This document shows positions 1 through 64,000 of a DNA stretch of 64,000 bases, in pieces. The notes under the pieces are model-generated. The model was not told the origin of the DNA. It saw only the letters and a list, made by a program, of their open reading frames with translations, and ran no database searches. Origin of the DNA: Candidatus Giovannonibacteria bacterium (GTDB taxonomy: Bacteria; Patescibacteriota; Minisyncoccia; UBA11713; 2-01-FULL-45-33); NCBI GenBank assembly GCA_016432405.1, contig CP066687.1, positions 347,040 through 411,039 on the forward strand. Direction: 5' to 3'. The translations under genes were made by a program, and so were the position numbers. Positions within the stretch are counted from its first letter, which is position 1. The number at the start of each line of letters is the position of its first letter.

Positions 1-18
1 GAACTTAGGCAGAAGTTT

Positions 19-1755
19 TTGGATTTTTTTTCCGCACGCGGGCACAAAATCGTGCTTTCTTCTTCGCTGATTCCCGACGACCCGTCGGTGCTTTTGACCA
101 CCGCCGGCATGCAGCAGTTTAAGCCCTATTTTTTGGGTAAAGCTGATCCGCTCAAAGATTTTGGAACACGACGCACGGCATCAATTCAAAAATCGTTTCG
201 CACTTCGGATATTGACGAAGTTGGAGATGAAAGCCATCTTACTTTTTTTGAAATGCTTGGACATTTTTCGTTTGGAGATTATTTTAAAAAAGAAACCATA
301 GAATGGACATACAAATTTCTTACCGAAATTCTCAAAATTCCCAAAGAGCATATATCGGTAACTGTTTTTGCTGGAGATAATAAAATCCCTTTTGATAAAG
401 AATCGTACGATGCCTGGTCTAAATTTTTACAGGCAGAAAAAATTAAAAAAGGCCCGCGCGCAGACAATGTTTGGGGACCGGCGGGTCCGGAGGGACCTTG
501 CGGAGCCGCCAATGAAGTTTATGTTGATGATTTAGAAGTGGCCACGCTGGTTTTTATGGAATATTACTGCGCCAAAAATGGAAGTTTAACTCTGCTTCCG
601 CAAAAAGGAGTTGATGTCGGCTGGGGATTTGAACGGTTGGCTATGATAGTTCAGGACAAAAAAAACATTTTTGAAACGGATTTGTTTGAGCCGCTTTTTG
701 AGCTTTTACCAGACAATGTTTCGGAAAAGCATAAAAGAATAATAGTTGACCATATCCGCGGGACAGCGTTTTTATTGGCTGACGGAGTGCGGCCATCAAA
801 CAAAGAGGCGGGGTATATTTTGCGGCGGCTTTTGCGGAGGGTTTTTGTTTACGAATATCAAGCTAAATTATCAAAGCACGTTTTAGACGGAATTTTACAT
901 GACATTATTCACGAATACGGCGAGTTTTATTCGGAGCTTTTGAAAAACGCCGAAAGTATTCACGAAGAATTTAAAAAAGAGCGTGACGAATTTTCAAAGA
1001 CCTTATCGCGCGGGATTAAAGAAGTATATAAATTTGATAAAATCGATGCCCCCACGGCATTTAATCTTTACCAGTCCCTTGGTGTTTCTTTCGAAATCAT
1101 AAAAGACGTTGCCGGAGATAAGGCAAAAAATCTTACTCGAGAAGAATTTGATAAAGAATTTGCCAAACATCAGGAAATCTCGCGGGCGGGGCGGGAGAAA
1201 AAATTCGGAGGGCATGGGCTTTTGCTGGATACCGGGGAGCTTAAAGCCAAAGACGGAGAGGAGCTGAAAAAAGTTACGCGATTGCACACAGCGACGCATC
1301 TTCTACAGGCGGCTTTGAGAAAAGTTTTGGGAGAGAGCGTAAAGCAGGCTGGCAGTGACATCACCGCGGAGCGGACAAGATTTGATTTTGCGTTTGACAG
1401 AAAACTTACTGACGAAGAAATCAAAAAAGTTGAGGATTCGGTAAATTTGGCGGTTAATAAAAAATATCAGGTTGATATGAAAGAAATGGTTTTGGAGGAC
1501 GCTTTAAAATTGGGCGCTCTTAGTGTTTTTTCCGCCAAAGGCGGATCCGCCTTTGGCGGAAAGGAAAAATACCCAGAGAAAGTAAAAGTTTATTCGGTCG
1601 GCGATTTTAGGGCAGACCCGCCGGAGATCTTCTCTAGGGAGCTTTGCGGCGGCCCGCACGTAAAAAATACTTCCGAAATCGGCCGGTTCAAAATTTTAAA
1701 ACAGGAAGCAGTCGGCTCCGGCACCCGCCGTATCCGAGCAGTTGTTATACTATAA
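19..1755 (+). CDS. alaS: Alanyl-tRNA synthetase (short form lacking C-Ala domain; true start probably just upstream of the window)
   Basis: Motifs TTAGMQQFKPYF, HLTFFEMLG, HTATHLL, ELCGGPHV; ends after GxRRI. Confidence 0.97.
   Translation: MDFFSARGHKIVLSSSLIPDDPSVLLTTAGMQQFKPYFLGKADPLKDFGTRRTASIQKSFRTSDIDEVGDESHLTFFEMLGHFSFGDYFKKETIEWTYKFLTEILKIPKEHISVTVFAGDNKIPFDKESYDAWSKFLQAEKIKKGPRADNVWGPAGPEGPCGAANEVYVDDLEVATLVFMEYYCAKNGSLTLLPQKGVDVGWGFERLAMIVQDKKNIFETDLFEPLFELLPDNVSEKHKRIIVDHIRGTAFLLADGVRPSNKEAGYILRRLLRRVFVYEYQAKLSKHVLDGILHDIIHEYGEFYSELLKNAESIHEEFKKERDEFSKTLSRGIKEVYKFDKIDAPTAFNLYQSLGVSFEIIKDVAGDKAKNLTREEFDKEFAKHQEISRAGREKKFGGHGLLLDTGELKAKDGEELKKVTRLHTATHLLQAALRKVLGESVKQAGSDITAERTRFDFAFDRKLTDEEIKKVEDSVNLAVNKKYQVDMKEMVLEDALKLGALSVFSAKGGSAFGGKEKYPEKVKVYSVGDFRADPPEIFSRELCGGPHVKNTSEIGRFKILKQEAVGSGTRRIRAVVIL
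1531..1560. repeat. Perfect 30-bp palindrome inserted in frame in alaS
   Basis: TCCGCCAAAGGCGGA|TCCGCCTTTGGCGGA, encodes SAKGGSAFGG. Confidence 0.9.
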
Positions 1756-1780
1756 GTGCGACAACGCAACAATTGCAAAC

Positions 1781-1814
1781 ATAACATTTTGCTACGATCG
1801 GGAGAAAGTGTTAT
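1781..1814. promoter_or_regulatory. 34-bp palindromic site upstream of PaaX-like gene 1, overlapping a sigma70-like promoter
   Basis: ATAACATTTTGCTA-CGATCG-GGAGAAAGTGTTAT; TTGCTA-17-TATATT at 1789-1817. Confidence 0.75.
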
Positions 1815-1828
1815 ATTAAGCATAATAC

Positions 1829-2350
1829 ATGTTTAAGAAAATAATTTTAAAAGGCGTACGTAAACCATCCGTGGCAGAATTGGTGCTTTTGGCGCTGAAA
1901 AGAACAGTAGATTGCCCATTTGAAATACTGATGGAATATAGCAGAATAAGAAATCAGCTTAGACCGGAATTTGTGAGAGTAGCTACAAATCGCTTAAAAA
2001 AACGGAATTTAATCCAAACGGAACGCAGAGGAAGGCAAATTCTTTTTACACTAACCGGAGAAGGTGAAAAGGAAGCAGAAAAAATTAGGTTAAAATTGGA
2101 AATGACTAAATCTAAACCTTGGGATGGAAAATGGCGTATTATTGTTTTTGATGTCCCAGAAAAGTTGCGTGGCAAACGAGATCTATTGCGGCGGGAATTA
2201 ATTAATTTCGGTTTTAAACAACTTCAAAAAAGCGTCTGGGCTTACCCACATTCTTTACCGCAAGAATTTACTGATTTATGGGAAGAGATTGGAATTCTTA
2301 GACATTGTATAATTTTTGAAACCAGTAAGATAGAAAATGCTAGAATTTAG
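1829..2350 (+). CDS. PaaX-like transcriptional regulator (wHTH plus Cas2-like domain), copy 1
   Basis: LTGEG wing, WDGKWRIIVFDVPEK...GFKQLQKSVW motif. Confidence 0.85.
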   Translation: MFKKIILKGVRKPSVAELVLLALKRTVDCPFEILMEYSRIRNQLRPEFVRVATNRLKKRNLIQTERRGRQILFTLTGEGEKEAEKIRLKLEMTKSKPWDGKWRIIVFDVPEKLRGKRDLLRRELINFGFKQLQKSVWAYPHSLPQEFTDLWEEIGILRHCIIFETSKIENARI

Positions 2351-2436
2351 TATAACAATTCTGCTCGATCGGAAGAAAGTGTTATACAGTTTAGATTACT
2401 TGCAAGGATATAAAATAAAAATAAAAAAAGCTCCAT
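2347..2436 (-). CDS. Putative 29-aa hydrophobic peptide MELFLFLFYILASNLNCITLSSDRAELLY (or truncated orphan)
   Basis: Own promoter TGGACA-16-TATGAT and SD AAGGAGGGCT; absent from the ORF track. Confidence 0.4.
   Translation of the reverse strand: MELFLFLFYILASNLNCITLSSDRAELLY
2352..2385. promoter_or_regulatory. 34-bp palindromic site downstream of PaaX-like gene 1
   Basis: ATAACAATTCTGCT-CGATCG-GAAGAAAGTGTTAT, 27/34 identical to 1781-1814. Confidence 0.75.
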
Positions 2437-2515
2437 TTTGTTTTCAGCCCTCCTTTCTCTGCTCGCCATCATAGCAATTGCTTAAAATTTGTCCATAGCG
2501 TGCTATAATATTCTC

Positions 2516-3685
2516 ATGCTTTCATGGATTTTTGGGCACAAAAAAAAGACGACGCACATCTTGGCGATTGACTTGGGAACAGCATCAATTTCCGCCGCGG
2601 TCGTCGTGCGCCATGAAAAAGCCGGACCGAACGCCCCGGCCGGGCTCTGCGAGATTAAAAAAGTTTTGAGGCATCCCTTAAACCTTTTGGGCTACCAGCT
2701 TGCCGCGGACGCCGGCAAGCTCCCTTATATTTTAAAAGACGGCTTCATGAAAGTTTTTAAAGACGCTTATGCCGCCTCCCGCCACGCAGACGTTATTTTA
2801 ATCGCGCTTTCCGAGCCGTTTTTTTTGGATAAGAAAACGCAAAGAGAAGAGGCGCGCCCTAACCCGTCTAAGCCGATCAGTCGAGCCGAGATTGACACCA
2901 TCGGAAAATTTTTAAGCGAAGACGTTTTGGTGGCAAACAGGCGGCTCGCGCCGGTCGGGCGGAATATTCTTGCCATGCGAGTGAACGGATACGACATCGT
3001 CGACGCAATCGGGTATAAAGGCAAAACGTTGGGGGCCGAGGCCGTGTTTACTTTAGTGAGCGCGACTTTGAAAGATTACGTAGATGAAGCGAAAGAAAAA
3101 TTTTTCCCCCGGAGCGCGGTTTCTTTTTCTTCCGATACCTGGGTTCTATGGAAGCTGCTAAAATCCACGGAGAATTTGTCCGGTCCGGTTTTGGTTGTGG
3201 ACATCGGCGGAGAAGTGACCGGAGTGTTTGGAGCCGGCAAAAACACGATTGAGCACATGGGCGCCGCCGCTTTCGGCATAAGGACTCTCGCCAGGCGCAT
3301 CGGGGCGGCGCTAAAAATTGGGCCAGAGGAGGTTGAGCCGATTTTGCGCAAGTATACTGCCGGCGCGCTGGATGAGCGTTTGAAAATGAAGGTGGACAGG
3401 GTTTTATCTGCGGCGCTTTTTGATTGGTGGGCAAGCATTAAAAATTTCGCGAGCGCGCCGGCGGCGTTTAAAAAAATATTGCTTTCCGGAGGCGGGGCTG
3501 ACTTCTCCGTTTTCTCCGATTTTCTGAAAGATTGCCTGAAAAAGGATTATGGCGCGGATGTGTCTGTGGAGCTCTTGCGCGCGGAGGCGTTCAATGATTT
3601 TTTGGACCCGGCCGGCGCGCTCTCCGGCGGCGGCGACGTTATTTTAGCGGCTTTGAGCATTTTTGCTGATGCCAAGACAGACTAA
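2516..3685 (+). CDS. FtsA/actin-like ATPase-fold protein
   Basis: LAIDLGT, VVDIGGEVT, ILLSGGGA motifs. Confidence 0.75.
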   Translation: MLSWIFGHKKKTTHILAIDLGTASISAAVVVRHEKAGPNAPAGLCEIKKVLRHPLNLLGYQLAADAGKLPYILKDGFMKVFKDAYAASRHADVILIALSEPFFLDKKTQREEARPNPSKPISRAEIDTIGKFLSEDVLVANRRLAPVGRNILAMRVNGYDIVDAIGYKGKTLGAEAVFTLVSATLKDYVDEAKEKFFPRSAVSFSSDTWVLWKLLKSTENLSGPVLVVDIGGEVTGVFGAGKNTIEHMGAAAFGIRTLARRIGAALKIGPEEVEPILRKYTAGALDERLKMKVDRVLSAALFDWWASIKNFASAPAAFKKILLSGGGADFSVFSDFLKDCLKKDYGADVSVELLRAEAFNDFLDPAGALSGGGDVILAALSIFADAKTD

Positions 3686-4979
3686 AGAAAGTTTTATAGA
3701 CATTCTCCCCTCAAGCGGCAAGCGCGTGATTTCGGATGTTGTGATTGCGCCAAGAAAAGAAATTACTTCTCAGTTTTTCAAAGAGCCACCGGCGGCGATC
3801 AAGCCCCCGAAGCGCTATTTGAGGACGGGACGCAGGGGCAGGTCCGTTTTTACGATTTTGGCGCTGCTTGCGCTGGCTGCCGTCTTGAGCGCGGTTTTCG
3901 GGAAAGTTGAAGTGACGGTAACCCCGAAAGCGTTGTCTGTCCAAATGGACAAAACTTTGCCGTTGAGCAAATCCCGGGACGGCTTGCCTGACGGCAGCGC
4001 GGGCAATTTTCTGATTTTCAGGACTCTCACGCTGCCGCATAAGGAGAGCGGTTCATTTAACGCCACGGAAGAGAAATTCCAGGACCGGAAAGCGCAGGGT
4101 ATAGTCGCCCTTTTTAACAAATCTAAGGCGCCCCAGATTCTTATCGCTTCCACGCGCCTTGAGGCGCCGGACGGCAGAATTTATCGGATTCCAAAAACTA
4201 TAGTCGTGCCCGGTGCCAAGACACAGGGCGGGCAGGCGGTGCCCGGTTCGCTGGATGTGACGGTAATTGCGGACAAGGCGGGCGCGGAATACAATATCGG
4301 GCTCTCGGATTTTACTTTGCCCGGTTTTAAAGATTCTCCCAAATACGAACTCGTCTTTGCAAGGTCCAAAGCCGAAATATCCGGCGGAGCAAGCGGAAAA
4401 CAAATTGTGGTGGGCAAATCGGACACGGATTCCGCTCTGACGGCACTTATGCTGCGAGTGCGCGAGGCCGCGCCTAAACTTATTTCCGGAAAAATACCAA
4501 AGGAAGAATTTTTAATTGCGGAGTCGGTTGAATATGCAGCCGCCAAAGAGGGTTCGGACCCCGCCCCGGGTTCGCCGGCGGAAAAATTTGATTTCAGCGC
4601 GGAAGGAGAAATCAGGGGGGCAAGCGTTGAAAGGCGGGCTTTAGAGGAGGCGCTTTTGAAGAATTTGCCCGAACTTGCGGCGCTCGAGGGAGCTCCGGTG
4701 CGCGTAAAAAATCTGGACAAACTGCCGATGAAATTAATCGGCTATAAATTTGAAGCGCGCAGTTTTACGCTGGCCGTCCGCGGCACGGCGGAGATTGAGG
4801 CGGTTGTGGACACCCAGACGCTAAAAAGCGCGATTTTGGAGCATGGCGTCAGGGGCGCGATTCTGCGGTTTTCCGCTTTGCCATCAATATCCGGAGTGGA
4901 GGCGCGTTTTAAGCCCTTTTGGTGGCGCAAGACCCCCTCCGACCCCAGCCGCATTGACATTATTTTACAAGGGAGCTAA
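3669..4979 (+). CDS. Membrane-anchored protein with baseplate-J-like region (CPR conserved hypothetical)
   Basis: N-terminal TM; KAQGIVALFN, ADKAGAEYNIG, ISGGAS motifs. Confidence 0.55.
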   Translation: MPRQTKESFIDILPSSGKRVISDVVIAPRKEITSQFFKEPPAAIKPPKRYLRTGRRGRSVFTILALLALAAVLSAVFGKVEVTVTPKALSVQMDKTLPLSKSRDGLPDGSAGNFLIFRTLTLPHKESGSFNATEEKFQDRKAQGIVALFNKSKAPQILIASTRLEAPDGRIYRIPKTIVVPGAKTQGGQAVPGSLDVTVIADKAGAEYNIGLSDFTLPGFKDSPKYELVFARSKAEISGGASGKQIVVGKSDTDSALTALMLRVREAAPKLISGKIPKEEFLIAESVEYAAAKEGSDPAPGSPAEKFDFSAEGEIRGASVERRALEEALLKNLPELAALEGAPVRVKNLDKLPMKLIGYKFEARSFTLAVRGTAEIEAVVDTQTLKSAILEHGVRGAILRFSALPSISGVEARFKPFWWRKTPSDPSRIDIILQGS

Positions 4980-5000
4980 GATAGGGACTATTCGTTGTTA

Positions 5001-5222
5001 ATGCCAGCTTCGCCAAAAGACAAACTTATTAAAGAAGGGCAGGTTATTGAAGCGTTGCCTTCGGCGACGTTCCGTATTTTATTGGGAGACGGCAAGGAAG
5101 TCATTGGGCACCTGTCGGGCAAGATGCGCGTCCATTACATCAAAGTGCTGGTCGGCGACCGCGTTTTGGTTGAATTCAGTCCTTACGACGAATCCAGGGG
5201 ACGAATTGTTAAAAGGTTATAA
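5001..5222 (+). CDS. infA: Translation initiation factor IF-1
   Basis: [25 protein letters not shown]. Confidence 0.97.
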
Positions 5223-5248
5223 TTATTTATATTGAGCGAAATCAAAAT

Positions 5249-5362
5249 ATGAAAGTAAGGGCTTCGGTAAAACCAAGGTGCGCGAGCTGCAAGGTCGTCC
5301 GCAGGGGCGGCAGAGTTTTTATCGTCTGCAAAAATCCGAGGCATAAGCAGAGGCAGGGTTAA
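5249..5362 (+). CDS. rpmJ: 50S ribosomal protein L36 (absent from the ORF track)
   Basis: Manual translation [37 protein letters not shown]. Confidence 0.97.
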
Positions 5363-5380
5363 ATACTTAAAGATTTAAAG

Positions 5381-5767
5381 ATGGTCAGAATCGCAGGGGT
5401 TAATATCCCGGACAATAAAAAAATTCCCGTTTCTCTCGCCTACATTTACGGCATAGGGAGGCCATTGGCGCGCCGCATTTTGTCTTCCGTGAAAATTGAC
5501 GAAAATAAGCGCGCCAAAGAACTGGCCCCGCAGGAAATAAGCAAACTCCGCGACCTAATTGAAAAAAAATATAAAATTGAGGGGGAACTAAGGCGGGAAG
5601 TCACCTTAAACATTAAAAGGTTAAAAGACATAAAATCCTACAGGGGCGTCCGGCATATGAGAAATCTCCCCGTCCGCGGCCAGCGCACAAAAACAAATTC
5701 CCGCACCCGGAGAGGCAACGTCCGCAAAACAATGATGTCCGGCAAACGCAAACTGGAAAAGAAATAA
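5381..5767 (+). CDS. rpsM: 30S ribosomal protein S13
   Basis: MVRIAGVNIP, LPVRGQRTKTNSRT. Confidence 0.98.
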   Translation: MVRIAGVNIPDNKKIPVSLAYIYGIGRPLARRILSSVKIDENKRAKELAPQEISKLRDLIEKKYKIEGELRREVTLNIKRLKDIKSYRGVRHMRNLPVRGQRTKTNSRTRRGNVRKTMMSGKRKLEKK

Positions 5768-5768
5768 A

Positions 5769-6203
5769 ATGGGCAAGAAAAGAATAATTCAAAAAGCGGA
5801 TTTGACTACGGACGAGGGCAGGGCCTCGGCCGTTAGGGTTGCTTCCCCGAAGAAAAAAATTACGGACGGAGTCGTCCATATACTTTCCACTTACAACAAC
5901 ACGATTATTTCCATAAGCGACCAGAGGGGGGACGTGATAATGTCTTCTTCTTCGGGCGCCCTCGGCTTTTCCGGTGCTAAAAAGGGGACGCCGTACGCGG
6001 CGACAAAGCTGGCGGAATTTTTGGGAGACAAAGCCAAGGCCGCCGGTGTGAAAAATTTAAGCGTTTTAGTAAAAGGCGTAGGCGCCGGGAGAGACGCGGC
6101 ATTAAGGTCGCTTGTCGCGCAGGGGTTTGATATTTATTCAATCCGCGACGCAACTCCGGTTCCCCACAACGGCCCGCGTCCGCCGAAACCGAGAAGAGTA
6201 TGA
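5769..6203 (+). CDS. rpsK: 30S ribosomal protein S11
   Basis: STYNNT, TPVPHNGPRP. Confidence 0.98.
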   Translation: MGKKRIIQKADLTTDEGRASAVRVASPKKKITDGVVHILSTYNNTIISISDQRGDVIMSSSSGALGFSGAKKGTPYAATKLAEFLGDKAKAAGVKNLSVLVKGVGAGRDAALRSLVAQGFDIYSIRDATPVPHNGPRPPKPRRV

Positions 6204-6802
6204 GAACAAATTGTAAAACTTGCAGGAGGTTGGGTATGTCTGTTTGCGGGCGCGAGAAATGCGCTTTTAAGCGCAAGCCCTACCCCCCGGGCATTCACGG
6301 AAAATCTTTCCGGCGCGGTCTTTCGGAATTCGGCACGCAGCTTAAAAGCAAACAAAGGGTGAAGTTCCTTTACGGCCTTCGCGAACAGCAGTTTAAAAAT
6401 TACGTGCTTTCCGCTGTTTCCCAGCACGCCATTCCCGCCGGCGAGGCGATAGTGCGGAGCTTGGAATCGCGTTTGGACAACGTTGTCTACCGTCTGGGGT
6501 TCGCCCCGACGCGCGCCGGAGCGAAGCAGGTGGTGAACCACGGCCATATTTTGGTGAACGGCAAAAGAATCAACATCCCTTCCTGCAGGATTAAAATCGG
6601 GGACGAGGTTAAAATACGGCCGGGAAGCGTCGGCAAAGGAGCGTTTTTGAATCTTCCCGTGACCATAAAAAAATACGCTCCTCCGGAGTGGCTGGAGATT
6701 GACAAAGACGCTTTTTCCGGTAAAATAATTTCAGCGCCACTCGCCGATGATTTAATAAGGTCTTACAATTTAAACTCAATAGTCGAATATTATTCGCGTT
6801 AA
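6200..6802 (+). CDS. rpsD: 30S ribosomal protein S4
   Basis: PPGIHG, LESRLDNVVYRLG, IVEYYSR. Confidence 0.98.
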   Translation: MRTNCKTCRRLGMSVCGREKCAFKRKPYPPGIHGKSFRRGLSEFGTQLKSKQRVKFLYGLREQQFKNYVLSAVSQHAIPAGEAIVRSLESRLDNVVYRLGFAPTRAGAKQVVNHGHILVNGKRINIPSCRIKIGDEVKIRPGSVGKGAFLNLPVTIKKYAPPEWLEIDKDAFSGKIISAPLADDLIRSYNLNSIVEYYSR

Positions 6803-6825
6803 CAGCTAATTTTTTGCTTAATTTT

Positions 6826-7737
6826 ATGGATCAGAGCACGGTTTTGCCAACCCATACCCGCGTCGTTTCCGAAGAGGATTCCAAGGGAACATACGAGATA
6901 GACGGCTTTTACCCGGGCTACGGCCATACTTTGGGAAATTCGCTTCGGAGGATTTTGCTCTCCTCGCTTTCCGGCGCGGCCGTGACGAAAGTAAAAATAG
7001 AAGGGGCGTCTCACGAGTTCGCCACGCTGCCGGGGGTTTTGGAAGATGTCGTTACGATTTTGCTCAATATTAAACAGCTTCGTTTTAAAATCCATACAGA
7101 CGGGCCGGAGACGGCGACTCTGGAAGTCAGGGGCGTTAAAGAAATCAAAGGAAAAGACATAAAATGCCCCACTCAGCTTGAGGTTATGAATAAAGACCTC
7201 TATCTTGCAACCCTTACCGACAAAAACGCCAGTTTCAACGCCGAGTTTACCGTGGAAAAAGGCATTGGGTTCGTGCCCTCCGAAGAGCTGGTCAAAGACA
7301 AGATTTCGGTGGGAACCATAGTGCTGGACGCGATTTTTACTCCCATCCGGCGAGCCACTTACGAAGTTGAAAATATGCGCGTAGGCGACCGCACGGATTA
7401 CAACCGCCTGCGCCTTTTTATAGAAACCGACGGGACAATTTCTCCCCGCGCCGCGCTTAAGGAAGCGCTCCGGATTATGCGCCGGCAAATAGAGCATATT
7501 GAAAATTTTGAAGGCGGCGCCGAGCCCGGCGCGGCGCCGGGCAAAGAAGAGGGCTTCGGCGAGATGAAGCTTTCCCAGCGCACTAAAAATGCGCTAATCT
7601 CCGCCGGCATCAGCACGCCGGAGGAATTGTCCCAAAAATCCGAAAGCGAAATCAGGGACCTAGACGGCGTCGGCGAGAAGGCGGTTGCGGAAATTAAAAA
7701 AGCGCTGGCGAAACTGCAGCTTTCTTTAAGGGAATAA
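6826..7737 (+). CDS. rpoA: RNA polymerase alpha subunit
   Basis: GYGHTLGNSLRRILLSS, DAIFTPI, alpha-CTD. Confidence 0.98.
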   Translation: MDQSTVLPTHTRVVSEEDSKGTYEIDGFYPGYGHTLGNSLRRILLSSLSGAAVTKVKIEGASHEFATLPGVLEDVVTILLNIKQLRFKIHTDGPETATLEVRGVKEIKGKDIKCPTQLEVMNKDLYLATLTDKNASFNAEFTVEKGIGFVPSEELVKDKISVGTIVLDAIFTPIRRATYEVENMRVGDRTDYNRLRLFIETDGTISPRAALKEALRIMRRQIEHIENFEGGAEPGAAPGKEEGFGEMKLSQRTKNALISAGISTPEELSQKSESEIRDLDGVGEKAVAEIKKALAKLQLSLRE

Positions 7738-7749
7738 AAAATAAACGCG

Positions 7750-8094
7750 GTGAAGAAAGCGAGAAAATTCGGAAGAGAAAGAAACCAACGGCGGGCGTTT
7801 TTAAGGAGCTTGGCGGTTAGTTTGATAGCACGCGGGAAAATTAAAACTACGCTCGCCCGCGCCAAGGAGCTCCGGCCGGTCGCGGAGCGACTGGTGACGC
7901 GCGCCAAAAGGAGCGAGAACCCTGTTTTGGCGCACCGCGATGCAAGAAGATTTTTACCGAAAGAGGCGGCCGCTAAACTGGTCAAAGAAATCGCGCCCAG
8001 ATACGGAACGAGAAACGGCGGATACACCAGAATTATAAAACTTAACCGAAGAAGCGGAGACGCATCGCGGATGGCGTTCATAGAGTTTGTGTAA
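7750..8094 (+). CDS. rplQ: 50S ribosomal protein L17
   Basis: IKTTLARAKELR, RNGGYTRIIK. Confidence 0.97.
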   Translation: MKKARKFGRERNQRRAFLRSLAVSLIARGKIKTTLARAKELRPVAERLVTRAKRSENPVLAHRDARRFLPKEAAAKLVKEIAPRYGTRNGGYTRIIKLNRRSGDASRMAFIEFV

Positions 8095-8098
8095 AAAT

Positions 8099-8467
8099 AT
8101 GACGAAAGAAATTATAATTGACGCGAAAAACAAAAAGCTCGGGAGGATTGCCTCGGAGGTTGCCAAGGCGCTAAGAGGCAAAACAGACGCCGGTTTTTTG
8201 CCGCACACGGTTGTTTTGCCCAGGGTCATTGTGAAAAACGCCGGCAGCATCGCTTTTTCGGAAAAGAAACTCAAGGATAAAGAGTTTTGGACGTACTCCG
8301 GCTACCCTGGCGGCAGAAAAGTAAAAAGTGCCTGGGAAGTCGCTGAAAAATCCACTGGCTGGAGGAGCGATATTTTGCGCCACGCCGTCTCGGGGATGCT
8401 CCACAAAAACCGGCTTAAAAAATTAATGATTAAAAATTTGATAATTTATAATGGAGAAGACAAATAA
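8099..8467 (+). CDS. rplM: 50S ribosomal protein L13
   Basis: LGRIASEVA, YSGYPGG, AVSGML. Confidence 0.95.
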   Translation: MTKEIIIDAKNKKLGRIASEVAKALRGKTDAGFLPHTVVLPRVIVKNAGSIAFSEKKLKDKEFWTYSGYPGGRKVKSAWEVAEKSTGWRSDILRHAVSGMLHKNRLKKLMIKNLIIYNGEDK

Positions 8468-8864
8468 AAACGGATACTTTGAAGCGGTTGGACGCCGGAA
8501 AACTTCGGTTGCCCGCGTGCGCCTTTTTAAAGAGAAAAATGCTTTGCCGAATATTTCCATAAACGGCAAGGCGCATTCGCAATATTTTCCTACTTTGGAG
8601 CTCAAAAAAATAGCGGAAGAGGGGCTGGGCGCGGTGCGCGCGGAGGGTGTGTACAGGGTTTCGGCGAAAATTTCCGGCGGGGGAATCCATTCGCAGGCGG
8701 AAGCATTGCGCCACGGCATCTCCCGCGCGCTTTTAAAAGTTGACGCCGAAAACAGGAAACCCTTAAAGAGTTTAGGATACTTAAAGCGCGACCCGCGGAT
8801 GAAGGAACGCCGCAAATTCGGTCTCAAAAAAGCCCGCAAGGCCCCCCAGTGGGCGAAGAGGTAG
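8451..8864 (+). CDS. rpsI: 30S ribosomal protein S9
   Basis: GRRKTSVARV, RDPRMKERRKFG. Confidence 0.98.
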   Translation: MEKTNKNGYFEAVGRRKTSVARVRLFKEKNALPNISINGKAHSQYFPTLELKKIAEEGLGAVRAEGVYRVSAKISGGGIHSQAEALRHGISRALLKVDAENRKPLKSLGYLKRDPRMKERRKFGLKKARKAPQWAKR

Positions 8865-8940
8865 AATGTTACTGAAAAACGATTTTGACCAACTTAATGC
8901 GATCGCGTTAGAATGACCAAAAAAAATTTTATAGGAAGAA

Positions 8941-8973
8941 AAATAAAATGGCCCCGTCGTCCGCGACGGGGCC
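8941..8973 (-). terminator. Intrinsic terminator of the minus-strand orphan ORF
   Basis: GC hairpin GGCCCCGTCG/CGACGGGCC with a U-rich tail on the minus strand. Confidence 0.6.
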
Positions 8974-8976
8974 TGC

Positions 8977-9195
8977 TCAATTTTGCGAAGATAGGATGAC
9001 GTTGGGGACTATTTTCCAGGTTAGGTTGTAAGTAATACGACACTCAGATTTTTGGCCACCAACTTCAATTGTTCGTTGCGACCAGTGTGGTGTGATATGA
9101 CCCCTCTTTTCGTCGTCGCAAACGAAGATAACATCTCCAATTTTTAAAACTTCTTCGCAACCTTGAGCGGGTTCTATTTGTGCCTTTTTAGCCAT
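8977..9195 (-). CDS. Orphan hypothetical protein (72 aa)
   Basis: SD GAGGAGGGCT, promoter TTGACA-18-CATAAT, own terminator. Confidence 0.65.
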   Translation of the reverse strand: MAKKAQIEPAQGCEEVLKIGDVIFVCDDEKRGHITPHWSQRTIEVGGQKSECRITYNLTWKIVPNVILSSQN

Positions 9196-9299
9196 AATAG
9201 AGCCCTCCTCTCTGTTTCCATTATGAGCAGATAAAGAAGAGCTTGTCAACGATTACAAAATAAAAAAAGAGGGGCGGCAGTTGCCATCCCCCTATGCAT

Positions 9300-9686
9300 T
9301 CAGACCCAGTACCGTTCTGCAGACTTCTGGACACGCCGACTTGCTTCTGCGGTTTTGCGCTCACAGAGCACCTTAAAGTTGCGCTGAACTCTTGCTATGG
9401 CGTTTTCGCTCACCTCGCCACCCGCCTTTCGGCAGATCTCCATCATTTGCGCTAGCACCACGTCCGCGATTTCCCTAGGCCATTGTTTAGGCCGGATTGC
9501 TAGAGCAACATGGCTTGACAGGTTTTTCTTTTCCACCTGTCTAACGCAGAGATCCACTTCATGCGCGCTGCTTATCCGCCCCAATATGTGCCTGCATTCC
9601 TCGGGCGTAGTAAGTTCGCGCATAACGATGAAAACCGTCCCGCTTTCATCTGCCGGGTCCATCCATACTTCAACTTTTTTCCCCAT
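9300..9686 (-). CDS. Orphan hypothetical protein (128 aa)
   Basis: SD AAAGGAGGAG; hairpin downstream at about 9270-9292. Confidence 0.65.
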   Translation of the reverse strand: MGKKVEVWMDPADESGTVFIVMRELTTPEECRHILGRISSAHEVDLCVRQVEKKNLSSHVALAIRPKQWPREIADVVLAQMMEICRKAGGEVSENAIARVQRNFKVLCERKTAEASRRVQKSAERYWV

Positions 9687-9702
9687 AGCTGTCTCTCCTC
9701 CT

Positions 9703-9924
9703 TTAGTTTAATGTCGGTATGTCGATGAATTGTTTCAAGAGCTCGGGATTCTTGCGCACATTCTTCTTAGCGAGAAGAGCGGACTTGGCAACTTGGTCAA
9801 GAATATTGCAAAGCCGATCTTTGTCCAAGCCAGCCGCCTCTTTTTCGGTAAGCCCGCGAAGTCGGAGTACATAAGACCCGGGTTCTTTTGGATGCGGAAC
9901 AAAACAAAGTTCATGGCAGTCCAT
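9703..9924 (-). CDS. Orphan hypothetical protein (73 aa)
   Basis: SD AAAGGAGGG; promoter TTGACT-17-TAAGCT. Confidence 0.65.
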   Translation of the reverse strand: MDCHELCFVPHPKEPGSYVLRLRGLTEKEAAGLDKDRLCNILDQVAKSALLAKKNVRKNPELLKQFIDIPTLN

Positions 9925-9993
9925 AAAACCCTCCTTTCTGGAGCTTAAAGCCCCTCTGATATCAGCTTATGCCGGAAAATCAAAAAAGTCAAG

Positions 9994-10033
9994 CTTGCCT
10001 GCCCTGCCTACCGGCAGGCAGGCGGCAGGCAGG
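9994..10033. repeat. Nested CCTGCC/GGCAGG palindromic element
   Basis: CTTGCCTGC[CCTGCCTACCGGCAGGCAGG]CGGCAGGCAGG. Confidence 0.8.
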
Positions 10034-10060
10034 TGGGGAAACCAGGGACCGCGAGGCGCG

Positions 10061-10087
10061 TTAGCACTCTTGACTGGAGAGTGCTAA
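10061..10087 (+). promoter_or_regulatory. CIRCE operator (HrcA site) overlapping the -35 box
   Basis: Perfect TTAGCACTC-N9-GAGTGCTAA; TTGACT inside the spacer. Confidence 0.97.
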
Positions 10088-10112
10088 CTTTGATATATTA
10101 CTAATTACGAAT

Positions 10113-10817
10113 ATGATACTGGAACAGAGGAAAGAAAACATTTTGGATTTTATAATAAGGGACTATATTAAGACGGCAACCCCCGTGTCTTCAGGCCGTA
10201 TTTCTTCTCGCGGAGCGCTGGACGCGAGCCCGGCGACAATCAGGTGGGTGATGCAGGCGCTGGACGAAGAAGGGTATCTCTATCAGCCGCACATCTCCGC
10301 TGGCCGCGCCCCGACCGACAAAGGATATCGCTATTTTGTGGAAAACTTAATGTCCGTGCGCGAGCCGGCTTCCGAACTCCGCGGCGAGCTTGACCGCATT
10401 ACTGAAAAAATGAATTTGGAGCTGAACTCGGCTTTCGGCGAGCTCTCCCGCGTTTTGGCTGGGCACCTTAAACTTTTTTCCGGCATAGGAATATTGGACG
10501 AAGAGCGCATTTTCGGGCACGGCCTCCCGGAGGTCTTGAAGGAGCCGGAATTTTTACGGCGCGGCATGGCCGCGCGCTTTGCTGATTTCGCCGAAAACAT
10601 CCACCGCGACATAAAAACATTTTCGGATACGGAGGTTGACGTAAAAGGTTTTGGAATCGTGAGCGTGCTCTTTCGCGACGAAAATCTCGGCGAATGCGTT
10701 ATTTTCTCCGCCGGCCCGCAGCGCATGAATTACGAAAGGGCAGCCTCCGCGGTTCGCTATGCCGCCGAAGACATTAAGAAAAGTAGAAAGACAAAAAATG
10801 CAAAACGAAAAAGATGA
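10113..10817 (+). CDS. hrcA: Heat-inducible repressor HrcA (shortened)
   Basis: SPATIR, QPHISAGRAPTDKGYRYFV, GPQRMNY; CIRCE upstream. Confidence 0.93.
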   Translation: MILEQRKENILDFIIRDYIKTATPVSSGRISSRGALDASPATIRWVMQALDEEGYLYQPHISAGRAPTDKGYRYFVENLMSVREPASELRGELDRITEKMNLELNSAFGELSRVLAGHLKLFSGIGILDEERIFGHGLPEVLKEPEFLRRGMAARFADFAENIHRDIKTFSDTEVDVKGFGIVSVLFRDENLGECVIFSAGPQRMNYERAASAVRYAAEDIKKSRKTKNAKRKR

Positions 10818-11310
10818 TATTATAGAGAGTGAAGTCGTGGAGGAGGACGGGCTTGGCGATAAATTAAAAAAACTGCGCGAGGAGCTTAAGGTTTGCCAGA
10901 AAGAAAAGGCGGAATATCTGGCGGGCTGGCAGAGGGCAAAAGCGGATTTTATCAATGCAAGGAAAGACGAGGAGAAAGCCAGGGCAGAGTTTGCAAAGTT
11001 CGCCGGTGAGAGGATTTTGCGGGAGATGCTGGCGGTAGCCGATTCGCTTCTTGCCCGCCGTAGCTTTAGCGAAGGCGGGGAGGACCCGATTTACAATCAG
11101 TTGCTCGATATATTAAAAAGAGAGGGCGTTGAACAAATTGAGGCCAATGGCGGGAGATTTGACCCGATGTATCACGAGGCGCTTGAGCGGGTTGGGGTTT
11201 CTGAAAGAGAAAGAGACGGCGTTATAATTGAGGAGCTGCAAAAAGGATACATGATTTATAACCGCGTCCTTCGGCCAAGCAAAGTAAAAGTGGGAGTTTA
11301 TAAAGCTTAA
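10798..11310 (+). CDS. grpE: Nucleotide exchange factor GrpE
   Basis: RAKADFIN, FDPMYHEA, QKGY..RVLRPSKVKV. Confidence 0.95.
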   Translation: MQNEKDDIIESEVVEEDGLGDKLKKLREELKVCQKEKAEYLAGWQRAKADFINARKDEEKARAEFAKFAGERILREMLAVADSLLARRSFSEGGEDPIYNQLLDILKREGVEQIEANGGRFDPMYHEALERVGVSERERDGVIIEELQKGYMIYNRVLRPSKVKVGVYKA

Positions 11311-11324
11311 CTAATTAAACAAAC

Positions 11325-13193
11325 ATGGCAAAAATTCTAGGAATTGACTTGGGGACGACTAATTCGGCGATGGCGATTGTTGAAGGCGGAGTCCCGAAAA
11401 TACTGGAAAACGCGGAGGGGGCGCGAACCATGCCTTCAATGGTCGCGTTTTCAAAATCCGGCGAGCGATTAGTCGGGCTTTTGGCAAAAAGGCAGGCGGT
11501 GACTAACCCAAAAAACACTATTTTTTCGGTAAAGCGGCTGATTGGGCGGAAATTCAGCGACGCGGAGATTAAACGAGATAAAACTCTTTTGCCTTACGAA
11601 ATCAAAGAATCCGCCAACGGCGGAGTAGAGGTCAAAATCAATGAAAAATGGTACCGGCCGGAGGAAATTTCGGCTATGATTTTGACGAAATTAAAAACCG
11701 ACGCCGAAGCCAAACTCGGCGAAAAAATTGAGGAGGCGATTATCACCGTGCCCGCCTATTTTGACGATTCGCAGAGGCAGGCCACAAAAGCTGCGGGAGA
11801 AATAGCGGGATTTAAAGTTAAAAGGATTTTAAACGAGCCCACCGCCGCCGCGCTGGCTTACGGGCTTGATAAAAAAAGGAACGAACAGATTGTGATTTAC
11901 GATTTGGGGGGAGGCACATTTGACCTTTCGGTGCTTGAAATCGGGGACAACACCATTGAGGTCCGCGCGACCGGCGGGGACACCCACTTGGGCGGCGACG
12001 ATTTTGACCAAAGAGTCATCCAGCATATTGCCTCGGAATTTAAAAAAGAATCCGGGGTTGACGTCACCAAGGACGTCTTGGCGCTCCAGCGCCTAAAGGA
12101 AGCCGCGGAGAAGGCCAAGCACGAGCTCTCAACCGCGCTTGAGACCGAAATAAATATTCCCTTTATTACTTCTGACGCCTCCGGCCCGCGGCACCTGATT
12201 ATGAAATTAACTCGCGCCAAGCTGGAAGATTTGGTGCGCGATTTTTTGGACAAATCTTTTGAAATCACAAAAAATGTCGTCCGCGAGTCCAAGTTTGAAT
12301 TAAAAAACATTGACGAAATTGTCTTGGTCGGCGGGCAGACGAGGATGCCCGCGGTTCAAGAGGGGATTAAAAAGCTTTTTGGGAAGGAAGCCAATCTTTC
12401 CATTAATCCCGACGAAGTCGTGGCCGTGGGTGCGGCGGTGCAGGGCGGAATTTTGCGCGGCGACGTAAAAGACGTTTTGCTTTTGGACGTGACGCCGCTC
12501 TCTTTGGGTATTGAGACCTTGGGAGGCGTGATGACAAAAGTCATTGAAAAAAACACGACGGTGCCAGTCGCGCGTGCGCAGGTTTTCTCAACTGCGGCTG
12601 ACAACCAGACCTCCGTTGAGATTCATGTTTTGCAGGGCGAAAGAGACATGGCGGCGGATAACAAAACTTTGGGCAGATTTATTTTAGACGGCATCCCGCC
12701 TGCGCCGCGCGGTATGCCGCAGGTTGAGGTTAGTTTTGACATTGATGCCAACGGGATTTTGTCCGTCAAAGCCAAGGACAAAGCGACGAATAAAGAGCAA
12801 TCCATAAGGATTGAAGCGTCTACAGGGCTCTCTAAGGACGAAATTGAGAAGATGAAGAGAGACGCAGAACTTCACGCTGATGAGGATAAAAAGAAAAAAG
12901 AATTGGTTGAAGCCCGAAATCGCGCGGATGCTTTGGTTTATACAGCGGAGAAATCTTTGCGCGATGCCGGGGATAAAGTTGAACAAGCAACCAAGGACGA
13001 AGTCAATCAAAAAATAGAAACGCTCAAAAAAGCCAAAGACGGCGACGATGTTTCCGAAATCCGTAACGCTGAAACCGCCCTTGCCCAGTCCCTCTCCAAA
13101 ATCGGCGAAGCGATGTATAAAAAACCGGAAGGAGGCGGCGGGCCAGATGTCAAAGACACGGATTATAAAGACATTGATGGAGATAAAAAATAA
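11325..13193 (+). CDS. dnaK: Chaperone DnaK
   Basis: [24 protein letters not shown]. Confidence 0.99.
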
Positions 13194-14302
13194 TGGCCAA
13201 GGACTACTACGAAATTTTGGGGGTGAAGAAGGGCGCTTCGCGGGAGGAGATAAAGAAAGCGTATAGAAAACTTGCGCATGAGCATCACCCGGATAAAAAA
13301 GGGGGAGATGAGAAAAAATTCAAGGAAATAAACGAGGCCTATCAGATTTTGGGTAACGAGCAAAAACGCCAGCAGTATGACCGGTTTGGACAAACCTTTT
13401 CCGGACAGGGGCCGCAATGGGGAGGTAGTGATTTTGAAGGATTTGACGGCGGTTTCGGGGATATTTTTGAAGATATTTTTTCCGCCCAAGGCGCTGGCGG
13501 GAGCCAGGCCTTTGGCTGGGAAGATTTTTTGGGCGGGCTGGGGGGTTTCTCCGCCAGAGGCGGACAAGGGCGGAGAGCAAAACGGGGCAGCGATATATCT
13601 TTGGGCATTGATGTTTCGTTTAAAGAGTCAGTTTTCGGCGGGCGGAGAAGCGTGGTTATTGAAAAATCGAAAAAATGCGAAATTTGCAAGGGTTCCGGGG
13701 CGGAGCCGGAAAGTTCACTCAAAAAATGCCAGACCTGCGGCGGCACGGGGACGGTGCGCGAGACGCGCCGTTCGCTCTTCGGCTCCTTTACGGCGCTTTC
13801 GGAATGTACGATTTGCCGCGGGCGCGGGGAGGTGCCGGAGAAAATCTGCAGGCATTGCCGTGGTTCGGGTATTTTAAAAAAATCGGAGACGATTGGCATA
13901 GATATTCCCGCGGGCATCCGCGACGGCGAGGCAATCAAATTCACAGGCATGGGTGAAGAGGTTGCTAAGGGGCAGGCGGGGGACCTTTATGTCCGGATAC
14001 GCGTTTTGCCGCACCATGCTTTCCGCCGCGAAGGATTTGATATTTTAACTGACTTGCATTTGCCGGTATCACGCATGCTTTTGGGAGGGGAAGAAATCAT
14101 AGAAACGCTGGATGGCAAGGCCTCGGTGCGTATTCCGGAGCTTTCCAAAGCGGGGGATTTTTTGCGCCTCCGCGGGAAAGGGGTAGTCAAAGAAAGAGGC
14201 GGTAGGGGAGATTTATTAGTCCGCCTTTTTCCGAAGTTGCCCAAAAAACTTTCGCATCAGGCGAAAAAGCTCCTTTCTGATTTGGAGAGGGAGGGGCTAT
14301 AA
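13193..14302 (+). CDS. dnaJ: Chaperone DnaJ
   Basis: J domain HPD, four CxxCxGxG repeats. Confidence 0.98.
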
Positions 14303-14309
14303 TATATTT

Positions 14310-14804
14310 ATGGCATCATTTTTATCTTTGCTCAAAAATCCGGCATGGGACGCCGTTTTGGTGTTTATGCTGGTGGCCGCTGGATTTTTTTGGGGCGTCT
14401 CCGGCGGCAAGAAAAAGATGGCTTTGGGAATTTTGGCTCTTTACGCCCTGCTCGCTATTTTCCCTTACATCCCGATTGATACTTTCGCCGCCGGCCGCTC
14501 GCCAAGCGAGATTTTTATGTTCCGCGCCGGAATTTTTCTGACGCTTCTTTTGTTGCTTGCGCTTTTTTTGATGCGCTCTTTTAAGGGCGCGACGGGGTAT
14601 TCCGGCGGGCTTTGGTGGGAGATTTTGGTTTTATCAATTTTAGCCGCCGGATTTTTGGCCGCGTCTATCATAAAACTTGCTCCGGAAGATATTATAAAAA
14701 ACAATCTCTTAAACCTCTCGCCGTTTGTTCTGCAAGTTTTTACTTCTTCCGCCTACGCCAAATGGTGGTTTATCCTTCCTGCCTTCGGCGTTCTTTTTCT
14801 TTAA
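14310..14804 (+). CDS. Hypothetical multi-pass membrane protein
   Basis: Four to five hydrophobic segments, adjacent to dnaJ. Confidence 0.7.
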   Translation: MASFLSLLKNPAWDAVLVFMLVAAGFFWGVSGGKKKMALGILALYALLAIFPYIPIDTFAAGRSPSEIFMFRAGIFLTLLLLLALFLMRSFKGATGYSGGLWWEILVLSILAAGFLAASIIKLAPEDIIKNNLLNLSPFVLQVFTSSAYAKWWFILPAFGVLFL

Positions 14805-14805
14805 T

Positions 14806-14940
14806 TTAGCGGGCCTTTCGGGAGCGGCGCCCGCGGCGCTCCCATTTTTCGGTTTTGGAGCGGCGCTTTCTGTCCAGCGCTTTTTTTGTCAGGTCATCGC
14901 CGTGAAAATACCGCGCCCCTTTCCTTACGCGCTTTTTCAT
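14806..14940 (-). CDS. Small very basic protein (44 aa), absent from the ORF track
   Basis: MKKRVRKGARYFHGDDLTKKALDRKRRSKTEKWERRGRRSRKAR; A-rich leader. Confidence 0.5.
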   Translation of the reverse strand: MKKRVRKGARYFHGDDLTKKALDRKRRSKTEKWERRGRRSRKAR

Positions 14941-14968
14941 GGTTTTATTTTAGCACCTTTCTAAAGTG

Positions 14969-15041
14969 TCCGCCCACCAGGAATCGAACCTGGAACCTTC
15001 TCCTTAAAAGGGAGCTGCTCTGCCAATTGAGCTATGGGCGG
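14969..15041 (-). tRNA. tRNA-Lys(UUU)
   Basis: Cloverleaf CCGCCCA/TGGGCGG, anticodon loop CT-TTT-AA, GTTCGA. Confidence 0.93.
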
Positions 15042-15121
15042 ATTTGATAATTCTACACGATTTTTGCGGCCCTTGCAATATCTAGGCGGACGTGCTAAAC
15101 CGAGGTTAGGAGGACCTTTTT

Positions 15122-15925
15122 ATGAAAGCAAAAAATGTGCGGAGCACCGATGTTTTTCAGGTTATCGTTGTTATCGTTTTAACCCTGTTGGTCCTGTTCG
15201 GCGTTTCCTGTGTCCCTGCGGCAACGGTGAGAAGGACAAGCGTTTCCCAGCCCTTGCCTCCGGAACCCGCTCCTGGACAGCCGGGAGCTACGGCGCCGGC
15301 TTATGCTGGCAGGAAAGCCACTATTTCAATGGCGCCTGTGGAAGGCATTAATCTTATCCCGGTGAAGTGGGGCGGGGTAGGGGTTGCCCCGGAAATCAAT
15401 TCCGTATTTGAAAGCGCTCTTGCTGACACCGGACGCTTCCGGACCGTCAGCAGGGAAAAAATTAAAAATGTCCTTGCCGAGCAAGACCTGGCAACCGCAG
15501 GAAGAGTGCGACAAAGCACGGCTGTAAAAACCGGTGAGATCACGGGGTCAGACCTCATGATTATCGCAAAGATTACCGGCTTTGACCCGGGAGATTCAGG
15601 GGTAGGCGCGGCGGTCGGCGCTGTCGGCAGGACTTTGGGAGGTTGGATCGGCGCTTTGGGAGTATTGGCTGGAGGGATTAAAACTTCTAGTCTTGTTATG
15701 GACGTCCAGGTTATGGACGTCCGCACGTCGGAGATAGTTGTCTCCACGACCGTGGAGGGAAGTTCCGTTGACTGGTCAGCCGGAGGAGCGTTCGTTGGCC
15801 GTTCTCTTGGCGCGGGCGTTGCCGGGTGGAAGAACACGCCAATGGAGAAAAATCTGCGCGTTGTGGTGGAAAAAGCCGCCGCGGAGGTTTCCGCTAAACT
15901 TCCGCCGGAGTATTTCAAGCACTAG
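15122..15925 (+). CDS. CsgG/HfaB-family lipoprotein-like protein
   Basis: Signal with GVSC, TGRFRTVSRE..VLAEQDL, IIAKITGFD; SD AGGAGG. Confidence 0.8.
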   Translation: MKAKNVRSTDVFQVIVVIVLTLLVLFGVSCVPAATVRRTSVSQPLPPEPAPGQPGATAPAYAGRKATISMAPVEGINLIPVKWGGVGVAPEINSVFESALADTGRFRTVSREKIKNVLAEQDLATAGRVRQSTAVKTGEITGSDLMIIAKITGFDPGDSGVGAAVGAVGRTLGGWIGALGVLAGGIKTSSLVMDVQVMDVRTSEIVVSTTVEGSSVDWSAGGAFVGRSLGAGVAGWKNTPMEKNLRVVVEKAAAEVSAKLPPEYFKH

Positions 15926-15941
15926 CCGGTTATCCGGCGCG

Positions 15942-15969
15942 AGCCCCTTGATTTTCAGGGGCTTTTTTT
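15942..15969 (+). terminator. Intrinsic terminator
   Basis: AGCCCCTTGA-TTT-TCAGGGGCT followed by a T run. Confidence 0.8.
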
Positions 15970-16019
15970 GTTAGGATTTAGGAAGGGTACAACTAATCAA
16001 AAACGAACGGAGGAATCAT

Positions 16020-17180
16020 ATGAGAATATTACTTACGGGTGTAACTGGCCTTGTGGGGTCTTGTTTAGCCCCGCTATTGCAAGAAAACAACGAAGTTTTG
16101 TGTTTAATCCGACCTGACCGCCAAAAAGACGCTCATGCCCGCCTTGTGGAAACGCTGCCTTTCTCGAAAAAGAATATCATGGCTATAAACGGCGACGTGA
16201 CCCTGCCCAAAGCCGGAATGAAATCGGCTGATATAGATAGATGGAAAGGGAAAATAGACAAGATTGTCCACGGAGCGGCTTCAATAAGGTTTGACGAGCC
16301 GCTTTCGGATGAGACAAAACGTGTCAACGTTGGCGGGACGCAAACTATGCTTGACCTTGCGAGAGAATTGGAGGTAAAAGAGTTTCATTTTCTTAGCACC
16401 GTATACGTTGCGGGCAGCGCGCGATCTTTTACGGAAAATGACTTTGATGTGGGGCAGACAACCCGCAACGCATATGAAAAATCGAAGCTTGAAGCCGAGC
16501 GTCTCGTCAGGAATTGGAACGGCGGGAAGTTTTCCGTCCACCGCATGAGCATCGTAATCGGCGATGCAACGAGTGGCTACGTTAAAGAATTCAACGGTTA
16601 TTACGGCTTTTTTGTCGGATTTTGGCGGTTGCGCAACAGCTTGTATGAGCGGTGGTTAACTGGGGGGAAAGACAGGTTAATTCGTCAGGGAATAAGCTTT
16701 GACGAGGAAGGGTTCTTGGAATTGCCGCTTAGCATCGACTGTTCGCCGGTCTCGAAACTGAATTTGGTGAATTCCAACTGGCTGGCAAGGATCTTGAATA
16801 AATTAATCAGCCTGTCGGCTGCGAATCAGACATTTCATTTAGTGCATCCCTCCCCGCCGAGAGTCCAGTGGGTTATCGAGGTTTCTTTAGATTATCTGAA
16901 GATCCGCGGGATACAATATCGGGATGGCAACAGCGCGGCTAGCCAAATGCTGAGAAGGATGCAGAGGGCTCTTGACCGGAAAATCAACCGGTATTTGCCC
17001 TATGTCACGCATGAGCCGATTTTCGGAAGAGACAATCTTCTCCGAACACTCGGGGAATCATATGTTTCTGCTCCGGCTATCAGCGAATCAATGTTGCAAC
17101 GTATGCTGGACTACGCTATTAAGGTCAATTTCGGCCAAAAGAATAAGGAAACCAGCGAATCTGTACGCCGCATCGCCTGA
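16020..17180 (+). CDS. Extended SDR / fatty-acyl (thioester) reductase-like NAD-binding protein
   Basis: TGVTGLVG, IVHGAA, YEKSK; SD GGAGG. Confidence 0.85.
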   Translation: MRILLTGVTGLVGSCLAPLLQENNEVLCLIRPDRQKDAHARLVETLPFSKKNIMAINGDVTLPKAGMKSADIDRWKGKIDKIVHGAASIRFDEPLSDETKRVNVGGTQTMLDLARELEVKEFHFLSTVYVAGSARSFTENDFDVGQTTRNAYEKSKLEAERLVRNWNGGKFSVHRMSIVIGDATSGYVKEFNGYYGFFVGFWRLRNSLYERWLTGGKDRLIRQGISFDEEGFLELPLSIDCSPVSKLNLVNSNWLARILNKLISLSAANQTFHLVHPSPPRVQWVIEVSLDYLKIRGIQYRDGNSAASQMLRRMQRALDRKINRYLPYVTHEPIFGRDNLLRTLGESYVSAPAISESMLQRMLDYAIKVNFGQKNKETSESVRRIA

Positions 17181-17243
17181 ATGCGGCTTTTTTTTATGCA
17201 CGCCGGCTGTTATAATTAGTCTAATCGCTTGTAAAGAATAAAA

Positions 17244-18872
17244 ATGCTAAATACATTCGCCATTTCCGGAATACTTATAGTCATTACCTGCACTTTAATG
17301 GCTATTATCATGCTTGCTAGGGCAACTGCCCGTTTGCATCTGATCTGGGGCATTTTTTGTATAACAGTTATGTTGTGGGGGCTGGGAGCTTATCAGATAG
17401 GTATCTCAAAAGATCCCGCGCGCGCATTATTTTGGTGGAAATTTGCCTATATTGGAGTAATTTTCATCCCAATAATGTTTACGCATTTTGTATATATTTT
17501 TCTTCAAAAAGAAAATAAATTTTTTATTTTATTTTTTTACGTTTTAGGCGGCGTTTACCTTATTGCAAATTTATTTACGGATTCTTTTATAAACGCAACG
17601 CATTTGATGTTTAATCAAATTTATTTTTTAACGCCAACCCCTCTTTATAACTCATACTTTGCGCTATTTATAATCCTGGTAATATACTCGCACACTCTTC
17701 TTTTCAAGGAGTACAAACGAGCAGTGGGATTGCGCAAGCAACAAATCCAATATTTTTTTATTGGATCTTTTTTGGGATTTTTCGGAGGCAGTTTTAGCTT
17801 TTTGCCGGAATATCATATTAATATCTATCCTTTCATGAATCTAACGGTCTCTTTCTATCCCATAATTATGGGCTTCGCGATTCTTCGCTATAGATTGATG
17901 AATATCAATGTGATTATGGCGCAACTCCTCGTCGCGTCTTTATGGGTATTTATTTCTGTGCGCACGCTGATTTCTGAATTTGGAAGTCATGAGCAATTGC
18001 TGAACATCGCGCTCTTGCTGATTACCATTATTGTCGGCATCCTGCTTAATAACAGCGTTATAAAAGAAATTAAATCGCGCGAAGAAATTGAGAAATTGGC
18101 CAAGGATTTGGAGGCGGCCAACGAGAAATTGCGGAAGTTTGACGAAGCGAAATCGGAGTTTATTTCACTTGCCGGGCACCAATTAAGGACTCCGCTCACG
18201 GTGATTAAGGGTTATACCTCCATGCTTATGGAAGGGACTTTCGGGGAAATAGACAAAAAAGCCCTTGCGCCGATGGAAAAAGTATTTGCGGCCGCCAATA
18301 ACTTGACTAAATTGGTATCGGAGCTCCTGGACCTTTCCCGGATTGAGTCCGGCCGGTTAAAATATGAATTTAAAATGATTTACTTCGACAACATTGTTGA
18401 AGAAGTCGTGAAGGAATTTAAGCAGGTGTCCGAGGAGAAGCGCATCGCCGTAGAATTTGTAAATAAAAATAACAGGACATTCAAAATTTACGGAGATGCT
18501 GATAAGTTGCGCGAAGTCGTTATGAATTTGCTGGATAACGCGTTTAAGTATTCTGAAATCGGGCCGATCGTCGTGACTTTAACGCCCAAAGCCAAAAGCA
18601 TGCTGCTGTCGGTGGCCGACAGGGGCTTTGGCATGCCCAGAGATGAGATGCCTCGGCTTTTTCAAAAGTTCGGCCGCACGGAGATAGCTAAAAAAGAGCG
18701 GCCCGAAGGCATGGGTATAGGCCTTTATTTCGTCAAAAAAATCATTGACGACCACAAGGGCCGGATTTGGGCGGAGTCGCAGGGCCTCGGCAAAGGGAGT
18801 ATATTTTTTGTGGAGCTGCCCGTCAAATATGATTTTCAGGAGGAAAATGAGCGATTTCTTAGCGCGCTCTGA
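17244..18872 (+). CDS. Multi-TM sensor histidine kinase (no response regulator nearby)
   Basis: HQLRTPL H-box, NLLDNAFKY, DRGFG, GMGIGL. Confidence 0.92.
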   Translation: MLNTFAISGILIVITCTLMAIIMLARATARLHLIWGIFCITVMLWGLGAYQIGISKDPARALFWWKFAYIGVIFIPIMFTHFVYIFLQKENKFFILFFYVLGGVYLIANLFTDSFINATHLMFNQIYFLTPTPLYNSYFALFIILVIYSHTLLFKEYKRAVGLRKQQIQYFFIGSFLGFFGGSFSFLPEYHINIYPFMNLTVSFYPIIMGFAILRYRLMNINVIMAQLLVASLWVFISVRTLISEFGSHEQLLNIALLLITIIVGILLNNSVIKEIKSREEIEKLAKDLEAANEKLRKFDEAKSEFISLAGHQLRTPLTVIKGYTSMLMEGTFGEIDKKALAPMEKVFAAANNLTKLVSELLDLSRIESGRLKYEFKMIYFDNIVEEVVKEFKQVSEEKRIAVEFVNKNNRTFKIYGDADKLREVVMNLLDNAFKYSEIGPIVVTLTPKAKSMLLSVADRGFGMPRDEMPRLFQKFGRTEIAKKERPEGMGIGLYFVKKIIDDHKGRIWAESQGLGKGSIFFVELPVKYDFQEENERFLSAL

Positions 18873-18891
18873 TTATGTTATGCTTACCAGC

Positions 18892-20286
18892 ATGCGCACT
18901 CTGGCCAAAGACGCGGTAAATAAAATAGGCGAGGAAGTTACGCTGATGGGCTGGGTTGCGGCGAGGCGCGACCACGGTAGGATTATTTTTATTGACTTGC
19001 GCGACAGATGGGGGGTGGCGCAGGTTGTATTCAGCCCAAAAAATAAAGAGCTTTTAAAATTAGCGGACGGTCTTCGCTCCGAATGGGTCGTCAAAATTGA
19101 AGGAGCTGTAAGAGAGAGGCCGGGCGGAATGCAAAATCTGGAGCTTCCAACCGGCAACATAGAAATTGAAGCGACTAAACTTGAAATTCTGGCCGAAGCC
19201 AAAACGCCGCCGTTTGATATCTCAAGCGACGGACATGAGATAGGTGAGGACAATCGCCTGAAATACCGCTATTTGGATTTAAGAAGGCCGCGGCTCTTAA
19301 AAAATTTAACGATGCGTGATAAAATCATTGCTTTTATGCGCGAGTGGCTTCATCAAAAAGATTTTATTGAAATAGAAACGCCGATTTTAACAAAATCCAC
19401 TCCGGAAGGCGCGAGGGATTATGTAGTGCCATCGCGGCTCCACACCGGGCAGTTTTATGCCCTTCCGCAGTCGCCGCAGCAATATAAACAGCTTTTGATG
19501 GTTGCCGGGATTGAAAGATATTTTCAGATAGCAAGGTGTTTCCGGGACGAAGACACGAGAGGCGACCGCCAGCCGGAATTCACCCAGCTTGATTTGGAAG
19601 TGAGCTTCGCGAGCCAGGAGGAAATTCTGGTTCTTACCGAAGAAATTTACACTGGAATTATTGAGGCGCTTTATCCTGATAAAAAAATATCGCAAAAGCC
19701 GTTTCCGCGCATTAGCTACACAGAAACGATGGAAAAATATGGCACGGATAAGCCGGATTTAAGAAAAAATAGAGATGACAACAACGAGCTCGCCTTCGCG
19801 TTTATAGTTGGTTTCCCGATGTTTGGGTGGAAGGAAACGGAAAAACGCTGGGACGCCGTGCACCACCCGTTCACGAAAATCCGATCCGCCGACTGGCGGA
19901 CAGAAATAAATAAAGAAAACGCCGGAAATTTAGCGGCCCAGCAGTATGATTTTGTCTTAAACGGCTGCGAGATTGGCGGCGGGTCAATCCGCGAGCATAA
20001 TCCCGAAATTCTGGAGAAAGTTTTTGAAATTATGGGGAACAAAAAAGAAGACATCCGCCGCCAGTTTGGGCATCTTTTAGAATCTTTTGAATACGGGGTC
20101 CCGCCGCACGGAGGAATCGCCTCGGGGATTGACCGGCTGGTCATGATTTTGGAGGGCGAACCGAGCATCCGCGAAGTAATCGCGTTTCCCAAAACCGGCG
20201 ACGGGAGGGATTTGATGATGGACTCTCCTTCGGAGATTTCAAAAAAGCAGCTTAAAGAGCTCCGCATAAAAATTGAGAAAAAATAG
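18892..20286 (+). CDS. aspS: Aspartyl-tRNA synthetase (compact, no GAD insertion)
   Basis: RRDHG, PQSPQQYKQ, RQPEFTQLD, PPHGGIA. Confidence 0.97.
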   Translation: MRTLAKDAVNKIGEEVTLMGWVAARRDHGRIIFIDLRDRWGVAQVVFSPKNKELLKLADGLRSEWVVKIEGAVRERPGGMQNLELPTGNIEIEATKLEILAEAKTPPFDISSDGHEIGEDNRLKYRYLDLRRPRLLKNLTMRDKIIAFMREWLHQKDFIEIETPILTKSTPEGARDYVVPSRLHTGQFYALPQSPQQYKQLLMVAGIERYFQIARCFRDEDTRGDRQPEFTQLDLEVSFASQEEILVLTEEIYTGIIEALYPDKKISQKPFPRISYTETMEKYGTDKPDLRKNRDDNNELAFAFIVGFPMFGWKETEKRWDAVHHPFTKIRSADWRTEINKENAGNLAAQQYDFVLNGCEIGGGSIREHNPEILEKVFEIMGNKKEDIRRQFGHLLESFEYGVPPHGGIASGIDRLVMILEGEPSIREVIAFPKTGDGRDLMMDSPSEISKKQLKELRIKIEKK

Positions 20287-20328
20287 TTTTATTTCACAAT
20301 AAATAAATTCGCTACAATATTTAATTTA

Positions 20329-20362
20329 CTAAGGCATTTTGACGACCGTTAAGTTGTCTTAG
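20329..20362. promoter_or_regulatory. 34-bp palindromic site downstream of PaaX-like gene 2
   Basis: CTAAGGCATTTTGA-CGACCG-TTAAGTTGTCTTAG. Confidence 0.75.
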
Positions 20363-20388
20363 TGGATTTAAATTGGTGGAAAAGACGA

Positions 20389-20961
20389 TTAAGTTAATTC
20401 TTTTACGGAACCGGCTTTGGATACTTCTAAAATATGAACAAAATTTAAGAGGTTTTTGTCTTTAAGATCAGATAAAAATTCTTGATTAATCTTATTTTTG
20501 CCAAACCACACGCTTTTCTGCAACATTCTAAAACCTAAAGCCAATAATGCCTCTCTTAGCTAAGCGCGTTGTTTTTTCAATCTTTCTGGTATGTCAAAAA
20601 TTATGATTTTGATCTTATTATCTGACGCCGGCGTGTAATTTATTTTATTGTCTTTAAACCATCGTAGCTTATCTAAGCCCGTAGCGATTATATTCCATAA
20701 AGAACCGCTAATACTTTTCTTTTTCACTATAAATCCTTGTCGTTTTAACCCATTAAGCAATGAATAAAAACACTGTGTTTCAGATGACGACGAATGCGCA
20801 AAAACTTGTCTAGGCATCTGGCCACCGAATAATCTGCTTCTAGCCCTTCTATAAGATTCTGGATAATTAAAAAATTCGTCTAGAATCTCGACTGTTAGCA
20901 ATGCGCCATTTCCCAGTGTTTTTAGAATTAATTCTGCCTTACTGCCTCTTTTCATAAGCAT
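20389..20961 (-). pseudogene. PaaX-like regulator copy 2 with an internal TAG (20560-20562) at a conserved Trp position
   Basis: ...IIIFDIPERLKKQRA*LREALLALGFRMLQKSVWFG...VKELT; frame continues to 20389. Confidence 0.85.
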
Positions 20962-20967
20962 AGTTTA

Positions 20968-21001
20968 CTAAACTAACTAAACGGTCGTCAAGTTGCTTTA
21001 G
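20968..21001. promoter_or_regulatory. 34-bp palindromic site upstream of PaaX-like gene 2, overlapping its promoter
   Basis: CTAAACTAACTAAA-CGGTCG-TCAAGTTGCTTTAG; minus strand TTGACG-18-TAAACT. Confidence 0.75.
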
Positions 21002-21094
21002 TATATAATGGGTTGGCCAATTTTTGTTTCAATGATAAGAAAAACGCAGTTTGGTTTGATATTTTTGTTTGCTTAGGATAAGATATCTAAATTG

Positions 21095-21793
21095 ATGACA
21101 TATCAACTTACTTTAGAAAAATTTTCGGGGCCGCTGGATTTGCTTTTGAACCTTGTTGAAGAAGACAAGCTCTCCGTAAATGAAATTTCGCTCGCAAAAA
21201 TCGCGGAGCAGTATATTGCGTATTTAAAATCTTTGGAAGAAATGCCGAAAGAAGAATTGGCGGAGTTTTTGGTAATTGCCTCAACCTTAATGCTGATAAA
21301 ATCTCGCTCGCTGATTCCGGGGATTAAACTTTCAGAGGAGGAGGAGTTGGACATCCATGAGCTGGAAAATAGGTTAAGAACATATAAATTTTTTAAAGAG
21401 CTTTCTTTGCATATTAAAAATTTAAATAAGGAGAATCTGCATCTTTTCGGAAGAGAGGCCTACGCTGGAATGTCAGCAGTGTTTTTTCCACCCGAAGGGC
21501 TAACCCTAGCAATTCTTAAAAAAACCCTGGTTGAGATTTTGGAGGCCGTTCCGCAAAAAGAGGGCCTGCCGGAAGAAGCAATTTTAAAGACTGTCTCTCT
21601 GGAAGATAAAATGGAAGAGTTAAAAAATCGGCTTGAGCGGTTTATGCAGTTTACTTTCTCTGGCGGAGAAGAAAAAACTGATGTTATCGTGAGCTTTCTC
21701 GCCGCGCTTGAGCTTATCAGGCAGGGGTTTATGATATTTGAGCAAAAAAAATTATTTGGCAGCATTGAGCTTAAGAAAAATCACAATGGATGA
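21095..21793 (+). CDS. scpA: Segregation/condensation protein A
   Basis: FSGPLDLLL, FLAALEL. Confidence 0.93.
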   Translation: MTYQLTLEKFSGPLDLLLNLVEEDKLSVNEISLAKIAEQYIAYLKSLEEMPKEELAEFLVIASTLMLIKSRSLIPGIKLSEEEELDIHELENRLRTYKFFKELSLHIKNLNKENLHLFGREAYAGMSAVFFPPEGLTLAILKKTLVEILEAVPQKEGLPEEAILKTVSLEDKMEELKNRLERFMQFTFSGGEEKTDVIVSFLAALELIRQGFMIFEQKKLFGSIELKKNHNG

Positions 21794-22331
21794 ACTTGCT
21801 AAAAAAATAGAAGCGCTGCTGTTTGTTTCCGGCGAGGGGATGGCGATTTCACGCCTCGCCTCGCTTCTTAAAAAAAATGAAAAGGAGATAAGAGAATCTT
21901 TGGATTGGTTGGAAAAACATTTGGCAGGGGAGCATGCGCTCGCGATTCTCCGTGACCAGGATAGAGTTTCTTTGGTAAGCTCCAAAGAAGTATCCAAACT
22001 GGTGGAGGATTTTGCCAAAGAAGAATTCGCCGGCGAGCTCACGCGCGCCGCGCTGGAGACGCTTACAATCATATCCTACAAAGGGCCGCTGAAACGCTTT
22101 GACATAGATTATATACGCGGGGTGAACTCTTCTTTTATAATCCGCAATTTACTTATGCGCGGGCTGATTGAGCGCGTAAGAGACCAAAAGGACTCGCGCG
22201 CCTTTTTGTACAGAATTTCGGCGGATTTTCTTAAATTTTTGGGGGTTGCCTCAATCTCTGAACTGCCGGAGTACGGAAACTTCTCTCAAAAGCTTGATGA
22301 ATTTCTTAAGACCGCCTCCGAAACGGAATGA
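21786..22331 (+). CDS. scpB: Segregation/condensation protein B
   Basis: IEALLF, AALETL, IDYIRGVNS. Confidence 0.93.
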   Translation: MDELAKKIEALLFVSGEGMAISRLASLLKKNEKEIRESLDWLEKHLAGEHALAILRDQDRVSLVSSKEVSKLVEDFAKEEFAGELTRAALETLTIISYKGPLKRFDIDYIRGVNSSFIIRNLLMRGLIERVRDQKDSRAFLYRISADFLKFLGVASISELPEYGNFSQKLDEFLKTASETE

Positions 22332-23179
22332 AAATGAAGAAACCGACGATTTTTATCTCTGTGCTTTTATTTCTACTTATTTCTTTTTTTGTAAGAGTTG
22401 AGAAAAAAACCGCGTGGCCGGGTGTTTTGCCGCCTTCTCCGGAAATTGAAGCGAAGGCGGCTTTGGCTAAAGATTTGGTAAGCCACGAGGTTTTATTCAA
22501 GAAAAATGAAAAAGAGGCGTTGGCGCTGGCAAGCTTGGCTAAGATTATAAGCGCGCTTCTTGTGCTGGATAAAAATAAGCTGGACGAGGAAGTTGTCATA
22601 TCCCAAGACGCCGTGCTGGCTCCGGAACCGAGTTCTTTGAAGGTGGGGGAGCATTTTAAGGTAGGCGATCTTCTGGCGATGGTTATGGTTGAGTCCTCCA
22701 ATGACGCGATTTCCGCGCTTGTTGAGCACACAATTCAAAAAGAGAGCAAAGACCGCGATTGGTTTTTGGATTTAATGAGGCAAAAAGCGGAAGTATTTGA
22801 CGCGCTTTCAATGAATTTTTACAATATCTCCGGCCTTGATATTTCCGCAGAAATATCCGGCGGCTACGGCTCGGCGGAAGACGTCATGAAAATTGCCGAA
22901 TCCTCGCTCGGCTCGCCTTTGTGGCAGTTCGGGGAAGCGAGAGAAATAATTTCCCGCGAGAGGATAAAGCACGCGCTCAAGCCGACGAATAATCTTGCGC
23001 CGGAACTAACTCCTTTAATCGGCGCAAAAACCGGATACACGGATTTGGCGGGCGGAAATTTGCTGGTAATTGTTGAATATCCTATCGGCCACCCATTGGG
23101 AATTGTGGTTTTGGGCTCTTCGGAGCAGGGCCGTTTCTCTGACGTCAAAAAGATTTTGGAATGGATTAAAAGTCGCTAA
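22328..23179 (+). CDS. D-Ala-D-Ala carboxypeptidase (peptidase S11)
   Basis: SLAK (SxxK), SSN, KTG motifs. Confidence 0.9.
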   Translation: MKMKKPTIFISVLLFLLISFFVRVEKKTAWPGVLPPSPEIEAKAALAKDLVSHEVLFKKNEKEALALASLAKIISALLVLDKNKLDEEVVISQDAVLAPEPSSLKVGEHFKVGDLLAMVMVESSNDAISALVEHTIQKESKDRDWFLDLMRQKAEVFDALSMNFYNISGLDISAEISGGYGSAEDVMKIAESSLGSPLWQFGEAREIISRERIKHALKPTNNLAPELTPLIGAKTGYTDLAGGNLLVIVEYPIGHPLGIVVLGSSEQGRFSDVKKILEWIKSR

Positions 23180-23188
23180 GGAACACTT

Positions 23189-23272
23189 ACCCCTCCCACC
23201 CCACCCCTTGTAAAGGGGAGGGGTTTTTTAGTAAAAGCTCCCCTCCTTACGAAGGAGGGGGCTGGGGGAGGT
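23189..23272. repeat. REP-like GC-rich double hairpin
   Basis: CCCCTTGTAAAGGGG and CCCCTCCTTACGAAGGAGGGGG stems. Confidence 0.65.
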
Positions 23273-23395
23273 TATCAAAAAACCCTTATAAAATAAGGGT
23301 TTTTGAGGGCTTGACTTTATATCTAAACGGGTGTATAATAAAAGCAGGAAAACGGAATGTGCGCGAAAATCAACGCTCGCAAAAAAGGAGGATTT

Positions 23396-23806
23396 ATGTT
23401 CGCAAAATATCTACCGGTCATTGGGTGTGTCGGTATCGGGGTGTTCGTTGCAACTTTAGTAATCTGGAACCCACTTAGCCGCTTTTTTAAAGAAACCACT
23501 CAAACTCGGGAACAGTTCGCCACCGAGCTCGCCGAAACCAATCGGCAGGCCGATGTGGCAAGTCAGCTTCGGGCGGCGGAGAGAGGCGATTTGATCAAGA
23601 TGAGAAACGGTGCAGTTGCAGCTGTTTGGCGTGAGGTCAAAGAAGAATCCATACTTCTCGCTTGGGGAAGTTGCAATGAAAGCATGACTGAATATCCGTT
23701 GGATTTGCTTTCACGGCGCGCTGATGAGGTGATGAAGTATTACCCCCCGTCGCCTAAGTACGCGGAAGTAGCGGCTATTTATATACGCTGCGAGCGGGTA
23801 AAGTAG
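23396..23806 (+). CDS. Orphan membrane-anchored protein
   Basis: Promoter TTGACT-17-TATAAT, SD AAGGAGG, N-terminal TM, hairpin downstream. Confidence 0.7.
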   Translation: MFAKYLPVIGCVGIGVFVATLVIWNPLSRFFKETTQTREQFATELAETNRQADVASQLRAAERGDLIKMRNGAVAAVWREVKEESILLAWGSCNESMTEYPLDLLSRRADEVMKYYPPSPKYAEVAAIYIRCERVK

Positions 23807-23896
23807 TTTTAAGGCCGGTTCTTTGCGGAGATTCTATAAAAAGAGTCTTCGCGAGGGCCGGCTGTTTTTTATTCTAAAAATTGTTAAACTAAAATT

Positions 23897-24967
23897 ATGC
23901 AGCAGGATTTGATTTTGAACATCTATAAGGTGCTCGGGCTGGGAGGGTTTGCGTTTTTTTTGGGTGTGGCGCTGACGCCGATTCTGACGCATTTCCTTTA
24001 TAAATACAAAATGTGGCGGAAGGACGTCCGCACAACCTCTCCCGATGGCTCGCCGACGCCGATTTTTAACCAGCTCCACAAAGAGCGCGAGACGAAGGCC
24101 CCGCGGATGGGAGGCGTCTTAATTTGGGCGACGGTGCTTATTGTCGCCGCGATTTTCAGGGTTTTGCCGGTCGTTTCAGACGACCCGATTTTTTTAAAGC
24201 TTAATTTTCTTTCCCGCGGACAGACATGGGTGCCATTGGGAATTTTGTTTATGGGGGCGATGGTTGGGCTTTTGGATGATTTGACCTTGGTTTTTCAAAA
24301 AGGGGCATACCGCGGGGGCGGGCTTACTTTCACCAAAAGATTTTTTTTAATCACTATTATCGCGGCGTTTGGGGCTTATTGGTTTTATTTCAAATTGGGG
24401 CAGGATTCGGTTTTTGTCCCTGGGGTTGGAGATTTATGGCTGGGAGTTTATTTTATCCCGCTTTTTATTTTGGTTATGTGGGCGACTTTTTCGGGCGGGG
24501 TGATTGATGGCTTGGATGGGCTTTCGGGCGGAGTGTTCGCGGTAATTTTTTCCGCTTACGCCGGCATCGCTTTTTTTCAAGACCAGATAAACATTGCGGC
24601 GTTTTGCGCGGTTATCGCCGGCGCGATTTTGGCGTTTTTGTGGTTCAATATCCCGCCCGCCCGATTTTACATGTCGGAGACGGGCATCATGGCCCTAACC
24701 ACGACTTTGGCGACAGTGGCTTTCTTTATAAACGCGGTCGCCGTTTTGCCGATCATTGCCTTTCCGCTGGTTTTGGAATCGCTCTCCGTGATTATCCAGC
24801 TTTCCTCAAAAAAACTTTTTGGGCGCAAAGTGTTTTTGATTGCCCCAATTCATCATCATTTTGAGGCAGTCGGCTGGCCGGCCGAAAAGGTCGTCATGCG
24901 CTTCTGGGTGCTCTCAATCGTTTTCGCGATTTTGGGCATGATTTTGCATTTTGTAAGCAGGGTTTAA
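23897..24967 (+). CDS. mraY: Phospho-N-acetylmuramoyl-pentapeptide transferase
   Basis: PRMGG, DGLDGL, APIHHHFE. Confidence 0.95.
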   Translation: MQQDLILNIYKVLGLGGFAFFLGVALTPILTHFLYKYKMWRKDVRTTSPDGSPTPIFNQLHKERETKAPRMGGVLIWATVLIVAAIFRVLPVVSDDPIFLKLNFLSRGQTWVPLGILFMGAMVGLLDDLTLVFQKGAYRGGGLTFTKRFFLITIIAAFGAYWFYFKLGQDSVFVPGVGDLWLGVYFIPLFILVMWATFSGGVIDGLDGLSGGVFAVIFSAYAGIAFFQDQINIAAFCAVIAGAILAFLWFNIPPARFYMSETGIMALTTTLATVAFFINAVAVLPIIAFPLVLESLSVIIQLSSKKLFGRKVFLIAPIHHHFEAVGWPAEKVVMRFWVLSIVFAILGMILHFVSRV

Positions 24968-24970
24968 ATC

Positions 24971-26515
24971 ATGGCTTTTTCTATTTTGATAAAAAACGGG
25001 ACGGTGCTGGATGGTTCAGGAGGCGCGCCTTATTTGGCTGACGTGGGTATCTCGGCCAATCGCATCGTAAAAATTGGAAATCTTTCAGATGAGGCGGCCG
25101 AGCAAATTATTGACGCCACCAATCTCTACGTAACCCCGGGTTTTGTGGACATTACCAACCACTCCGATGTTTACGGCACGCTTTTTTCCGTGCCTTCCCA
25201 GGAAAGCTTATTGCGGCAAGGGATAACGACGATTTTGCTCGGAAATTGCGGAGAATCTTTGGCGCCGGTGGTAAAGCGCGAGTCGCTTTTTGGGCTTGAG
25301 CGCTGGACAACTGGATTTTCCGTGCCGATAAACTGGAACTCCCTCCCGGAGTATTATGAAAACATAGAACGTCTCGGTGTCGGGGTTAACGTCGCGACAT
25401 TGGTGGGCCATGAAACCCTGAAAAGAAACGCGAATTCCAAAGATGAGCGGCTGTTTCTCTTGGAAAAATCCTTGGCTGAAGGCGCTTGGGGGATGAGCAG
25501 CAATTTTTCTTTCGCGGATTGGAACGGAGACGAGGAGGACGAGCTTCTTGGATTGCTCAGCGCAGTAAAAAAACAAGGCGGACTTTACAAAGTGCATATC
25601 CGCGATGAAGGCAAAAACTTTCTGCCGTCCGTGTCTTCTGTGGTTTCCTTGGCGCGAAAAAGTTCCGTGCGCACGGTGATTTCCCACTTCAAGGCGGTTG
25701 GCAGGGGAGCTTGGACTGACTTTGGGGGAGCGCTTGGAATAATAAACGCCGCCCGAAATGAAGGAGTGGAAATATCTTTTGACGTCTTCCCATATCTTCG
25801 CACGGGTTCAATGCTTGTTTCTCTTTTGCCGACCTGGGCAAGGGAAGGCGGGAGCGAAGATGTTTTAAAAAAACTTGGCGACCCGGCAATAGCGGCAAAA
25901 ATCCTGGCCGAACTCAAATCGGCGACGTTGCACCCGAAAAGAATTCTTGTTGCCTCCGCTCTCAACGACAAAAGCGCCGTCGGCAAGGATTTGGGAGAGC
26001 TTTCGGAGAAAACCGGCATTGAACCGGAGGCGCTTCTGGTTGAGCTTTTGAAAATAAACGACTTGAATGTTTCCATATTTGGCAAAACCTTAAATGAACC
26101 GAATCTGCTTGCGGGCGCAAAATACGCCGGGAGCATAATCGCTTCCGACGGCGCCGGATATGATGTTGCAGAGAGCCGTTTCGGGAACTTGGCGCACCCG
26201 CGGTCTTTCGGCGCTTTCCCGAGGTTCTTTAATTTAATATCTGCCAGGGCGAAAATTCCTTTGGGCAACGCAGTCGCCAAAATGACTTCTCTGCCGGCAA
26301 GGGCAGCCGGGTTCGGCGACCGCGGCCTTTTGAAACCGAAATATATTGCCGACGTCGCAATTTTTCATCCTGAAGAATTTAAAGACCGAGCGACTTATAA
26401 AAATCCTTACAGATACGCGTCAGGACTCCGTTTTCTCTTGATTTCCGGCAAGTTTGCCATTGAGGACGGAGCGGTTTTGCCGGAAAGGTACGGAGTGGTT
26501 CTAAGAAAAAAATGA
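24971..26515 (+). CDS. N-acyl-D-amino-acid deacylase-like amidohydrolase
   Basis: TPGFVD, GNCG, HIRDEG, SHFK, ASDG, HPRSFGAFPR. Confidence 0.85.
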   Translation: MAFSILIKNGTVLDGSGGAPYLADVGISANRIVKIGNLSDEAAEQIIDATNLYVTPGFVDITNHSDVYGTLFSVPSQESLLRQGITTILLGNCGESLAPVVKRESLFGLERWTTGFSVPINWNSLPEYYENIERLGVGVNVATLVGHETLKRNANSKDERLFLLEKSLAEGAWGMSSNFSFADWNGDEEDELLGLLSAVKKQGGLYKVHIRDEGKNFLPSVSSVVSLARKSSVRTVISHFKAVGRGAWTDFGGALGIINAARNEGVEISFDVFPYLRTGSMLVSLLPTWAREGGSEDVLKKLGDPAIAAKILAELKSATLHPKRILVASALNDKSAVGKDLGELSEKTGIEPEALLVELLKINDLNVSIFGKTLNEPNLLAGAKYAGSIIASDGAGYDVAESRFGNLAHPRSFGAFPRFFNLISARAKIPLGNAVAKMTSLPARAAGFGDRGLLKPKYIADVAIFHPEEFKDRATYKNPYRYASGLRFLLISGKFAIEDGAVLPERYGVVLRKK

Positions 26516-26516
26516 A

Positions 26517-27614
26517 ATGAGGAGGGCTGGCTCGTACGATAAAATATTTTTCTTCCTTTCAATTTTTCTCACTCTTTTCGGGCTTTTTATTTTGGCGTCC
26601 GCGTCAATCGGGTTTTCAATGTCCAAATTCGGCTCGCCGTATTATTATTTTCTGCACCAAGTCCTCTACGGCGTTTTGCCGGGTCTCGCGCTGCTTTGGG
26701 CAACATATAAAATCCCCTACGAAAAATGGAAAAAATTCGCGTTGCCCCTTCTGCTTTTAGCGATTTTTCTGATGTCTTTGGTTTTAATCCCCGGCATCGG
26801 GCTTCTCCACGGCGGCGCAAGGCGCTGGCTGGCTTTTGGGGGCGTGTCTTTCCAGCCGGCTGAATTTTTAAAGCTGGCTTACATTATATACCTAGCCGCC
26901 TGGATTGAGTCCAAATCAAAATCCATATCCTCTTTTAAATTTGGCCTCCTGCCTTTTGCCATTATGAGCGCTTTCATCGCTTCTTTTTTGGTTATGCAGC
27001 CGGATATCGGAACTTTGATGGTTTTGATGATTTCGGTTTTGGCCCTCTTTTTTATAAGCGGAGGAAGTTTTAGGCAGATAGCTTTGCTTTCCGCCGTCGG
27101 GTTGGTTATTATAAGTGTACTCGTGGCGGTTGAGCCATACCGCAGAGAACGTTTGAAAGTTTTTTTAGATCGTCAAAGCGATCTCCAAGGAAGCGGTTAC
27201 CAGATAAATCAGGCGCTTATCGCCGTGGGCTCCGGGGGGCTTTTTGGCAGAGGGCTTGGGCTCTCGCGCCAGAAGTTCAGCTATTTGCCTGAGCCGATAG
27301 GGGATTCAATTTTCGCGGTTTTTGCTGAAGAGCTCGGTTTTTTGGGCGCGATTTCGTTCCTCGGAGCGTTCCTTTTATTTTTTTTGAGGGGCATGTGGAT
27401 GGCCAGCCGGGCGCCGGATATTTTTGGAAGTATGCTATGCGCCGGAATTTTATTTTTAATCATGTTTCAGGTTTTAATAAACATATCCGCAATAATCGGG
27501 CTTATGCCGCTTACGGGGATACCTCTTCCTTTCGTAAGCTACGGCGGATCTGCTTTGGCGCTTACTTTAGCCGAGGTCGGCATTATTCTTAACATCTCCA
27601 GAAGAAAAAAATGA
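26517..27614 (+). CDS. ftsW: SEDS protein FtsW
   Basis: GARRW, FQPAEFLK, LPLTGIPLPFVSYGGS; upstream of murG. Confidence 0.93.
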   Translation: MRRAGSYDKIFFFLSIFLTLFGLFILASASIGFSMSKFGSPYYYFLHQVLYGVLPGLALLWATYKIPYEKWKKFALPLLLLAIFLMSLVLIPGIGLLHGGARRWLAFGGVSFQPAEFLKLAYIIYLAAWIESKSKSISSFKFGLLPFAIMSAFIASFLVMQPDIGTLMVLMISVLALFFISGGSFRQIALLSAVGLVIISVLVAVEPYRRERLKVFLDRQSDLQGSGYQINQALIAVGSGGLFGRGLGLSRQKFSYLPEPIGDSIFAVFAEELGFLGAISFLGAFLLFFLRGMWMASRAPDIFGSMLCAGILFLIMFQVLINISAIIGLMPLTGIPLPFVSYGGSALALTLAEVGIILNISRRKK

Positions 27615-28732
27615 AAATAGTTTTTACTGGCGGCGGGACTGGCGGACATTTCTACCCACTGATTGCTGTCGCCAGATCTCTCAAAAAGATTGCCGAATCA
27701 GAAAACATAGCGCGGCTGGATTTATTTTTTGTCTCGGATGAACCGGCGGACAAAGAACTTTTGCTGGCCGAGGATATAAAATTTATAAAAATCCCGGCGG
27801 GCAAAATGAGAAGGTATTTTTCCTTAAGGTATTTGCCCGATACCTTCAAGACCGTCGTCGGCGTGTTTTTGGCTTTTTGGAGGGTGTATCTCTTGATGCC
27901 GGATGTCATTTTTTCAAAAGGCGGCTACGCCAGTTTTCCGACCTTGCTTGCCGCGCGCGTTTTAAAAATCCCGGTTATAGTCCACGAGTCCGACGCCGTC
28001 CCCGGTCTTGTAAGCCGCTGGACCGGCGGGTGGGCGAAGCGGATAGCGCTTTCCTTCGCAGAAGCGGCGAAGTATTTCCCCGGCAAAAATGCGGCTGTTA
28101 CTGGTAACCCTGTCCGCCAGCAGATAATCGGCGGGAATCTGGCAGAGGCGGTTGAATATTTTAAATTGGAAGAGGGGACTCCTGTGATTTTGGTTTTAGG
28201 CTCGTCGCAGGGTTCGGAGAAAATAAACGAAACCGCGCTCGCTATGCTTCCTGACGCGGTTAAAAAATACCAAATCATACACCAGACCGGACGAAGCAAC
28301 TTTGAAGACGTCTCCGGGCGCGCGCGGGTTATTTTGGCAAAAAGCGAATATAAAAGCAGATACCATCCATATGGCTTTTTGGGGGAAGGGGAGCTCCGGA
28401 ACGCTTCGCGGGCCGCAAGCATAATCGTCTCAAGGGCCTCTTCCATGATTTTTGAGATAGCCGCTTGGGGGGCTCCCGCGATTTTAATACCGCTTTCTTC
28501 CGCGGCGCAGGACCACCAGCGGGAAAACGCTTACATTTACGCCAGATTCGGCGGAGCCGAAGTGATAGAAGAGACGAACCTTACGCCGCATTTGCTTTTG
28601 TCGGAGATTGATAAGATTTTGGCTGACCCGGAAAAAGTCAAAAAAATGAAACTTGCCGCGCAGGCCTTCGCCCGCCTGGACGCCGCCGATAAAATCGCAA
28701 AAGAAATAATTAAATTGGGAGTCCATGAATAG
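27611..28732 (+). CDS. murG: MurG glycosyltransferase
   Basis: GGGTGGHFYP, KGGYAS, TGNPVR, HQRENA. Confidence 0.97.
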   Translation: MKIVFTGGGTGGHFYPLIAVARSLKKIAESENIARLDLFFVSDEPADKELLLAEDIKFIKIPAGKMRRYFSLRYLPDTFKTVVGVFLAFWRVYLLMPDVIFSKGGYASFPTLLAARVLKIPVIVHESDAVPGLVSRWTGGWAKRIALSFAEAAKYFPGKNAAVTGNPVRQQIIGGNLAEAVEYFKLEEGTPVILVLGSSQGSEKINETALAMLPDAVKKYQIIHQTGRSNFEDVSGRARVILAKSEYKSRYHPYGFLGEGELRNASRAASIIVSRASSMIFEIAAWGAPAILIPLSSAAQDHQRENAYIYARFGGAEVIEETNLTPHLLLSEIDKILADPEKVKKMKLAAQAFARLDAADKIAKEIIKLGVHE

Positions 28733-30029
28733 TAAGGTGCGCACGCGATTTGCTCCGTCTCCGACAGGGTTTTTGCACGTTGGGGGGCTTCGCACGGCGC
28801 TGTATAATTATCTTTTCGCGAAGCAAAATGGAGGCAAATTTATTTTACGCATAGAAGATACTGACCGCGCGCGCACTGTGGAAGGAGCAGAAAAAAATAT
28901 TATTGAGACATTGCGGATTTTCGGACTGGGTTTTGACGAGGGACCGATTCGGCAATCCGATAATTTGGCAAAATATAAAAAATATTCCAAGGAATTGGTA
29001 GCCAAAGGCGCGGCTTACGAAGACGACAGCGCCGTCAGATTTAAAATGCCGAAGGACGGCGTAACTGTCTTTGCCGACATTATTCATGGCGAAATTCAAA
29101 TAGACAATAAGACGCAGGAAGATTTTGTGATTTTAAAATCGGACGGTTTCCCGACTTACAATTTGGCCCATTTGGTTGACGACCACGATATGGCCATAAC
29201 GCATGTCATCAGGGGGGACGAATTTATCTCTTCAATGCCGAAATACATCGCGCTGCATAAAGCATTCGGCTGGGAGCTTCCTCAATATGCCCACCTGCCG
29301 CTTCTTTTGGACAAAAACCGCGCCAAGCTTTCCAAGAGGGAAGGGGAGGTGGCGGTTCATGATTTTTTGGACGACGGATATCTCAAAGAGGCCGTTTTAA
29401 ATTTCGTTGCGCTTTTGGGATGGCACTCGAAAACCGATCAGGAAATTTTTTCATTGGAAGAGTTAATAAAAGAATTTAAGCTTGAGCGCGTTCAAAGAGC
29501 CGGCGCGATTTTTGATACTACGAAACTAGATTGGATGAACGGAGAATATATACAAAAAAAACCCTTAAAAGATTTGGTGGAATTAAGTAGGGGTTTTTTC
29601 CAATTTTCAATTTCCAATTTCCAATTTTCAAATGAATATTTAAAGAAAATCATCGCGCTGGAACAACCTCGCCTTAAAAAACTCTCGGAGCTTCCGGAAA
29701 AAACCAACTATTTTTTTAAAGAACCGGAATATGATGCCACGCTGTTAAAATGGAAAAATATGGATAATAAAGAAATTAAAAAATCGCTGGAAACCTCAAA
29801 AGAAATAATTTCCAATTTCCAATTTCCAATTTCCAAACACGACATAGAAAAAATATTTTTAGAGCGCGCAAAAAAGTTTAAAGATAGGGGAGAACTCTTA
29901 TGGCCCCTCCGGGTTGCCCTAACTGGCAAAAAGGCCTCCCCGGGCCCGTTTGAGATAATGGAGATTTTAGGAAAAGAAAAAAGCATCGCCCGCGTTGCCT
30001 CGGCTTTAAATATGCTAAAACCCCGTTAG
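28725..30029 (+). CDS. gltX: Glutamyl-tRNA synthetase
   Basis: RFAPSPTGFLHVG, KLSKR. Confidence 0.97.
   Translation: MNSKVRTRFAPSPTGFLHVGGLRTALYNYLFAKQNGGKFILRIEDTDRARTVEGAEKNIIETLRIFGLGFDEGPIRQSDNLAKYKKYSKELVAKGAAYEDDSAVRFKMPKDGVTVFADIIHGEIQIDNKTQEDFVILKSDGFPTYNLAHLVDDHDMAITHVIRGDEFISSMPKYIALHKAFGWELPQYAHLPLLLDKNRAKLSKREGEVAVHDFLDDGYLKEAVLNFVALLGWHSKTDQEIFSLEELIKEFKLERVQRAGAIFDTTKLDWMNGEYIQKKPLKDLVELSRGFFQFSISNFQFSNEYLKKIIALEQPRLKKLSELPEKTNYFFKEPEYDATLLKWKNMDNKEIKKSLETSKEIISNFQFPISKHDIEKIFLERAKKFKDRGELLWPLRVALTGKKASPGPFEIMEILGKEKSIARVASALNMLKPR
29598..29632. repeat. Heptamer (AATTTYC) tandem repeat in gltX; second copy at about 29806-29836
   Basis: Encodes FQFSISNFQFSN and ISNFQFPISK. Confidence 0.8.
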
Positions 30030-30061
30030 AAATATTATTTCTAATGAGGTAAAATAAGATT

Positions 30062-31306
30062 GTGAAGCCGAAATTTAAAATCATTATTATGGCGGCGCTT
30101 TTGGCGCTGGTTTTATATTCTCTCTCTTTCGCCGCCGAGTCGGATGATTTGAAAAGCCAGATTGACCAGAAAAACACGGAAATCCAGCAATTGGAGACGG
30201 AGATTAAGCAGTATCAGGAGGGTATAGAAGAAGCCGAGTCAACCGCCGATACTCTCAAGGGTGAGATAAAGCGGCTGGATAACGAAATTAAAAAATTAAA
30301 CGCGCAAATCTCGCTCACCCAAACGCGAATCTCAAAAAAAGAGCTGGAAATAAAAGAATTGGGCAAGAACATCACCGACACCTCGGCGTCCATAAAAAAC
30401 CGCCAAGCGGCGCTCGCCAAGATATTGGAAGGACTTAACGCAAGAGAGAGCGAGGGGACTTTGACCGCGCTTTTAAAATATGACACAATGTCGGATTTTT
30501 TTGACGAGCTTGAGCGCATTAAATCTTTAAATGAAAGCATCCGCGAAAATTACGAGGAATTAAAAATGCTGAAACTTAATCTGGAAGACCGCAAACAAAA
30601 AGCGGAGGCGGCCAGGCGGGATTTGAAAAATCTTCAGAACGAGCTTCTGGCGCACCGCGAAATCCAAAAAGACGCGAGGGCAGAAAAAAATAACTTGCTT
30701 GCCGCGACGAAAAACCAGGAAGCGCTTTACCAAAAACTGCTCCGGGACCGCGAAAAGCGCCGCGCAGAAATTTACGAAGAGATAAAGCAGATAGAAAACG
30801 AGCTTAAAAAACAGATAGATTTCGGCTCTTTGCCGACTTTTGGCAGCGGAATTCTTTTAAACCCGATTGATGGGGGAGTGATAACGCAAGAATTCGGCCG
30901 CACGTCGTTTTCCAGATACACCGACGTTTACGGCAACGGTTTTCATAACGGAATTGATTTTAGGGCTGCGGTCGGCACGCCGATAAGAGCGGCTGACGGC
31001 GGCGTTGTTAAAGCCACCGGCAACACAGATTACATTTGCCCCAGGGGCTCATACGGCAAATGGGTCTTAATTGACCACCCAAACAAACTGGCGACTCTTT
31101 ACGCGCACCTTTCTTTGGTGCGCGTAGGCCCTCGCCAAGAAGTAGGAAAAGGTGATATAATTGGATATAGCGGAAACAGCGGTTATACCACCGGTCCGCA
31201 CCTTCATTTTACCGTTTACGACGCGCGCACGGTGCAGTTGAGAAAAAGCCGCGTCTGCGGGGTTTTGCCATATGGAGGATACCTTGACCCCGCAAATTAT
31301 TTATAA
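30062..31306 (+). CDS. Coiled-coil M23 peptidase (EnvC/MepM-like)
   Basis: Signal peptide, long coiled coil, HNGID, YAHL, GPHLHF. Confidence 0.9.
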   Translation: MKPKFKIIIMAALLALVLYSLSFAAESDDLKSQIDQKNTEIQQLETEIKQYQEGIEEAESTADTLKGEIKRLDNEIKKLNAQISLTQTRISKKELEIKELGKNITDTSASIKNRQAALAKILEGLNARESEGTLTALLKYDTMSDFFDELERIKSLNESIRENYEELKMLKLNLEDRKQKAEAARRDLKNLQNELLAHREIQKDARAEKNNLLAATKNQEALYQKLLRDREKRRAEIYEEIKQIENELKKQIDFGSLPTFGSGILLNPIDGGVITQEFGRTSFSRYTDVYGNGFHNGIDFRAAVGTPIRAADGGVVKATGNTDYICPRGSYGKWVLIDHPNKLATLYAHLSLVRVGPRQEVGKGDIIGYSGNSGYTTGPHLHFTVYDARTVQLRKSRVCGVLPYGGYLDPANYL

Positions 31307-31331
31307 ATTATATATAAAAATTCAATAAAAA

Positions 31332-31613
31332 ATGCGAAAACAGGGCTTTATACAAATAATAATCATAGCGGTGCTTTTGGTGATAATATTGAGCTTGCTT
31401 GGGGTTTCCTTAAACTCGCTTTTTTCCAATCCGGTTCTTCGGGAAAACTTCGGTTTTTTGGGGCAGTGGCTGGGGATACTTTGGGATAATTATTTTTCCG
31501 CGATTTTTAACTATTTTTGGAACATCTGGGTCAGCATTTTCTGGCAGCCATTTTTGGATACGATGAAAGGGCTTCAGAAAGGTATAAATCCTTTTACTCC
31601 AACAAACCCCTAA
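31332..31613 (+). CDS. Small membrane protein
   Basis: Hydrophobic N-terminus QGFIQIIIIA (pilin-like). Confidence 0.6.
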   Translation: MRKQGFIQIIIIAVLLVIILSLLGVSLNSLFSNPVLRENFGFLGQWLGILWDNYFSAIFNYFWNIWVSIFWQPFLDTMKGLQKGINPFTPTNP

Positions 31614-31657
31614 GCTAAGGGTCGTAAAAGATATAATGTGCGACGTATAATATACGT

Positions 31658-32842
31658 ATGCGAACCTCCTACTCCGCGCTGGCGACGTACCAGCAATGCC
31701 CGCAGAAGTTTAAATTTGAAGTAATAGACAAAATAAAAGCGCCAAAGTCGCCGGAGGCGCTTTTTGGAAGTTCCATGCATGGGGCGCTTAAATTTATGTT
31801 TTCGCGCGACCCTCTGTTCCCCACCCTAGACGAGGTTTTAATTAATTTTTCCGAGAATTGGAAAAATGCCGCAGCCAAAGCGTCCAAATCCTTGGCATCA
31901 GAACTCGCGAAAATCTACGACGAAAGCGGGCGGAAGATGCTCAAAGAGTTTTTTAAATCAAACCCGCCGTGGAATTTCTCCGTCGTGGACACGGAATCAC
32001 GCTTTGAGGTTTTACTGTCGGACACCCAGACCCAGGAAACTCATATTTTGGCCGGCATCATAGACCGGATTGATAAAATCGGCGACGGCGAATATGAAAT
32101 TATAGATTATAAAACGAATAGAAAGCTCCCATCGCAGGAGGCGGCCGACCGGAATCTACAGATGTCGCTTTACCATATGGCGCTTACGCGCAGATGGCCA
32201 AGCATTTCTCCGGATAAAATCAAGCTCTCGCTTTATTTTTTAAAACACGACGAAAAAATATCTTCAAAAAGATCCGCGGAAAATTTAAAGACCACGAGGG
32301 ATTCCGTTTTAAAAACAATCAGGCAGATAAGCCAAAGCCAGGCGCAAGATAACTTCCCCACCATTGTCTCCAAGCTTTGCGACTGGTGCCCCTATAAGCC
32401 GATTTGTCCGGCCTGGAGGCATTTATATGAAAAAACAGAATACCCTGCTCCAGATGAGGCAGCATTGCAGAGCGCGCTTAGGGAATATTTTACAATCAAA
32501 GAAACGGACAATAAAAACGCGGCGCGCGTTAAAGAATTGCAAGAGATTATAAAAACCTATATGGATGCCCAGAAGATTGACCGCGTTTTTGACGAACGCG
32601 GATATTATATTTCAAAAAAACTTCAACAGAGGTTTAAATATGATTTTGACAAGGTAAAAGAAATTTTAACCGCCGCTGGTTTGGAAAGCGCGTGGCAGAG
32701 CATATTGGAAGCGGACGATAAAAAACTAAAGATAATTCTTAAAACCCTCTCCCCCGCCCTCCGTGCCCAGATTGAATCGCAAAAGATTTTAGCAAAAGAA
32801 TTTATCGTTTTAACTCCCTCATCAAAGCCGGCGAAAAAATAA
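31658..32842 (+). CDS. PD-(D/E)XK RecB/AddB-family nuclease
   Basis: SYS..YQQCP, GIIDRID, IIDYKT, CDWCPYKPIC. Confidence 0.9.
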   Translation: MRTSYSALATYQQCPQKFKFEVIDKIKAPKSPEALFGSSMHGALKFMFSRDPLFPTLDEVLINFSENWKNAAAKASKSLASELAKIYDESGRKMLKEFFKSNPPWNFSVVDTESRFEVLLSDTQTQETHILAGIIDRIDKIGDGEYEIIDYKTNRKLPSQEAADRNLQMSLYHMALTRRWPSISPDKIKLSLYFLKHDEKISSKRSAENLKTTRDSVLKTIRQISQSQAQDNFPTIVSKLCDWCPYKPICPAWRHLYEKTEYPAPDEAALQSALREYFTIKETDNKNAARVKELQEIIKTYMDAQKIDRVFDERGYYISKKLQQRFKYDFDKVKEILTAAGLESAWQSILEADDKKLKIILKTLSPALRAQIESQKILAKEFIVLTPSSKPAKK

Positions 32843-32851
32843 AAAGGAGGG

Positions 32852-33358
32852 TCAGAACCCTCCTCCAGTGTTCAAATATACCTCAACTGCGGACGCATGA
32901 CTCCCAACTACAAATAAAACGTCTCCGATGCTGAATGCCATAGTTGGGTCTCGCAATTGCAATATATCCCCCAAAAACCGTAGCTTGGTTTTTTCATTAA
33001 TTGGTGCGTACCGCTCTTGTTCAATCGGATCGGCTGTTTCAAATACTCTAGCAGGAGTAGGCATTTTCATGCCATTCAATACAATTATCAAGTAATTAAA
33101 TAGCACGCCAGCCGAAGTTAAAAAGGCAGATACCCTGATTTCGTCAAAAAATATCCCTAATCCGAGAAACGCGGCCGCAAGAAGGATTTTTCTGGCCTTC
33201 CTGCTTTCTATAAGATCCCCGAGCAGATATACTGCGGCCCCAACCGGCGCAATCAATAGGATATTGCCGATTTTTATGGACAACACATACAGTGTTGATA
33301 TGCAAAAAACAGCAAAACCAAACTCTAGAATTTTTCGTATAACCAACTTTTCCGACAT
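32852..33358 (-). CDS. DUF5317-like membrane protein
   Basis: NGMKMP, LRFLGD, FSIGDVL; SD TAAGGAGGGCT. Confidence 0.65.
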   Translation of the reverse strand: MSEKLVIRKILEFGFAVFCISTLYVLSIKIGNILLIAPVGAAVYLLGDLIESRKARKILLAAAFLGLGIFFDEIRVSAFLTSAGVLFNYLIIVLNGMKMPTPARVFETADPIEQERYAPINEKTKLRFLGDILQLRDPTMAFSIGDVLFVVGSHASAVEVYLNTGGGF

Positions 33359-33445
33359 TTGTTAGCCCTCCTTATTCGGAATTCGGGTTTCTTTACATAG
33401 CTAAGCATATGAACAATAGATTGTCAACAAGATGTGGTACTACCC

Positions 33446-33481
33446 TCCGCTGTCCGACACTTAGTTTCGGACATGACCCCG
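33446..33481. repeat. 36-bp hairpin element, exact inverted copy of 43783-43818
   Basis: TCCGCTGTCCGACACTTAGTTTCGGACATGACCCCG. Confidence 0.9.
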
Positions 33482-33562
33482 GACGATAAAAAATTAAAAA
33501 AGAATTTACGGTGTTGACTTCTTCTACAAGGCCTGTAAACTTGGGATAGAAAGGAGAGTTCA

Positions 33563-34432
33563 ATGAAAATTCTTTTACACGAGGATATTCCTCGCTGGTA
33601 TAGCTTTGAATGGCAGGACAAGCCACCGCGAATACTTGTGTCGATTCACAAACGTTTCTTGGAGCATCTGCGGCCTTATCCAGATGGAGATAGCACCATT
33701 GAGCATCTCAAAGAAGAATTCGGTTTTACAAAGTTTGACTGGAGTTTCCGAAAAGGTTTTGGGTTTGACGACGCGATACGGCTCGTCAAAGATGAAGAAT
33801 TTAAAGTTTTTGAGGCAAGGTTGCCGAAAGTGTTTCAACTGACCGATAAGGTTTGTCGAAATTGTGAAGGCACTGGGCGCGATGAGCTCCGTGGCGGAAA
33901 GTGTCTTTATTGCGAAGGGAAGAAAAAAGAGCACGATTATGTTTGGACTCCAGCTTTCGCTGTTTCGTGCAGCTTGAACCTTTTTCTTGACTCCGCCTAT
34001 TACTTCCAAGAATCTTCTGGAACACCCAAAAAACAGCTTCTGTGCGTCCAATTGCATACTGCTCATGGTATGCATGGTGGAGAGTTGAGCGGTGTATATA
34101 GTCCTTCATTGGTGGAATGGCTTAGAGCGCACCGAGGCCGTATTCCAGAGATGGAAGATGCGATGCGTAGAGCATACGTTAGAATGCTTAGGGCTGATTA
34201 TCTGGATAACTTAAGCTTTATAGCTTCAGTAGAAAACGATAAAGGTTGGCTCAATGTCTCGTGCCCCGGAAGCGCCTGCGGGTTACATCCAACGGATCAT
34301 TTTATGCGCGACGGATATGGTTTTCAATTCAGCTCCCATAACGTGGACACGCCCGCCCAACAATTGACATTGCTAGCAGGGCTGGCGGCTCTCTATAATA
34401 AAGTTGATCAAGATCTCAAGGCAGGGCGCTAA
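33563..34432 (+). CDS. Orphan protein with DnaJ-type Zn-finger motif
   Basis: CRNCEGTG...CLYCEG; promoter TTGACT-16-TAAACT, SD AAAGGAG. Confidence 0.7.
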   Translation: MKILLHEDIPRWYSFEWQDKPPRILVSIHKRFLEHLRPYPDGDSTIEHLKEEFGFTKFDWSFRKGFGFDDAIRLVKDEEFKVFEARLPKVFQLTDKVCRNCEGTGRDELRGGKCLYCEGKKKEHDYVWTPAFAVSCSLNLFLDSAYYFQESSGTPKKQLLCVQLHTAHGMHGGELSGVYSPSLVEWLRAHRGRIPEMEDAMRRAYVRMLRADYLDNLSFIASVENDKGWLNVSCPGSACGLHPTDHFMRDGYGFQFSSHNVDTPAQQLTLLAGLAALYNKVDQDLKAGR

Positions 34433-34475
34433 CGCCTTGCTTTTATTTTTAATTGATGATAAGTTATTAACTAAT

Positions 34476-34748
34476 ATGGCGCATACGAAGGCGGGAGGGT
34501 CAACGCAAAATAACAGGGATTCGCAGCCCAAGTTTCTGGGCATTAAATTATACGCCGGGGAGAAAGCCAAGCCCGGTGCGATTTTGGTGCGCCAGCGCGG
34601 CACGAAATTCATACCCGGAGCGGGAGCCAAAATCGGCAAAGACGACACAATTTACGCAGTGACGGAAGGAATTGTAAAATACGAAACCAAACGAAAAATC
34701 AGGTTTGACGGCTCAAAGAAGCAGATTCACAAAGTATCTGTAGTTTGA
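34476..34748 (+). CDS. rpmA: 50S ribosomal protein L27
   Basis: MAHTKAGGSTQNNRDS, ILVRQRGT. Confidence 0.97.
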   Translation: MAHTKAGGSTQNNRDSQPKFLGIKLYAGEKAKPGAILVRQRGTKFIPGAGAKIGKDDTIYAVTEGIVKYETKRKIRFDGSKKQIHKVSVV

Positions 34749-35169
34749 TTTCTTCGTTCCCCAGCACTATTTTGGCATCGTGCTTGCCGGTTGTTTTGAT
34801 CGGCTCTGCAATTTTCACCATATCCTCATTTAAATTTGCCGACAGAGGGAAACCTAACACCTTCATCGCGTCCAAAATTTCTTTCGCAGAGACGGCAGCG
34901 TATAATTTTCCATTTTTGTAGGCCTTTTTTCTGACCACTATCCCCTGCTCCGCAAGAACGGTTTTTAAAGCGCGGAATTCTTCGTGAGCATGCTCTCTTT
35001 GCGTTTTTTTGCTTTTTACCTCCGCCTCCGTCTTTTTTATGTTTTCCTCTGTCGCCGGCGCCGCGAGATTTCTCGGGATTAAAAAATTCCGCGCGTATCC
35101 GTCGGAGACGTTTTTAATATCCCCTCTTTGGCCGAGCTTGGCCACGTCTTTTAACATTATGATTTTCAT
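34699..35169 (-). CDS. rplI: 50S ribosomal protein L9
   Basis: DVAKLGQRG, VSDGYARNFLIP. Confidence 0.95.
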   Translation of the reverse strand: MKIIMLKDVAKLGQRGDIKNVSDGYARNFLIPRNLAAPATEENIKKTEAEVKSKKTQREHAHEEFRALKTVLAEQGIVVRKKAYKNGKLYAAVSAKEILDAMKVLGFPLSANLNEDMVKIAEPIKTTGKHDAKIVLGNEEIKLQILCESASLSRQT

Positions 35170-36425
35170 TTCCAGTTGTTTAAAATTTCCACTGCGCGTT
35201 CCATAACCGGGTCTCTTCCGGTGTTCGTGTCTTCTTTTGTTACTTTAACTTCAATATCCGGCGCAAGACCGCCCTCGGAGATAGATTGTCCTTTGGGCGT
35301 GAGCCATTTGGCTATGGTGACTTTCAGGGAAGTGTCCGCGGTAAGCGGAACCAGTTCCTGCACGGAAGCTTTCCCGAACGTCCGCTCGCCGACAAGTTTA
35401 GCGATGCTGTGGTCGCGCAAGGCACCAGCCAAAATTTCGGAAGCCGAAGCGGAGCCCTGATTTACCAATATGACTATCGGGGTGTTTTTAAATACGTAGT
35501 ATCCCCTGCTCCGGTGGATTATTTTTTCCGATTTTCCCCCGAAATCTTCCTGCACGACAACTTCTCCCTGCGGCAAGAACCAGCTGGCCATGTCCACCGC
35601 TGCTTCCAGATAGCCCCCGGGGTTGTTGCGCAAATCTATAATGAGTTTGGTGCGGCCTTTTTCAAGCATTTCCCGAAGAGCGTCCCTGAATTTTCCCGGA
35701 GAGTTTTCAGAAAAATTATAAAGCTTGATTATGAAAATATCCCCCAAATCCCTTTCTCCTTCCCCTCCCCTCCCGGCGCCGGCGGTTTTGGTTCCCGTAT
35801 CCACTACCGGTATTTTAATCACATCGCGCGTGATTTCTATAATGCGGCTTTCATCTTCTCCGTTTCTCAAAATAGTCAACTTTACTTTTGTGCCCTTCGG
35901 GCCGCGGATAAGGCCTACCGCCCTTTCAACGCTTAGGTCGGAAGTGATGCGGTCGTCTATTTTAAGAATTTTGTCCCCCGCTTTGATGCCCGCTTTCTCC
36001 GCAGGCGTGCTTTTTAACGGCGCTACGACTATCAAAACCTCCCGCCTTATGGCAATTTCCATCCCTACGCCTTCAAATTCCCCTTTTATGTCACTTTTGA
36101 AAATTTTATTTTCTTCCGGAGCAAAAAACACTGTGTAGGGGTCGCCCAAGGATTTAACCATCCCAGCTATCGCGCCGTAAATCATCTCTTTTCTTTTAAC
36201 TTTGTCTATGTCCACGAATTTTCCCTCCGCGATATTCCAAGCGTGCCAAAATTCCGAAAAGTCAACTTCTTCCCTGTCCGTGCCTATTTGCGGCGTTGTG
36301 TTCACAACGCCGACTAATTTGCTTGCAGCCGGCGTTTTTACGCCAAAATAAAACCCAACAGCGAAGGTTGAGGCCAAAATTAAGGCCGCGATGAACGCTA
36401 AGCCGAAGCGTTTTTTTATGTCCAT
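35166..36425 (-). CDS. C-terminal processing protease (S41, PDZ)
   Basis: DPYT, DLRNNPGG, SASASEI, TFGK. Confidence 0.93.
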   Translation of the reverse strand: MDIKKRFGLAFIAALILASTFAVGFYFGVKTPAASKLVGVVNTTPQIGTDREEVDFSEFWHAWNIAEGKFVDIDKVKRKEMIYGAIAGMVKSLGDPYTVFFAPEENKIFKSDIKGEFEGVGMEIAIRREVLIVVAPLKSTPAEKAGIKAGDKILKIDDRITSDLSVERAVGLIRGPKGTKVKLTILRNGEDESRIIEITRDVIKIPVVDTGTKTAGAGRGGEGERDLGDIFIIKLYNFSENSPGKFRDALREMLEKGRTKLIIDLRNNPGGYLEAAVDMASWFLPQGEVVVQEDFGGKSEKIIHRSRGYYVFKNTPIVILVNQGSASASEILAGALRDHSIAKLVGERTFGKASVQELVPLTADTSLKVTIAKWLTPKGQSISEGGLAPDIEVKVTKEDTNTGRDPVMERAVEILNNWK

Positions 36426-36469
36426 ATTCGGCTATTATCGCAAAATTTTTTTTGTAGTACAATAGTGTA

Positions 36470-37798
36470 ATGCCGCCGCTTAAAATTTATAATTTTCTAA
36501 GCCGGAAAAAAGAAGTTTTCAGGCCTATAAAGAAAGGGCTGGTCGGTTTTTACGCCTGCGGGCCGACGGTATACGACTACGCCCATATCGGAAACCTCCG
36601 CACCTATATTTTTGAAGATGTTTTGCGGCGCACTCTTGAATACGCGGGATATAAGCTAAAACACGTGATGAATATTACGGATGTGGATGATAAAATAATC
36701 GCCCGCGCGCGCTTGGCCCAAAAAAACATCGGCGATTTCTCCGCGCCGTATAAAACGGCGTTTTTTGGTGACATTAAAAAAATAAATATTTTGCCGGCTT
36801 GGAAATATCCTGAAGCGACCAGGCATATTCCGGAGATGGTTAAGATGGCGAAGCGGCTGCTCCGAAAAAAGATTGCTTATCCCGCGAAAGACGGAATTTA
36901 TTTTGACATTTCAAAATTCAAGTCCTATGGCCGGCTGGCGAACCCGAGGCCGGGCGACAGAAAAGATTTTGTCATTTGGAAGTACGCCAAAAAGAATGAG
37001 CCCTTTTGGAGGTCGCCGTTCGGCCCCGGGCGGCCCGGGTGGCATCTGGAGTGCTCGGCAATGTCAATGAAATATCTGGGAGAGAGTTTTGATATCCACG
37101 CGGGCGGGGTTGATTTACTTTTTCCGCACCACGAAAACGAGATTGCGCAGTCAGAGGGCGCGACTGGCAAAAAATTCGTAAAGTACTTTGTTGAGGGCGA
37201 GCATCTTTTGGTGAACGGCAAGAAAATGTCAAAATCGCTCGGCAATATTTTTACTTTGCGCGATTTGGAGCGGCGAAATTTTAATCCCCTCGCTTTTCGC
37301 TACCTCGTTCTCTCCGCTCATTACCGCTCGCAACTTAATTTCACTTGGGAGTCGCTTAAGGCGGCGGAGAATTCGCTGGAGAGATTGCAGGAGTTTGTGC
37401 TATCGCTTAAATTGACCGAAACTAAGTTTCGGTCAATTACTGACCGAAACTTAGTTTCGGGCAAAGCTTTTCAAAAAGCCATCTGTGACGACCTAAACAC
37501 CCCAAAAGCGCTTGCTGTGGTGTATGCCGTGATGAACGAATATTATACAAATAAGGAAAAATTTGATGCGCGAGCCGTTCTGGCCCTTTTATATGATTTT
37601 GACAAGGTTTTGGGGCTTGGATTGGCCGGTATAGCACCAAAGGCCCCGCCGCCGGAAGCGTTAAAATTGTTGAAAGAGCGCGAGGCGGCAAGAAAATCGG
37701 GCGATTTTAAGAAAGCCGATAAAATTCGTGAAAAAATAAGGCGTTTGGGCTGGCAAATCAAAGATACGCGAACCGGCCCCGAACTTATTCACGCATAA
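36470..37798 (+). CDS. cysS: Cysteinyl-tRNA synthetase
   Basis: CGPTVYDYAHIGN, GRPGWHLECSAM, KMSKS. Confidence 0.97.
   Translation: MPPLKIYNFLSRKKEVFRPIKKGLVGFYACGPTVYDYAHIGNLRTYIFEDVLRRTLEYAGYKLKHVMNITDVDDKIIARARLAQKNIGDFSAPYKTAFFGDIKKINILPAWKYPEATRHIPEMVKMAKRLLRKKIAYPAKDGIYFDISKFKSYGRLANPRPGDRKDFVIWKYAKKNEPFWRSPFGPGRPGWHLECSAMSMKYLGESFDIHAGGVDLLFPHHENEIAQSEGATGKKFVKYFVEGEHLLVNGKKMSKSLGNIFTLRDLERRNFNPLAFRYLVLSAHYRSQLNFTWESLKAAENSLERLQEFVLSLKLTETKFRSITDRNLVSGKAFQKAICDDLNTPKALAVVYAVMNEYYTNKEKFDARAVLALLYDFDKVLGLGLAGIAPKAPPPEALKLLKEREAARKSGDFKKADKIREKIRRLGWQIKDTRTGPELIHA
37416..37460. repeat. 45-bp palindromic element in frame in cysS
   Basis: CCGAAACTAAGTTTCGGTCA-ATTAC-TGACCGAAACTTAGTTTCGG. 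Confidence 0.9.
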
Positions 37799-37860
37799 TT
37801 CACTTTTGATTCACCCCGCGGCTATTGCATTTAAGTATTTAAATATTTAAAATGTAGGTA

Positions 37861-39213
37861 ATGGCGCAGGTATTTTCACCTTTCAGCGTTTCGCGGATGC
37901 CCCCGCAGAGTTTGGACGCGGAGATTTCGCTTTTGGGCTCAATTTTGCTGGATGGCGGCACGATTGACCGCGTTGCCGACATTGTGAGCCATGAAGATTT
38001 TTATAAAAAAGAGCATCAGATAATTTTTGACGCCGCGATTTCCCTTTTTCAAAAAAGGAGCCCGATAGACGTGCTTACCGTGGGCGATGTTGTGAAGGCG
38101 GAAGGCAAATTGGATGAGATCGGAGGCAACGCTTACCTTACAACGCTCGTAAACAGCGTCCCGACTGCGTCCAACGCCGTTTATTACGCCGAAATCGTCA
38201 GAAAAAAGAAAATTCTGCGCGACCTAATTTCGGTTTCTCACGAGATTTCGCAAATGGGCTATCAGGAGGGCGAAGACGTGAATCTTTTGATGGACGAGGC
38301 GGAAAAGCGCATTTTCGCGATTTCCCAAAAATCTCTAATTAAGGGTTTTGAACCGGTATCCGGGGCGTTGGAAGAGGCATGGGAGAGGATAGATAAGATT
38401 CATAAAACGGGAGGGCTTCTGCGCGGAGTGCCCACCGGATTTAAGGTGCTGGATAACAAGCTTTCCGGCCTTCAGCGCTCTGATTTCATAGTTTTGGCCG
38501 CCCGCCCGTCCTTGGGTAAAACGGCTTTGGCGATGGATATTGCCAGGCACGCGGCGCTTGAAGAAGGAGTCCCGGTGGGAATTTTTTCTTTGGAAATGTC
38601 AAAAGAGCAGCTGGTGGACCGACTGATTGCGGCCGAAGCGCAGGTGAATTTGTGGGATTTGCGGACGGGCCGGCTTTCCTCGGAGGACGAATTTGAGATG
38701 ATTCGCGATGCCATGGGCAGATTAAACAGCGCGCCTCTTTACATTGATGATGACGTGTCTATTAATATTCTTCAGATGCGCGCCAAAGCAAGAAGGTTGC
38801 AGACGGAAAAAGGCCTCGGGCTTTTGATTGTGGATTATCTCCAGCTTATGGTGCCCAGAATCCAATCCGACAGCATGGTTCAGCAGATTACGGAAATTTC
38901 GCGCTCGCTTAAGGCGCTGGCAAGGGAGCTTAAAGTCCCTGTTTTGGCAATTTCCCAGCTTAGCCGCGCAGTGGAATCCCGCCCGAATAAAAAACCCCAG
39001 CTTTCGGATTTGCGCGAATCCGGCGCGATTGAGCAGGACGCCGACGTTGTCGCATTTATTTACCGCGAAGACAAGGTGAAAGAAAATTCGGACAGAAAAA
39101 ACCAGGCCGATATCATTATCGCCAAGCACAGGAACGGCCCGACTGGCGAGGTTCCTTTGTATTTCAATCAGGAGAAAGCCAGCTTTACCTCCATAGAAAC
39201 CAGTGAATTCTGA
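37861..39213 (+). CDS. dnaB: Replicative DNA helicase
   Basis: AARPSLGKT, VDYLQL, LSDLRESGAIEQDAD. Confidence 0.98.
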   Translation: MAQVFSPFSVSRMPPQSLDAEISLLGSILLDGGTIDRVADIVSHEDFYKKEHQIIFDAAISLFQKRSPIDVLTVGDVVKAEGKLDEIGGNAYLTTLVNSVPTASNAVYYAEIVRKKKILRDLISVSHEISQMGYQEGEDVNLLMDEAEKRIFAISQKSLIKGFEPVSGALEEAWERIDKIHKTGGLLRGVPTGFKVLDNKLSGLQRSDFIVLAARPSLGKTALAMDIARHAALEEGVPVGIFSLEMSKEQLVDRLIAAEAQVNLWDLRTGRLSSEDEFEMIRDAMGRLNSAPLYIDDDVSINILQMRAKARRLQTEKGLGLLIVDYLQLMVPRIQSDSMVQQITEISRSLKALARELKVPVLAISQLSRAVESRPNKKPQLSDLRESGAIEQDADVVAFIYREDKVKENSDRKNQADIIIAKHRNGPTGEVPLYFNQEKASFTSIETSEF

Positions 39214-39796
39214 TTATCTAGCCCAGCTTAGAAAATTATTTGAAAAGCTTCCTGGAATAGGTCCCCGGCAGGCCTCGCGTTTCATCTGGGCGCTTTTGGA
39301 TTTCGCGCCGGAAGAGAGAAAAAATTTGTCGGAACTCATCGGCGCTTTGGATAAAAATCTGGCCAGGTGCGCCGAATGTTTCAGGGCCGGCAAAACCAGC
39401 TTCTGCTCTTTTTGCGCGAAAGGCGGAAGCCGTGACCGCTCTAAAATCATGGTTGTGGAAAAAGACAGCGATTTGGTAAATATTGAAAAATCAAAAATTT
39501 ACGGCGGACTTTACCACGTTTTGGGGGGCGCGCTTGACCCGCTGGAGGATTCGGCGAGCGCGGCGCGCGAGCGCGTAAAAGCGCTCTACAAGCGCGCAGA
39601 GAGCGCGAAACCAAAAGAAATCATACTTGCGCTCTCTCCTACCAAGCTGGGCGAATTTACGGCAAGTTATATAACAAAAATTTTGGAGCCCTTGAAGATA
39701 AAAACCACCCGCCTTGCCCGCGGCCTCGCCACCGGAACTGACTTGGAATACGCCGACGAAGCGACTTTACGTCAGGCTCTTGACAACCGCAAGTAG
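39203..39796 (+). CDS. recR: Recombination protein RecR
   Basis: LPGIGPRQA, C4 finger, YHVLGG, LEYAD. Confidence 0.95.
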   Translation: MNSDYLAQLRKLFEKLPGIGPRQASRFIWALLDFAPEERKNLSELIGALDKNLARCAECFRAGKTSFCSFCAKGGSRDRSKIMVVEKDSDLVNIEKSKIYGGLYHVLGGALDPLEDSASAARERVKALYKRAESAKPKEIILALSPTKLGEFTASYITKILEPLKIKTTRLARGLATGTDLEYADEATLRQALDNRK

Positions 39797-40057
39797 CATC
39801 TCTTGGCGATGCCCTTTCTTTTTGCGGTATCTGGTTTTTGAGTGATATTTGAAAATAGTGACTTTGGGCAGCCGTTTTTCGCCGATGATTTCCGCCGTTA
39901 CTTTTTTGCCTGCGAGATAGGGTTTGCCAATTTCAATTTTATCGCCGTCCGCCAGAAGCAAGACCTTGTCAAAAACAGGATTTTTCTCTACTTGTATTTT
40001 TTGTCCTTCGAAAACAAGATATTGTTTGCCCCCGGTTTCTATTACCGCGATTTTCAT
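39767..40057 (-). CDS. rplU: 50S ribosomal protein L21
   Basis: AVIETGGKQY, KKGHRQ. Confidence 0.95.
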   Translation of the reverse strand: MKIAVIETGGKQYLVFEGQKIQVEKNPVFDKVLLLADGDKIEIGKPYLAGKKVTAEIIGEKRLPKVTIFKYHSKTRYRKKKGHRQEMLLAVVKSLT

Positions 40058-40068
40058 ATTAATAAAGC

Positions 40069-41112
40069 TTACTCCAACTCTTCTGGCTTGTCCAGCAGCG
40101 CCGGCTCGTATTCGCCGCCACGGCCTGCTATCCGTAAAACGTCTTTGTCTATCTTTTTGAATTCTTTTGAGGCGCTGTTGTATGCACTTACCGTAAGTCC
40201 CAGATTTTTGCCGATTTTATTCATAAAGTCCTCGTAGCTTATGAGATGCTTCCCGAGTTCTTCCACCCGTTTTTTTATCTCTTTTGCCGATTCTTCAATT
40301 TGAAGTGCTTTAAGCCCCTGAAGCACGGTCTGCAGATACGCCAAAAACGAAGTCGGTGAGACGATAATCACTTTTTTTTCTTTGAAAGCGTATTCAATAA
40401 GGTCCCTGGTATTCACCTTAACTGCCCCCACCTGCGCTACCAGGAGGTCATAATAAATCGCCTCGTGAGGTATGAACATAAACGCGAATTCCATTGTCCC
40501 CTCCTCCGGCTTTACGTATTTTGAGGTTTCGTCAATCCGCATCTTAAGGTCGTTCCGGAACGCGCGCTCCAGCCGCTCTTTTTCCGCCGGGTCGCGCTCT
40601 TCGGCAAGCCGGTTATAATTTTCCAGCGAAAATTTTGAGTCAATGGGGATAATTTTGTTTTTGACAAAAACAACCGCGTCCACGATTGTCCCGTCGGGGA
40701 AGGGATACTGCATCTGGTAGCTTCCCGGAGGCAGGACGTTTTTAAGCAGAGTTTCAAGATAATATTCCCCCAGGACGCCGCGCTGTTTGGGGTTTTTTAA
40801 GATGTCCTGCAGGTTCTGGAGCTGGTCGGCGAAATTGACCACCTGCCGGTTTGTTTCGTCCAGCTTGGTGAGCCGCTCGGTGACATCGCGGATGATTTTT
40901 GCCGATTCGCCGAACTGGCTCTGGAGTATTTTGGTGGACTCTCCCATTTTCTGGTCCACTGCCCGCGCAAGCTCGTTTATCTGGTTCTGGAGCATCAGCA
41001 TCGCCTGCCCACCATCGCCTTCGCCGCTCCGTTTTTTCGCGAAAAAATAAAAAATAACCGCCCCTATGGCAATCCCCGCCAAAACCGCGGCCAATAAAAC
41101 AATCTCATTCAT
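40069..41112 (-). CDS. rmuC: DNA recombination protein RmuC
   Basis: KQRGVLGE, PIDSKF, FAFMFIP, VSPT. Confidence 0.9.
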   Translation of the reverse strand: MNEIVLLAAVLAGIAIGAVIFYFFAKKRSGEGDGGQAMLMLQNQINELARAVDQKMGESTKILQSQFGESAKIIRDVTERLTKLDETNRQVVNFADQLQNLQDILKNPKQRGVLGEYYLETLLKNVLPPGSYQMQYPFPDGTIVDAVVFVKNKIIPIDSKFSLENYNRLAEERDPAEKERLERAFRNDLKMRIDETSKYVKPEEGTMEFAFMFIPHEAIYYDLLVAQVGAVKVNTRDLIEYAFKEKKVIIVSPTSFLAYLQTVLQGLKALQIEESAKEIKKRVEELGKHLISYEDFMNKIGKNLGLTVSAYNSASKEFKKIDKDVLRIAGRGGEYEPALLDKPEELE

Positions 41113-41142
41113 AAAACCAGTTTAGCATAATACATTTATTTT

Positions 41143-41213
41143 TGGACCCGGGGAGAATCGAACTCCCGTCTGCCGCGTGCAAAGCGGCCGTTCTGCCATT
41201 GGACTACGGGCCC
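41143..41213 (-). tRNA. tRNA-Ala(UGC)
   Basis: G3:U70 pair, anticodon arm GCCGC-TT-TGC-AC-GCGGC. Confidence 0.93.
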
Positions 41214-41247
41214 TCGGCATAAAGAATACATTATTTATCGGGAAAAA

Positions 41248-41961
41248 TCAAAGCCGGAGGAGCGCTGCGGCGAAATTTCCGGCCAAGAGGCCGAAAATAA
41301 GCGGGTCCAAAGAAGTGAAATAACTTAAAAGCACGGCGAAGGCGCCGACAAGCACTCCGTAGGCGGCGGCGCTTTTTCGGGACGAAAAAGCGGAGGTAAC
41401 CGGTTCAATGAGCATTACTGCCATAAAAAAAATCAATGTCCCGTCAAAAAGCTGTGTGGAAAAGAGCCCCAAAGCATAAACCGCCAAAAACGGCAAAACA
41501 ATGCGCCATTTGTTTATTTTCCATACAATGAATACCCCGACCAGAAGCAGGGTGATTAAACTCAATGTGTTTGTGCCTGCCAAAGACGGCGCCCACCATG
41601 AAATTGACGGTGTAAAAAAATAAAGAATCCCCAGTGAAAACGCGGCTGGGTTGAAAATATGCCGTCCCTTATTCCAGTGGAGCGCCTGCTTGCCAAAAAC
41701 CGCCAAAAACGCCAATGCGGCCGCATAAGCGGCGTTTGCCGCCGGAGCGGCGATTAATCCTAAGATAAGGCCCGAAATCAGAGATGAGGTCGGGAAATAC
41801 CAAATTTTACGCTTTAAAAAAGTCCAGAGAAGGTCAAAAGCCGCGTAAAACGCAACGATTAAAAACCCCCACAAAATGCGTTCAGGTTCGCCCAAAGCGA
41901 AAGCGGCGAGGACCAGCATCAGCGCCAAACAGCCGACCATAAAGGGTTTGATCGGCGGCAT
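41248..41961 (-). CDS. RnfD/NqrB-like membrane protein (stand-alone)
   Basis: RHIFNPAAF, MLIEPVTS motifs; many TMs. Confidence 0.65.
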   Translation of the reverse strand: MPPIKPFMVGCLALMLVLAAFALGEPERILWGFLIVAFYAAFDLLWTFLKRKIWYFPTSSLISGLILGLIAAPAANAAYAAALAFLAVFGKQALHWNKGRHIFNPAAFSLGILYFFTPSISWWAPSLAGTNTLSLITLLLVGVFIVWKINKWRIVLPFLAVYALGLFSTQLFDGTLIFFMAVMLIEPVTSAFSSRKSAAAYGVLVGAFAVLLSYFTSLDPLIFGLLAGNFAAALLRL

Positions 41962-41964
41962 GGA

Positions 41965-42147
41965 TTATTTTTTGCCTAAAATTCTGAACATTTTGGTGCC
42001 GCATTTCCCGCAAGTTCCTGTCATTGCCCGGCGCTGCACTCCTCCTTTTCCTTTCATCGCCACCTCTCTGGGGTTTGTCATATTGCGTTTGTCGCGGCAT
42101 TTTACGCAATATGCCTGAACCGGTTCGTTTTGCTGGTTTCCAGCCAT
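41965..42147 (-). CDS. DUF5679-like Zn-ribbon protein
   Basis: AYCVKC...GTCGKCGTKMFRI. Confidence 0.8.
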   Translation of the reverse strand: MAGNQQNEPVQAYCVKCRDKRNMTNPREVAMKGKGGVQRRAMTGTCGKCGTKMFRILGKK

Positions 42148-42295
42148 AGTATTAAAAAACTGTTATAAATAAGGGTTTTTGGACCTTTACCGCCTTTGGC
42201 GCGGCTTTAAGCCATCTTAGCACAATTTACGAATAAATAAGCGTGAGTTATTCACAAGCGGCTTCAAAATTGCTAGGATTGAAATTAACAAATTT

Positions 42296-42501
42296 GGGTG
42301 TGTAGTTCAGTGGTAGAACGCTGTCCTGACCTGCCCGCCGAACAAACCAAAATTTTGGATGCGTAGTTCAGTGGTAGAACGCTGTCCTGATAAGACAGAG
42401 GTCGGAGGTTCGATCCCTCCCGCATCCATAATCCAAAATTTTGGGTCGGCTTTGGCAGGCGGGTAAGACAGAGGTCCCAGGTTCGATCCCTGGCACACCC
42501 A
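42296..42501 (+). tRNA. Outer tRNA-Ile(GAU) split in the anticodon by a 134-nt insert (42330-42463)
   Basis: 5' half GGGTGTG...CTGTCCTGA, 3' half TAAGACAG...CACACCCA; all stems pair. Confidence 0.85.
42357..42428 (+). tRNA. Inner intact tRNA-Ile(GAU)
   Basis: GGATGCG/CGCATCC acceptor, CTGTC-CT-GAT-AA-GACAG. Confidence 0.93.
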
Positions 42502-43399
42502 TAAAATAAAAGCACTTTTTCTTTTGTCCCGGGTCTCGAATTGAAGCTTCCGAGACCAACGCTTCACGTCAAAAATGACGCGATCGACACTTTAATTGTT
42601 GGACGCTCCGACGAAAAGTCGGAGTTGAGTACAAAAATTAAAATTGAAACTCCACGACCAGCTTCCGCTAGCCGTGCCTTGTTACGACTTACTCCCTGTC
42701 ATCCCGCCATCCTTATTCCCCGCTAAGCGGGACTTTTGGGTCGGCGGGACTTCCTTGAGTTGACGGGCGGTGAGTACAAGACTCGAGAACGTATTCACCG
42801 CAGTATAGCTGACCTGCGATTACTAGCGATTCCGTCTTCATGCGCTCGAGTTGCAGAGCGCAATCCGAACTGGGCCGGCCTTTGGTGAGATTAGCTCCGC
42901 CTCGCGGCTTCGCGACTCATTGTGGACGGCATTGTAGCACGTGTGTAGCCCAGGGCATCAAAGGGCCATGCTGACTTGGCGTCATCCCCGCCTTCCTCCC
43001 CGCGGTGCGGGGCAGTCTCTTGTGACACTTGTAACACAAAATAGGGGTTGCGTTCGTTGCCCCACTTAAGGGAACAGCTCAAGCCACGAACTGACGACAG
43101 CCATGCAGCACCTGTCCCGACGTCCTTGTGAGACGCACGCCTTTCGGCGGGCTTATCGTCGGGATTTCAAGCCCTGGTGAGGTTTTTCGTTTAACATCGA
43201 ATTGAACCACATGCTCCACCGCTTGTGCGAGTCCCCGTCTATTCCTTTGAGTTTTAAACTTGCGTTCGTACTTCCCAGGCGGATGACTTAACGCGTTAGC
43301 TTCGCCACTCGAAGGGTCGATACTTCCAATGGCTAGTCATCATCGTTTAGGGCGTGGACTACAAGGGTATCTACAAATTTGTTACAACTCAATTTTACT

Positions 43400-43680
43400 A
43401 ATCGGTGCTAATTTTTGGAGTCAAGATTGGTGCTTGACAAATAAATTTTTATATGCTATGCTTGATATGGAGGTGATTTATGCTTGTATGGATTTGTGAG
43501 AAAACCGGGCCGCAAGGTTTAGCCCGACTTGTCTACAAAGAGTTCCTCGCGTGGATGCTCCTTGCGTCTTTGCTTGGTCAGGTTTATCTTTTGCTCCGGT
43601 AGAACCGAGGATCAAGCGATAAGAGGGAATGGAATTAAACGCTATTCCCTCTTTTTTATTTCCAAAAATTAGCACCGATT
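43400..43680 (+). mobile_element. Inverted-repeat-bounded expression cassette (MITE-like) within the intron
   Basis: Perfect 20-bp TIR AATCGGTGCTAATTTTTGGA/TCCAAAAATTAGCACCGATT enclosing promoter, SD, ORF and terminator. Confidence 0.75.
43480..43602 (+). CDS. 40-aa peptide with hydrophobic C-terminal half, antisense to the rRNA
   Basis: MLVWICEKTGPQGLARLVYKEFLAWMLLASLLGQVYLLLR; TTGACA-17-TATGCT, SD GGAGGTGA, terminator 43621-43657. Confidence 0.65.
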   Translation: MLVWICEKTGPQGLARLVYKEFLAWMLLASLLGQVYLLLR

Positions 43681-44715
43681 TTTTCTTGAGTGAGCAGAAT
43701 ATTTCTATCTGCTTCTGCATATCGCTATGCAGTTCGGACTATATCATGTCGCCTTTTCGGCGACCTCGGCGTATAGTCTCTACGGGGTCATGTCCGAAAC
43801 TAAGTGTCGGACAGCGGACTTCCCTCGGGATTGTCCTCCGACGCTTCGGCCGGAGGGGTTTCCCCGATATAGCTCCGACGAAAACCTCTCGGTTTTGTCG
43901 GAGTCCGACTTCACTATTAAAATAAATAGTGCGTCGGACCAAGTTTTTTATCCTCGGAATTTATTCCGAGGGGACTAAGCTGCCTTGTAAACAGCATTTG
44001 TTAATCCTTTTTGATCCCCACGCTTTCGTGTTTCAGGGTCAGGAATGCCCCAGCAAGCTGCCTTCGCCTTTGGTGTTCCCCACGATATCAACGGATTTCA
44101 CCCCTACACCGTGAGTTCCGCTTGCCTCTGGCATCCTCCTAGTTTTGCCGTTTCCCGCCCATCTCTCCGGTTAAGCCGGAGTTTTTAAAACGGGACTAAC
44201 AAAACCCCCTACACACCCTTTACGCCCAGTAAATCCGGATAACGCTCGGGCTCCTCGTATTACCGCGGCTGCTGGCACGAGGTTAGCAAGCCCTTATTCT
44301 TAGGGTACAGTCATTTTTTTCCTCCCTTAAAAAAGCAGTTTACGCCCCGAAGGGCTTCCTCCTGCACGCGGCGTCGCTCGATCAGGCTTTCGCCCATTGT
44401 CGAATATTCTCGGCTGCTGCCACCCGTAGGTGTATGGACCGTTCTCAGTTCCATTGGTGGGGGCCAAGCTCTCACTCCCCCTAGCCGTCGTCGCCTTGGT
44501 GGGCCATTACCCCGCCAACAAGCTGATAGCCCGCAGGCCTCTCCCAGAGCCAATCTAAGTGTTTTAATCTCACGATACTATCGGGAATTAGCTCCGCTTT
44601 CGCGGAGTTATGCCCGTCTCTGGGGTGAGTTCCTACGTGTTACTACCCCGTCTGCCACTATCCCGCACCTTTTATTGCTAAAGGGTGCGGGACCGTATGA
44701 CTTGCATGCCTTATC

Positions 44716-44755
<40 letters not shown>

Positions 44756-45058
44756 AATAAGAAAAATTTCTTGCGAAATTTTTCTACTACGGGACAAAAG
44801 AAAAAATGCTCAAAATTTAACTGACTTAATTTTTTGGTGCAATTTTCTAAATTTTCAAGGTTCTCTTTTTGGGTCAAAACTCCTCAACAGGGCTCGGAGT
44901 AAATAAACCCGCGATAAGACCCCAAAGATCCTATCGCGGATTTACTATGCTAATTTTTCAAAATAGATTCAAAATAGATTAAAAGGTATCTGTGCCTCCG
45001 GCCATCTCAATATAAGTTAACCTATAATAATTCCATTATACTCGCCTAAAAAACGCCG

Positions 45059-46291
45059 TCAAGGGTCTGTTTCCACAGCGTTTTCCTTGGCTATTTTGGC
45101 GTATTCCAGAGCGCTTTTCCTGATTTTTCGTTCCATTGTCTTGTAATTTATCTCAACCAGCCCAAACCGCTGCGTAAAACCGCTATCCCATTCAAAATTA
45201 TCCAAAAGCGACCAATAAAAATAACCCCTTACATCTACGCCCTCGGAAGTGGCTTGATAAATCCAGCGCAGCATTTCTTTAATAAACCTTTCTCTATAGA
45301 TATCTCCTGCGTCAGCTACGCCATTCTCGGTAATAAATATCGGTTTTCCATAACGCGCCGCGCGTTTCAAAAGATGATAAATTCCTTCCGGGTAAATCCA
45401 CCACCCAATATCGCTTACCCAATCATTAGGATTTTTTAATTCAATTGGCCCCCAACGGCCTTTGCCTAATTTCAAATTAATAACATCGGTATGGTAGTAC
45501 TGGATGCCAATAAAATCAAATTTATTGTTTAACGTGGCGAAAAATCTCCAATTTCTGACATAATCTAAAATTTTTATCAGTAACCAATTCCACGGCAAAT
45601 TTTTATATGGAGTCATGTGTACAGCGTAATTAGCCGTCCCAACTAATGCTCCGTCGTTAACTTTATGAATAATATCATAAGCTTGACGATGTGCCGCCAT
45701 TAAATTTTTAAATGCGCGATTAGCGCGGGTTAGGTTTTTTACTTGCGGCGGTCTGGAGCCCTGTATATACCCCAACCCCACAAAAGTCCCGGGCTCATTA
45801 AGAGGCATCCAATATGTGACACTTTTTAACGATCGTACGATTTTGTCGACATAGCGAGTGAAATCATCTATTGTTTTTTTGTTTTCCCAGCCGCCTTGTT
45901 TGGCAACCCAAACCGGCAAAGTCCAGTGCCAAAGCGTCACAAACGGCTCAATCCCCCGCTCGCGCAAAGCGTCAATCACTTCCTGATAATGCGCGATTTC
46001 TTTTTCATTAAATTTTCCTTCCTCCGGCTCAATCCGCGACCACTCTATTGAAAAGCGATGCGCGTTGTGGCCGAGCGATTTTGCAATATCAAAATCTTCG
46101 CGGAAACGGTTGTAATGGTCGCAGGCGCGACCGGATTCTTCGTGTCTAGTAACTTTCTCCCACTCCGACCAATCATTATGATTTCCTCCCTCAACTTGAT
46201 GCGCGGAGGTCGCCGCCCCCCAGAAAAACCCCGCAGGAAAAGTCAAACGACTTTCCAACGGGGCAAGATTTTTTGGAGATTGAAGTTTCAT
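45059..46291 (-). CDS. Glycoside hydrolase family 1
   Basis: FFWGAATSAHQVEG, LNEP, ITENG, WSLLDNFEW. Confidence 0.95.
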   Translation of the reverse strand: MKLQSPKNLAPLESRLTFPAGFFWGAATSAHQVEGGNHNDWSEWEKVTRHEESGRACDHYNRFREDFDIAKSLGHNAHRFSIEWSRIEPEEGKFNEKEIAHYQEVIDALRERGIEPFVTLWHWTLPVWVAKQGGWENKKTIDDFTRYVDKIVRSLKSVTYWMPLNEPGTFVGLGYIQGSRPPQVKNLTRANRAFKNLMAAHRQAYDIIHKVNDGALVGTANYAVHMTPYKNLPWNWLLIKILDYVRNWRFFATLNNKFDFIGIQYYHTDVINLKLGKGRWGPIELKNPNDWVSDIGWWIYPEGIYHLLKRAARYGKPIFITENGVADAGDIYRERFIKEMLRWIYQATSEGVDVRGYFYWSLLDNFEWDSGFTQRFGLVEINYKTMERKIRKSALEYAKIAKENAVETDP

Positions 46292-47274
46292 TGCTTATTT
46301 ATTAAATCTTTTACGGTATTCCACATCTCCGGTTTCCCCTGTTTCTCTTTCATAAAATACCACCATTCCGCGCCCCAAAGATATGCTTTCGGGAAACCGG
46401 AGCGTTCGGCATAATCAATTATTTCATTAAAAATTTCCGGATTCATCACCCCATTATTCCACGGTTCGGCTTGGAGTTCTGAAATTAAAATCTGTTTCCC
46501 CAAAACACGCTCCGCCCACCATGCTTTAATTCTAAAATAATATGCCGGAACCAGCGAGTATTTTATTTCGCCGAACCATTTGTGGGTTACGTATCTATAG
46601 AGAGTTGTCCCAAAAATATCTGACTTCGCCGCAAGGTATGGCCAGGCGAATCCCAGCTCGCCGGAGTCGGTTAGAATAATTGAACGAGTATCAAGCGATT
46701 TAACTAATTTAATTTCTTGATTTAATAAAGAAATCGGAGTCATGCCGCACTCGCCAAACGGAAACAATGGTTCATTTTCAACCTGCCAAGCAATTATGGC
46801 AGAGCTCTTTTTATAATGTTCAACGGCGGTTTTTAAATAAGTTAAAAGACTTTCTTGATATCTTAGACGTCCGACGTCGATAATTAGACTATCGACGTCG
46901 GACGTCCATAGTTTCTGCGCCCACACGGGAATATGGCACTCCGGCCACCTTGGCGCTTTCCGCCCTACAACTAAAATAACCTTTGCGCCGCGCTTCTCTG
47001 CCTCCGTAATCTGCCAATCCAAATCATTAAAATCAAATTTGCCTTCTTCGGGCTCTGTCAAATCCCAATAAGCCACCAGCCGCAAATCTTTTACTTTCAA
47101 ATCATCTAAAATCGCCGAATAATTTTCGCGCCAATTTAACCCCAGTTCTTCCGAAAACTTTTGCGAGAAAGTAACGCCGTAGCTCAAATTTTGTTTTCTG
47201 GGCACGGAATAATTTACAAGCAAATATAAAATTATCAAAATGCCAACTAGCCAAAATAACGTTTTTATGGGCAT
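46288..47274 (-). CDS. Membrane-anchored clan-A glycoside hydrolase
   Basis: WQVENEP, ISELQAEPW, YLWGAEWW. Confidence 0.75.
   Translation of the reverse strand: MPIKTLFWLVGILIILYLLVNYSVPRKQNLSYGVTFSQKFSEELGLNWRENYSAILDDLKVKDLRLVAYWDLTEPEEGKFDFNDLDWQITEAEKRGAKVILVVGRKAPRWPECHIPVWAQKLWTSDVDSLIIDVGRLRYQESLLTYLKTAVEHYKKSSAIIAWQVENEPLFPFGECGMTPISLLNQEIKLVKSLDTRSIILTDSGELGFAWPYLAAKSDIFGTTLYRYVTHKWFGEIKYSLVPAYYFRIKAWWAERVLGKQILISELQAEPWNNGVMNPEIFNEIIDYAERSGFPKAYLWGAEWWYFMKEKQGKPEMWNTVKDLINKQ
46866..46906. repeat. GACGTC-family palindrome in frame in the GH gene
   Basis: GACGTCCGACGTCGATA-N7-TATCGACGTCGGACGTC. Confidence 0.88.
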
Positions 47275-47298
47275 GATATAATTAAATTGTAGTAAATT

Positions 47299-47619
47299 AT
47301 GCCAAAGCCGGCAAAAAATGAAATAAAGGCGTTTATTGATTTTTTCTACGACGCCTGCCAAAAAATCCGCAAGGAAAAGGCGGTTTTTGAGCGCGGGAAG
47401 GACGGCAAACTGGTAAAGCTGGCGCTTAAAAAATTTTCCAGCGTCCAGCTTGAGATGCTGGCGGTTTGGTTTTTGGCCAAAAAGCCCAAGCTTCAGCCCA
47501 AAATAGGCGCTATGCTTTCCAAAAATATGCTGGAGGAGCTTGAGAGAAAGATTAGGCAGGCCATTTTTTGGAAAGACCTGGACATGATTTTTGAAAAATA
47601 TTACCCTAGGCAGACATGA
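47299..47619 (+). CDS. Hypothetical protein
   Basis: ORF overlapping the def start. Confidence 0.65.
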   Translation: MPKPAKNEIKAFIDFFYDACQKIRKEKAVFERGKDGKLVKLALKKFSSVQLEMLAVWFLAKKPKLQPKIGAMLSKNMLEELERKIRQAIFWKDLDMIFEKYYPRQT

Positions 47620-48182
47620 TTTTACAGACCCGCCTGCCGGACGGGCAGGAAGAAAACAAAATATTGCGCAAAAGCGCCGATTCTGTCCAAAGCCAAAACC
47701 TGCCGGAAATTAAGGCGCTCATCAAAAAAATGGCCGCAGCGATGTTCGCGGAGCCCGATGGCATCGGCATTGCCGCTCCGCAAATCGGGGTTTCTCTCCG
47801 GATTTTTTTGGTTGCCAAGGAAGCGGCCGTAAAAAATGCCGAGGAATTGCATGAAAGAATCGGAGATAAAAACAAAAAGAGAAATACAGAGCATTTAGTT
47901 TTCATAAACCCCGTACTCAAAAAATTCTCATCTAAAAAAATAAGGGACGTTGAAGGATGCCTTTCTGTGCGCGGGGTTTACGGCGAGGTGCCGAGGGCGG
48001 AACAAATTACAATTGAGTATTGTGACGAATTCGGGAAAAAGCGTCAGCGCGGCGCCTCGGGGCTTTTTGCGCGGGTCTTACAGCACGAGCTGGATCATCT
48101 GGACGGCATTTTATTTATTGATAAAGCAAAGAACTTGAAACGAATTTCCAATTCTCAATTTCCAATTTCCAATGAAAATTGA
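47616..48182 (+). CDS. def: Peptide deformylase
   Basis: GIGIAAPQIG, EGCLS, QHELDHL. Confidence 0.97.
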   Translation: MILQTRLPDGQEENKILRKSADSVQSQNLPEIKALIKKMAAAMFAEPDGIGIAAPQIGVSLRIFLVAKEAAVKNAEELHERIGDKNKKRNTEHLVFINPVLKKFSSKKIRDVEGCLSVRGVYGEVPRAEQITIEYCDEFGKKRQRGASGLFARVLQHELDHLDGILFIDKAKNLKRISNSQFPISNEN

Positions 48183-48921
48183 AAATCTAAAATTAAAAAT
48201 TGTTTTTTTCGGCGCTTCGCCGTTTTCATACGTCTATCTTGACGCTCTTAAAAATTCCGGTTTTGAGATTGTCCCGCAAGCCGAGGATGCGGACCTCGGC
48301 GTTATTGCCTACTACGGCAAAATTATACCGAAAGCGGTTTTGGAGCTCCCTAAGTACGGGTTTTTAAATGCCCACCCCTCGCTCCTCCCGCGATGGCGGG
48401 GGGCGTCTCCCGTGCAATCCGCTATTCTGGCCGGGGATAAAATTACGGGTGTAACTATACACATAGCGACGGAGAAGCCGGATGCCGGGCCGATTTTAGC
48501 CCAGAAAAAAATACCAATAGAGCCAAAGGATACTTGTTTAAATTTAACAGGGAAACTCGCCCGGGAAGGCGCCGCGCTTTTAATTCCAACCATTGAAAAA
48601 CAGCTTGCCGGCGAAATCGCGCCAAAAAAACAGGACGATTCCAAAGCGACTTACACCAAGTTGCTTAAGAAAAAAGACGGGGAAATTGACTGGTCAAAGC
48701 CGGCCGACTATATAGAAAAAATGGTACGGGCTTACAGCCCATGGCCGGGGGCGTATACCAGAATGAAGAACGGCAGAATTTTAAAAATAAAAAAGGCAGA
48801 GGTTGTAAATGGAGTTTTAAAGCCCCTCATCGTTCAGCCGGAAGGCAAAAAAGAAATGCCCTGGGAGGCGTTTTTGCGCGGGCACAAAGACGCTATCGAA
48901 ATAACATCGCGGCCCCAATAG
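48172..48921 (+). CDS. fmt: Methionyl-tRNA formyltransferase
   Basis: NAHPSLLPRWRGASP, follows def. Confidence 0.95.
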   Translation: MKIENLKLKIVFFGASPFSYVYLDALKNSGFEIVPQAEDADLGVIAYYGKIIPKAVLELPKYGFLNAHPSLLPRWRGASPVQSAILAGDKITGVTIHIATEKPDAGPILAQKKIPIEPKDTCLNLTGKLAREGAALLIPTIEKQLAGEIAPKKQDDSKATYTKLLKKKDGEIDWSKPADYIEKMVRAYSPWPGAYTRMKNGRILKIKKAEVVNGVLKPLIVQPEGKKEMPWEAFLRGHKDAIEITSRPQ

Positions 48922-49591
48922 CCACTGAGTTTTTGCCAAGCTTAGATTTTTTGACCGGCAAGCCCAGCGTTTTTTGAAGCTTGTCGGAGAAATTTTCTCT
49001 TGCCGCAACTCCACCGCCAATGATAACTTTCTCTGTTTTATAGGTCTCAATAATGCCTTTCAGCTTTTTTGCCAAAAATATTGCGAGTTCGTCGTCATTA
49101 CGGCTATCCCTGATTTCTTTGTACTTTTTTTCCCAGCGCGCCGGGTACTCAAAACTTTTTATTTTTAGAATCTTGCCGTCCTTACTTATCGCGCGGCCGA
49201 TCCCCGTCCCAAGAGTCAGAAAAAGCGTCGTCCGCTTGTCTCTATGTTCGGCCCGCGCGAAACACCTCGCATCGTGGTCAACCTTTACCCCCACACCAAA
49301 CTTTTTGGTGTGGGGGTTTACTTTTGCGCCGCCAAAAAACTCGGCGAAATTAAAATTTCGAATATAGGGCATATTTGTCGCTGAAACAAAAACAGCGCCC
49401 TTTATTCTTCCGGGCACAGCGATACCGATTTTAGAATGGCCCCCAAACAACTTTCTTAGAATTTTTTTAAATCCGCCCAAATTTTTCGGCGTCTTCGCCT
49501 CTCGCGCCGCCAAAACCTTTTTGCCGTCCCACAAAACTGCCCGTATTTTGGACCCGCCGATGTCCAATCCAACAATTATTTTTTTCCTCAT
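48893..49591 (-). CDS. ROK family protein
   Basis: GLDIGGS, DHDA, LGTGIG. Confidence 0.85.
   Translation of the reverse strand: MRKKIIVGLDIGGSKIRAVLWDGKKVLAAREAKTPKNLGGFKKILRKLFGGHSKIGIAVPGRIKGAVFVSATNMPYIRNFNFAEFFGGAKVNPHTKKFGVGVKVDHDARCFARAEHRDKRTTLFLTLGTGIGRAISKDGKILKIKSFEYPARWEKKYKEIRDSRNDDELAIFLAKKLKGIIETYKTEKVIIGGGVAARENFSDKLQKTLGLPVKKSKLGKNSVAIGAAMLFR
49287..49317. repeat. Palindrome in frame in the ROK gene
   Basis: ACCCCCACACCAAA-CTT-TTTGGTGTGGGGGT, encodes NPHTKKFGVG. Confidence 0.85.
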
Positions 49592-49593
49592 TT

Positions 49594-49664
49594 CTGCCGG
49601 GCTTGGATTCGAACCAAGATACTGGGCTCCAAAGGCCCATGTCCTACCATTAGACGACCCGGCA
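49594..49664 (-). tRNA. tRNA-Gln(UUG)
   Basis: U1-A72, anticodon arm TGGGC-CT-TTG-GA-GCCCA. Confidence 0.93.
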
Positions 49665-49672
49665 ATAAAATA

Positions 49673-50701
49673 CTATTTAACATAAGTAGCTATCTTAATC
49701 AACGCGAGTTCCAGGGGAAGGTGAGCGATAAAATCGTCCGCGGGGGCGCGGAGGGCGTCAATCAATTGGCGGACGGCGTATTCGGAGCGGGCTAAGCCCG
49801 CACCAGATTCTTTTTTGAAAAAAGTTATCTCGTCGGATGCAAACTCATGCTCCAGAAGCCGCTCCGTTTTCGGGTCCAAAGCCAAAAATAAAATTGCCCT
49901 GAAACTGCGCAAAAGAAGCTTCCCTAAAAACATTGGGTCAATCCCTTCCTCCAAAATTTTATCCAAAACCTCAAGCGTCTCTTTTGGCTTCCCCCCAAAA
50001 GAAGCGGAGACGAGTTTTTCCACCTCTTCTTCCTCCGGAGCGCCCAAAAGCCCGCGGACGTCCGTTTCTTTGACCGATTTTTGTCCGAGCCCCGCCATCT
50101 GAAATAAAATATTTTCAGCGTCGCGGAGCGAGCCGTCCGCAAAAAAAGCGATTAGCTTGAGCGCGTCTTCGTCCGCGTCAAGTTTTTCTTCCGCTGTTAT
50201 TTTTGTAAGCTCCCGCACAATGTCCGGTATGGATATTTTTCTGAACTGAAAATGCTGCGTGCGGGAGATGACCGTGTCGGGAACTTTGGCAAGCTCTGTT
50301 GTCGCCAAGATAAAAATCGCATGCTCCGGCGGCTCTTCCAGGGTCTTAAGAAGCGCATTGAACGCCTCCTTTGTCAGCATATGCACTTCGTCTATGATGT
50401 AAACTTTGCAGGGCGAGCGAAGCGGCAAAATCCATACTGCTTCTCTTAAAGCCCGCGCTTCGTCTATCCCCCGCGAAGAGGCGGCGTCAATTTCAACAAT
50501 ATCCTCCTCGTATGAGCCGACTTCTTTCGCTAAAATCCTGGCGACCGTGGTTTTGCCGGTGCCGCGCGGGCCGGAAAAAAGATAAGCGTGGGCAACGCGT
50601 TTTTTTGAAACTGCGTTTTTTAAAATGCGGACTGTGCCCTCCTGCCCAACCACTTCTTCAAAGCTTTTTGGCCGGTATTTTCTGTAGAAAACCTGCGACA
50701 T
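49673..50701 (-). CDS. dnaX: DNA polymerase III gamma/tau (short, lacks Zn module)
   Basis: YRKYRP, GPRGTGKT, IIDEVHML, KTLEEPP. Confidence 0.96.
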   Translation of the reverse strand: MSQVFYRKYRPKSFEEVVGQEGTVRILKNAVSKKRVAHAYLFSGPRGTGKTTVARILAKEVGSYEEDIVEIDAASSRGIDEARALREAVWILPLRSPCKVYIIDEVHMLTKEAFNALLKTLEEPPEHAIFILATTELAKVPDTVISRTQHFQFRKISIPDIVRELTKITAEEKLDADEDALKLIAFFADGSLRDAENILFQMAGLGQKSVKETDVRGLLGAPEEEEVEKLVSASFGGKPKETLEVLDKILEEGIDPMFLGKLLLRSFRAILFLALDPKTERLLEHEFASDEITFFKKESGAGLARSEYAVRQLIDALRAPADDFIAHLPLELALIKIATYVK

Positions 50702-50702
50702 G

Positions 50703-51359
50703 CTATTTTTTAAACACTATAAATTTAAAACCGGTAAAATTCCAGATAAGCACGGCGATGTTGGCGATAAATTTCGCGTAATTCAGCCATTTTGACGACC
50801 CGACCGTCTCAATGATTGAAGCCGGCGCGTAAGTGGTGAGAACCACAATCAACACGCTGTTTATAATAAGTCCGCCAACGCCAACGGCGAAAAATTTTGG
50901 GAAGTCATGAAACAAGCTGATTTTGTCCGAAACTAAGTTTCGGTCAGTAAGTGACCGAAACTTAGTTTCGGACGTTTCGGACGAAAAAACCCAGAGTTTG
51001 TTCCACAAGTATCCGTTTATCACCGCAATTAAAAATCCGGGCGCATTGACCCAGCCGACAATTATGCCGGCGGTCACGCCTGTAAGATAACTTGTCAGGT
51101 TGAGAACCGCAAAGTCAATCGCCGTGGAAAGAAACCCCGCGGCGGCGTAGCGGCCGAATTGCGAAAAAAACGGTTTCACTCGCGCCCCGAGAAAGTCCCC
51201 GAACCAAACCCCCGCCGCCCAGAGAACCGGCAGTAAAACCAAAGCGGCAAGATTTTGGTACGGGAAAGAAATTTTTAAAAAATACAAAATTGCCAGCGTA
51301 AGCGCCCCGGTCAAAATTCCCGCAACCGCCCCGATCCAATAATCTTTTTTGATAATCAT
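50703..51359 (-). CDS. GtrA-family membrane protein
   Basis: QFGRYAAAG, NGYLWNKLWVF, WNFTGFKFIVF. Confidence 0.8.
   Translation of the reverse strand: MIIKKDYWIGAVAGILTGALTLAILYFLKISFPYQNLAALVLLPVLWAAGVWFGDFLGARVKPFFSQFGRYAAAGFLSTAIDFAVLNLTSYLTGVTAGIIVGWVNAPGFLIAVINGYLWNKLWVFSSETSETKFRSLTDRNLVSDKISLFHDFPKFFAVGVGGLIINSVLIVVLTTYAPASIIETVGSSKWLNYAKFIANIAVLIWNFTGFKFIVFKK
50925..50982. repeat. Same palindromic element as in cysS, with a 9-bp GTTTCGGAC duplication
   Basis: GTCCGAAACTAAGTTTCGGTCA-GTAAG-TGACCGAAACTTAGTTTCGGAC-GTTTCGGAC. Confidence 0.9.
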
Positions 51360-53770
51360 AATAATGCCTGATGCCTCCTTCTAATTTCCTCCTCTACTTC
51401 CTCGCGCGGGCGCGAGTATTTGGAGCGCGAGAGCTCTTTTATGTAATCGGCTGTATCCCCGCGGCCGCTTTCCGGAGGCAGAGTTTTTATATTAAAGGGC
51501 TTTGAGGTCTGGCCGTCAATCAGCAATTTGAGATAAGCGCTGAAATTATCAATGTTTAAAAGGTCCTCCGCGGAAAACACCGGCTGGAATTGTTTTTCCA
51601 TATACTCGGCGTCGTCGGAGCCGATTCTAAAAGAGCAGATGGAGCCGACGTTTCCGAAAATCGCCTTTTTAATGTCCTCGTCAAGCTGGCCTATGAACTG
51701 GTGCGCAACTATCATGTTCAATTTATATTTTCTCGCCTCGGAAAGGATTGTGGCAATGGATTTTGTGGTCACGTTTTGAAACTCGTCAATATAGAGGTAA
51801 AAATCGCCGCGCTCTGCCTCCGGTCTGTCCACTCTTGATAGCGAGGCCATTAAAATCTTGCTAACTATAATGAGCCCCAAAAGATTTGAATTGAGCTCGC
51901 CGAGTTTCCCCTTGGATAAATTCAAAAGAAGGATTTTTTTCTGGTCCATAACGCCGCGCAGATTAAAGGCGGACTTTTGCTGGGCGATTATCGGGCGCAT
52001 AATGTCATTGGATAAAAATCCGTCAAACTTGCTCACAACGTAAGTCGCCATGTTGGCAATGGATTGCTCTCCCGAGGCGCGCTCCGCAATCTGCTTCCAA
52101 AAGGTCTCCACGACTATATTTTTGGAGCGCGAGAGCTTAAAGTCGCGGAAGGATTTATCCGCGAAAACCCTCTGGATTTCCAAAAGCGTGTTGCCGCTCT
52201 CCAGGTCTTCCATAACCAGCATCGCCGCGTTTCTGAAGTATTGCTCAAACATCGGCCCTCCGGCAACCGACATATTAAAAAGCTTGTTAAAAATTTCCAA
52301 AAGCTCGTTGACGATTAAACTTTTCTGCTCGGGATAGCGGGGGTCAAACTCCAGCATGTTGAGGCCCATCGGGCGCGCAACATCCCCGGGGTCAAAATAA
52401 ATTACGTCATTTGCGCGCTCTGCAGGAATTAAAGGCAGGATTTTTTCAATAAGGTCGCCGTGCGGGTCCACAATTGCCACCCCCTCGCCGGCCAAAATGT
52501 CCTGACTGACCATGTTTTGCATAAGCGCGGATTTTCCGGTGCCCGTCTGCCCAATGATGTAAAAATGCCTTCTGCGGTCGTCTTTTTTTAGCCGCACTTC
52601 GCGCCCCTCGCCCCGGAATGAGCTTTTGCCGAGCAAAACGCCCTCTTTCGGCAAATTGACCGGCGGAGCGGACTCTTTCGCTTTTAAGGTGCGCACGGAG
52701 GGAGCGGCCTTTTTCAGATATGGAAAATGGTAAATGCTCGCGATTTCCTCAACGTTTAAAATTATTTTGGCTTCTTCGTCAAAAAGGCGGAAAGAAAAAC
52801 GCTCAACCAATTTTCTTAAACGTTTTCCACCAAGCTCTTTAATTTTCAGGCCGTTGCCCTCCGGATTTTCATACTGCAAAAAAGCCCCGGCAAGCCCTTT
52901 CAAAATCTTATCAGCCGAGAGCGCGCTCTCGGCTGAGGCAAGAATGCGTATATTGCATTCAAACGCCGGCTTTGAGGCCTTTTCTTCAAAAAGCTTTGCC
53001 GTTTCTTCGTCGTAACTTGCGCCGCTTTTTTCTTTACCGATCTTTGACGGGGAAAAAATTTTCAAAAACGCTTTCCAAAAACCGCTTTTGCCCAGCGCTT
53101 CTTTTTTACTCTCCCCTTCTTTCATTTTTTTTGCCGCCCCATGCGCGCGGCTTTTGATATTTTCCCCTCCGACTCTCAAAATTATCTGTAAAGCCGCGCC
53201 CTCGCCGAATTCTTTTATGCTGGAGAGAGCCGAAGTTATCGTATCCAACTGATCGCTTCCGGATTTCTGATAGGTTTTTATGGGCAGCAGTTCTGATTCG
53301 GCGGAAAACGCGGAGGCGCCGGCTGTTGCCCCCTCTAAATTGAAAATATTATAATCAGGCCTTCTTTCTATTTTGGCTTCCGGAAAGGCGCCGTGAAGTT
53401 GATTTTGAAGCAGAATTTCATATGCTCTCGGGAAAGCTATGTAGAAAAATATCTCGCTCCCGCGGTTGTGCGCGGCGATCTCAAACGCAAACTGCGGATT
53501 TCCTAAAATTTTGCCGGCGATTCCTCTTCTTTGAACTCCGCCCAAGCCGGTGAGAAAATTTTCCATTTTTAAAATAAAATCCTTCGCCGCCTGCGCCTCC
53601 CCCGCTTTTTCGCCTCTTGCCTCCGGGATACTGACCAGATAAAGTCCCAGGCCAAGCCCGGCGCTTACCCCACTGGAGCGCCTTTCCCTTTTTATCCAAA
53701 TTACGGAAAAAAGCCAGAGCCAGAGCGCCAGCGTTATAAATAAAAAAAGGTAGAAAGCGGCCGGATTCAT
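51356..53770 (-). CDS. VirB4/VirD4/HerA-like ATPase with N-terminal TM
   Basis: RRHFYIIGQTGTGKS, DPHGD, YLYIDEFQN, EARKY. Confidence 0.85.
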   Translation of the reverse strand: MNPAAFYLFLFITLALWLWLFSVIWIKRERRSSGVSAGLGLGLYLVSIPEARGEKAGEAQAAKDFILKMENFLTGLGGVQRRGIAGKILGNPQFAFEIAAHNRGSEIFFYIAFPRAYEILLQNQLHGAFPEAKIERRPDYNIFNLEGATAGASAFSAESELLPIKTYQKSGSDQLDTITSALSSIKEFGEGAALQIILRVGGENIKSRAHGAAKKMKEGESKKEALGKSGFWKAFLKIFSPSKIGKEKSGASYDEETAKLFEEKASKPAFECNIRILASAESALSADKILKGLAGAFLQYENPEGNGLKIKELGGKRLRKLVERFSFRLFDEEAKIILNVEEIASIYHFPYLKKAAPSVRTLKAKESAPPVNLPKEGVLLGKSSFRGEGREVRLKKDDRRRHFYIIGQTGTGKSALMQNMVSQDILAGEGVAIVDPHGDLIEKILPLIPAERANDVIYFDPGDVARPMGLNMLEFDPRYPEQKSLIVNELLEIFNKLFNMSVAGGPMFEQYFRNAAMLVMEDLESGNTLLEIQRVFADKSFRDFKLSRSKNIVVETFWKQIAERASGEQSIANMATYVVSKFDGFLSNDIMRPIIAQQKSAFNLRGVMDQKKILLLNLSKGKLGELNSNLLGLIIVSKILMASLSRVDRPEAERGDFYLYIDEFQNVTTKSIATILSEARKYKLNMIVAHQFIGQLDEDIKKAIFGNVGSICSFRIGSDDAEYMEKQFQPVFSAEDLLNIDNFSAYLKLLIDGQTSKPFNIKTLPPESGRGDTADYIKELSRSKYSRPREEVEEEIRRRHQALL

Positions 53771-54156
53771 TTAATTTTTCTGGACTCTAAAAGTTTTTCG
53801 TAATATCTGTCCGCCAGCGTGTCGTGAAATTCATCCAGAATATGCGGATTTTTCAACGCCTGCGCGACTTTCATGGCCGAAGCCATCCCTTTGGTGAGCG
53901 CGAGCTCCACCAGAGAATCAATTATTTCGGCGTGCTCTTTTTCCTGCAGCTCATACGCTTTTTGCTTAGCATCATCGTCCGCAAGCTGGCTTTGCTGAAG
54001 CGGTGTTGGCGATTTTGACCCGGCGGCGTCTTTTATGACTTCTCTAAAAATCTCTTTTTCGTGCTTTTGCTCACCGCTTCCGGCCAGCTCCCTTTTTTTG
54101 GCCTCCAGCCGCTCTTCAAGCAATTTTATTTCCTCGTGTAACCATGATTCAGGCAT
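53767..54156 (-). CDS. Hypothetical protein coupled to the ATPase
   Basis: Overlaps the ATPase start; NPHILDEFHD. Confidence 0.7.
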   Translation of the reverse strand: MPESWLHEEIKLLEERLEAKKRELAGSGEQKHEKEIFREVIKDAAGSKSPTPLQQSQLADDDAKQKAYELQEKEHAEIIDSLVELALTKGMASAMKVAQALKNPHILDEFHDTLADRYYEKLLESRKIK

Positions 54157-54186
54157 AATGAAATAATAACATGTTATAATAATTTT

Positions 54187-55782
54187 ATGAAAAACCACTG
54201 GGTTTTAGTGTTGTTGATATTGGCCTTGGCAGCGTTTTTCCGTTTTTGGGATTTAAAGAGCGCCCCGCCGGGGCTTTGGGCGGATGAGGCAGTAAATGGC
54301 GTCAACGCGCTGCGGGTTATTGAAACTAATCCGCCAGCTGGCGGATGGAAAGTTTTTTATCCGGAAAATTTCGGCCGCGAAGGCCTTTTTATAAACATTC
54401 AATCCGTTTTTGTAAAATCATTCGGCACCGAGCCGTGGGTATTGCGCTTGCCGTCGGCGATATTTGGAGTATTAACTATTTTAGGACTATATTTAATGAC
54501 TTTGGAATTGTTTAGGAATTCGAAATTAGAAATTGAAAATTCTCATGGCGAGTTCATTGCTTTGGCATCATCATTATTTCTCGCCACGAGCTTTTGGCAT
54601 ATTAATTTCTCGCGGATAGGATTCCGCGCGATTATGGCGCCGTTTTTTTTGGTGTGGAGTTTTTATTTTTTACTAAAAGGAACGTCGAGACGTCCGACGT
54701 CCTATGGACGTCGGACGTCCATAATTATTCTCGCCGGCTTCACTTTCGGCCTTGGCTTCCATTCATATATCGCTTATCGCATCGCGCCGGTAATTGCGCT
54801 GTTACCGCTGTGGAAATTTTACAAAAACTGGAAAAATCAGGAAGCCGGACTTCCACTTGGAAGTCCGGCTTCCAAGTACTGCGCTCCGTGCTTTATTGGA
54901 CTTTTTATTTTCGCCGCTTTCATCGCCTCGCTCCCCCTTCTTTGGTATTACGTCCAAAATCCGCAGGATTTTTTGGGGCGGACGGCGGCGATTTCAATTT
55001 TTGACGCTCCCAGCCCGCTCGGACAATTTTCAGAAAATCTTATAAAAACGCTGGGGATGTTCAATATCGCTGGCGATTTCAACTGGCGGCACAATCTCAC
55101 CGGCTCTCCGCAGCTTTGGTGGCCAGTGGGAATTTTATTTTTAATCGGCATATGGAAATCGCTTAAAAAATTACAGTGGCCATATAGTTTTGTGTTGCTG
55201 TGGTTTATAACGATGCTTTTGCCGGTTGCCGTTTCCAATGAATCTTTGCCGCACGCGCTCCGCGCGATTATTTTAATTCCGCCAGCGATGATTTTCGCCG
55301 CCTTGGGGCTAAATTGGCTTTGGGAAAATGTCAAGCCGCAGTTCAGGATTTTTATTTATATTTTTTTGGCCACCGCCGTGCTTCAGGCCTACAGCCAGTA
55401 TTTTTTACACTGGGCGCCGAATTTCAACGTTCATCAGGCATTTCAGACAGAAATTACCGAAAAGGCACGCTGGCTTAAGGCAGAGCCCAAAGACATAAAA
55501 AAATACGTCGTTACCGACGCGGTTGACCAAGCGGACACAACCGGCACGCCGATGTCCTTTCAGCCGATAGTTTTTATCACGGACACCTTTTATTCGCAGA
55601 AACAGGCGGAGAAAAATATTTATTATATTTCTTTAAAGAATCTTGATTACGCGGATTGTTCCCAAAAATGCGAGTTTCTGCCCGTGGAATACCGCCCAGC
55701 TATTTTTAAAACAATCAAACAAAAAATCCCGGGCTTGCGCTTAGACGCCTCTTCGGGATTTGTGGTATTAAAAAATTATTGA
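54187..55782 (+). CDS. ArnT/PMT-like GT-C glycosyltransferase
   Basis: PPGLWADEA, LRLPSA, WHINFSR; many TMs. Confidence 0.85.
   Translation: MKNHWVLVLLILALAAFFRFWDLKSAPPGLWADEAVNGVNALRVIETNPPAGGWKVFYPENFGREGLFINIQSVFVKSFGTEPWVLRLPSAIFGVLTILGLYLMTLELFRNSKLEIENSHGEFIALASSLFLATSFWHINFSRIGFRAIMAPFFLVWSFYFLLKGTSRRPTSYGRRTSIIILAGFTFGLGFHSYIAYRIAPVIALLPLWKFYKNWKNQEAGLPLGSPASKYCAPCFIGLFIFAAFIASLPLLWYYVQNPQDFLGRTAAISIFDAPSPLGQFSENLIKTLGMFNIAGDFNWRHNLTGSPQLWWPVGILFLIGIWKSLKKLQWPYSFVLLWFITMLLPVAVSNESLPHALRAIILIPPAMIFAALGLNWLWENVKPQFRIFIYIFLATAVLQAYSQYFLHWAPNFNVHQAFQTEITEKARWLKAEPKDIKKYVVTDAVDQADTTGTPMSFQPIVFITDTFYSQKQAEKNIYYISLKNLDYADCSQKCEFLPVEYRPAIFKTIKQKIPGLRLDASSGFVVLKNY
54689..54719. repeat. GACGTC-family palindrome; identical copy at 58054-58084
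   Basis: GACGTCCGACGTCC-TAT-GGACGTCGGACGTC. Confidence 0.9.
54840..54873. repeat. Palindrome in frame in the glycosyltransferase
   Basis: GGAAGCCGGACTTCCA-CT-TGGAAGTCCGGCTTCC. Confidence 0.88.
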
Positions 55783-55784
55783 AC

Positions 55785-55818
55785 TATACAAGTACTCACG
55801 ATCGTATAAATTTGTATA
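55785..55818. promoter_or_regulatory. 34-bp palindromic site downstream of PaaX-like gene 3
   Basis: TATACAAGTACTCA-CGATCG-TATAAATTTGTATA. Confidence 0.75.
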
Positions 55819-55825
55819 GACGCAT

Positions 55826-56347
55826 CTATTTAGTATTTATAGTGCCCTTATTTTGTACCGTGAAAATATGAATGTTGGACATTAAGTTCATCTCTTCTAA
55901 ATTTTCTAAGAATTCCTGAGGTAACGGTCGCTCCCCCATCCATACACTTTTTTGTAAAGGCTTAAAATCGTAGGCAACTAGTTCTATTCTTAACCAATCG
56001 CGCTTTCTTCGCTCGCGCTCTGGAACGTCAAATATTACAATCCTTAAAATGCCGTCTTTTTTGGGCAAATCAAATGCGTTATCCGTTTTTGTGTTTTTGA
56101 TAAATTTTTTACCCAAATTCGTTATTCCCCACGTGTTATTTTTTCTTTCCACCAAGCCTTGTTTTTGCAATCTGGTCAAAATAACGGAAAAGGTTTGACG
56201 TTTAAATTGATAGTTTGAATCCAGCCCTAAAAGTTGCCTCCAGGCTCTTGCTTGCGGATACTTTTTTGGAAAAAAAGAATCCAGAGTCGCAAAACCTAAG
56301 TCGCCGATGGTTTTTAGGGTCAATTTAGTAAGATTTAGTTTTTTCAT
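55826..56347 (-). CDS. PaaX-like regulator (wHTH plus Cas2-like), copy 3
   Basis: LTRLQKQGLV, ITNLG, RIVIFDVPERERRKRDWLR..LQKSVW. Confidence 0.85.
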   Translation of the reverse strand: MKKLNLTKLTLKTIGDLGFATLDSFFPKKYPQARAWRQLLGLDSNYQFKRQTFSVILTRLQKQGLVERKNNTWGITNLGKKFIKNTKTDNAFDLPKKDGILRIVIFDVPERERRKRDWLRIELVAYDFKPLQKSVWMGERPLPQEFLENLEEMNLMSNIHIFTVQNKGTINTK

Positions 56348-56376
56348 GTTTCAATATTGTTCCAATACTACCATAC

Positions 56377-56410
56377 TATACACTTTTACACGATCGTTGG
56401 AATTTGTATA
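56377..56410. promoter_or_regulatory. 34-bp palindromic site upstream of PaaX-like gene 3
   Basis: TATACACTTTTACA-CGATCG-TTGGAATTTGTATA; 28/36 identical to the downstream site including flanking bases. Confidence 0.75.
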
Positions 56411-56424
56411 GACCATTGTGAATT

Positions 56425-56802
56425 AATCCGGTACTAATTTTCGGAGTCAAGGATTGGTGCTTGACAGGCTAAAATTAGATATGGTAAACTTCAACAAGAA
56501 TAAGGAGGGAAGGAGGGCTAGAGTATGATAGAGATAACAGAGTGTAAGGATAGCATAATCATTATTTCTTGGCATCCAGGACACTTTACAGCAAACGAGG
56601 GCGCACAGCATGACCGTATCAGAGATTTAATGAGGAGGGGCTATAGACTGATTTCCAACGGAGTAACGTCTGAAGGAGCTATCACGTTACAAGCAATTCC
56701 TCCTGTTACCAAAGACTGAAGAATGATATGTCCTGCATCCGTACAGATGGCGCATCGCTTTTATAGATGCGCTATTTCTTTTTCCAAAAATTAGCGCTAT
56801 TT
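56425..56802 (+). mobile_element. Second copy of the TIR-bounded cassette frame, with different cargo
   Basis: About 40 bp nearly identical to 43400-43439; right end TCCAAAAATTAGC. Confidence 0.7.
56525..56719 (+). CDS. Orphan 64-aa protein (cassette cargo)
   Basis: TTGACA-18-TAAACT, tandem SD TAAGGAGGGAAGGAGGGCT, hairpin plus T tract at about 56748-56782. Confidence 0.7.
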   Translation: MIEITECKDSIIIISWHPGHFTANEGAQHDRIRDLMRRGYRLISNGVTSEGAITLQAIPPVTKD

Positions 56803-56819
56803 AATGATAGAATGAGGGT

Positions 56820-58484
56820 ATGGATAAATATGCCAATGTTTTAGCGGTTTTGATGCTTGTAGCGATGTTCGGGCTGATGCTTGCTTCCAGTTGGAACGAT
56901 TCGGCGATTTTTGACGAGGTGGCGCATATCGGCGCGGGTTATACTTATCTTAAATATCTGGACGGGCGGTTAAATCCGGAGCACCCGCCGCTTCTCAAGA
57001 GCATGGCCGCTTTGCCGCTTTTGTTTTTATCCGCCAGTGGGCGGATTAAAGAAAATATCGCGGCGCAGCCATTTTGGACTATGGAGAATGTAAATGACCG
57101 CCAATGGGCCACGGGTAATTATCTTTTATATGAGGCGGGCAATGACGCGGACCGGATTCTTTTCTGGTCGCGCCTGCCGATGATTCTGCTTACGATATTG
57201 TTTGGCTGGATATTATTTTCTTGGGTAAAAAAGCGCTATGGCGCAGCGGTGGGGTTGCTTACTTTGTTTTTCTTCGCTGTCTCCCCCACTTTTTTGGCGC
57301 ATGGCCGATACGTAACAACAGACGTCGGCGCCGCGCTCGGATTTTTCCTGGGAATAATTTTCTTTTTGCGGTTTTTGGAACGGCAAGATTTAAAGTCAGC
57401 AACTTGGCTCGGTGTAGTGTTGGGGCTTGTCTTGCTTTTTAAATTCTCTTTAGTTTTATTACTCCCGATTTATTTAATAATTTTAATATTTAAAAATTGG
57501 AATTTGATTGAAAATTGGAAATTGAAAATTAGAAATTTAGCGTTAGCCACCATTATCGCGCTCGCTGTAATTTACGCCGCGTATATTCCGCAAATCTGGG
57601 GTTATCCGCATGACCAGCAGATGAAAGACGCGCGCTACATCCTTGCCGGCTATCAGTATCCCTCTTTGGCCAAGCTGGATTTTTGGCTGACCGAACAAAC
57701 GCTCACAAGGCCGCTTGGGCTTTACCTGCAAGGATTTTTGATGGTTGCGCGGCGCACCGCCGGTGGGAACACGGCCTATTTTATGGGTGAAATTTCATCA
57801 AAAGGATGGTGGTCCTATTTTCCGGTTCTGGCAATCACAAAAGAACAGCTGGGGTTTTATATTCTGGCGATAATTGCTTTATTTACGGCGATTAAGAATC
57901 GGGCTCGGCCGGATTTTAATTCGCTCGCGGCTATTATTTTTATAATTTTTTACTGGGCAAGCTCAATTTTAAATCCTCTTAACATCGGCGTACGGCATGT
58001 TCTGCCGACTTTCCCTTTTCTTTACTTTTTGGTTGCGAAAGGCTTAATTTCAGGACGTCCGACGTCCTATGGACGTCGGACGTCCATATATTTAATTAGC
58101 ACTTGGATGATTATAGAAACACTTTTTGCTTTCCCATATTATCTTTCTTACTACAACATTTTGGGCGGCGGCGAAGAAAACGGATATAAAATCGCAACCG
58201 ATTCAAACTACGACTGGGGGCAAGACCTAAAACGTTTGACGTTTTGGGTGAAAGAAAACAATCTAGATAAAATTTATCTTGATTATTTCGGAGGCGGCTC
58301 GCCTAAATATTATCTGGGCGATAAATTTGAGCCGTGGTGGCCAGCAAAGGGCGCACCTCCCCGGGAAAGCTATTTCGCGATCTCTATAAATAGTTTAGCC
58401 GGGTCGGAGAATTTATATCCTTGGCTGAAAAGTAAAAACCTCGCTGCGCGCGCCGGCAGTTCAATCTTAATCTACAGGTTTTAA
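56820..58484 (+). CDS. ArnT/PMT-like GT-C glycosyltransferase
   Basis: SAIFDEVAHI, NPEHPPL, DSNYDWGQDL. Confidence 0.85.
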   Translation: MDKYANVLAVLMLVAMFGLMLASSWNDSAIFDEVAHIGAGYTYLKYLDGRLNPEHPPLLKSMAALPLLFLSASGRIKENIAAQPFWTMENVNDRQWATGNYLLYEAGNDADRILFWSRLPMILLTILFGWILFSWVKKRYGAAVGLLTLFFFAVSPTFLAHGRYVTTDVGAALGFFLGIIFFLRFLERQDLKSATWLGVVLGLVLLFKFSLVLLLPIYLIILIFKNWNLIENWKLKIRNLALATIIALAVIYAAYIPQIWGYPHDQQMKDARYILAGYQYPSLAKLDFWLTEQTLTRPLGLYLQGFLMVARRTAGGNTAYFMGEISSKGWWSYFPVLAITKEQLGFYILAIIALFTAIKNRARPDFNSLAAIIFIIFYWASSILNPLNIGVRHVLPTFPFLYFLVAKGLISGRPTSYGRRTSIYLISTWMIIETLFAFPYYLSYYNILGGGEENGYKIATDSNYDWGQDLKRLTFWVKENNLDKIYLDYFGGGSPKYYLGDKFEPWWPAKGAPPRESYFAISINSLAGSENLYPWLKSKNLAARAGSSILIYRF

Positions 58485-59246
58485 TTTATAGAATGCCTTA
58501 TCTGGAAAGCGCATATCTACATATTCAAGCGCCTGGCGCCTCTCTCCGATTTTTTGTTCCAAAAGCAATTTAAGATCTCTCGCAGTTTTCTCCGGTGGAA
58601 GCTCTGCGGACGCCAAAATAAACCATCCTTCTTTTAAATAAATATCAATTTCGCCGAAGGAAACTCTTATCCTTTTCGGCATCACTGACATATTTTTAAG
58701 CGCGCTCGTAAAATACGTGAGGAAACCAGCTTCTTTCTCGCTTAAAATTCTATCCCCTATTTGAGCCGTGATTTTTTGGCCAAAGGAGAGCTCTGGCAGC
58801 GGACTTTCGCTGAAACGCGGAGTGCGATCTCCCAACTCGCCGGATTGCGTTATATAAAAACAGGTGTTTTCCGCCGGGCAAAAAATAAGCCACGGCAAAA
58901 TCTCCGGAAAATTTATGCTCAAACCGCGCGGAAATATTTTCTTAACCGCAGGCACGCCGAAATCTTTGTCTTTTAAAATATTTTCAATGCTCGCCGTATC
59001 CAGAAACCAAAAGCTGTTCTGCGGCAGAAAAATTTTATTTCGCGCCTCCAAATGAGATTTTATCGCGCCCCTTACGCTCTCTGCGTCCGGATAATTATAA
59101 ATTTTAATTTGAGTTACACGGAACAAGGGTATCCAAAAAAATCCCCACGAGGCGGCGAGCAGAGATAACAGAAAAAAGAAAGAAATTCCCCATCTCCTTG
59201 CTGCCGTTTTCCTCCTTTTCTGCCGATAATAATCCTGGAGGTTCAC
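58467..59246 (-). CDS. FtsQ/DivIB-like cell division protein
   Basis: Basic N-terminus, single TM, C-terminal LEYVDMRF. Confidence 0.7.
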   Translation of the reverse strand: MNLQDYYRQKRRKTAARRWGISFFFLLSLLAASWGFFWIPLFRVTQIKIYNYPDAESVRGAIKSHLEARNKIFLPQNSFWFLDTASIENILKDKDFGVPAVKKIFPRGLSINFPEILPWLIFCPAENTCFYITQSGELGDRTPRFSESPLPELSFGQKITAQIGDRILSEKEAGFLTYFTSALKNMSVMPKRIRVSFGEIDIYLKEGWFILASAELPPEKTARDLKLLLEQKIGERRQALEYVDMRFPDKAFYKLKPVD

Positions 59247-60469
59247 AAATATTTTTGCAGCGCAGCGGGGATTTTTATTTCACCGTCTGGTTCCTGATGG
59301 TTCTCCAGAAGCGCTTCCAAAATCCGCGGCGTAGCGATGGCGGTATTGTTTAATGAATGCACGAAATGAATTTTGCCGGAAGAATCCTTATATTTAATAT
59401 TTAACCGCCTTGTCTGAAAATCATGGAAATATGACGCCGAGTGCGTTTCGCGGTATCTTTTTTCTGATGGAATCCAGGCCTCAATATCGTATTTTTTGAC
59501 CTGCCCCAAGCCCAAATCGCCTCCGCAATTTATAACCACGCGGTAAGGAATTTCAAGTGCTTGCATAATCTCTTCAGAATTTTTAGTAAGCTCCTCATGC
59601 CACCTCACCGATTCCTGGTGGTCTGCGCGGCAAAGCACAACCTGCTCAACTTTAAAAAATTCGTGCACGCGGAAAAGGCCTTTCGCGTCTTTGCCGTAAC
59701 TGCCGGCCTCTCGCCGGAAACACGGTGAAAATGCGACGTATTTTTTCGGCAAATCCTCTTCTCTTAATATTTCGTCTGCATGATAGCCCATCATGGGAAC
59801 TTCGGCCGTACCGGAGAGATATAAATCGTCCTGCGTCTTATAAACGTCCTCTCCCTCCTCCGGCGTAGTCCCGCCAACCCACCCCGTGCCAATCAAATTT
59901 TCTCTTCTTACCAAAACCGGCGCTAAAAATGGCGTAAACTCTTTTTTAACCAGAACATCCAGAGTAAATTGCCAAAGCGCCATAGATAAAAGCGCCGCGT
60001 CGCCCTTCAAAAAATATCCGCGGAAGCCGGAAACTTTCGCTCCGCGCTCAAGGTCGAGCGCGTCGCGCAGCTGCATCAGGTTTAGATAATTTTTTCCGTG
60101 CTCAACTCTTATCTCTCCCCATTTGCGGATTTCTACATTTTCAGCGTCGGATTTCCCCTCCGGCACCGACGGGTCCGGGACATTTGGCACCAGTAGCATC
60201 AGCTCTTCAAACTCTTTTTCCACGGCGCCAAGTTCAAATTCTTTATGGGAGAGCTTGTCTTTTGAAATTTTTGCTTCTTCGGATGCCCCGGTAAATTTTT
60301 TATGTTCCTGCCTTAAATTATCTACCTCTTGAATCATCGCCCTCCTCTTTTCGTCAACCGCCAAAAGCCGGTCAACATCAACAATCACACGCTTCTTCCT
60401 TGCCGCTTCTTTTATTAAATCCTTATTTTCTCTGATAAATTTTATATCCAGCATAGATTCATTTTCCAT
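59243..60469 (-). CDS. serS: Seryl-tRNA synthetase
   Basis: MLDIKFIREN, GTAEVP, CFRREAG, HSLNNT. Confidence 0.97.
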   Translation of the reverse strand: MENESMLDIKFIRENKDLIKEAARKKRVIVDVDRLLAVDEKRRAMIQEVDNLRQEHKKFTGASEEAKISKDKLSHKEFELGAVEKEFEELMLLVPNVPDPSVPEGKSDAENVEIRKWGEIRVEHGKNYLNLMQLRDALDLERGAKVSGFRGYFLKGDAALLSMALWQFTLDVLVKKEFTPFLAPVLVRRENLIGTGWVGGTTPEEGEDVYKTQDDLYLSGTAEVPMMGYHADEILREEDLPKKYVAFSPCFRREAGSYGKDAKGLFRVHEFFKVEQVVLCRADHQESVRWHEELTKNSEEIMQALEIPYRVVINCGGDLGLGQVKKYDIEAWIPSEKRYRETHSASYFHDFQTRRLNIKYKDSSGKIHFVHSLNNTAIATPRILEALLENHQEPDGEIKIPAALQKYL

Positions 60470-60478
60470 AATTTCTGC

Positions 60479-60948
60479 TTATTTTACAAGATAATGCAAC
60501 TGAACAGTATCTTTATTGAGTTTTTTAATTTCAAGCAAGTCAAGTTCATACTCAAATTCCGAAGGAGCAACCACTTGAATACCTTTTCCAAATATCACCG
60601 GTTCAACATCTAAATATATTTCGTTTATAAGTTTTTCTTTCATAAAGGAGGCGTTAAGTGCGCCGCCGCCAGCCAGGAAAACGGTAGTAAAACCTTTTTC
60701 TTCCAACATCCGTAAGATTTCGTTTGGATTAGCATCAGTGATAATAACTTTATCTCCCCACTTATTCTCAATACTTTCGTGAGATACAACAACATTTAAT
60801 AAGTATTCTTCCCCATAACGATGTTCCCGGCTTTTTTGCTGTTTTCAAAAAAACCTTGCAAATCTTCCTGCGAAGTCCATTCAGAATTTCCGTCTTCCTT
60901 TGCTATATAACCATTGGGCGTAATGCCCATATAGAGTATTGTTTTCAT
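60479..60948 (-). pseudogene. DHFR/RibD-C-terminal family pseudogene (internal deletion/frameshift near 60796)
   Basis: MKTILYMGITPNGYIA...VMGKNTY* then in another frame LNVVVSH...AGGGALN...PVIFGKG. Confidence 0.8.
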
Positions 60949-60966
60949 TTTAGAATCATTGTTGAT

Positions 60967-61044
60967 TGGCGCCGTCACCGGGATTTGAACCCGGGTTACA
61001 CGGATGAGAACCGTGCGTCCTGAACCAAACTAGACGATGACGGC
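60967..61044 (-). tRNA. tRNA-Glu(CUC) with encoded CCA
   Basis: Anticodon arm CACGG-TT-CTC-AT-CCGTG. Confidence 0.93.
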
Positions 61045-61059
61045 ATGCATGCTGGGAGC

Positions 61060-62343
61060 TTATTCTTTATTCTTCCAATATTTATCTTGTCTGGCAAGTA
61101 AATTTGCCGCTTCCTCTGGATTGGCCATAAGCTCTTCGGTCACGCGCTCCATCCTCATTGACTGCGACCCTTTAACCAAGACAAGGTCGCCTCCTTTTAT
61201 TATTTTTTTAAGATGCGCCGCGGCTTCGCGCGCTTCGGAAAAACTGGCGACTTGTTCTTTCTGCATGCCCTCTGCCAAGGACTCCTCGGCGGCAAAGCGC
61301 GACCGCGGCCCCACGGTCACAAAATAATCCGCGGTCTTCGCCACTTTCTCGCCCACCGCTTTGTGGGCCACAATGGTAAATTTGCCGATTTCCAGCATAT
61401 CGCCGAAGGCCACTATTTTTCTTGAGGCCTCCAATTCTTTTAAAGTATCCAGGGCGGCATGGGTTGCCAAAGGGGATGCGTTGTAAGAATCGTCCAAAAT
61501 CATGCTATTTTTAATTCCGGGAATCAGCCGCATTCTCCCCGGAAGCGGCTCGGCCAGGGAAAGCGCCTCGGAAATTTCAATAAGATTCATCTCGTGCGCG
61601 ATGCCTGCTGCTGCGGCGGCAAGGGCCGAATAAATATAATGTTTGCCGAAAACATTTTTTAATTTGACCGGCACCGAAGCGCCTTTATATTCCATTTTAA
61701 AAGAAATGCCTGCCCCGCCGATGGCGGGGCCCTCATCTGAAATTCTATAATTGGAGGCGGTCACATCCGCGCCCCTGCCCAAGCCGAAGCTTATCACCCG
61801 AGCTCCGGTTTTTGATTTCATATCCAAAACCGCCAAATCGTCAAAATTCAAAATAGCCCAGCCGGCCGCGGGGAGAATTTTTATCAGCTTTGATTTCTCA
61901 TGGGCGACTTCTTCCGGCCCGGAAAAAAATTCAACATGCACGGGCGGCTCCCCCATAGCCGTAACTATGCCGATGTCCGGCTTTACGATATTGAGCATCT
62001 TTTCAAAATCGCGCGGGCGGTCAACACCCATCTCCAGCACTAAAATTTCCGGGAAATTTTTGCTCAAAACTTCTTTAAAACCATAAAAAACATTTTTTAT
62101 CCATCCTAAAGGGCTCCGCCAGGCGGTTTTGAGCCCCAAGACGGCGAGCGCCAGGCCAAGTTCGCTGTTGTAACTTTTTAAGCTTTTTCTCACGCGGCCC
62201 TTTCTTTCCAGCACGGCTGCAACGGCCTCTTTCGTGGAAGATTTGCCCACGGAACCGGTAATGCCTATAATTTCCGGCTTATGCCGCTTTACGGCTATCT
62301 TCGCTTCCCAAACCAATATTTTTGTTAAAATTTTCTTAATCAT
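61060..62343 (-). CDS. murF: UDP-MurNAc-tripeptide:D-Ala-D-Ala ligase
   Basis: GITGSVGKSSTKE, DDSYNASP, GDMLEIG, LVKGSQ. Confidence 0.95.
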   Translation of the reverse strand: MIKKILTKILVWEAKIAVKRHKPEIIGITGSVGKSSTKEAVAAVLERKGRVRKSLKSYNSELGLALAVLGLKTAWRSPLGWIKNVFYGFKEVLSKNFPEILVLEMGVDRPRDFEKMLNIVKPDIGIVTAMGEPPVHVEFFSGPEEVAHEKSKLIKILPAAGWAILNFDDLAVLDMKSKTGARVISFGLGRGADVTASNYRISDEGPAIGGAGISFKMEYKGASVPVKLKNVFGKHYIYSALAAAAAGIAHEMNLIEISEALSLAEPLPGRMRLIPGIKNSMILDDSYNASPLATHAALDTLKELEASRKIVAFGDMLEIGKFTIVAHKAVGEKVAKTADYFVTVGPRSRFAAEESLAEGMQKEQVASFSEAREAAAHLKKIIKGGDLVLVKGSQSMRMERVTEELMANPEEAANLLARQDKYWKNKE

Positions 62344-63983
62344 CTGTCCGGAGGTATGGTATAGTAATTTATTAAAAACTCAATCAGAGACCTGAAGGTA
62401 TCGGTCATTGATTGAGAGGCATATTTCACGCCCTGCGGGCGTTCTAAAAACATAAGAATCAAAAATCTGGGATTGTAAGCCGGGAAGTAGCCGAAAAAAG
62501 AGTGCAGAAATTCGTCGGAGTACCCCTTGCCGCCGGCGTTGGGCATCTGGGCAGTTCCCGTTTTCGCGGCAATGGAATAATGCGGCATCTTGGCCCGCCC
62601 GCCGGCCAAAGACATGTCTACCACGTCAACAAGCATTTTTGTGATTGTCTCGGAAGTTTCTTTTTTTATAACCTGGCGCTTGAATTTTGGCCCGGCTCCG
62701 TCCTTCAAATATGGCTGCATAAGCTTGCCGCCGTTTGCGACAGCCGAGAGCGCCATTGCAAGCTCAAGCGGCGTCACGGCTATTCCCTGACCGAAAGCCG
62801 CCGTGGCAAACTCAATCTCACGGCCGGATTCCAGATTGCTCAAATCGCCTTTAAGCTCGCCCGGCAGGTCCACGCCGGTTTTTTCTGCGAGTCCGAACGC
62901 GTGAAAATATTCCTTTAACTTCTCGCCGCCGACCTTTTGCATCGCAAAAACCGCGCCGGTGTTCAACGATTCTTCCAAAACCTGCGTCATGGTGCGCTCG
63001 CCGTGGGCTTTGCCGTCAAAATTTCTAATAGTTCTGCCGTTTATGGTCACCTCGCCCTTATCAATATAGGTTGTTTTTGGCCCAACCGCGCCCTGGTCTA
63101 TTGCGGCAGACATGGTAAGCGGCTTAAACACCGACCCAAGCTCAAATATTTTTTCCGCGAAAGGGTTTAAAAAAACGCCGAGATCTTTTTCTTTTTGATA
63201 TTCGTTCGGATTAAAATTGGGGACTCCGGCAAGCGCCTTTATCTCGCCGCTTTTCGGGTCAATAATTAAAATTCCCCCGCTTTTCGCTTTCCATTTGGTT
63301 TTTAATTTTGCTAATTCCGCCTCGGCAACGCGCTGAAGCGATGGCTCAACAGTCAAAACGATGTCTTCCCCCTCCGCAGCGTCTACTTTGAGCTCTTCGG
63401 TAAGCGCGATAAAAAAACCATTGGCGTCCTGGTCGCCGGCAATACTGCCTCCTGCTCCCAGCAAAGCATCGTCATAATATTTTTCAACGCCGTATTTGCC
63501 GCTCGGCTCTTCATTTGAGTCCTCTGCGGAAACAAACCCTAACGCGTGGCTGCTCAAAGCGTCCCCGGTATAATACCGCCATCTTTCTTCCTCAATGCCG
63601 ACACCCGGCAGCTTGAGCGCGGAGATTTTCTCGGCCTCTTCCCATCCTATGCGGCGCTTCAAAATTTCATAAGGGTCGTTTGTCTTTTTTATTATTTTAT
63701 AAAACAATTCTTTGTCTATTGAGGTAATGGAGTCCAGTTTACTTAAGACGCCGTCGGGGTCATCCAGCAGTTTCATGTTTAAATAAATCGTCGCCCCGAT
63801 TTTCGTCGTGGCGGCTTTTACAAGTTCCCCATCCTTTGTTTTAAAATAAATATCCCCCCGTTCCGCGGCAAGCATGCGCTTGAATCCCTGCTGATTTTTC
63901 GCAAGCTCCAGATAATAAGAGTTCCGCACAATTTGAACAAAAAAAAGCCGCCCTGCAGCAGACGCCGATAAGGCGATAATCAA
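62340..63983 (-). CDS. ftsI: Class B penicillin-binding protein (FtsI-like), 5' end outside the window
   Basis: GSVFK (SxxK), SLN, KTGTAQ. Confidence 0.9.
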   Translation of the reverse strand: MIIALSASAAGRLFFVQIVRNSYYLELAKNQQGFKRMLAAERGDIYFKTKDGELVKAATTKIGATIYLNMKLLDDPDGVLSKLDSITSIDKELFYKIIKKTNDPYEILKRRIGWEEAEKISALKLPGVGIEEERWRYYTGDALSSHALGFVSAEDSNEEPSGKYGVEKYYDDALLGAGGSIAGDQDANGFFIALTEELKVDAAEGEDIVLTVEPSLQRVAEAELAKLKTKWKAKSGGILIIDPKSGEIKALAGVPNFNPNEYQKEKDLGVFLNPFAEKIFELGSVFKPLTMSAAIDQGAVGPKTTYIDKGEVTINGRTIRNFDGKAHGERTMTQVLEESLNTGAVFAMQKVGGEKLKEYFHAFGLAEKTGVDLPGELKGDLSNLESGREIEFATAAFGQGIAVTPLELAMALSAVANGGKLMQPYLKDGAGPKFKRQVIKKETSETITKMLVDVVDMSLAGGRAKMPHYSIAAKTGTAQMPNAGGKGYSDEFLHSFFGYFPAYNPRFLILMFLERPQGVKYASQSMTDTFRSLIEFLINYYTIPPDR

Positions 63984-64000
63984 AAAAACCAGGAGAATCA

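Follow-up and report, generated by a model that had tools for sequence, protein, structure and literature searches.

Two gene-expression grammars coexist in the genome of this Candidatus Giovannonibacteria bacterium, whose own 16S rRNA carries no anti-Shine-Dalgarno (anti-SD) sequence. One is that of the conserved genes, only 5 of 263 of which are preceded by a Shine-Dalgarno (SD) motif and many of which are apparently leaderless, the -10 box often lying 6-9 nt before the ATG. The other is that of ~80 dispersed, fast-turnover cassettes composed of a -35/-10 promoter, a short SD leader, one or two ORFs and a terminator. SDs are present on 97 of the 733 called genes, and 77 of the 97 have no Pfam family. 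The genome-wide scoring by gene class proposed in the earlier note thus bore out the distinction drawn there, and an equal SD frequency in core and accessory genes was not found. While anti-SD loss is already in print, the SD cassette class and, as a second feature, the leaderless core were not found in the literature searched. The window referred to below is the whole stretch of 64,000 nt; other positions are given as genome positions.

The source organism is an ultra-small CPR bacterium from groundwater. Helix 45 of its 16S rRNA is followed by a U-rich tail (~42635-42650) without CCUCC, as had been read before. In the single-contig genome of 651,549 bp (an assembly with 100 N at the contig end) the universal 16S anchors are single-copy, and the search for a second rrs copy with an anti-SD returned only the one gene, those 100 N remaining. 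Contigs from two runs, out of which the assembly may itself have been built, cover the tail with zero differences. The anti-SD is missing in 7/7 family members with a readable 16S tail; among 20 tails sampled from other families, eight, from anti-SD-positive Paceibacteria, are canonical. Moreover, uL1 (PF00687) was not found in this 100%-complete genome and was found in 14/14 controls. For Parcubacteria, the accessible text of Tsurumaki et al. (2022; PMC9297842) gives the CCTCCT motif in 48% and presumes that no SD helix forms in those without an anti-SD. The present genome is like the anti-SD-less, uL1-less subgroup described there in having neither CCTCCT nor uL1, but unlike that description, as far as this text goes, in its SD-led gene class and leaderless core genes.

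The motif is tightly placed. AGGAG was counted ahead of 714 starts whose calling used no SD term: it lies 5-10 nt upstream in 41 cases and 12-35 nt upstream in 19 (p=7e-16). The SD-to-ATG spacing is 5-10 nt in 164/178 cases; internal in-frame ATGs, serving as a control, pass the SD rule in 64 of 2359 instances (2.7%). Each of the 13 bins of 50 kb holds Pfam-less cassettes. Strong SDs had been described as confined to accessory genes, and the SD genes are indeed accessory; most lineage-specific genes are nevertheless SD-less, with an SD on only 47/175 genes without homologues.

All eleven starts proposed for the window (2436, 9195, 9686, 9924 and 33358 on the minus strand; 15122, 16020, 23396, 33563, 43480 and 56525 on the plus strand) are ATG codons with a GGAG-core SD 5-13 nt upstream, and the duplexes of these SDs with the canonical 16S tail have energies of -9.0 to -14.7 kcal/mol (Table 1). 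The extended motif AGGAGGGCT is shared by 2436, 9195, 33358 and 56525, again as noted earlier, and the housekeeping leaders are as had been described: those of rpsM, hrcA, dnaK, mraY, dnaB and rpmA fail the SD rule, and that of rpmJ is A/T-rich by eye. Orphan status held for eight of the eleven, the products of 15122 (CsgG), 16020 (NAD_binding_4) and 33358 (DUF5317) having families. The promoters attributed to these genes are good in 7/11; those of 9195, 15122 and 33358 are imperfect by eye, and 9686 comes second in its cassette. Terminators, also attributed to them, were called for 10/11. The weakest case is 2436, with 29 codons and a 13-nt SD spacing, and its ORF is possibly a remnant. The upstream regions of 56525 and 43480 are alike, and the counterpart of the 15122 promoter in the compared genome G001 drives another SD-led lipoprotein.

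Table 1. Features of the window, with positions counted from its first nucleotide.
Feature	Coordinates	Strand	Elements
Cassette 2436	2347..2495	-	promoter 2495-2468, SD 2453, ORF 2436-2347
Orphan 9195	8945..9195	-	72-aa ORF 9195-8977, SD 9208, strong terminator 8986-8945
Two-gene cassette 9924-9686	9262..9992	-	promoter 9992-9964, ORF 9924-9703 (73 aa), ORF 9686-9300 (128 aa), SD before each, terminator 9293-9262
CsgG/HfaB-family ORF 15122-15925	15060..15955	+	SD 15109, terminator 15914-15955
NAD_binding_4 (SDR) ORF 16020-17180	15948..17195	+	promoter 15948-15977, SD 16009, terminator 17166-17195
Orphan 23396-23806 (136 aa)	23311..23870	+	promoter 23311-23339, SD 23387, terminator
DUF5317 ORF 33358-32852	32841..33371	-	SD 33371, terminator 32865-32841
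ORF 33563-34432 (289 aa)	33514..34444	+	promoter 33514-33541, SD 33553, terminator
16S rRNA gene	42640..44761	-	sole copy found; helix 45 intact
Group I intron-like insertion in 16S gene	43372..44001	-	Rfam Intron_gpI match 43715-43937, below gathering score; carries the antisense cassette 43480
Antisense cassette in 16S intron-like insertion, ORF 43480-43602 (40 aa)	43434..43657	+	promoter TTGACA-17-TATGCT, SD 43469, terminator 43621-43657
Orphan 56525-56719 (64 aa)	56461..56780	+	promoter 56461-56490, SD 56512, terminator

Across the genome, SD genes have their own -35/-10 promoter in 40/76 cases versus 14/289 comparison genes, and a terminator in 63/72 versus 47/120. At the same GC, A/T runs are half as frequent in the cassettes. 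At their promoters no ssDNA-promoter signal was found and, in a crude test, DNA folding is weaker than in the core (-10.75 versus -12.5 kcal/mol); extra palindrome avoidance was not found in the cassettes either. Pairing of the SD within its own mRNA slightly exceeds that in shuffled sequences (0.56 versus 0.43, p=0.03, n=55), a difference that does not suggest selection for exposure.

The SD variants track the canonical 16S tail. SD-led leaders pair with it at -12.7 kcal/mol, versus -2.5 with the first 12 nt of the organism's own tail. On SD-blind starts, GGAG sites without the fifth G are extended to GAAAGGAG in 12/44 cases and GGAGG sites in 5/81 (p=0.002), while this extension is seen in 1/194 of the internal-ATG control. 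The compensation is one-sided, the 3' extension showing none (8/42 versus 7/39). As anti-SD-positive Paceibacteria share the canonical tail, this signature cannot separate host from kin.

Selection on the SD within the anti-SD-less family is supported by comparison of orthologous sequences. The earlier note had raised conservation among CPR orthologues as a way of telling selection from decay, and the SD proved to be kept in 9/11 Pfam-less SD genes with a G001 homologue (dN/dS 0.15-0.39 in the nine) and in five syntenic pairs, at 30-68% protein identity, with G017, a member of another anti-SD-less genus. Synonymous sites are saturated across the genera where these syntenic SDs survive, and at genome position 175068 the SD shifts register between orthologues. 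G017 has homologues of 14 SD genes in all, and for only six of them is the SD in both genomes; most of the non-shared SDs look like chance matches on housekeeping genes. In the window, the G001 orthologue of 9195 (64% identity, dN/dS 0.31) retains its SD, and so does the syntenic orthologue of 23396 (73%, dN/dS 0.39), though its leader is rewritten. The SD of 33358 recurs in 4/5 distant Paceibacteria homologues, and the 33563 protein, from a Patescibacteria family with a CxxCxGxG zinc finger, has it in 47/66 distinct homologues (32-46% identity) versus 0/67 conserved neighbours. Such patterns, at five loci, suggest that cassette families may diversify inside anti-SD-less clades with the SD intact.

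The predicted products of some cassettes appear at odds with the cell that carries them. The protein at genome position 300577 has a signal peptide by eye and is predicted to form a 12-stranded barrel (AlphaFold2 pLDDT 97, 122-row alignment), the model being closest to the KdgM and NanC porins (Z 17.1, rmsd 2.4, 165 aligned); Gcw_chp is matched by 35/122 of its homologues. This cassette is thus predicted to encode an outer-membrane porin akin to KdgM/NanC and Gcw_chp proteins. Porins of this kind carry an aromatic beta-signal at the C-terminus; a C-terminal Phe is present in 7/8 Paceibacteria barrel homologues, the organism's own copy having seven residues past the last Phe, and only 4/8 follow the strict SD rule. 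Outer-membrane barrel proteins need BamA, and lipoproteins need Lgt and LspA. Unlike in usual porin carriers, Omp85 (BamA) was not found in this genome, nor in five relatives; Lgt was not found here or in 10 family members, and LspA was not found here. A predicted lipoprotein signal (cysteine 30, by eye) is carried by the CsgG/HfaB-family protein of 15122, and across three family genomes a strict lipobox occurs in 2/208 SD genes versus 0/1637 others. Other SD-led products include a second sigma-70, cold-shock-domain proteins, dTTP enzymes and small orphans.

Because the organism's own 16S is without an anti-SD, the SD is kept, and no assembly machinery was found for the predicted porin, the cassettes are likely meant for host ribosomes. 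We infer that the SD is read by a 16S tail ending in CCUCCUUUC, and therefore by a foreign ribosome. The earlier suggestion of modules tuned for a different ribosome is indirectly supported, by SD variants that fit the canonical tail and by a payload needing BamA or Lgt/LspA. On balance we lean towards translation of the cassettes by host ribosomes from delivered DNA or mRNA, the delivery itself being a conjecture. Delivery as DNA, with the cassettes having a promoter class of their own, is a tentative possibility, and delivery as mRNA a doubtful one. Cassette DNA or mRNA would pass into a diderm bacterial host, a candidate route being a relaxase-less type IV secretion system; VirB4-, VirD4-, PrgI- and pilin-like genes are present in the genome. 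Host ribosomes would then read the cassette SDs through a tail ending in CCUCCUUUC. Some products would be host-envelope proteins (the 12-stranded porin, the lipoproteins), finished by the host's BAM and Lgt/LspA, and once installed could open the host for nutrient uptake, while the second sigma-70, cold-shock-domain proteins, dTTP enzymes and small orphans might retune the host in the manner of phage early genes. Several observations count against this reading: the class is nearly missing from samples G037 (1/50) and G039 (1/49) and is not significant in G021 and G044, the compensation in the pairing signature is one-sided and its tail shared with kin, the SD is not especially exposed in its mRNA, few of the SDs with a G017 homologue are shared, the barrel homologues follow the SD rule in half the cases and the organism's own barrel extends past its last Phe, ThyA is SD-led, the 16S promoter too has a -35 box, and neither an ssDNA-promoter signal nor extra palindrome avoidance was seen.

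Other origins for the signal have to be weighed against host reading. A recent arrival of the cassettes from non-CPR donors that use SDs, with signals still undecayed, is very improbable; the earlier note had considered such imports. Codon usage in the cassettes is flatter than in core genes, and one family includes, among its 73 loci, three that bear the label Gammaproteobacteria or Bathyarchaeia, as such a history would allow; against this, 65 of the same 73 loci are Patescibacteria, as are 8/8 named homologues of the 33563 protein among the 120 matches listed, named non-CPR members are absent from the 90% clusters of 10 tested proteins, and identity drops from 58-89% to 38% among CsgG relatives. 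The GC of the cassettes is native (0.486 versus 0.483 in shared genes), and the orthologues are old and under purifying selection, with the SD kept across genera, so that for the families tested recent import is largely refuted. Near-identical genes in non-CPR donors were not found for the roughly one dozen of the 97 proteins tested. Recently acquired genomic islands were likewise rejected, on the same dozen or so, with no near-identical non-CPR genes and no atypical GC. Somewhat better placed, though still improbable, are passengers of a Patescibacteria-wide mobile pool, with an SD selected in anti-SD-positive relatives or phages and translation here independent of it. This would accommodate the fast turnover (of 44 resolvable cassette slots, 24 are empty in G001 and 4 hold another SD gene), a family at 80-90% identity across distant lineages, and the matching tail kept in eight sampled relatives. 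It sits poorly with syntenic SD retention across genera at saturated synonymous sites and with rewritten leaders. Moreover, anti-SD-positive samples are SD-poorer, with 22/273 no-homologue genes having an SD versus 85/348 in this genome and G017 together, and conserved genes are SD-less there too (4/240 with an SD in the anti-SD-keeping G029, G044, G021 and G037). Three viral-contig scans gave zero, zero and one weak match, only 4/69 cassette proteins match PHROGs, and the porin is left unexplained.

Translation inside the CPR cell through a substitute for the anti-SD (captured host 30S or 16S fragments, a trans-acting RNA or a motif-reading protein), gated by host contact, is unlikely but deserves more weight than these. 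Captured host subunits would explain SD selection and the pairing signature equally well, the organism's own polymerase can read -35/-10 promoters (that of its 16S gene includes a -35 box), and ThyA, the only thymidylate synthase found (ThyX was not), is SD-led and could, with its cluster, serve the CPR cell itself. On the other hand, neither CsrA nor an intergenic anti-SD-bearing RNA was found in this genome, where the sole intergenic 8-nt match to the anti-SD is the antisense of an SD site; a CUCC ~30 nt into the organism's own tail has no counterpart in G017, G002 and G012; and a substitute would leave the porin and lipoproteins without BamA, Lgt and LspA and does not predict a separate promoter class. 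That the motif is conserved as part of a folded regulatory leader rather than as a ribosome-binding site is highly unlikely: the slight excess of SD pairing and one family's conserved structured leader, with compensatory change in 14/26 pairs, fit it, but the SD lies outside the consensus stems of that leader, CTCC or CCTC is upstream in just 7/96 leaders, and tight ATG spacing and variants that track the 16S tail speak for a ribosome.

Phage morons and early genes combine a stand-alone strong sigma-70 promoter, an SD, a small ORF and an intrinsic terminator, and turn over rapidly. The cassettes are like them in all these respects, but sit one by one among the core genes of a cell's chromosome, are without a PHROG family in 65/69 cases, and carry a signal foreign to the carrier's own ribosome. 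Agrobacterium T-DNA carries bacterial genes with host expression signals to a eukaryote in one bordered, relaxase-processed segment; the cassettes would similarly bear host signals for host machinery, yet they are dispersed, and the target of their putative transfer would be a bacterium. Plasmid leading regions hold small genes for expression in another cell (Samuel et al., 2024; PMC11541004), and small genes and conjugation-type machinery are found here as well. The likeness drawn in the earlier note nonetheless appears to fail on two points, the cassettes being scattered chromosome-wide instead of gathered next to oriT or a relaxase in the region transferred first, and showing, as far as a crude test goes, no ssDNA-promoter signal; nor, set beside the accessible account of those regions, was any anti-defence annotation found. 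The best plasmid matches of the 16020 protein are below 30% identity. In Bacteroidetes, according to the accessible text of Jha et al. (2020; PMC7797042), the anti-SD is present but sequestered and the SD marks bS21/bS18 autoregulation. SDs are missing from most genes and strong on a minority in both cases; here, in contrast, the anti-SD is gone, the bS21-like gene (genome position 171461-171676) is not among the 97 SD genes, and the SDs stand on ~80 accessory cassettes. Finally, VirB4 is reported in 2,417 of 3,035 Patescibacteria genomes and relaxases in 103 (Quinonero-Coronel et al., 10.1101/2025.01.22.634366), and the secretion genes of this genome are of the kind described there; the accessible part of that account names no substrate and does not mention host-expressed genes.

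These findings bear on how CPR bacteria exploit their hosts and on the cargo of their near-universal type IV secretion system. An SD selected in a cell unable to read it, on products needing absent machinery, would point to genetic rather than protein-only manipulation. Should host reading fail, the anomaly would remain, and SD sites would have to be read by some mechanism as yet unknown. In either case, promoter, SD and terminator form a simple tag that sorts CPR orphans into a testable list of candidate effectors. We give an even chance to the broader proposal that many Patescibacteria live as cellular parasites whose genomes contain, much as in a phage, a second layer: roughly one gene in ten would be composed with the expression signals of the host. 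After passage into the host, as DNA or mRNA, through a relaxase-less type IV secretion system, these genes would be translated by its ribosomes, and their products would equip it with porins and lipoproteins and reprogram it. The SD would then be a label for such effectors in any CPR genome, and from its variants one could read the 16S tail of the host.

Genes that open with a strong Shine-Dalgarno (SD) motif form a real, genome-wide, old and maintained class in this Giovannonibacteria genome (G000), whose 16S rRNA continues past helix 45 into a U-rich tail devoid of the anti-SD, as the earlier note had claimed. Universal 16S anchors occur once in the genome, and a second rrs copy, a check that the note had proposed, is not supported. 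The genome is a single contig of 651,549 bp (window at 347040-411039), is rated 100% complete, and is contained in sequencing runs that are groundwater metagenomes; uL1 was not found in it, and homologues assign it to the Patescibacteria. All gene counts are based on a purpose-written hexamer-based caller with no SD term, which yielded 714 genes. The SD rule (AGGAG, GGAGG or GAGGTG, 5-13 nt from ATG) is met by 97 of 733 genes, comprising 78 called blind and 19 additional intergenic ORFs; given its chance rate of 2.7% per internal ATG, roughly 80 of these are real. Among SD-blind starts, AGGAG is at its maximum at 5-10 nt (41 matches vs 19 at 12-35 nt, p=7e-16), and the SD-ATG distance is narrow, being 5-10 nt in 164/178. 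The 11 starts listed by the note all exist, each with its SD.

The genome carries two expression grammars, with no anti-SD and with the SD retained. At a threshold of 1e-5, 77/97 SD genes have no Pfam family vs 17/75 controls (the first by position of a random 150 from 636 SD-less genes), and the direction is the same at 100-300 aa (38/51 vs 4/42, p=1e-10). One fixed promoter pattern, TTGAC[AT]-N16-18-TANNNT, lies upstream of 40/76 SD genes vs 14/289 others, and in G017, an anti-SD-less relative from another genus, upstream of 22/47 vs 15/244; a terminator follows 63/72 SD orphans vs 47/120 sampled others. A -10 box placed 6-9 nt ahead of the ATG, as in leaderless transcripts, is found at 87/287 unit-opening SD-less genes and at no SD gene, and judging from such layouts the core transcripts look leaderless. 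In total, 141 SD-less genes show this spacing, which recurs in 8/8 relatives sampled. The GC content of SD genes is native, and their A6/T6 runs are halved in three family genomes and not in G029, a relative with an intact anti-SD. Restriction-site avoidance gave no signal in the cassettes.

Anti-SD loss in Parcubacteria has already been reported in the available part of PMC9297842. The Bacteroidetes, with SD-free genomes and a hidden anti-SD as the accessible text of PMC7797042 describes them, offer a case that is inapplicable here. Of 30 related loci, 27 have a readable tail: the organism's own family lacks the anti-SD in 7/7, and in other families it is present in 8 tails and missing from 12. 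Nine genomes were compared from partial or near-whole sequence and, as kin are not independent, the counts are descriptions and not cross-lineage tests. Conserved genes carry an SD in 5/263 cases in G000, in 4/168, 5/236, 0/47 and 3/59 in four further genomes, and in 4/240 in the four intact-anti-SD genomes pooled; the core is SD-free irrespective of anti-SD survival. Genes without homologues carry it in 47/175 (G000), 16/103, 38/173, 6/39 and 1/49, and in 12/94, 3/34, 6/95 and 1/50 of the anti-SD-positive genomes. By these counts the SD class is richest where its reader is missing and uneven by lineage, its excess being not significant in 4/9 genome samples.

The SD outlives considerable divergence. 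In G001 (same genus, median identity 86%, 16S not assembled) it is kept in 14/22 shared SD genes, and in G017 in 6 of the 14 shared at sufficient coverage, five of these six pairs being syntenic at 30-68% identity. Conservation among CPR orthologues, which the note had suggested checking, is evident in the Pfam-less genes, 9/11 of which keep the SD in G001 and 5/7 in G017. Some synonymous distances to G001 exceed 1.5, and dN/dS is 0.15-0.39 for the SD-keeping Pfam-less pairs. At genome position 175068 the SD shifts from a 5'-extended to a 3'-extended form between orthologues. Cassette turnover is fast. Against G001, 44 slots could be resolved, of which 16 have kept the gene, 4 carry a different SD gene and 24 are empty; against G017, 41 slots split into 8, 12 and 21 in that order. 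Two slots keep the promoter and exchange the payload within class, a barrel for a distant barrel (28% identity) and the CsgG gene at window position 15122 for another lipoprotein. A ~30-nt upstream element with an inverted repeat overlapping the -35 box precedes unrelated cassettes, and may be a trace of how cassettes insert.

Homologues of the cassette genes were traced for two families. The ORF starting at window position 33563 has 130 homologues; of the 120 listed, eight carry an organism name, in each case one of the Patescibacteria. The family occurs in 11/201 class genomes, weak matches counted, and an Atlas search gave a best score of only 0.78, a non-result. Its SD is present in 47/66 homologues (32-46% identity; 81 loci examined, less 11 cut and 4 duplicates) vs 0/67 conserved neighbours. 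The second family, of 211 aa, has an SD in 51/66 readable leaders, and its 73 loci comprise 65 labelled Patescibacteria, 5 without label and 3 labelled otherwise. The loci L133, L136 and L146 (52-68% identity) come from short contigs in genomes that bear Gammaproteobacteria or Bathyarchaeia labels, which could mean a binning error or genuine transfer into possible hosts. For ten proteins tested, no named non-CPR member turned up at 90%. A phage origin is not supported: PHROGs matched 4/69, and a single weak match came out of three viral scans.

The SD gene at genome position 300577, outside the window, resembles Gcw_chp and MipA clusters (Atlas 0.96-0.97), and its product is a predicted 12-stranded barrel (pLDDT 97 with 122 homologues; this alignment-based model was used, the single-sequence fold reaching pLDDT 32). 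The model is nearest in fold to the porins KdgM, GalP and NanC (Z 16.3-17.1); searching solved structures by sequence gave no match. The barrel family is present in 9/301 class genomes, and no Omp85 was found in G000 or in five relatives, of which four are barrel carriers. The CsgG gene has a lipoprotein signal predicted by eye, which a strict lipobox rule misses; no Lgt was found in G000 or in ten members of the family (25/151 class genomes have it), and no LspA in G000. Further SD-led products are a second sigma-70, a cold-shock-domain protein and a ThyA-HIT-dCMP deaminase cluster, which also includes a thymidylate kinase-like gene. The second sigma-70 is SD-led also in G017 and the housekeeping sigma is SD-less, in two genera. 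The slot of the ThyA cluster holds two different SD-led genes in G017.

Moreover, the leader of the 211-aa family shows three conserved stems ending just before the SD, with compensatory change in 14/26 consensus pairs over 20 sequences, and is possibly an undescribed cis-regulatory RNA. The group I introns of 16S and 23S each hold a promoter-SD-ORF cassette of 40 codons. The tRNA set numbers 46, and its gaps cannot discriminate between readings; the encoded tRNA-Ile(TAT) and tRNA-Arg(GCG) would dispense with lysidine and inosine modification. The tRNA-Ile gene beside the 16S end has partial tRNA-Ile-like duplications on either side, and one run shows a weak variant joint there.

Positions of the features discussed; L numbers denote single loci with their own coordinates
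Feature	Window	Genome	Locus	Remark
Shared ~30-nt element	43390-43440; 56435-56466	477097		
16S intron cassette	43434-43657			antisense
23S intron cassette		312360	L049:6363-6482	antisense
Second sigma-70		138204-139235	L039:2204-3232	
ThyA cluster		194321-197209	L042:7321-10209	
211-aa family gene		48417		
211-aa family leader			L033:15050-15190; L078-L150	minus (L033)
SD-led genes		8774; 22420		flanks look similar
tRNA-Ile(TAT)		610967-611040		
tRNA-Arg(GCG)		600985-601058		
tRNA-Ile-like duplications	42285-42480			
Unit-first genes with leaderless look	2516; 14310; 31658; 36470; 41112; 56820			

What, then, reads the SD? GGAG sites lacking the next G reach GAAAGGAG in 12/44 SD-blind starts vs 5/81 GGAGG sites (p=0.002) and 1/194 internal-ATG controls; with SD-informed starts the test gives 19/37 vs 13/104, the SD-blind version being the reference, and on the 3' side of the SD no compensation was detected. 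GAAAGGAG complements the tail CCUCCUUUC found in the eight anti-SD-positive relatives, a tail known from many other bacteria and not known from E. coli. A substitute reader inside the CPR cell is a distinctly less probable answer than a host ribosome, and its candidates are not supported: CsrA was not found, the sole intergenic 8-nt anti-SD match in G000 that might point to a trans-acting RNA is the complementary strand of an SD site, and a displaced CUCC farther along the organism's own tail is not conserved within the family. Rather less probable again is a mobile gene pool tuned to the ribosomes of kin. Folded leaders would fit an SD with slightly more pairing than its shuffled controls (p=0.03) and the one family with a conserved structured leader, both of which count against a purely exposed site; as a general explanation they appear very improbable. 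Equally so is the recent import that the note had offered as an option, for the named homologues in the families traced are mostly Patescibacteria, the GC is native, and old, distant orthologues keep the SD.

Translation by host ribosomes is the most likely reading, probable by a modest measure on sequence grounds. The note's proposal of modules for another ribosome stands to that extent, since the SD variants fit a canonical tail, and its support is indirect. The likeness it drew to plasmid leading regions did not hold: cassettes may work like those described in the available portion of PMC11541004, yet they occur in 13/13 chromosome bins; a crude DNA-folding test gave no signal of ssDNA hairpin promoters. 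Phage morons likewise work alike, yet the cassettes do not belong among them, and T-DNA may offer a working analogy. A literature search covering mainly open-access papers and the main texts of bioRxiv preprints revealed no account of the cassette class or of CPR genes being translated by a host, and term searches of the accessible text of PMC10746230 and PMC12641178 returned nothing on SD use. Host translation would involve a putative transfer of cassette DNA or mRNA; G000 encodes VirB4-, VirD4-, PrgI- and pilin-like proteins, and the CPR type IV system is mostly without relaxase according to the available part of 10.1101/2025.01.22.634366. ThyA, the only thymidylate synthase found in G000, cuts both ways for host translation, and the second sigma-70 is a candidate host-reprogramming factor. 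If host ribosomes do translate the cassettes, they would be read most simply inside a diderm host, whose BAM and Lgt would complete products that include a predicted porin fold and predicted lipoprotein signals.

Follow-up and report, generated by a model that had tools for sequence, protein, structure and literature searches.

MITEs and mobile insertion cassettes are non-autonomous elements in which inverted ends surround a passenger gene. Group I introns of tRNA genes, as well as the bulge-helix-bulge (BHB) introns and split tRNAs of archaea, offer another precedent, that of a structured insert interrupting an anticodon loop; group I introns are reportedly present at position 35/36 in tRNA genes of Patescibacteria. 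tRNA-dependent lysogeny has been described in actinobacteriophages (Guerrero-Bustamante and Hatfull 2024; PMC10865867): according to the accessible sections of that article, an essential host tRNA gene is broken and not rebuilt, and a same-isotype tRNA of the element complements the loss. REP and REPIN sequences, which go with RAYT (TnpA-REP) Y1 transposases, appear in the available parts of PMC3733652 and PMC8266576 as short GC-rich palindromes in which a tetranucleotide preceding the hairpin foot stays unpaired and the stem has a conserved mismatch, with free in-frame copies within genes; on REP sequences and on IS200/IS605 ends, Y1 HUH enzymes make use of such unpaired bases before a hairpin foot (available parts of PMC8266576). 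Ssn proteins (Chenal et al. 2025; PMC11893778) are GIY-YIG nucleases of the cd10448 type that cut the hairpin repeats flanking them (NTS/SRM) as single-stranded DNA, and the accessible portion of that text contains no mention of tRNA, CPR, Parcubacteria or Patescibacteria.

The window (the whole stretch of 64,000 nucleotides that was analysed) belongs to the complete genome, 651,549 bases with 46 tRNA genes and designated G000, of a groundwater bacterium from the Patescibacteria. It contains a tRNA-Ile gene nested inside another one. The first-pass annotation had claimed that 134 nt split the outer gene at GA|T, and the coordinates and the ARAGORN and Rfam calls agree with this. The nest is composed as follows:

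42251..42279, plus strand: sigma-70-like promoter (TTCACA, 17 nt, extended -10 TAGGAT), 5' of the outer gene
42296..42329, plus strand: 5' half of the outer tRNA-Ile (positions 1-35), ending in CCTGA; former resident
42330..42463, plus strand: cassette (insert) of 134 nt, consisting of left arm, tRNA cargo and right arm, without target duplication
42330..42356, plus strand: left arm, 27 nt (CCTG tetranucleotide, GC-rich hairpin foot, A/T-tract stem strand)
42357..42428, plus strand: inner, intact tRNA-Ile(GAU), called by ARAGORN and Rfam (74.1 bits); CCA not encoded
42429..42463, plus strand: right arm, 35 nt; its sequence complements that of the left arm, and homologues show compensatory changes
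42464..42501, plus strand: 3' half of the outer tRNA-Ile (positions 36-73), beginning with TAAG

The split falls between anticodon bases 35 and 36 (GA|U). Removing the insert in silico restores the anticodon loop exactly, with no duplicated bases, and the halves joined at 35/36 are called as tRNA-Ile(GAU). A join one base later would make the outer gene a Val(GAC) gene; this candidate was rejected, since the 35/36 join is identical at 72/72 positions to the intact tRNA-Ile of G304 and since G000 has another Val(GAC) gene. Among the 46 tRNA genes of G000 the inner gene is the only intact one with a GAU anticodon. A tRNA-Ile with UAU anticodon lies at C1:610967-611040, and there are only two tRNAs with CAU. 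Inspection of the insert revealed no ORF and no core duplication; its inverted ends surround the passenger tRNA, no transposase is present, and 62 nt remain outside the cargo. The two CCAAAATTTTGG palindromes (42347-42358 and 42433-42444) and the stem differences between the inner and outer tRNAs are as previously described. Folded as RNA, the nest has a z-score of −5.3, with none of 200 shuffles equally stable. Folded as single-stranded DNA, the cassette has z-scores of −4.5 and −4.8 for its two strands, and a 5' tetranucleotide is left unpaired before the hairpin foot (CCTG on the plus strand, CCCG on the minus strand). A promoter search of 42100-42700 returned one site (0.4 expected in shuffles, weak on its own) and nothing promoter-like within the insert, so this single promoter is predicted to drive both the outer and the inner layer; a similar sequence also precedes the single tRNA-Ile gene in G017, G009 and G002. 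The nest is faced by a converging 16S rRNA gene (window 42640-44761, minus strand), which exceeds the length of the model by about 590 nt and whose extra part gives a partial group I match (31.1 bits); the window has no 23S gene.

Like MITEs and mobile insertion cassettes, the nested element has inverted ends and a passenger and lacks a transposase; unlike MITEs, it has no target-site duplication, its ends are imperfect, its target is a cognate tRNA gene and its rescue cargo is obligatory. It differs from group I and BHB introns in having no ribozyme core, BHB, EndA or RtcB, and its outer copies decay. As in tRNA-dependent lysogeny (accessible sections of PMC10865867), an essential tRNA gene is broken without being rebuilt and a same-isotype tRNA of the element would complement it, but the cassette measures 134 bp, has no integrase, att core duplication or phage, and carries its cargo inside the broken gene, where it is promoterless and is re-invaded. 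All the features listed above for REP and REPIN sequences are shared (available parts of PMC3733652 and PMC8266576), and Y1 HUH genes are present in the genome. However, the tag is CCTG (CCCG on the minus strand) instead of GTAG or CGTC, no Y1 gene is flanked by the cassette repeat (a comparison covering G000), and the cassette carries a tRNA gene and strikes one base of one tRNA type. Small GIY-YIG genes beside palindromic repeats, the likeness to Ssn systems (accessible portion of PMC11893778), are common in these genomes, but there is no GIY-YIG gene at the window nest; by analogy, Ssn proteins are a candidate nuclease class for the cassette. Judged by these analogies, the cassette works like tRNA-dependent lysogeny shrunk to a REPIN- or MITE-like hairpin, yet it fails a defining feature of each tested family. 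No description of a tRNA-nested cassette was found in the literature searched (mostly open-access texts without supplements), and it is apparently unpublished.

The nest in the window is real and recurrent. Overlapping contigs from four DNA runs, all of the same study and possibly including the source sample, extend across both junctions without a difference. In X1 and X2, the outer half, the left arm and the inner tRNA lie in one contig (42293-42390/42403) and the inner tRNA, the right arm and the outer 3' half in another (42375-42680), again with no differences. The whole nest lies within no single contig of the four runs, and a direct 42329-42464 joint is listed in none of them. A check by spanning sequence had been proposed, and it came out in favour of each junction separately.

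Relatives from the same family indicate which gene is the newcomer. G009 possesses one uninterrupted tRNA-Ile gene with the same flanks on both sides as the window nest (alignment scores of 55 upstream and 138 downstream, compared with 16-34 for non-syntenic loci), and the upstream flank is also found in G017 and G002. The joined outer gene differs from the tRNA-Ile of G002 at 2/72 sites and from the intact one of G304 at 0/72, while the inner gene differs from that of G002 at 10 sites. Because of the empty orthologous site and this near-identity to the G002 and G304 genes, the outer gene is the former resident and a once-functional allele. It had been claimed that both structures have been under selection. 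What stands, on the evidence of the compensated stems, is that each allele once was functional; present selection on the outer gene is not implied.

Loci from a metagenome scan (at least 120 rows) and from searches in the class were combined, and the arm family of the window was found in at least 25 distinct loci. At least 13 of these, window included, are simple complete copies with both arms and inserts of 130-143 nt, and the arms of the listed complete copies are identical to those of the window at 50/62 to 60/63 positions (81-95%). All 13 listed copies split an Ile gene at the same base, with (C/T)TGA to the left and TAA to the right, although their outer genes vary, having many acceptor stems and anticodon stems of six kinds, each of them self-consistent. 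The closest, L234, is identical to the window at 132/135 positions of the insert and 72/72 of the cargo, but its outer exons match at only 61/72. Pieces of the arms occur in families f1, f2, f25, f43, f45 and f46, whose DnaB is 57-66% identical to that of the host. The same-family genomes G002, G017 and G009 (DnaB 79-81%) are without the cassette, and a further one, G005, has a decayed nest with different arms. The cassette likely arrived horizontally in the window genome.

In a 12-sequence alignment 96.6% of cells pair, 3/10 pairs of the inner arm helix are changed on both sides (97.5% of cells paired) and the terminal helix is almost invariant with one constant mismatch, all these pairing figures being inflated by relatedness and by the window-derived structure. 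The arms are often better conserved than the cargo (56/62 and 54/72, respectively, at L174), which suggests that something recognises them. Free relatives of the arms (21-31 nt, mostly 21 or 24 nt) are dispersed in G000 in 15 copies. They lie inside long ORFs, e.g. at window 47629-47649 in a peptide deformylase-like ORF, and at 14 other G000 sites; several of the ORFs concerned are presumably core genes, judging by their N-termini.

The choice of target was analysed by searches independent of the nested structure. A right-arm search without tRNA context in 400 genomes gave 4 matches outside G000, three of them behind a tRNA-Ile(GAU) and before an outer 3' half (TAA) and one around an AT-rich spacer without tRNA. 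A search for the split-Ile 5' half without cargo context gave 8 matches: 5 split Ile genes, 2 chance matches and 1 group I intron in a tRNA-Phe gene. All 5 split Ile genes hold a cognate inner tRNA and none a cargo-less insert; both searches reduce ascertainment, and the numbers are small. A phylum-wide search with a 15-mer of the arm was discarded as uninformative, its 4 matches outside G000 (400 genomes) having no tRNA context and looking like chance. A fixed target tetranucleotide on one side without duplication, the mark of IS200/IS605-type non-autonomous elements, is kept in the tRNA-Ile copies and absent at free repeats and at the cargo-less G199 copy. The 15 free relatives (those of 21-24 nt) show no TGA/TAA flank preference, and a target-tetranucleotide rule for the arm family is therefore unsupported. 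In the parsed nests of all tRNA types described below, 4.9 loop bases match the cargo, compared with 2.2 in shuffles. Inner and outer genes also differ less than in within-anticodon shuffles at the D arm (1.0 versus 1.6) and the anticodon stem (1.2 versus 2.1), a result reached in none of 2000 shuffles, whereas likeness in the acceptor and T stems is barely above expectation. Likeness of the D and anticodon arms is compatible with cargo-guided targeting and no less with transfer among kin, given the slow change of these arms within a family.

The outer genes of the 25 listed loci were scored by hand as 9 intact, 5 lesioned and 11 half-lost; the 25 include near-identical strains (L171, L196, L221, L235 and L237; L216 and L223), and 'half-lost' at metagenome loci means that the half was not found within 150-450 nt. 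The first-pass annotation had reasoned that lack of a spliced product together with a decaying outer copy in relatives would make it a pseudogene; at 16/25 listed loci the outer gene is damaged or half-lost. At L231 and L174, three alleles occur in bracketed order with two arm families, every split being at GA|T.

Nesting is not confined to this arm family. A search of CPR genomes for the same arrangement had also been suggested; a narrow pattern with two D arms matched 23/401 genomes of the class and none in a reversed control, which is a lower bound because the pattern misses the decayed Val(GAC) and Glu(UUC) nests of G000 (C1:140480-140553 and 119475-119549, each surrounded by palindromic arms and remnants of older copies). 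Upstream of another G000 gene, Val(UAC) at 118066, lies a broken copy whose D loop contains a palindrome. The wider collection comprised 233 distinct loci, from which we dropped 24 without a parsable inner tRNA, 82 without an outer T arm within 160 nt and 25 with an unpaired acceptor; removal of 3 matches to a neighbouring tRNA-Ala and of 3 duplicates from the remaining 102 gave 96 non-redundant parsed nests of 14 anticodon types. Only 20 of these have clean outer genes, and in the other 76 no single excision would leave a clean tRNA; in 8 of the 96, the acceptor strands of the inner and the outer gene are identical. With regard to the hosts, among 80 titled genome matches nests were found in 25/45 with CPR labels, 0/19 from named non-CPR taxa, 3/7 others and 5/9 small assemblies labelled Gammaproteobacteria; the five last-named nests are in assemblies of 0.9-1.6 Mb with DnaB at 48-57%. 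In the Phe nests L036, L065, L085, L087, L105 and L113 the loop is preceded by the cassette and followed by a second palindrome, the arm sequences being very dissimilar; six Phe nests have this second insertion in common under four different acceptor stems. The same two-hairpin layout is seen in Gly(UCC) nests and may be a conserved element architecture. Three outer genes (L223, L263 and L307) are chimeric. Chimeric outers and shared second lesions indicate that recombination also shapes these loci.

We consider it probable that the nest results from a horizontally moving, hairpin-armed, promoterless cassette which inserts in a cognate tRNA gene and rescues the loss by its own cargo. A palindromic element with a tRNA complementing the gene it disrupts was one of two options put forward for the locus, and it is the one favoured by our data, since the cassette travels, hits the same base and re-invades its own cargo. 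The steps would be as follows: (i) the protein-free cassette, moving as folded single-stranded DNA, would enter between anticodon bases 35 and 36 of a resident tRNA-Ile gene, (ii) a trans-acting strand-transfer or nicking enzyme would join its ends into the anticodon loop, (iii) the resident outer gene is predicted to be dead from then on, and the only tRNA-Ile(GAU) of the cell would come from the cargo, which is likely transcribed from the host promoter, (iv) ordinary RNase P cleavage and 3' trimming would yield the mature inner tRNA and (v) confinement to its own tRNA type would stem from cargo-target likeness in the D and anticodon arms and from survival only with a cognate cargo. As the cargo rebuilds an intact target, re-invasion is possible, giving Russian-doll layers. 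A more specific proposal, which we put forward tentatively and hold to be somewhat doubtful, is that of a cargo-guided minimal homing element of about 130 bases, which a host-wide trans-acting enzyme would mobilise in single-stranded form and which would drive a continual horizontal turnover of essential tRNA genes across Patescibacteria; equally tentative is the corollary that the cargo would be at once the guide to the cognate gene, the antidote and the next target.

The first candidate for the enzyme would be a Y1/HUH transposase, followed by a small GIY-YIG nuclease; genes of both kinds are present in G000 (six for Y1, four for small GIY-YIG proteins). Y1 genes are present in 21/25 nest-bearing and 23/43 comparison genomes (P = 0.017), and the median number of GIY-YIG matches is 5 in the former and 3 in the latter (P = 0.001), both differences being inflated by kin. 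Four of the 25 nest-bearing genomes (100, 100, 97 and 84% complete) gave no Y1 match. The six G000 Y1 genes (L295-L300, 212-226 aa) each have their own short palindrome on both sides, none of which, in 220-nt flanks, corresponds to the cassette arms, and the one Y1 protein scanned scored 44.7 against a cut-off of 80 (NF047646, RAYT). No Y1 or tyrosine-integrase match was found among 92 of the 95 ORFs beside 26 nest loci, nor was a GIY-YIG match among the same 92, an ORF set that missed the GIY-YIG gene of G304. They include 2 LAGLIDADG, 1 recombinase fragment and 1 four-helix-bundle match, and there is no consistent mobility neighbour. A DUF559 nuclease was rejected as partner, being absent from G000. 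The GIY-YIG proteins of G000 match PF01541 and, weakly, TIGR01453. Three of the four small stand-alone GIY-YIG genes are located between a palindrome-interrupted 5' tRNA copy and an intact tRNA (Asn, Ser-GGA and Val-CAC; the GIY-YIG/tRNA modules L319-L321 lie at C1:493100-493620, 511230-511720 and 307200-307740). In G304 such a module occupies the expected place of the left arm of an Ile cassette (L308:1060-1480). G000 further encodes a 333-aa stand-alone reverse transcriptase (L323:266-1267, C1 ~46630-47630) whose best, sub-threshold match is a group II intron reverse transcriptase and which, we assume, may be part of a diversity-generating retroelement.

An existing nest could also serve as its own knock-in construct with no dedicated enzyme: after natural transformation, its outer halves (34 and 38 nt) would act as homology arms and convert the cognate gene by ordinary or annealing-type recombination, each family having started from one rare palindrome insertion rescued by the tRNA. 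We regard this as unlikely, though it would account for cognate targeting, for the same orientation, for a fixed site per family and for recursion. It would be consistent with the above-shuffle likeness of inner and outer D arms and anticodon stems, with junction-adjacent lesions common to different outer alleles (Phe, Val, Thr and Gly families) and with L263 and L228, which have in common a right-arm variant together with the adjacent 3' stem strand, unpaired with the 5' strand in L263. The three chimeric outers and the shared second insertion of the Phe nests fit recombination from an existing nest as well, but chimeras may also come from the collapse of multi-layer nests, and the frequent stronger conservation of arms than of cargo argues against it. 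The arms of L178 and L174, moreover, differ at 1 base, yet lie between anticodon stems that are self-consistent and different and are only 4 and 3 bases away from the junction. Flanking recombination should have brought the donor stem too, and such precise insertion so close to differing stems argues for enzymatic joining in the loop over recombination through long flanks.

A prophage or island which integrated in the anticodon loop with a complementing tRNA and later collapsed is a very improbable origin of the cassette. This would follow the logic of PMC10865867, as set out in its accessible sections (integration without rebuilding of the tRNA, rescue by a same-isotype tRNA). However, no duplicated core exists at the junction, the inserts are uniform (130-143 nt in the 13 listed copies) and no longer, gene-bearing form was seen among the loci examined. 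Viral contigs gave no arm match, and none of their 4 matches to the two-D-arm pattern was a nest. The only tyrosine recombinase of G000 (C1:105191) is far from the nest.

The other option put forward for the locus was that splicing yields two tRNAs, RNase P and 3' trimming freeing the inner one while a nuclease and a ligase of unknown kind rejoin the outer halves. In its favour, the outer gene of the window is flawless, 20/96 outers are clean, outer stems covary across copies and the arms keep the long stem with compensatory changes; but covariation of the outers is explained by different residents being struck, 76/96 are not repairable by one excision, outers are damaged at 16/25 listed loci, and a cargo-less insert splits 0/5 Ile genes. 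No match to EndA (PF01974) or RtcB (PF01139), the latter and splicing endonucleases having been proposed as genes to look for, was obtained in the 100% complete G000, controls being positive in 4 and 10 of 14. The insert had been described as too short for a group I or II intron; there is no group I match over it at E ≤ 1 (RF00028; the positive control L316 gives 55.2 bits), the 5' half ends in A and not in the U of a group I 5' exon, and no Rfam group II match covers the insert, whose 62 nt outside the cargo compare with the several hundred bases needed. The control is a true group I intron in a tRNA-Phe(GAA) gene missed by ARAGORN (L316:1512-1790, G394). No bulge-helix-bulge was seen at the junction by eye in the RNA fold. 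Of four metatranscriptome runs compared with 42200-42640, three were without matches and one had short pieces from other organisms only. The RNase P RNA of G000 scores 96.5 bits, just below the cut-off of 100, and its presence makes ordinary release of the inner tRNA plausible. Processing as an intron is thus highly improbable, and most likely the cassette is not a spliced intron.

That two strain variants were wrongly assembled into a nest, or that the resident gene was duplicated locally, is scarcely credible in spite of the absence of a single contig across it and of the D and anticodon arms common to both genes, given that both junctions lie within 0-difference contigs of several runs, that near-identical nests occur in independent assemblies and that the cargo matches that of another host at 72/72 positions and differs from its own outer gene at 8 sites.

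If the reading as a mobile, hairpin-armed cassette is true, this would be about the smallest selfish element making itself indispensable, and it would provide a route for swapping single-copy essential tRNA genes between distant lineages with streamlined genomes. Precise, duplication-free insertion of a protein-free cassette at one base of an anticodon loop would imply undescribed targeting chemistry. Multi-layer nests would record the order of past invasions, and the outer layers will be misread by tRNA annotation and by tRNA-intron searches in these genomes.

Follow-up and report, generated by a model that had tools for sequence, protein, structure and literature searches.

Inverted-repeat-bounded mini-gene cassettes with unrelated cargo at an intergenic site and in rRNA genes of Parcubacteria-type genomes

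Introduction

The rRNA genes found in CPR bacteria are rich in insertions, with figures of 48% for 16S and 82% for 23S genes given in PMC11270868. Among the described systems, the IVS in helix 45 of the 23S rRNA gene of Coxiella burnetii and Leptospira (S23p / 23S_rRNA_IVP) comes close to the cassettes reported here. According to the passages of PMC4990558 devoted to it, this is a small selfish rRNA-gene insert with a small ORF and a sporadic occurrence among relatives, its terminal inverted repeats forming a long precursor stem (28 bp in Coxiella) that is removed by RNase III. Our cassettes are likewise mostly located in rRNA genes or their introns and bounded by inverted arms of 16-23 nt, predicted to close a 20-bp stem in one copy (copy A, z = -5.7), and RNase III is encoded in the genome. 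However, the ORF of the IVS is rRNA-sense, promoterless and of one protein family, whereas the cassettes are antisense-only in 54 of 55 cases, have a promoter and terminator of their own as predicted, carry unrelated cargo (0/45 reach the Pfam cut-off), occur also in intron loops and between genes, and conserve their frame across sites. With respect to seat, copies A and D and 55 of 60 elements fit the IVS, although many lie in introns rather than helices and copy B is intergenic.

A second likeness is with homing-endonuclease genes (HEGs), which occupy peripheral group I intron loops, also in CPR rRNA genes (Tsurumaki et al. 2024, PMC11270868); antisense HEGs are reported from nuclear rDNA introns (PMC9548176). 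Both are separately mobile gene units in a dispensable loop such as P6, sometimes antisense, with expression signals of their own. In contrast to HEGs, the cassettes are inverted-repeat-bounded and lack any LAGLIDADG, GIY-YIG, HNH, His-Cys or PD-(D/E)xK nuclease (0/45). The CPR survey classed such introns as ORF-less, and the words inverted repeat, promoter and antisense do not occur in it (PMC11270868).

Frames without an enzyme are familiar from other settings, and we found no published description of the present ones. The cassettes are small, have terminal inverted repeats and contain no transposase gene, as do MITEs such as the Correia elements of Neisseria, which are small and promoter-bearing and yield RNase III-sensitive hairpins when transcribed; however, MITE copies share their interior and show target-site duplications, whereas the cassettes enclose complete genes unrelated to one another, and no duplication was recognised. 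A constant frame that lacks an enzyme and takes single-gene cargo interchangeably is typical of the pdif modules of Acinetobacter plasmids, of integron cassettes and of phage morons, the last being promoter-gene-terminator units. In contrast to pdif modules, our elements lack 28-bp XerC/XerD sites (11-6-11) and have one dyad each; unlike integron cassettes, they have a predicted promoter of their own, with no attC, attI platform, integrase or array; and, unlike pdif modules and morons, they are seated in cellular rRNA genes rather than on plasmids or phages. A likeness to type I toxin-antitoxin pairs, in which an overlapping antisense RNA opposes the mRNA of a small hydrophobic peptide, may lie in the membrane-type cargo of 25 of 48 elements (by our own hydropathy rule) and in the host rRNA or intron transcript, which by position is antisense to the cargo, but the cargo of copy B is soluble and there is no host gene antisense to it.

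Results

The window analysed here, a stretch of 64,000 nucleotides from a 651-kb Candidatus Giovannonibacteria genome, carries copy B on the plus strand between genes. The whole insertion (56417..56803, borders approximate) was defined against the empty orthologous site of relative G002, where the flanks are 16 nt apart on contig 18 vs. 388 nt in the window (query 587 to 975 of window:55830-57600). Copy B is covered by contigs from four runs of a single study, which show no difference and no empty-site form, these runs being not independent and perhaps from the source sample. Reading inward from the left, the partly decayed arm AATCCGGTACTAATTTTCGGA (56425..56445), just 12 inner positions of which pair with the right arm, is followed by the dyad GTCAAG-N8-CTTGAC (56446..56466), the right half of which supplies the -35 box TTGACA (56461-56466), and by a predicted extended -10, TG-n-TAAACT (56485..56490); the promoter scan returned TTGACA-18-TAAACT at 56461-56490 with 10/12 matches and a TG before the -10. 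A Shine-Dalgarno-like AAGGAGGG (56510..56517) was read from the sequence 7 nt upstream of the ATG of a 64-aa orphan ORF (56525..56719), the product of which has a predicted beta-beta-alpha-beta-beta fold (pLDDT 78.8). Downstream lie a predicted intrinsic terminator, also read by eye, comprising the hairpin GCGCATC / GATGCGC with a 9-nt loop and a T-rich tail (56750..56782), and the right arm (TCCAAAAATTAGC..., 56783..56802), whose 13-mer is exact at 56783-56795.

Copy A (43400..43680, plus strand) is complete, its cassette comprising perfect arms of 20 nt (43400-43419 and 43661-43680), a predicted promoter (-35 at 43434-43439, -10 at 43457-43462; scanned as TTGACA-17-TATGCT at 43434-43462, 10/12 matches, TG before the -10), an ORF of 40 aa (43480-43602) and a hairpin plus T-run (43623-43660). 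It is inserted in the 3' domain of a group I intron (43374..44003, minus strand; splice borders inferred from an exon ending in U and an intron ending in G) of the 16S rRNA gene (42640..44761, minus strand, i.e. opposite to the cassette; Rfam SSU_rRNA_bacteria, 1300 bits). The intron was recognized by Rfam Intron_gpI at 43715-43937 with 38.8 bits (E 2.9e-8), the gathering score of 50 not being reached. Its short native P6 hairpin (43789..43817, minus strand) is replaced at the same place in the orthologous intron of G017 by a second cassette. In the predicted fold of the rRNA-sense RNA, the arms of copy A form the closing stem.

Comparison of copies A and B upheld the main points of the original prediction, which had proposed near-identical left ends and a common right end behind a terminator. 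The left ends (43400-43439 vs. 56425-56466) are alike in 38 of 42 alignment columns, with 2 substitutions and 2 single-base indels, the GTCAAG...CTTGAC repeat with TTGACA as -35 box included; at the right end, TCCAAAAATTAGC is exact in both (43661-43673 and 56783-56795), each time preceded by a hairpin and T-run. Since this 13-mer recurs reverse-complemented in the left ends (exact at 43407-43419, with 2 mismatches at 56433-56445), the ends of A and B are terminal inverted repeats, pairing over 20/20 nt in copy A and 12 nt in copy B, a feature absent from the prediction, as were the home almost only in rRNA genes and introns and the antisense lie. The cargos were called unrelated, and the 64-aa and 40-aa products indeed gave no blastp match at E<0.01. 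A strict terminator rule called 0 terminators in copies A and B, both loops exceeding its 8-nt limit, and support was taken instead from our own hairpin and T-run statistics over the cassettes. With 0 matches of the left-end pattern in 100 shuffles of the window and 0 of the reversed control in 401 genomes, a chance origin of the shared ends is excluded.

The two copies belong to a larger family. This genome has four (A, B, C and D), and about 60 distinct elements were collected on public Parcubacteria-type contigs; the left-end pattern is carried by 5/20 genomes of the order and 9/401 of the class, and a matching right arm was present at 54 of 75 metagenome and 20 of 38 genome loci, so that the ends do co-occur well beyond the two copies on which the prediction stood. 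Most of these data are metagenome assemblies, and ends shared over 20-45 nt might conceivably have led to mis-joins; on the other hand, the genome of the window is one closed contig, copy B shows no difference in the four contig sets covering it, and several elements recur identically at up to 5 loci. The GTCAAG/CTTGAC dyad is conserved in all collected elements, bearing in mind that the collection pattern itself demanded the promoter motif and so under-counts decayed or variant copies, some of which were seen.

Cassettes measure about 140-480 bp (138-476 bp from arm to arm) and follow one order: arm, GTCAAG-N6-10-CTTGACA (-35), -10, ribosome-binding site, small ORF or small RNA, hairpin plus T-run, arm. 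Of 59 elements, 47 have a -10 matching at 4/6 positions or more and 34 have a TG; at least 6 T are present within the 10 nt before the right arm in 56 of the 59, and 52 have a hairpin of -10 kcal/mol or stronger. Each cassette is predicted to be a self-contained transcription unit, running from its promoter and ribosome-binding site through a small RNA or small variable gene to a terminator. An outward promoter starting from the left half-site (TTGACT, other strand) was considered and rejected, as most classes have no -10 at a usable distance.

As regards location, 55 of the 60 elements have rRNA-like flanks, and Rfam strand calls agree with the antisense-only lie of 54 of these. Within group I introns, the terminal P6 loop is a frequent seat; copy D is found in such a loop, its arms aligning as an extension of P6. 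Copies B and C are outside rRNA.

The cargo consists of ORFs of 32-104 aa or non-coding RNA and is unrelated between copies, with only 3 homologous pairs among 50 called peptides of at least 25 aa; one such pair (L024 vs. L077) gave a dN/dS of 0.13 across 64 codons. The median length of the longest ORF is 50 aa in sense vs. 26 aa in antisense and 29 aa in shuffled sequence, and for 48 of the 59 elements the sense ORF is longer than the antisense one (Wilcoxon p = 9e-8), showing that cargo ORFs are longer than chance. No cargo among the 45 searched against Pfam gave an endonuclease domain, and a recognisable source gene was found for none. For the copy B product there was no Pfam family, the word search returned only itself, Foldseek gave no PDB match at E<=0.001, and the best score of 0.85 in the Atlas search was below the useful range. 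Its 8 phmmer matches include 7 that are repeats in giant proteins; as summing over repeats inflates the E-values, we did not accept homology to the Fn3-repeat protein P0002 (27% identity over 33 aa per repeat). Among non-coding cargos, 9 loci searched for tRNA gave none, and those of L046, L060, L109, L020, L073 and L019 match no Rfam family; the cargo shared by G017 and G243, a tRNA-like gene, is the only one reaching tRNA.

The arms of each element were compared with each other. At each of positions 1-19, 52-60 of the 60 elements form a Watson-Crick pair between their own arms, and positions 8, 10, 11 and 13-19 show several types of pair; outer pairs number 7.0/8 with the element's own partner arm vs. 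3.8 with the arms of other elements. Hence the two arms of an element match over 19 positions and change together between elements. Within 33 distinct arm pairs, 18 mismatches would be G-U wobbles in the rRNA-sense RNA vs. 5 in the cargo-sense RNA (binomial p = 0.01). Given the scarcity of G-T pairs in the arms, what keeps the two identical could also be a DNA-level process, one protein binding both ends, and not RNA structure. The arms are decayed in the intergenic copies B and C, and a rationale based on an RNA stem does not apply outside rRNA; this decay fits the RNA-stem rationale, with three intergenic copies (B, C and L137) as the sample. The idea that the arms are pre-existing host stems was rejected, as the same arms occur at unrelated sites and the P6 cassette of G017 brings a whole arm in place of the native hairpin of the window.

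Exchange of cargo within a constant frame, as originally proposed, was evident at several sites. Between L066 and L095, the flanks are identical in 197/200 and 200/200 positions and the arms are identical, with unrelated interiors and breakpoints at the arm cores; for nine elements at one 16S-intron site, frames are 0.86-0.88 identical vs. 0.30 for the cargo (0.28 for shuffled cargo); and at the intron site of copy A, with flanks about 90% identical, G017 has the tRNA-like gene vs. the 40-aa ORF. Movement of a whole element is exemplified by L046 (23S helix) and L060 (intron P6), which are mostly identical, RNA cargo included, in unrelated flanks (84% mean column identity in the two-sequence alignment with flanks included). 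In addition to the empty copy B site of G002, copy C is absent from G001, G002 and G017, and copies B and C are thus present/absent polymorphisms. No consistent target-site duplication was seen by eye at the B, C, P6, 23S-helix and 16S sites, where palindromic stems could hide short ones, and no common target motif was seen.

As to an enzyme, the whole 651-kb genome gave no DDE_Tnp_1, rve, Resolvase or Transposase_20 match (serine and IS110 types being covered). It encodes one Xer-type recombinase of the Phage_integrase family, at 105 kb, and six Y1-HUH (RAYT-like) genes, 0 of these 7 falling inside the window, in agreement with the statement that the window lacks an enzyme gene. One RAYT-like gene directly adjoins copy C, and the same RAYT occurs in G001 without copy C. 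The proposed search for a transposase or recombinase with the same ends gave none: the arm-only pattern in 401 genomes returned only short pairs or solo arms, the widest arm pair being 476 bp in 113 loci and 330 bp in the 401 class genomes. No autonomous partner was found among these loci and genomes, which fits the non-autonomy that had been suggested.

Discussion

We think it on balance probable that copy B is an inserted copy of an inverted-repeat-bounded family whose cargo is exchanged by recombination at the conserved arm cores. According to this scheme, an internal sigma-70-type promoter and the hairpin plus T-run would express the cargo as a short transcript confined to the element. In a host rRNA or intron transcript, the arms would pair to a stem of about 20 bp, so that the insert is closed off as a hairpin extension and the host RNA may still fold; for copies seated directly in an rRNA helix, RNase III could trim the insert. 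Only the antisense orientation would survive in rRNA, since a sense-oriented terminator would stop rRNA synthesis. We surmise that whole elements may move between hairpin-tip sites, while cargo modules may be replaced by crossovers in the arm cores, on the left in ...CTAATTTTTGGAGTCAA and on the right in the T-run plus TCCAAAAATTAG. As agent, gene conversion over short homology following DNA uptake may be considered, as may the single Xer-type recombinase and a Y1-HUH enzyme.

These properties might also be read as those of a classical MITE family, i.e. non-autonomous IS deletion derivatives moved in trans by a transposase encoded elsewhere, perhaps in another genome or by an element since lost. 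In favour of this are the short arms and small size, the occurrence of several sites in one genome and of empty ones in relatives, the move of a whole element between unrelated sites (L046/L060) and the six Y1-HUH genes, one of them beside copy C. We nevertheless regard it as unlikely, given that no site has a visible target-site duplication, that interiors are unrelated between copies, unlike those of MITE families, that no autonomous partner with wider-spaced arms was found in the 113 loci and 401 class genomes, that the transposase families searched had no match in the genome, and that the RAYT adjoining copy C is found in G001 without it; moreover, Y1 enzymes work on subterminal hairpins rather than on long repeats at the termini. 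Less probable still is site-specific exchange by a host tyrosine recombinase in the manner of pdif, with the arms or the dyad as the sites between which a single Xer-type enzyme swaps content. Exchangeable cargo is indeed enclosed by conserved inverted sites and includes no enzyme, homology between elements at one site stops at the dyad spacer (left) and the arm (right), the dyad spacer, searched as N6-10, is mostly 6-8 bp, similar in length to that of tyrosine-recombinase core sites, and the genome does have one gene of the Phage_integrase family. However, there is a single dyad per element, the right end offers a variable terminator hairpin instead of a matching core site, the arms lack the 11-6-11 layout of dif sites, and the half CTTGACA of the dyad is already explained by its -35 role.

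Finally, the cassettes might not be mobile at all, being unrelated small genes under a common promoter/operator (a regulon of one regulator) with a standard terminator. The most conserved inner part does overlap the promoter, with an A/T-rich stretch upstream and then the dyad over the -35, and strong canonical promoters precede other small genes at the same intergenic spot in these organisms. Yet such a regulon leaves unexplained why the right arm, beyond the terminator, complements its own left arm exactly and changes jointly with it, why nearly all elements sit in rRNA genes or introns, and how there come to be empty sites and one element at two unrelated sites. Arm covariation and the L046/L060 move largely refute this reading, to which we give next to no credence.

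Returning to an inserted family with cargo swapped at the arm cores, we speculate, with more doubt than confidence, that the rRNA genes and self-splicing introns of ultra-small Parcubacteria may be safe landing pads for self-expressing, re-loadable mini-gene cassettes. These would be shuttled in an integron-like manner without an integrase of their own, riding across species on the most conserved DNA and swapping content at arm cores of 12-20 nt. The cargo would comprise membrane peptides, small soluble proteins, structured RNAs and tRNA-like genes, and, the host transcript being antisense to it, its output might vary inversely with rRNA transcription.

Part of the CPR rRNA inserts filed as ORF-less introns or left uncharacterised is shown by this family to be an organised, recurring element with interchangeable content and predicted expression signals of its own. 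If expressed, the cassettes could allow tiny genomes to acquire and shed small genes, within flanks conserved enough to recombine across species. They also offer a defined case of foreign DNA that may be made harmless in an essential structured RNA by arm pairing and antisense-only orientation. In addition, the cassettes provide some 50 putative small proteins and RNAs that lack annotation, with clear signals for both start and stop. For uncultured CPR lineages, the compact promoter/terminator frame could serve as an expression tool, and further copies could be located simply by their arm motif; what had looked like one long element of 964 bp in L012 is actually two cassettes in two neighbouring introns.

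Copy B belongs to a family of arm-bounded cassettes

The cassette at window 56425-56802 (copy B) is a real finding and belongs to a coherent element family, undescribed as far as our literature search could find. As the original prediction held, its left end is nearly identical to that of a second cassette in the 16S intron (copy A, window 43400-43680), with 38 of 42 aligned columns agreeing between 56425-56466 and 43400-43439; both harbor GTCAAG-spacer-CTTGAC, and the TTGACA of the -35 box comes from the second half of this inverted repeat. A promoter scan placed predicted promoters at 56461-56490 in copy B (TTGACA-18-TAAACT) and at 43434-43462 in copy A (TTGACA-17-TATGCT), each at 10/12 with a TG extension. 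The expected common right end behind a terminator was also found, TCCAAAAATTAGC being exact at 56783-56795 and 43661-43673 with a hairpin and T-run before each; a strict terminator rule called 0 terminators in either stretch because the hairpin loops are above its limit. The cargos, an ORF of 64 aa in copy B and one of 40 aa in copy A, are indeed unrelated. A point missed in the original prediction is that the two ends are reverse complements of each other. These arms form a perfect 20-nt inverted repeat in copy A (43400-43419 and 43661-43680), and the match is retained in the inner 12 nt only in copy B; decayed arms were seen in 3 of 3 intergenic copies (B, copy C of the same genome, and L137 of G002, one of the genomes compared). 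Between copy B and a 173-aa gene (55826-56347, minus strand) lies a palindromic box, TATACA...ACGATCG...TGTATA (56372-56411), that recurs in other contigs from the same samples; the insertion of copy B separates it from the -10 of the 554-aa gene that follows.

The source genome is closed, 651,549 bp long and of the ultra-small Parcubacteria/CPR type. Searching it and its relatives for the end motifs yielded further copies with both ends together, as one would expect of the proposed element; two of them lie in this genome outside the window, copy C (genome 477014-477322, 50-aa ORF) and copy D (genome 312304-312551, other strand, 40-aa ORF, 18-nt arms). With 6-10 nt permitted between GTCAAR and CTTGACA, the left-end pattern was present in 5 of 20 genomes from the order and, across the class, in 9 of 401 sampled genomes, and the reversed control pattern gave 0 matches. 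The left-end pattern also matched 75 metagenome stretches and 38 stretches of a species-representative genome collection, 54 and 20 of which, respectively, have a right arm complementary to their own left arm 138-476 bp downstream. Complete elements occur in records titled Candidatus Giovannonibacteria, Zambryskibacteria, Yanofskybacteria and Taylorbacteria as well as 'Parcubacteria group', Minisyncoccia and MAGs labelled uncultured Saccharibacteria or bacterium. The other 21 and 18 loci lack a right arm; they come mostly from unrelated phyla (Anaerolineales, Tenacibaculum, Paenibacillus and others) and look like chance matches or a different motif, and two of them (L018 and L104) are cut by contig ends. 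Promoter-pattern matches at six loci with no right arm (L032, L078, L087, L103, L116 and L118, from Anaerolineales/Chloroflexi records and unlabelled metagenome contigs) share a left context unlike that of the cassettes, ...GAAACAT-N6-7-CTCCTTTTGGAGTCAA with a 10-nt spacer, perhaps a distinct conserved promoter or operator of that group. Removal of identical sequences left 60 distinct elements; a candidate of 964 bp was rejected, being two cassettes in neighbouring introns.

In this family, a left arm of 16-23 nt (inner end ...CTAATTTTTGGA) is followed by the promoter dyad GTCAAG, spacer, CTTGACA, with most spacers of 6-8 nt, and by a predicted -10 at 16-19 nt spacing (at least 4 of 6 matches in 47/59 elements, TG extension in 34/59). 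Usually a ribosome-binding site of GGAGG type precedes the small ORF, and the cargo is followed by a stable hairpin (-10 kcal/mol or stronger in 52/59), a T-run (at least 6 T in 10 nt in 56/59) and the right arm, which begins TCCAAAAATTAG. With the promoter inward of the left arm and the terminator ahead of the right one, the predicted transcript of the cassette includes neither arm. At two loci (L135 of G009 and L134 of G004 contig 33), the part of the frame from GGAG to GTCAAG is interrupted by a GC-rich mini-hairpin, CCTGCCCCGC...GCGGGG, a repeat inserted in a repeat.

Antisense insertion at hairpin tips of rRNA genes and introns

The 16S rRNA gene of the window (42640-44761, minus strand) is split by an insert of ~630 nt with a group I intron core (43715-43937; Rfam Intron_gpI, 38.8 bits, E 2.9e-8, below the gathering score), and the 23S gene, outside the window, measures 4,246 nt vs. 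a 2,925-position model. The flanks of 55 of the 60 elements match these 16S or 23S genes, and 54 of the 55 are antisense to the rRNA in every flank match, the exception, L041, being one weak 57-nt match; independent Rfam strand calls concur. All elements except copies B and C and the truncated L063 have an rRNA or an intron flank. A frequent site is the hairpin immediately 5' of the conserved R/P7 core of group I introns; in copy D, for example, Rfam alignment puts a 224-nt interior in the terminal loop of the P6 hairpin, with the arms aligned as the P6 stem. Copy A and eight relatives occupy the 3' domain of the 16S intron; other elements are lodged directly in 16S and 23S helices or in the spacer ahead of the 16S gene. 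The cassette is a foldback insert at a host hairpin tip. The cassettes of L005 (G004, 200-640) and L080, upstream of or inside the 16S gene, sit in longer, imperfect palindromes with many repeats of the GGAAGTT/AACTTCC type.

Counting from the inner end, arm positions 1-19 show Watson-Crick complementarity in 52-60 of the 60 elements, and pairing ends at about position 20. Given two or more pair types at each of positions 8, 10, 11 and 13-19, the arms change together; outer pairs amount to 7.0 of 8 with an element's own partner arm vs. 3.8 with the arms of other elements. Among mismatches in 33 distinct arm pairs, 18 would be G-U wobbles in rRNA-sense RNA vs. 5 in cargo-sense RNA (p = 0.01), a weak hint that arm pairing is under selection in the host transcript. 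In the predicted fold of rRNA-sense RNA of copy A, the arms constitute a 20-bp closing stem (z = -5.7). The genome has an RNase III gene.

The closest analogue of the cassettes is the Coxiella IVS described in PMC4990558, whose terminal repeats pair into a 28-bp stem; RNase III excises this insert, and its ORF is on the sense strand and has no promoter of its own. A survey of CPR rRNA inserts (PMC11270868) lists in its main text group I and II introns, LAGLIDADG, GIY-YIG and 23S_rRNA_IVP ORFs, and many 'ORF-less' introns and uncharacterised inserts; the terms 'inverted repeat', 'promoter', 'antisense', 'opposite', 'hypothetical' and 'no ORF' are absent from that main text. A full-text literature search found no description of antisense cassettes that are bounded by arms and bear a promoter in the rRNA genes of bacteria.

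Movement of elements and exchange of cargo

The orthologous site of copy B is empty in G002 (16 nt vs. 388 nt in the window), and G001 and G017 have at this spot an unrelated small promoter-ORF-terminator gene in the opposite direction and without the arm frame (G001 C9 12991-13475, L130; G017 C17 58477-58895, L127); the intergenic site is a hot spot for small accessory genes. Copy C is absent from G001, G002 and G017. Around the cassette site, the 16S introns of G017 and the window are ~90% identical, with a tRNA-like cargo in the former vs. the 40-aa ORF in the latter; P6 of this intron contains a second cassette in G017 vs. a 29-nt hairpin in the window, and the common flanks extend up to the arms. 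The proposal of a conserved frame with exchangeable cargo was borne out by nine cargos at a single site and by two loci, L066 and L095, with nearly the same background and different interiors. At the former, the intron site of copy A, identity is 0.88 and 0.86 for the frames, 0.57 and 0.46 for the host flanks, and 0.30 for the cargo vs. 0.28 for shuffled cargo. At the latter, flanks are identical at 197/200 and 200/200 positions, arms are identical and interiors agree at 87/197; identity ends directly after GGAGTCAA and returns in the T-run ahead of TCCAAAAATTAG. Conversely, the same element including its RNA cargo is found at two sites, a 23S helix (L046) and an intron P6 loop (L060), mostly identical (mean column identity 84% in a two-sequence alignment that includes unrelated flanks) and with unmatched flanks. 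Empty sites, same-site cargo differences and the L046/L060 pair therefore indicate that whole elements move and that cargo modules are replaced between constant arms.

As for an enzyme, the whole genome has no DDE_Tnp_1, rve, Resolvase or IS110-type Transposase_20 match; it has one Phage_integrase-family (Xer-type) gene and six Y1_Tnp matches. One of these, a Y1-HUH (RAYT-like) gene with a flanking REP-like palindrome GCCACTTGGCAACCGGGTTGCCAAGTGGC, directly adjoins copy C on its right (genome 477323-478010; L011 ~1795-2470). The same gene is found in G001, where copy C is absent, and both are missing from G002 and G017. An arm-only search of 401 genomes for an enzyme with the same ends returned nothing but solo arms and short pairs of 188-330 bp, and neither a target-site duplication nor a common target word was apparent.

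For expression, RNA processing and mobility, we offer predictions. The cassette would be a self-contained transcription unit producing a small protein or RNA. We surmise that the rRNA or intron can fold around the insert thanks to the arm stem, which in helix-borne copies may be an RNase III site as in known IVSs; antisense-only orientation would be expected if an intrinsic terminator were lethal in the rRNA sense. Spread may combine whole-element insertion into hairpin tips and hitch-hiking with mobile introns, with interiors replaced through crossovers in the arm cores.

Protein and RNA cargos

Cargo in the family is both real and diverse. The median length of the longest ORF is 50 aa in sense, 26 aa in antisense and 29 aa in shuffled sequence, and the sense ORF is longer than the antisense one in 48 of 59 cases (Wilcoxon p = 9e-8). 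Among 50 called cargo peptides of at least 25 aa, only three pairs are similar at E<0.01; one of the cargo pairs, L024 vs. L077, has a dN/dS of ~0.13 over 64 codons, with dS near saturation. None of 45 cargos reached a Pfam cut-off, and a crude rule of our own finds a hydrophobic segment of membrane type in 25 of 48. The 64-aa cargo of copy B is an orphan, the word-index search returning only itself; its AlphaFold model, made with no alignment, has a beta-beta-alpha-beta-beta fold (pLDDT 78.8) with no PDB match at E<=0.001, and exhaustive phmmer gave only summed weak matches to repeats of giant proteins. One such match, the Fn3-repeat protein P0002, was compared directly with the cargo and run through Pfam; with 27% identity over 33 residues per repeat and summed weak matches, it was rejected as a homologue.

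The non-coding cargo shared by L046 (1224-1598, minus strand) and L060 (854-1232, plus strand) is a common structured RNA of ~150 nt with paired, compensatory changes in at least two stems (e.g. GAACTG/CAGTTC vs. GACCTG/CAGGTC); it matches no Rfam family and is a candidate for a new small RNA. In G017 and G243, the cargo of the element is a tRNA-like gene (ARAGORN 'tRNA-???'; Rfam tRNA 31.6 bits vs. a gathering score of 29) at the 16S-intron site corresponding to window 43400-43680, on the strand opposite the 16S rRNA (L136 of G017, 1500-1690; L131 of G243). The anticodon loop of this gene is odd. The 268 nt compared between the two loci are identical and the two genomes are placed in different families, which may reflect either transfer or mis-binning.
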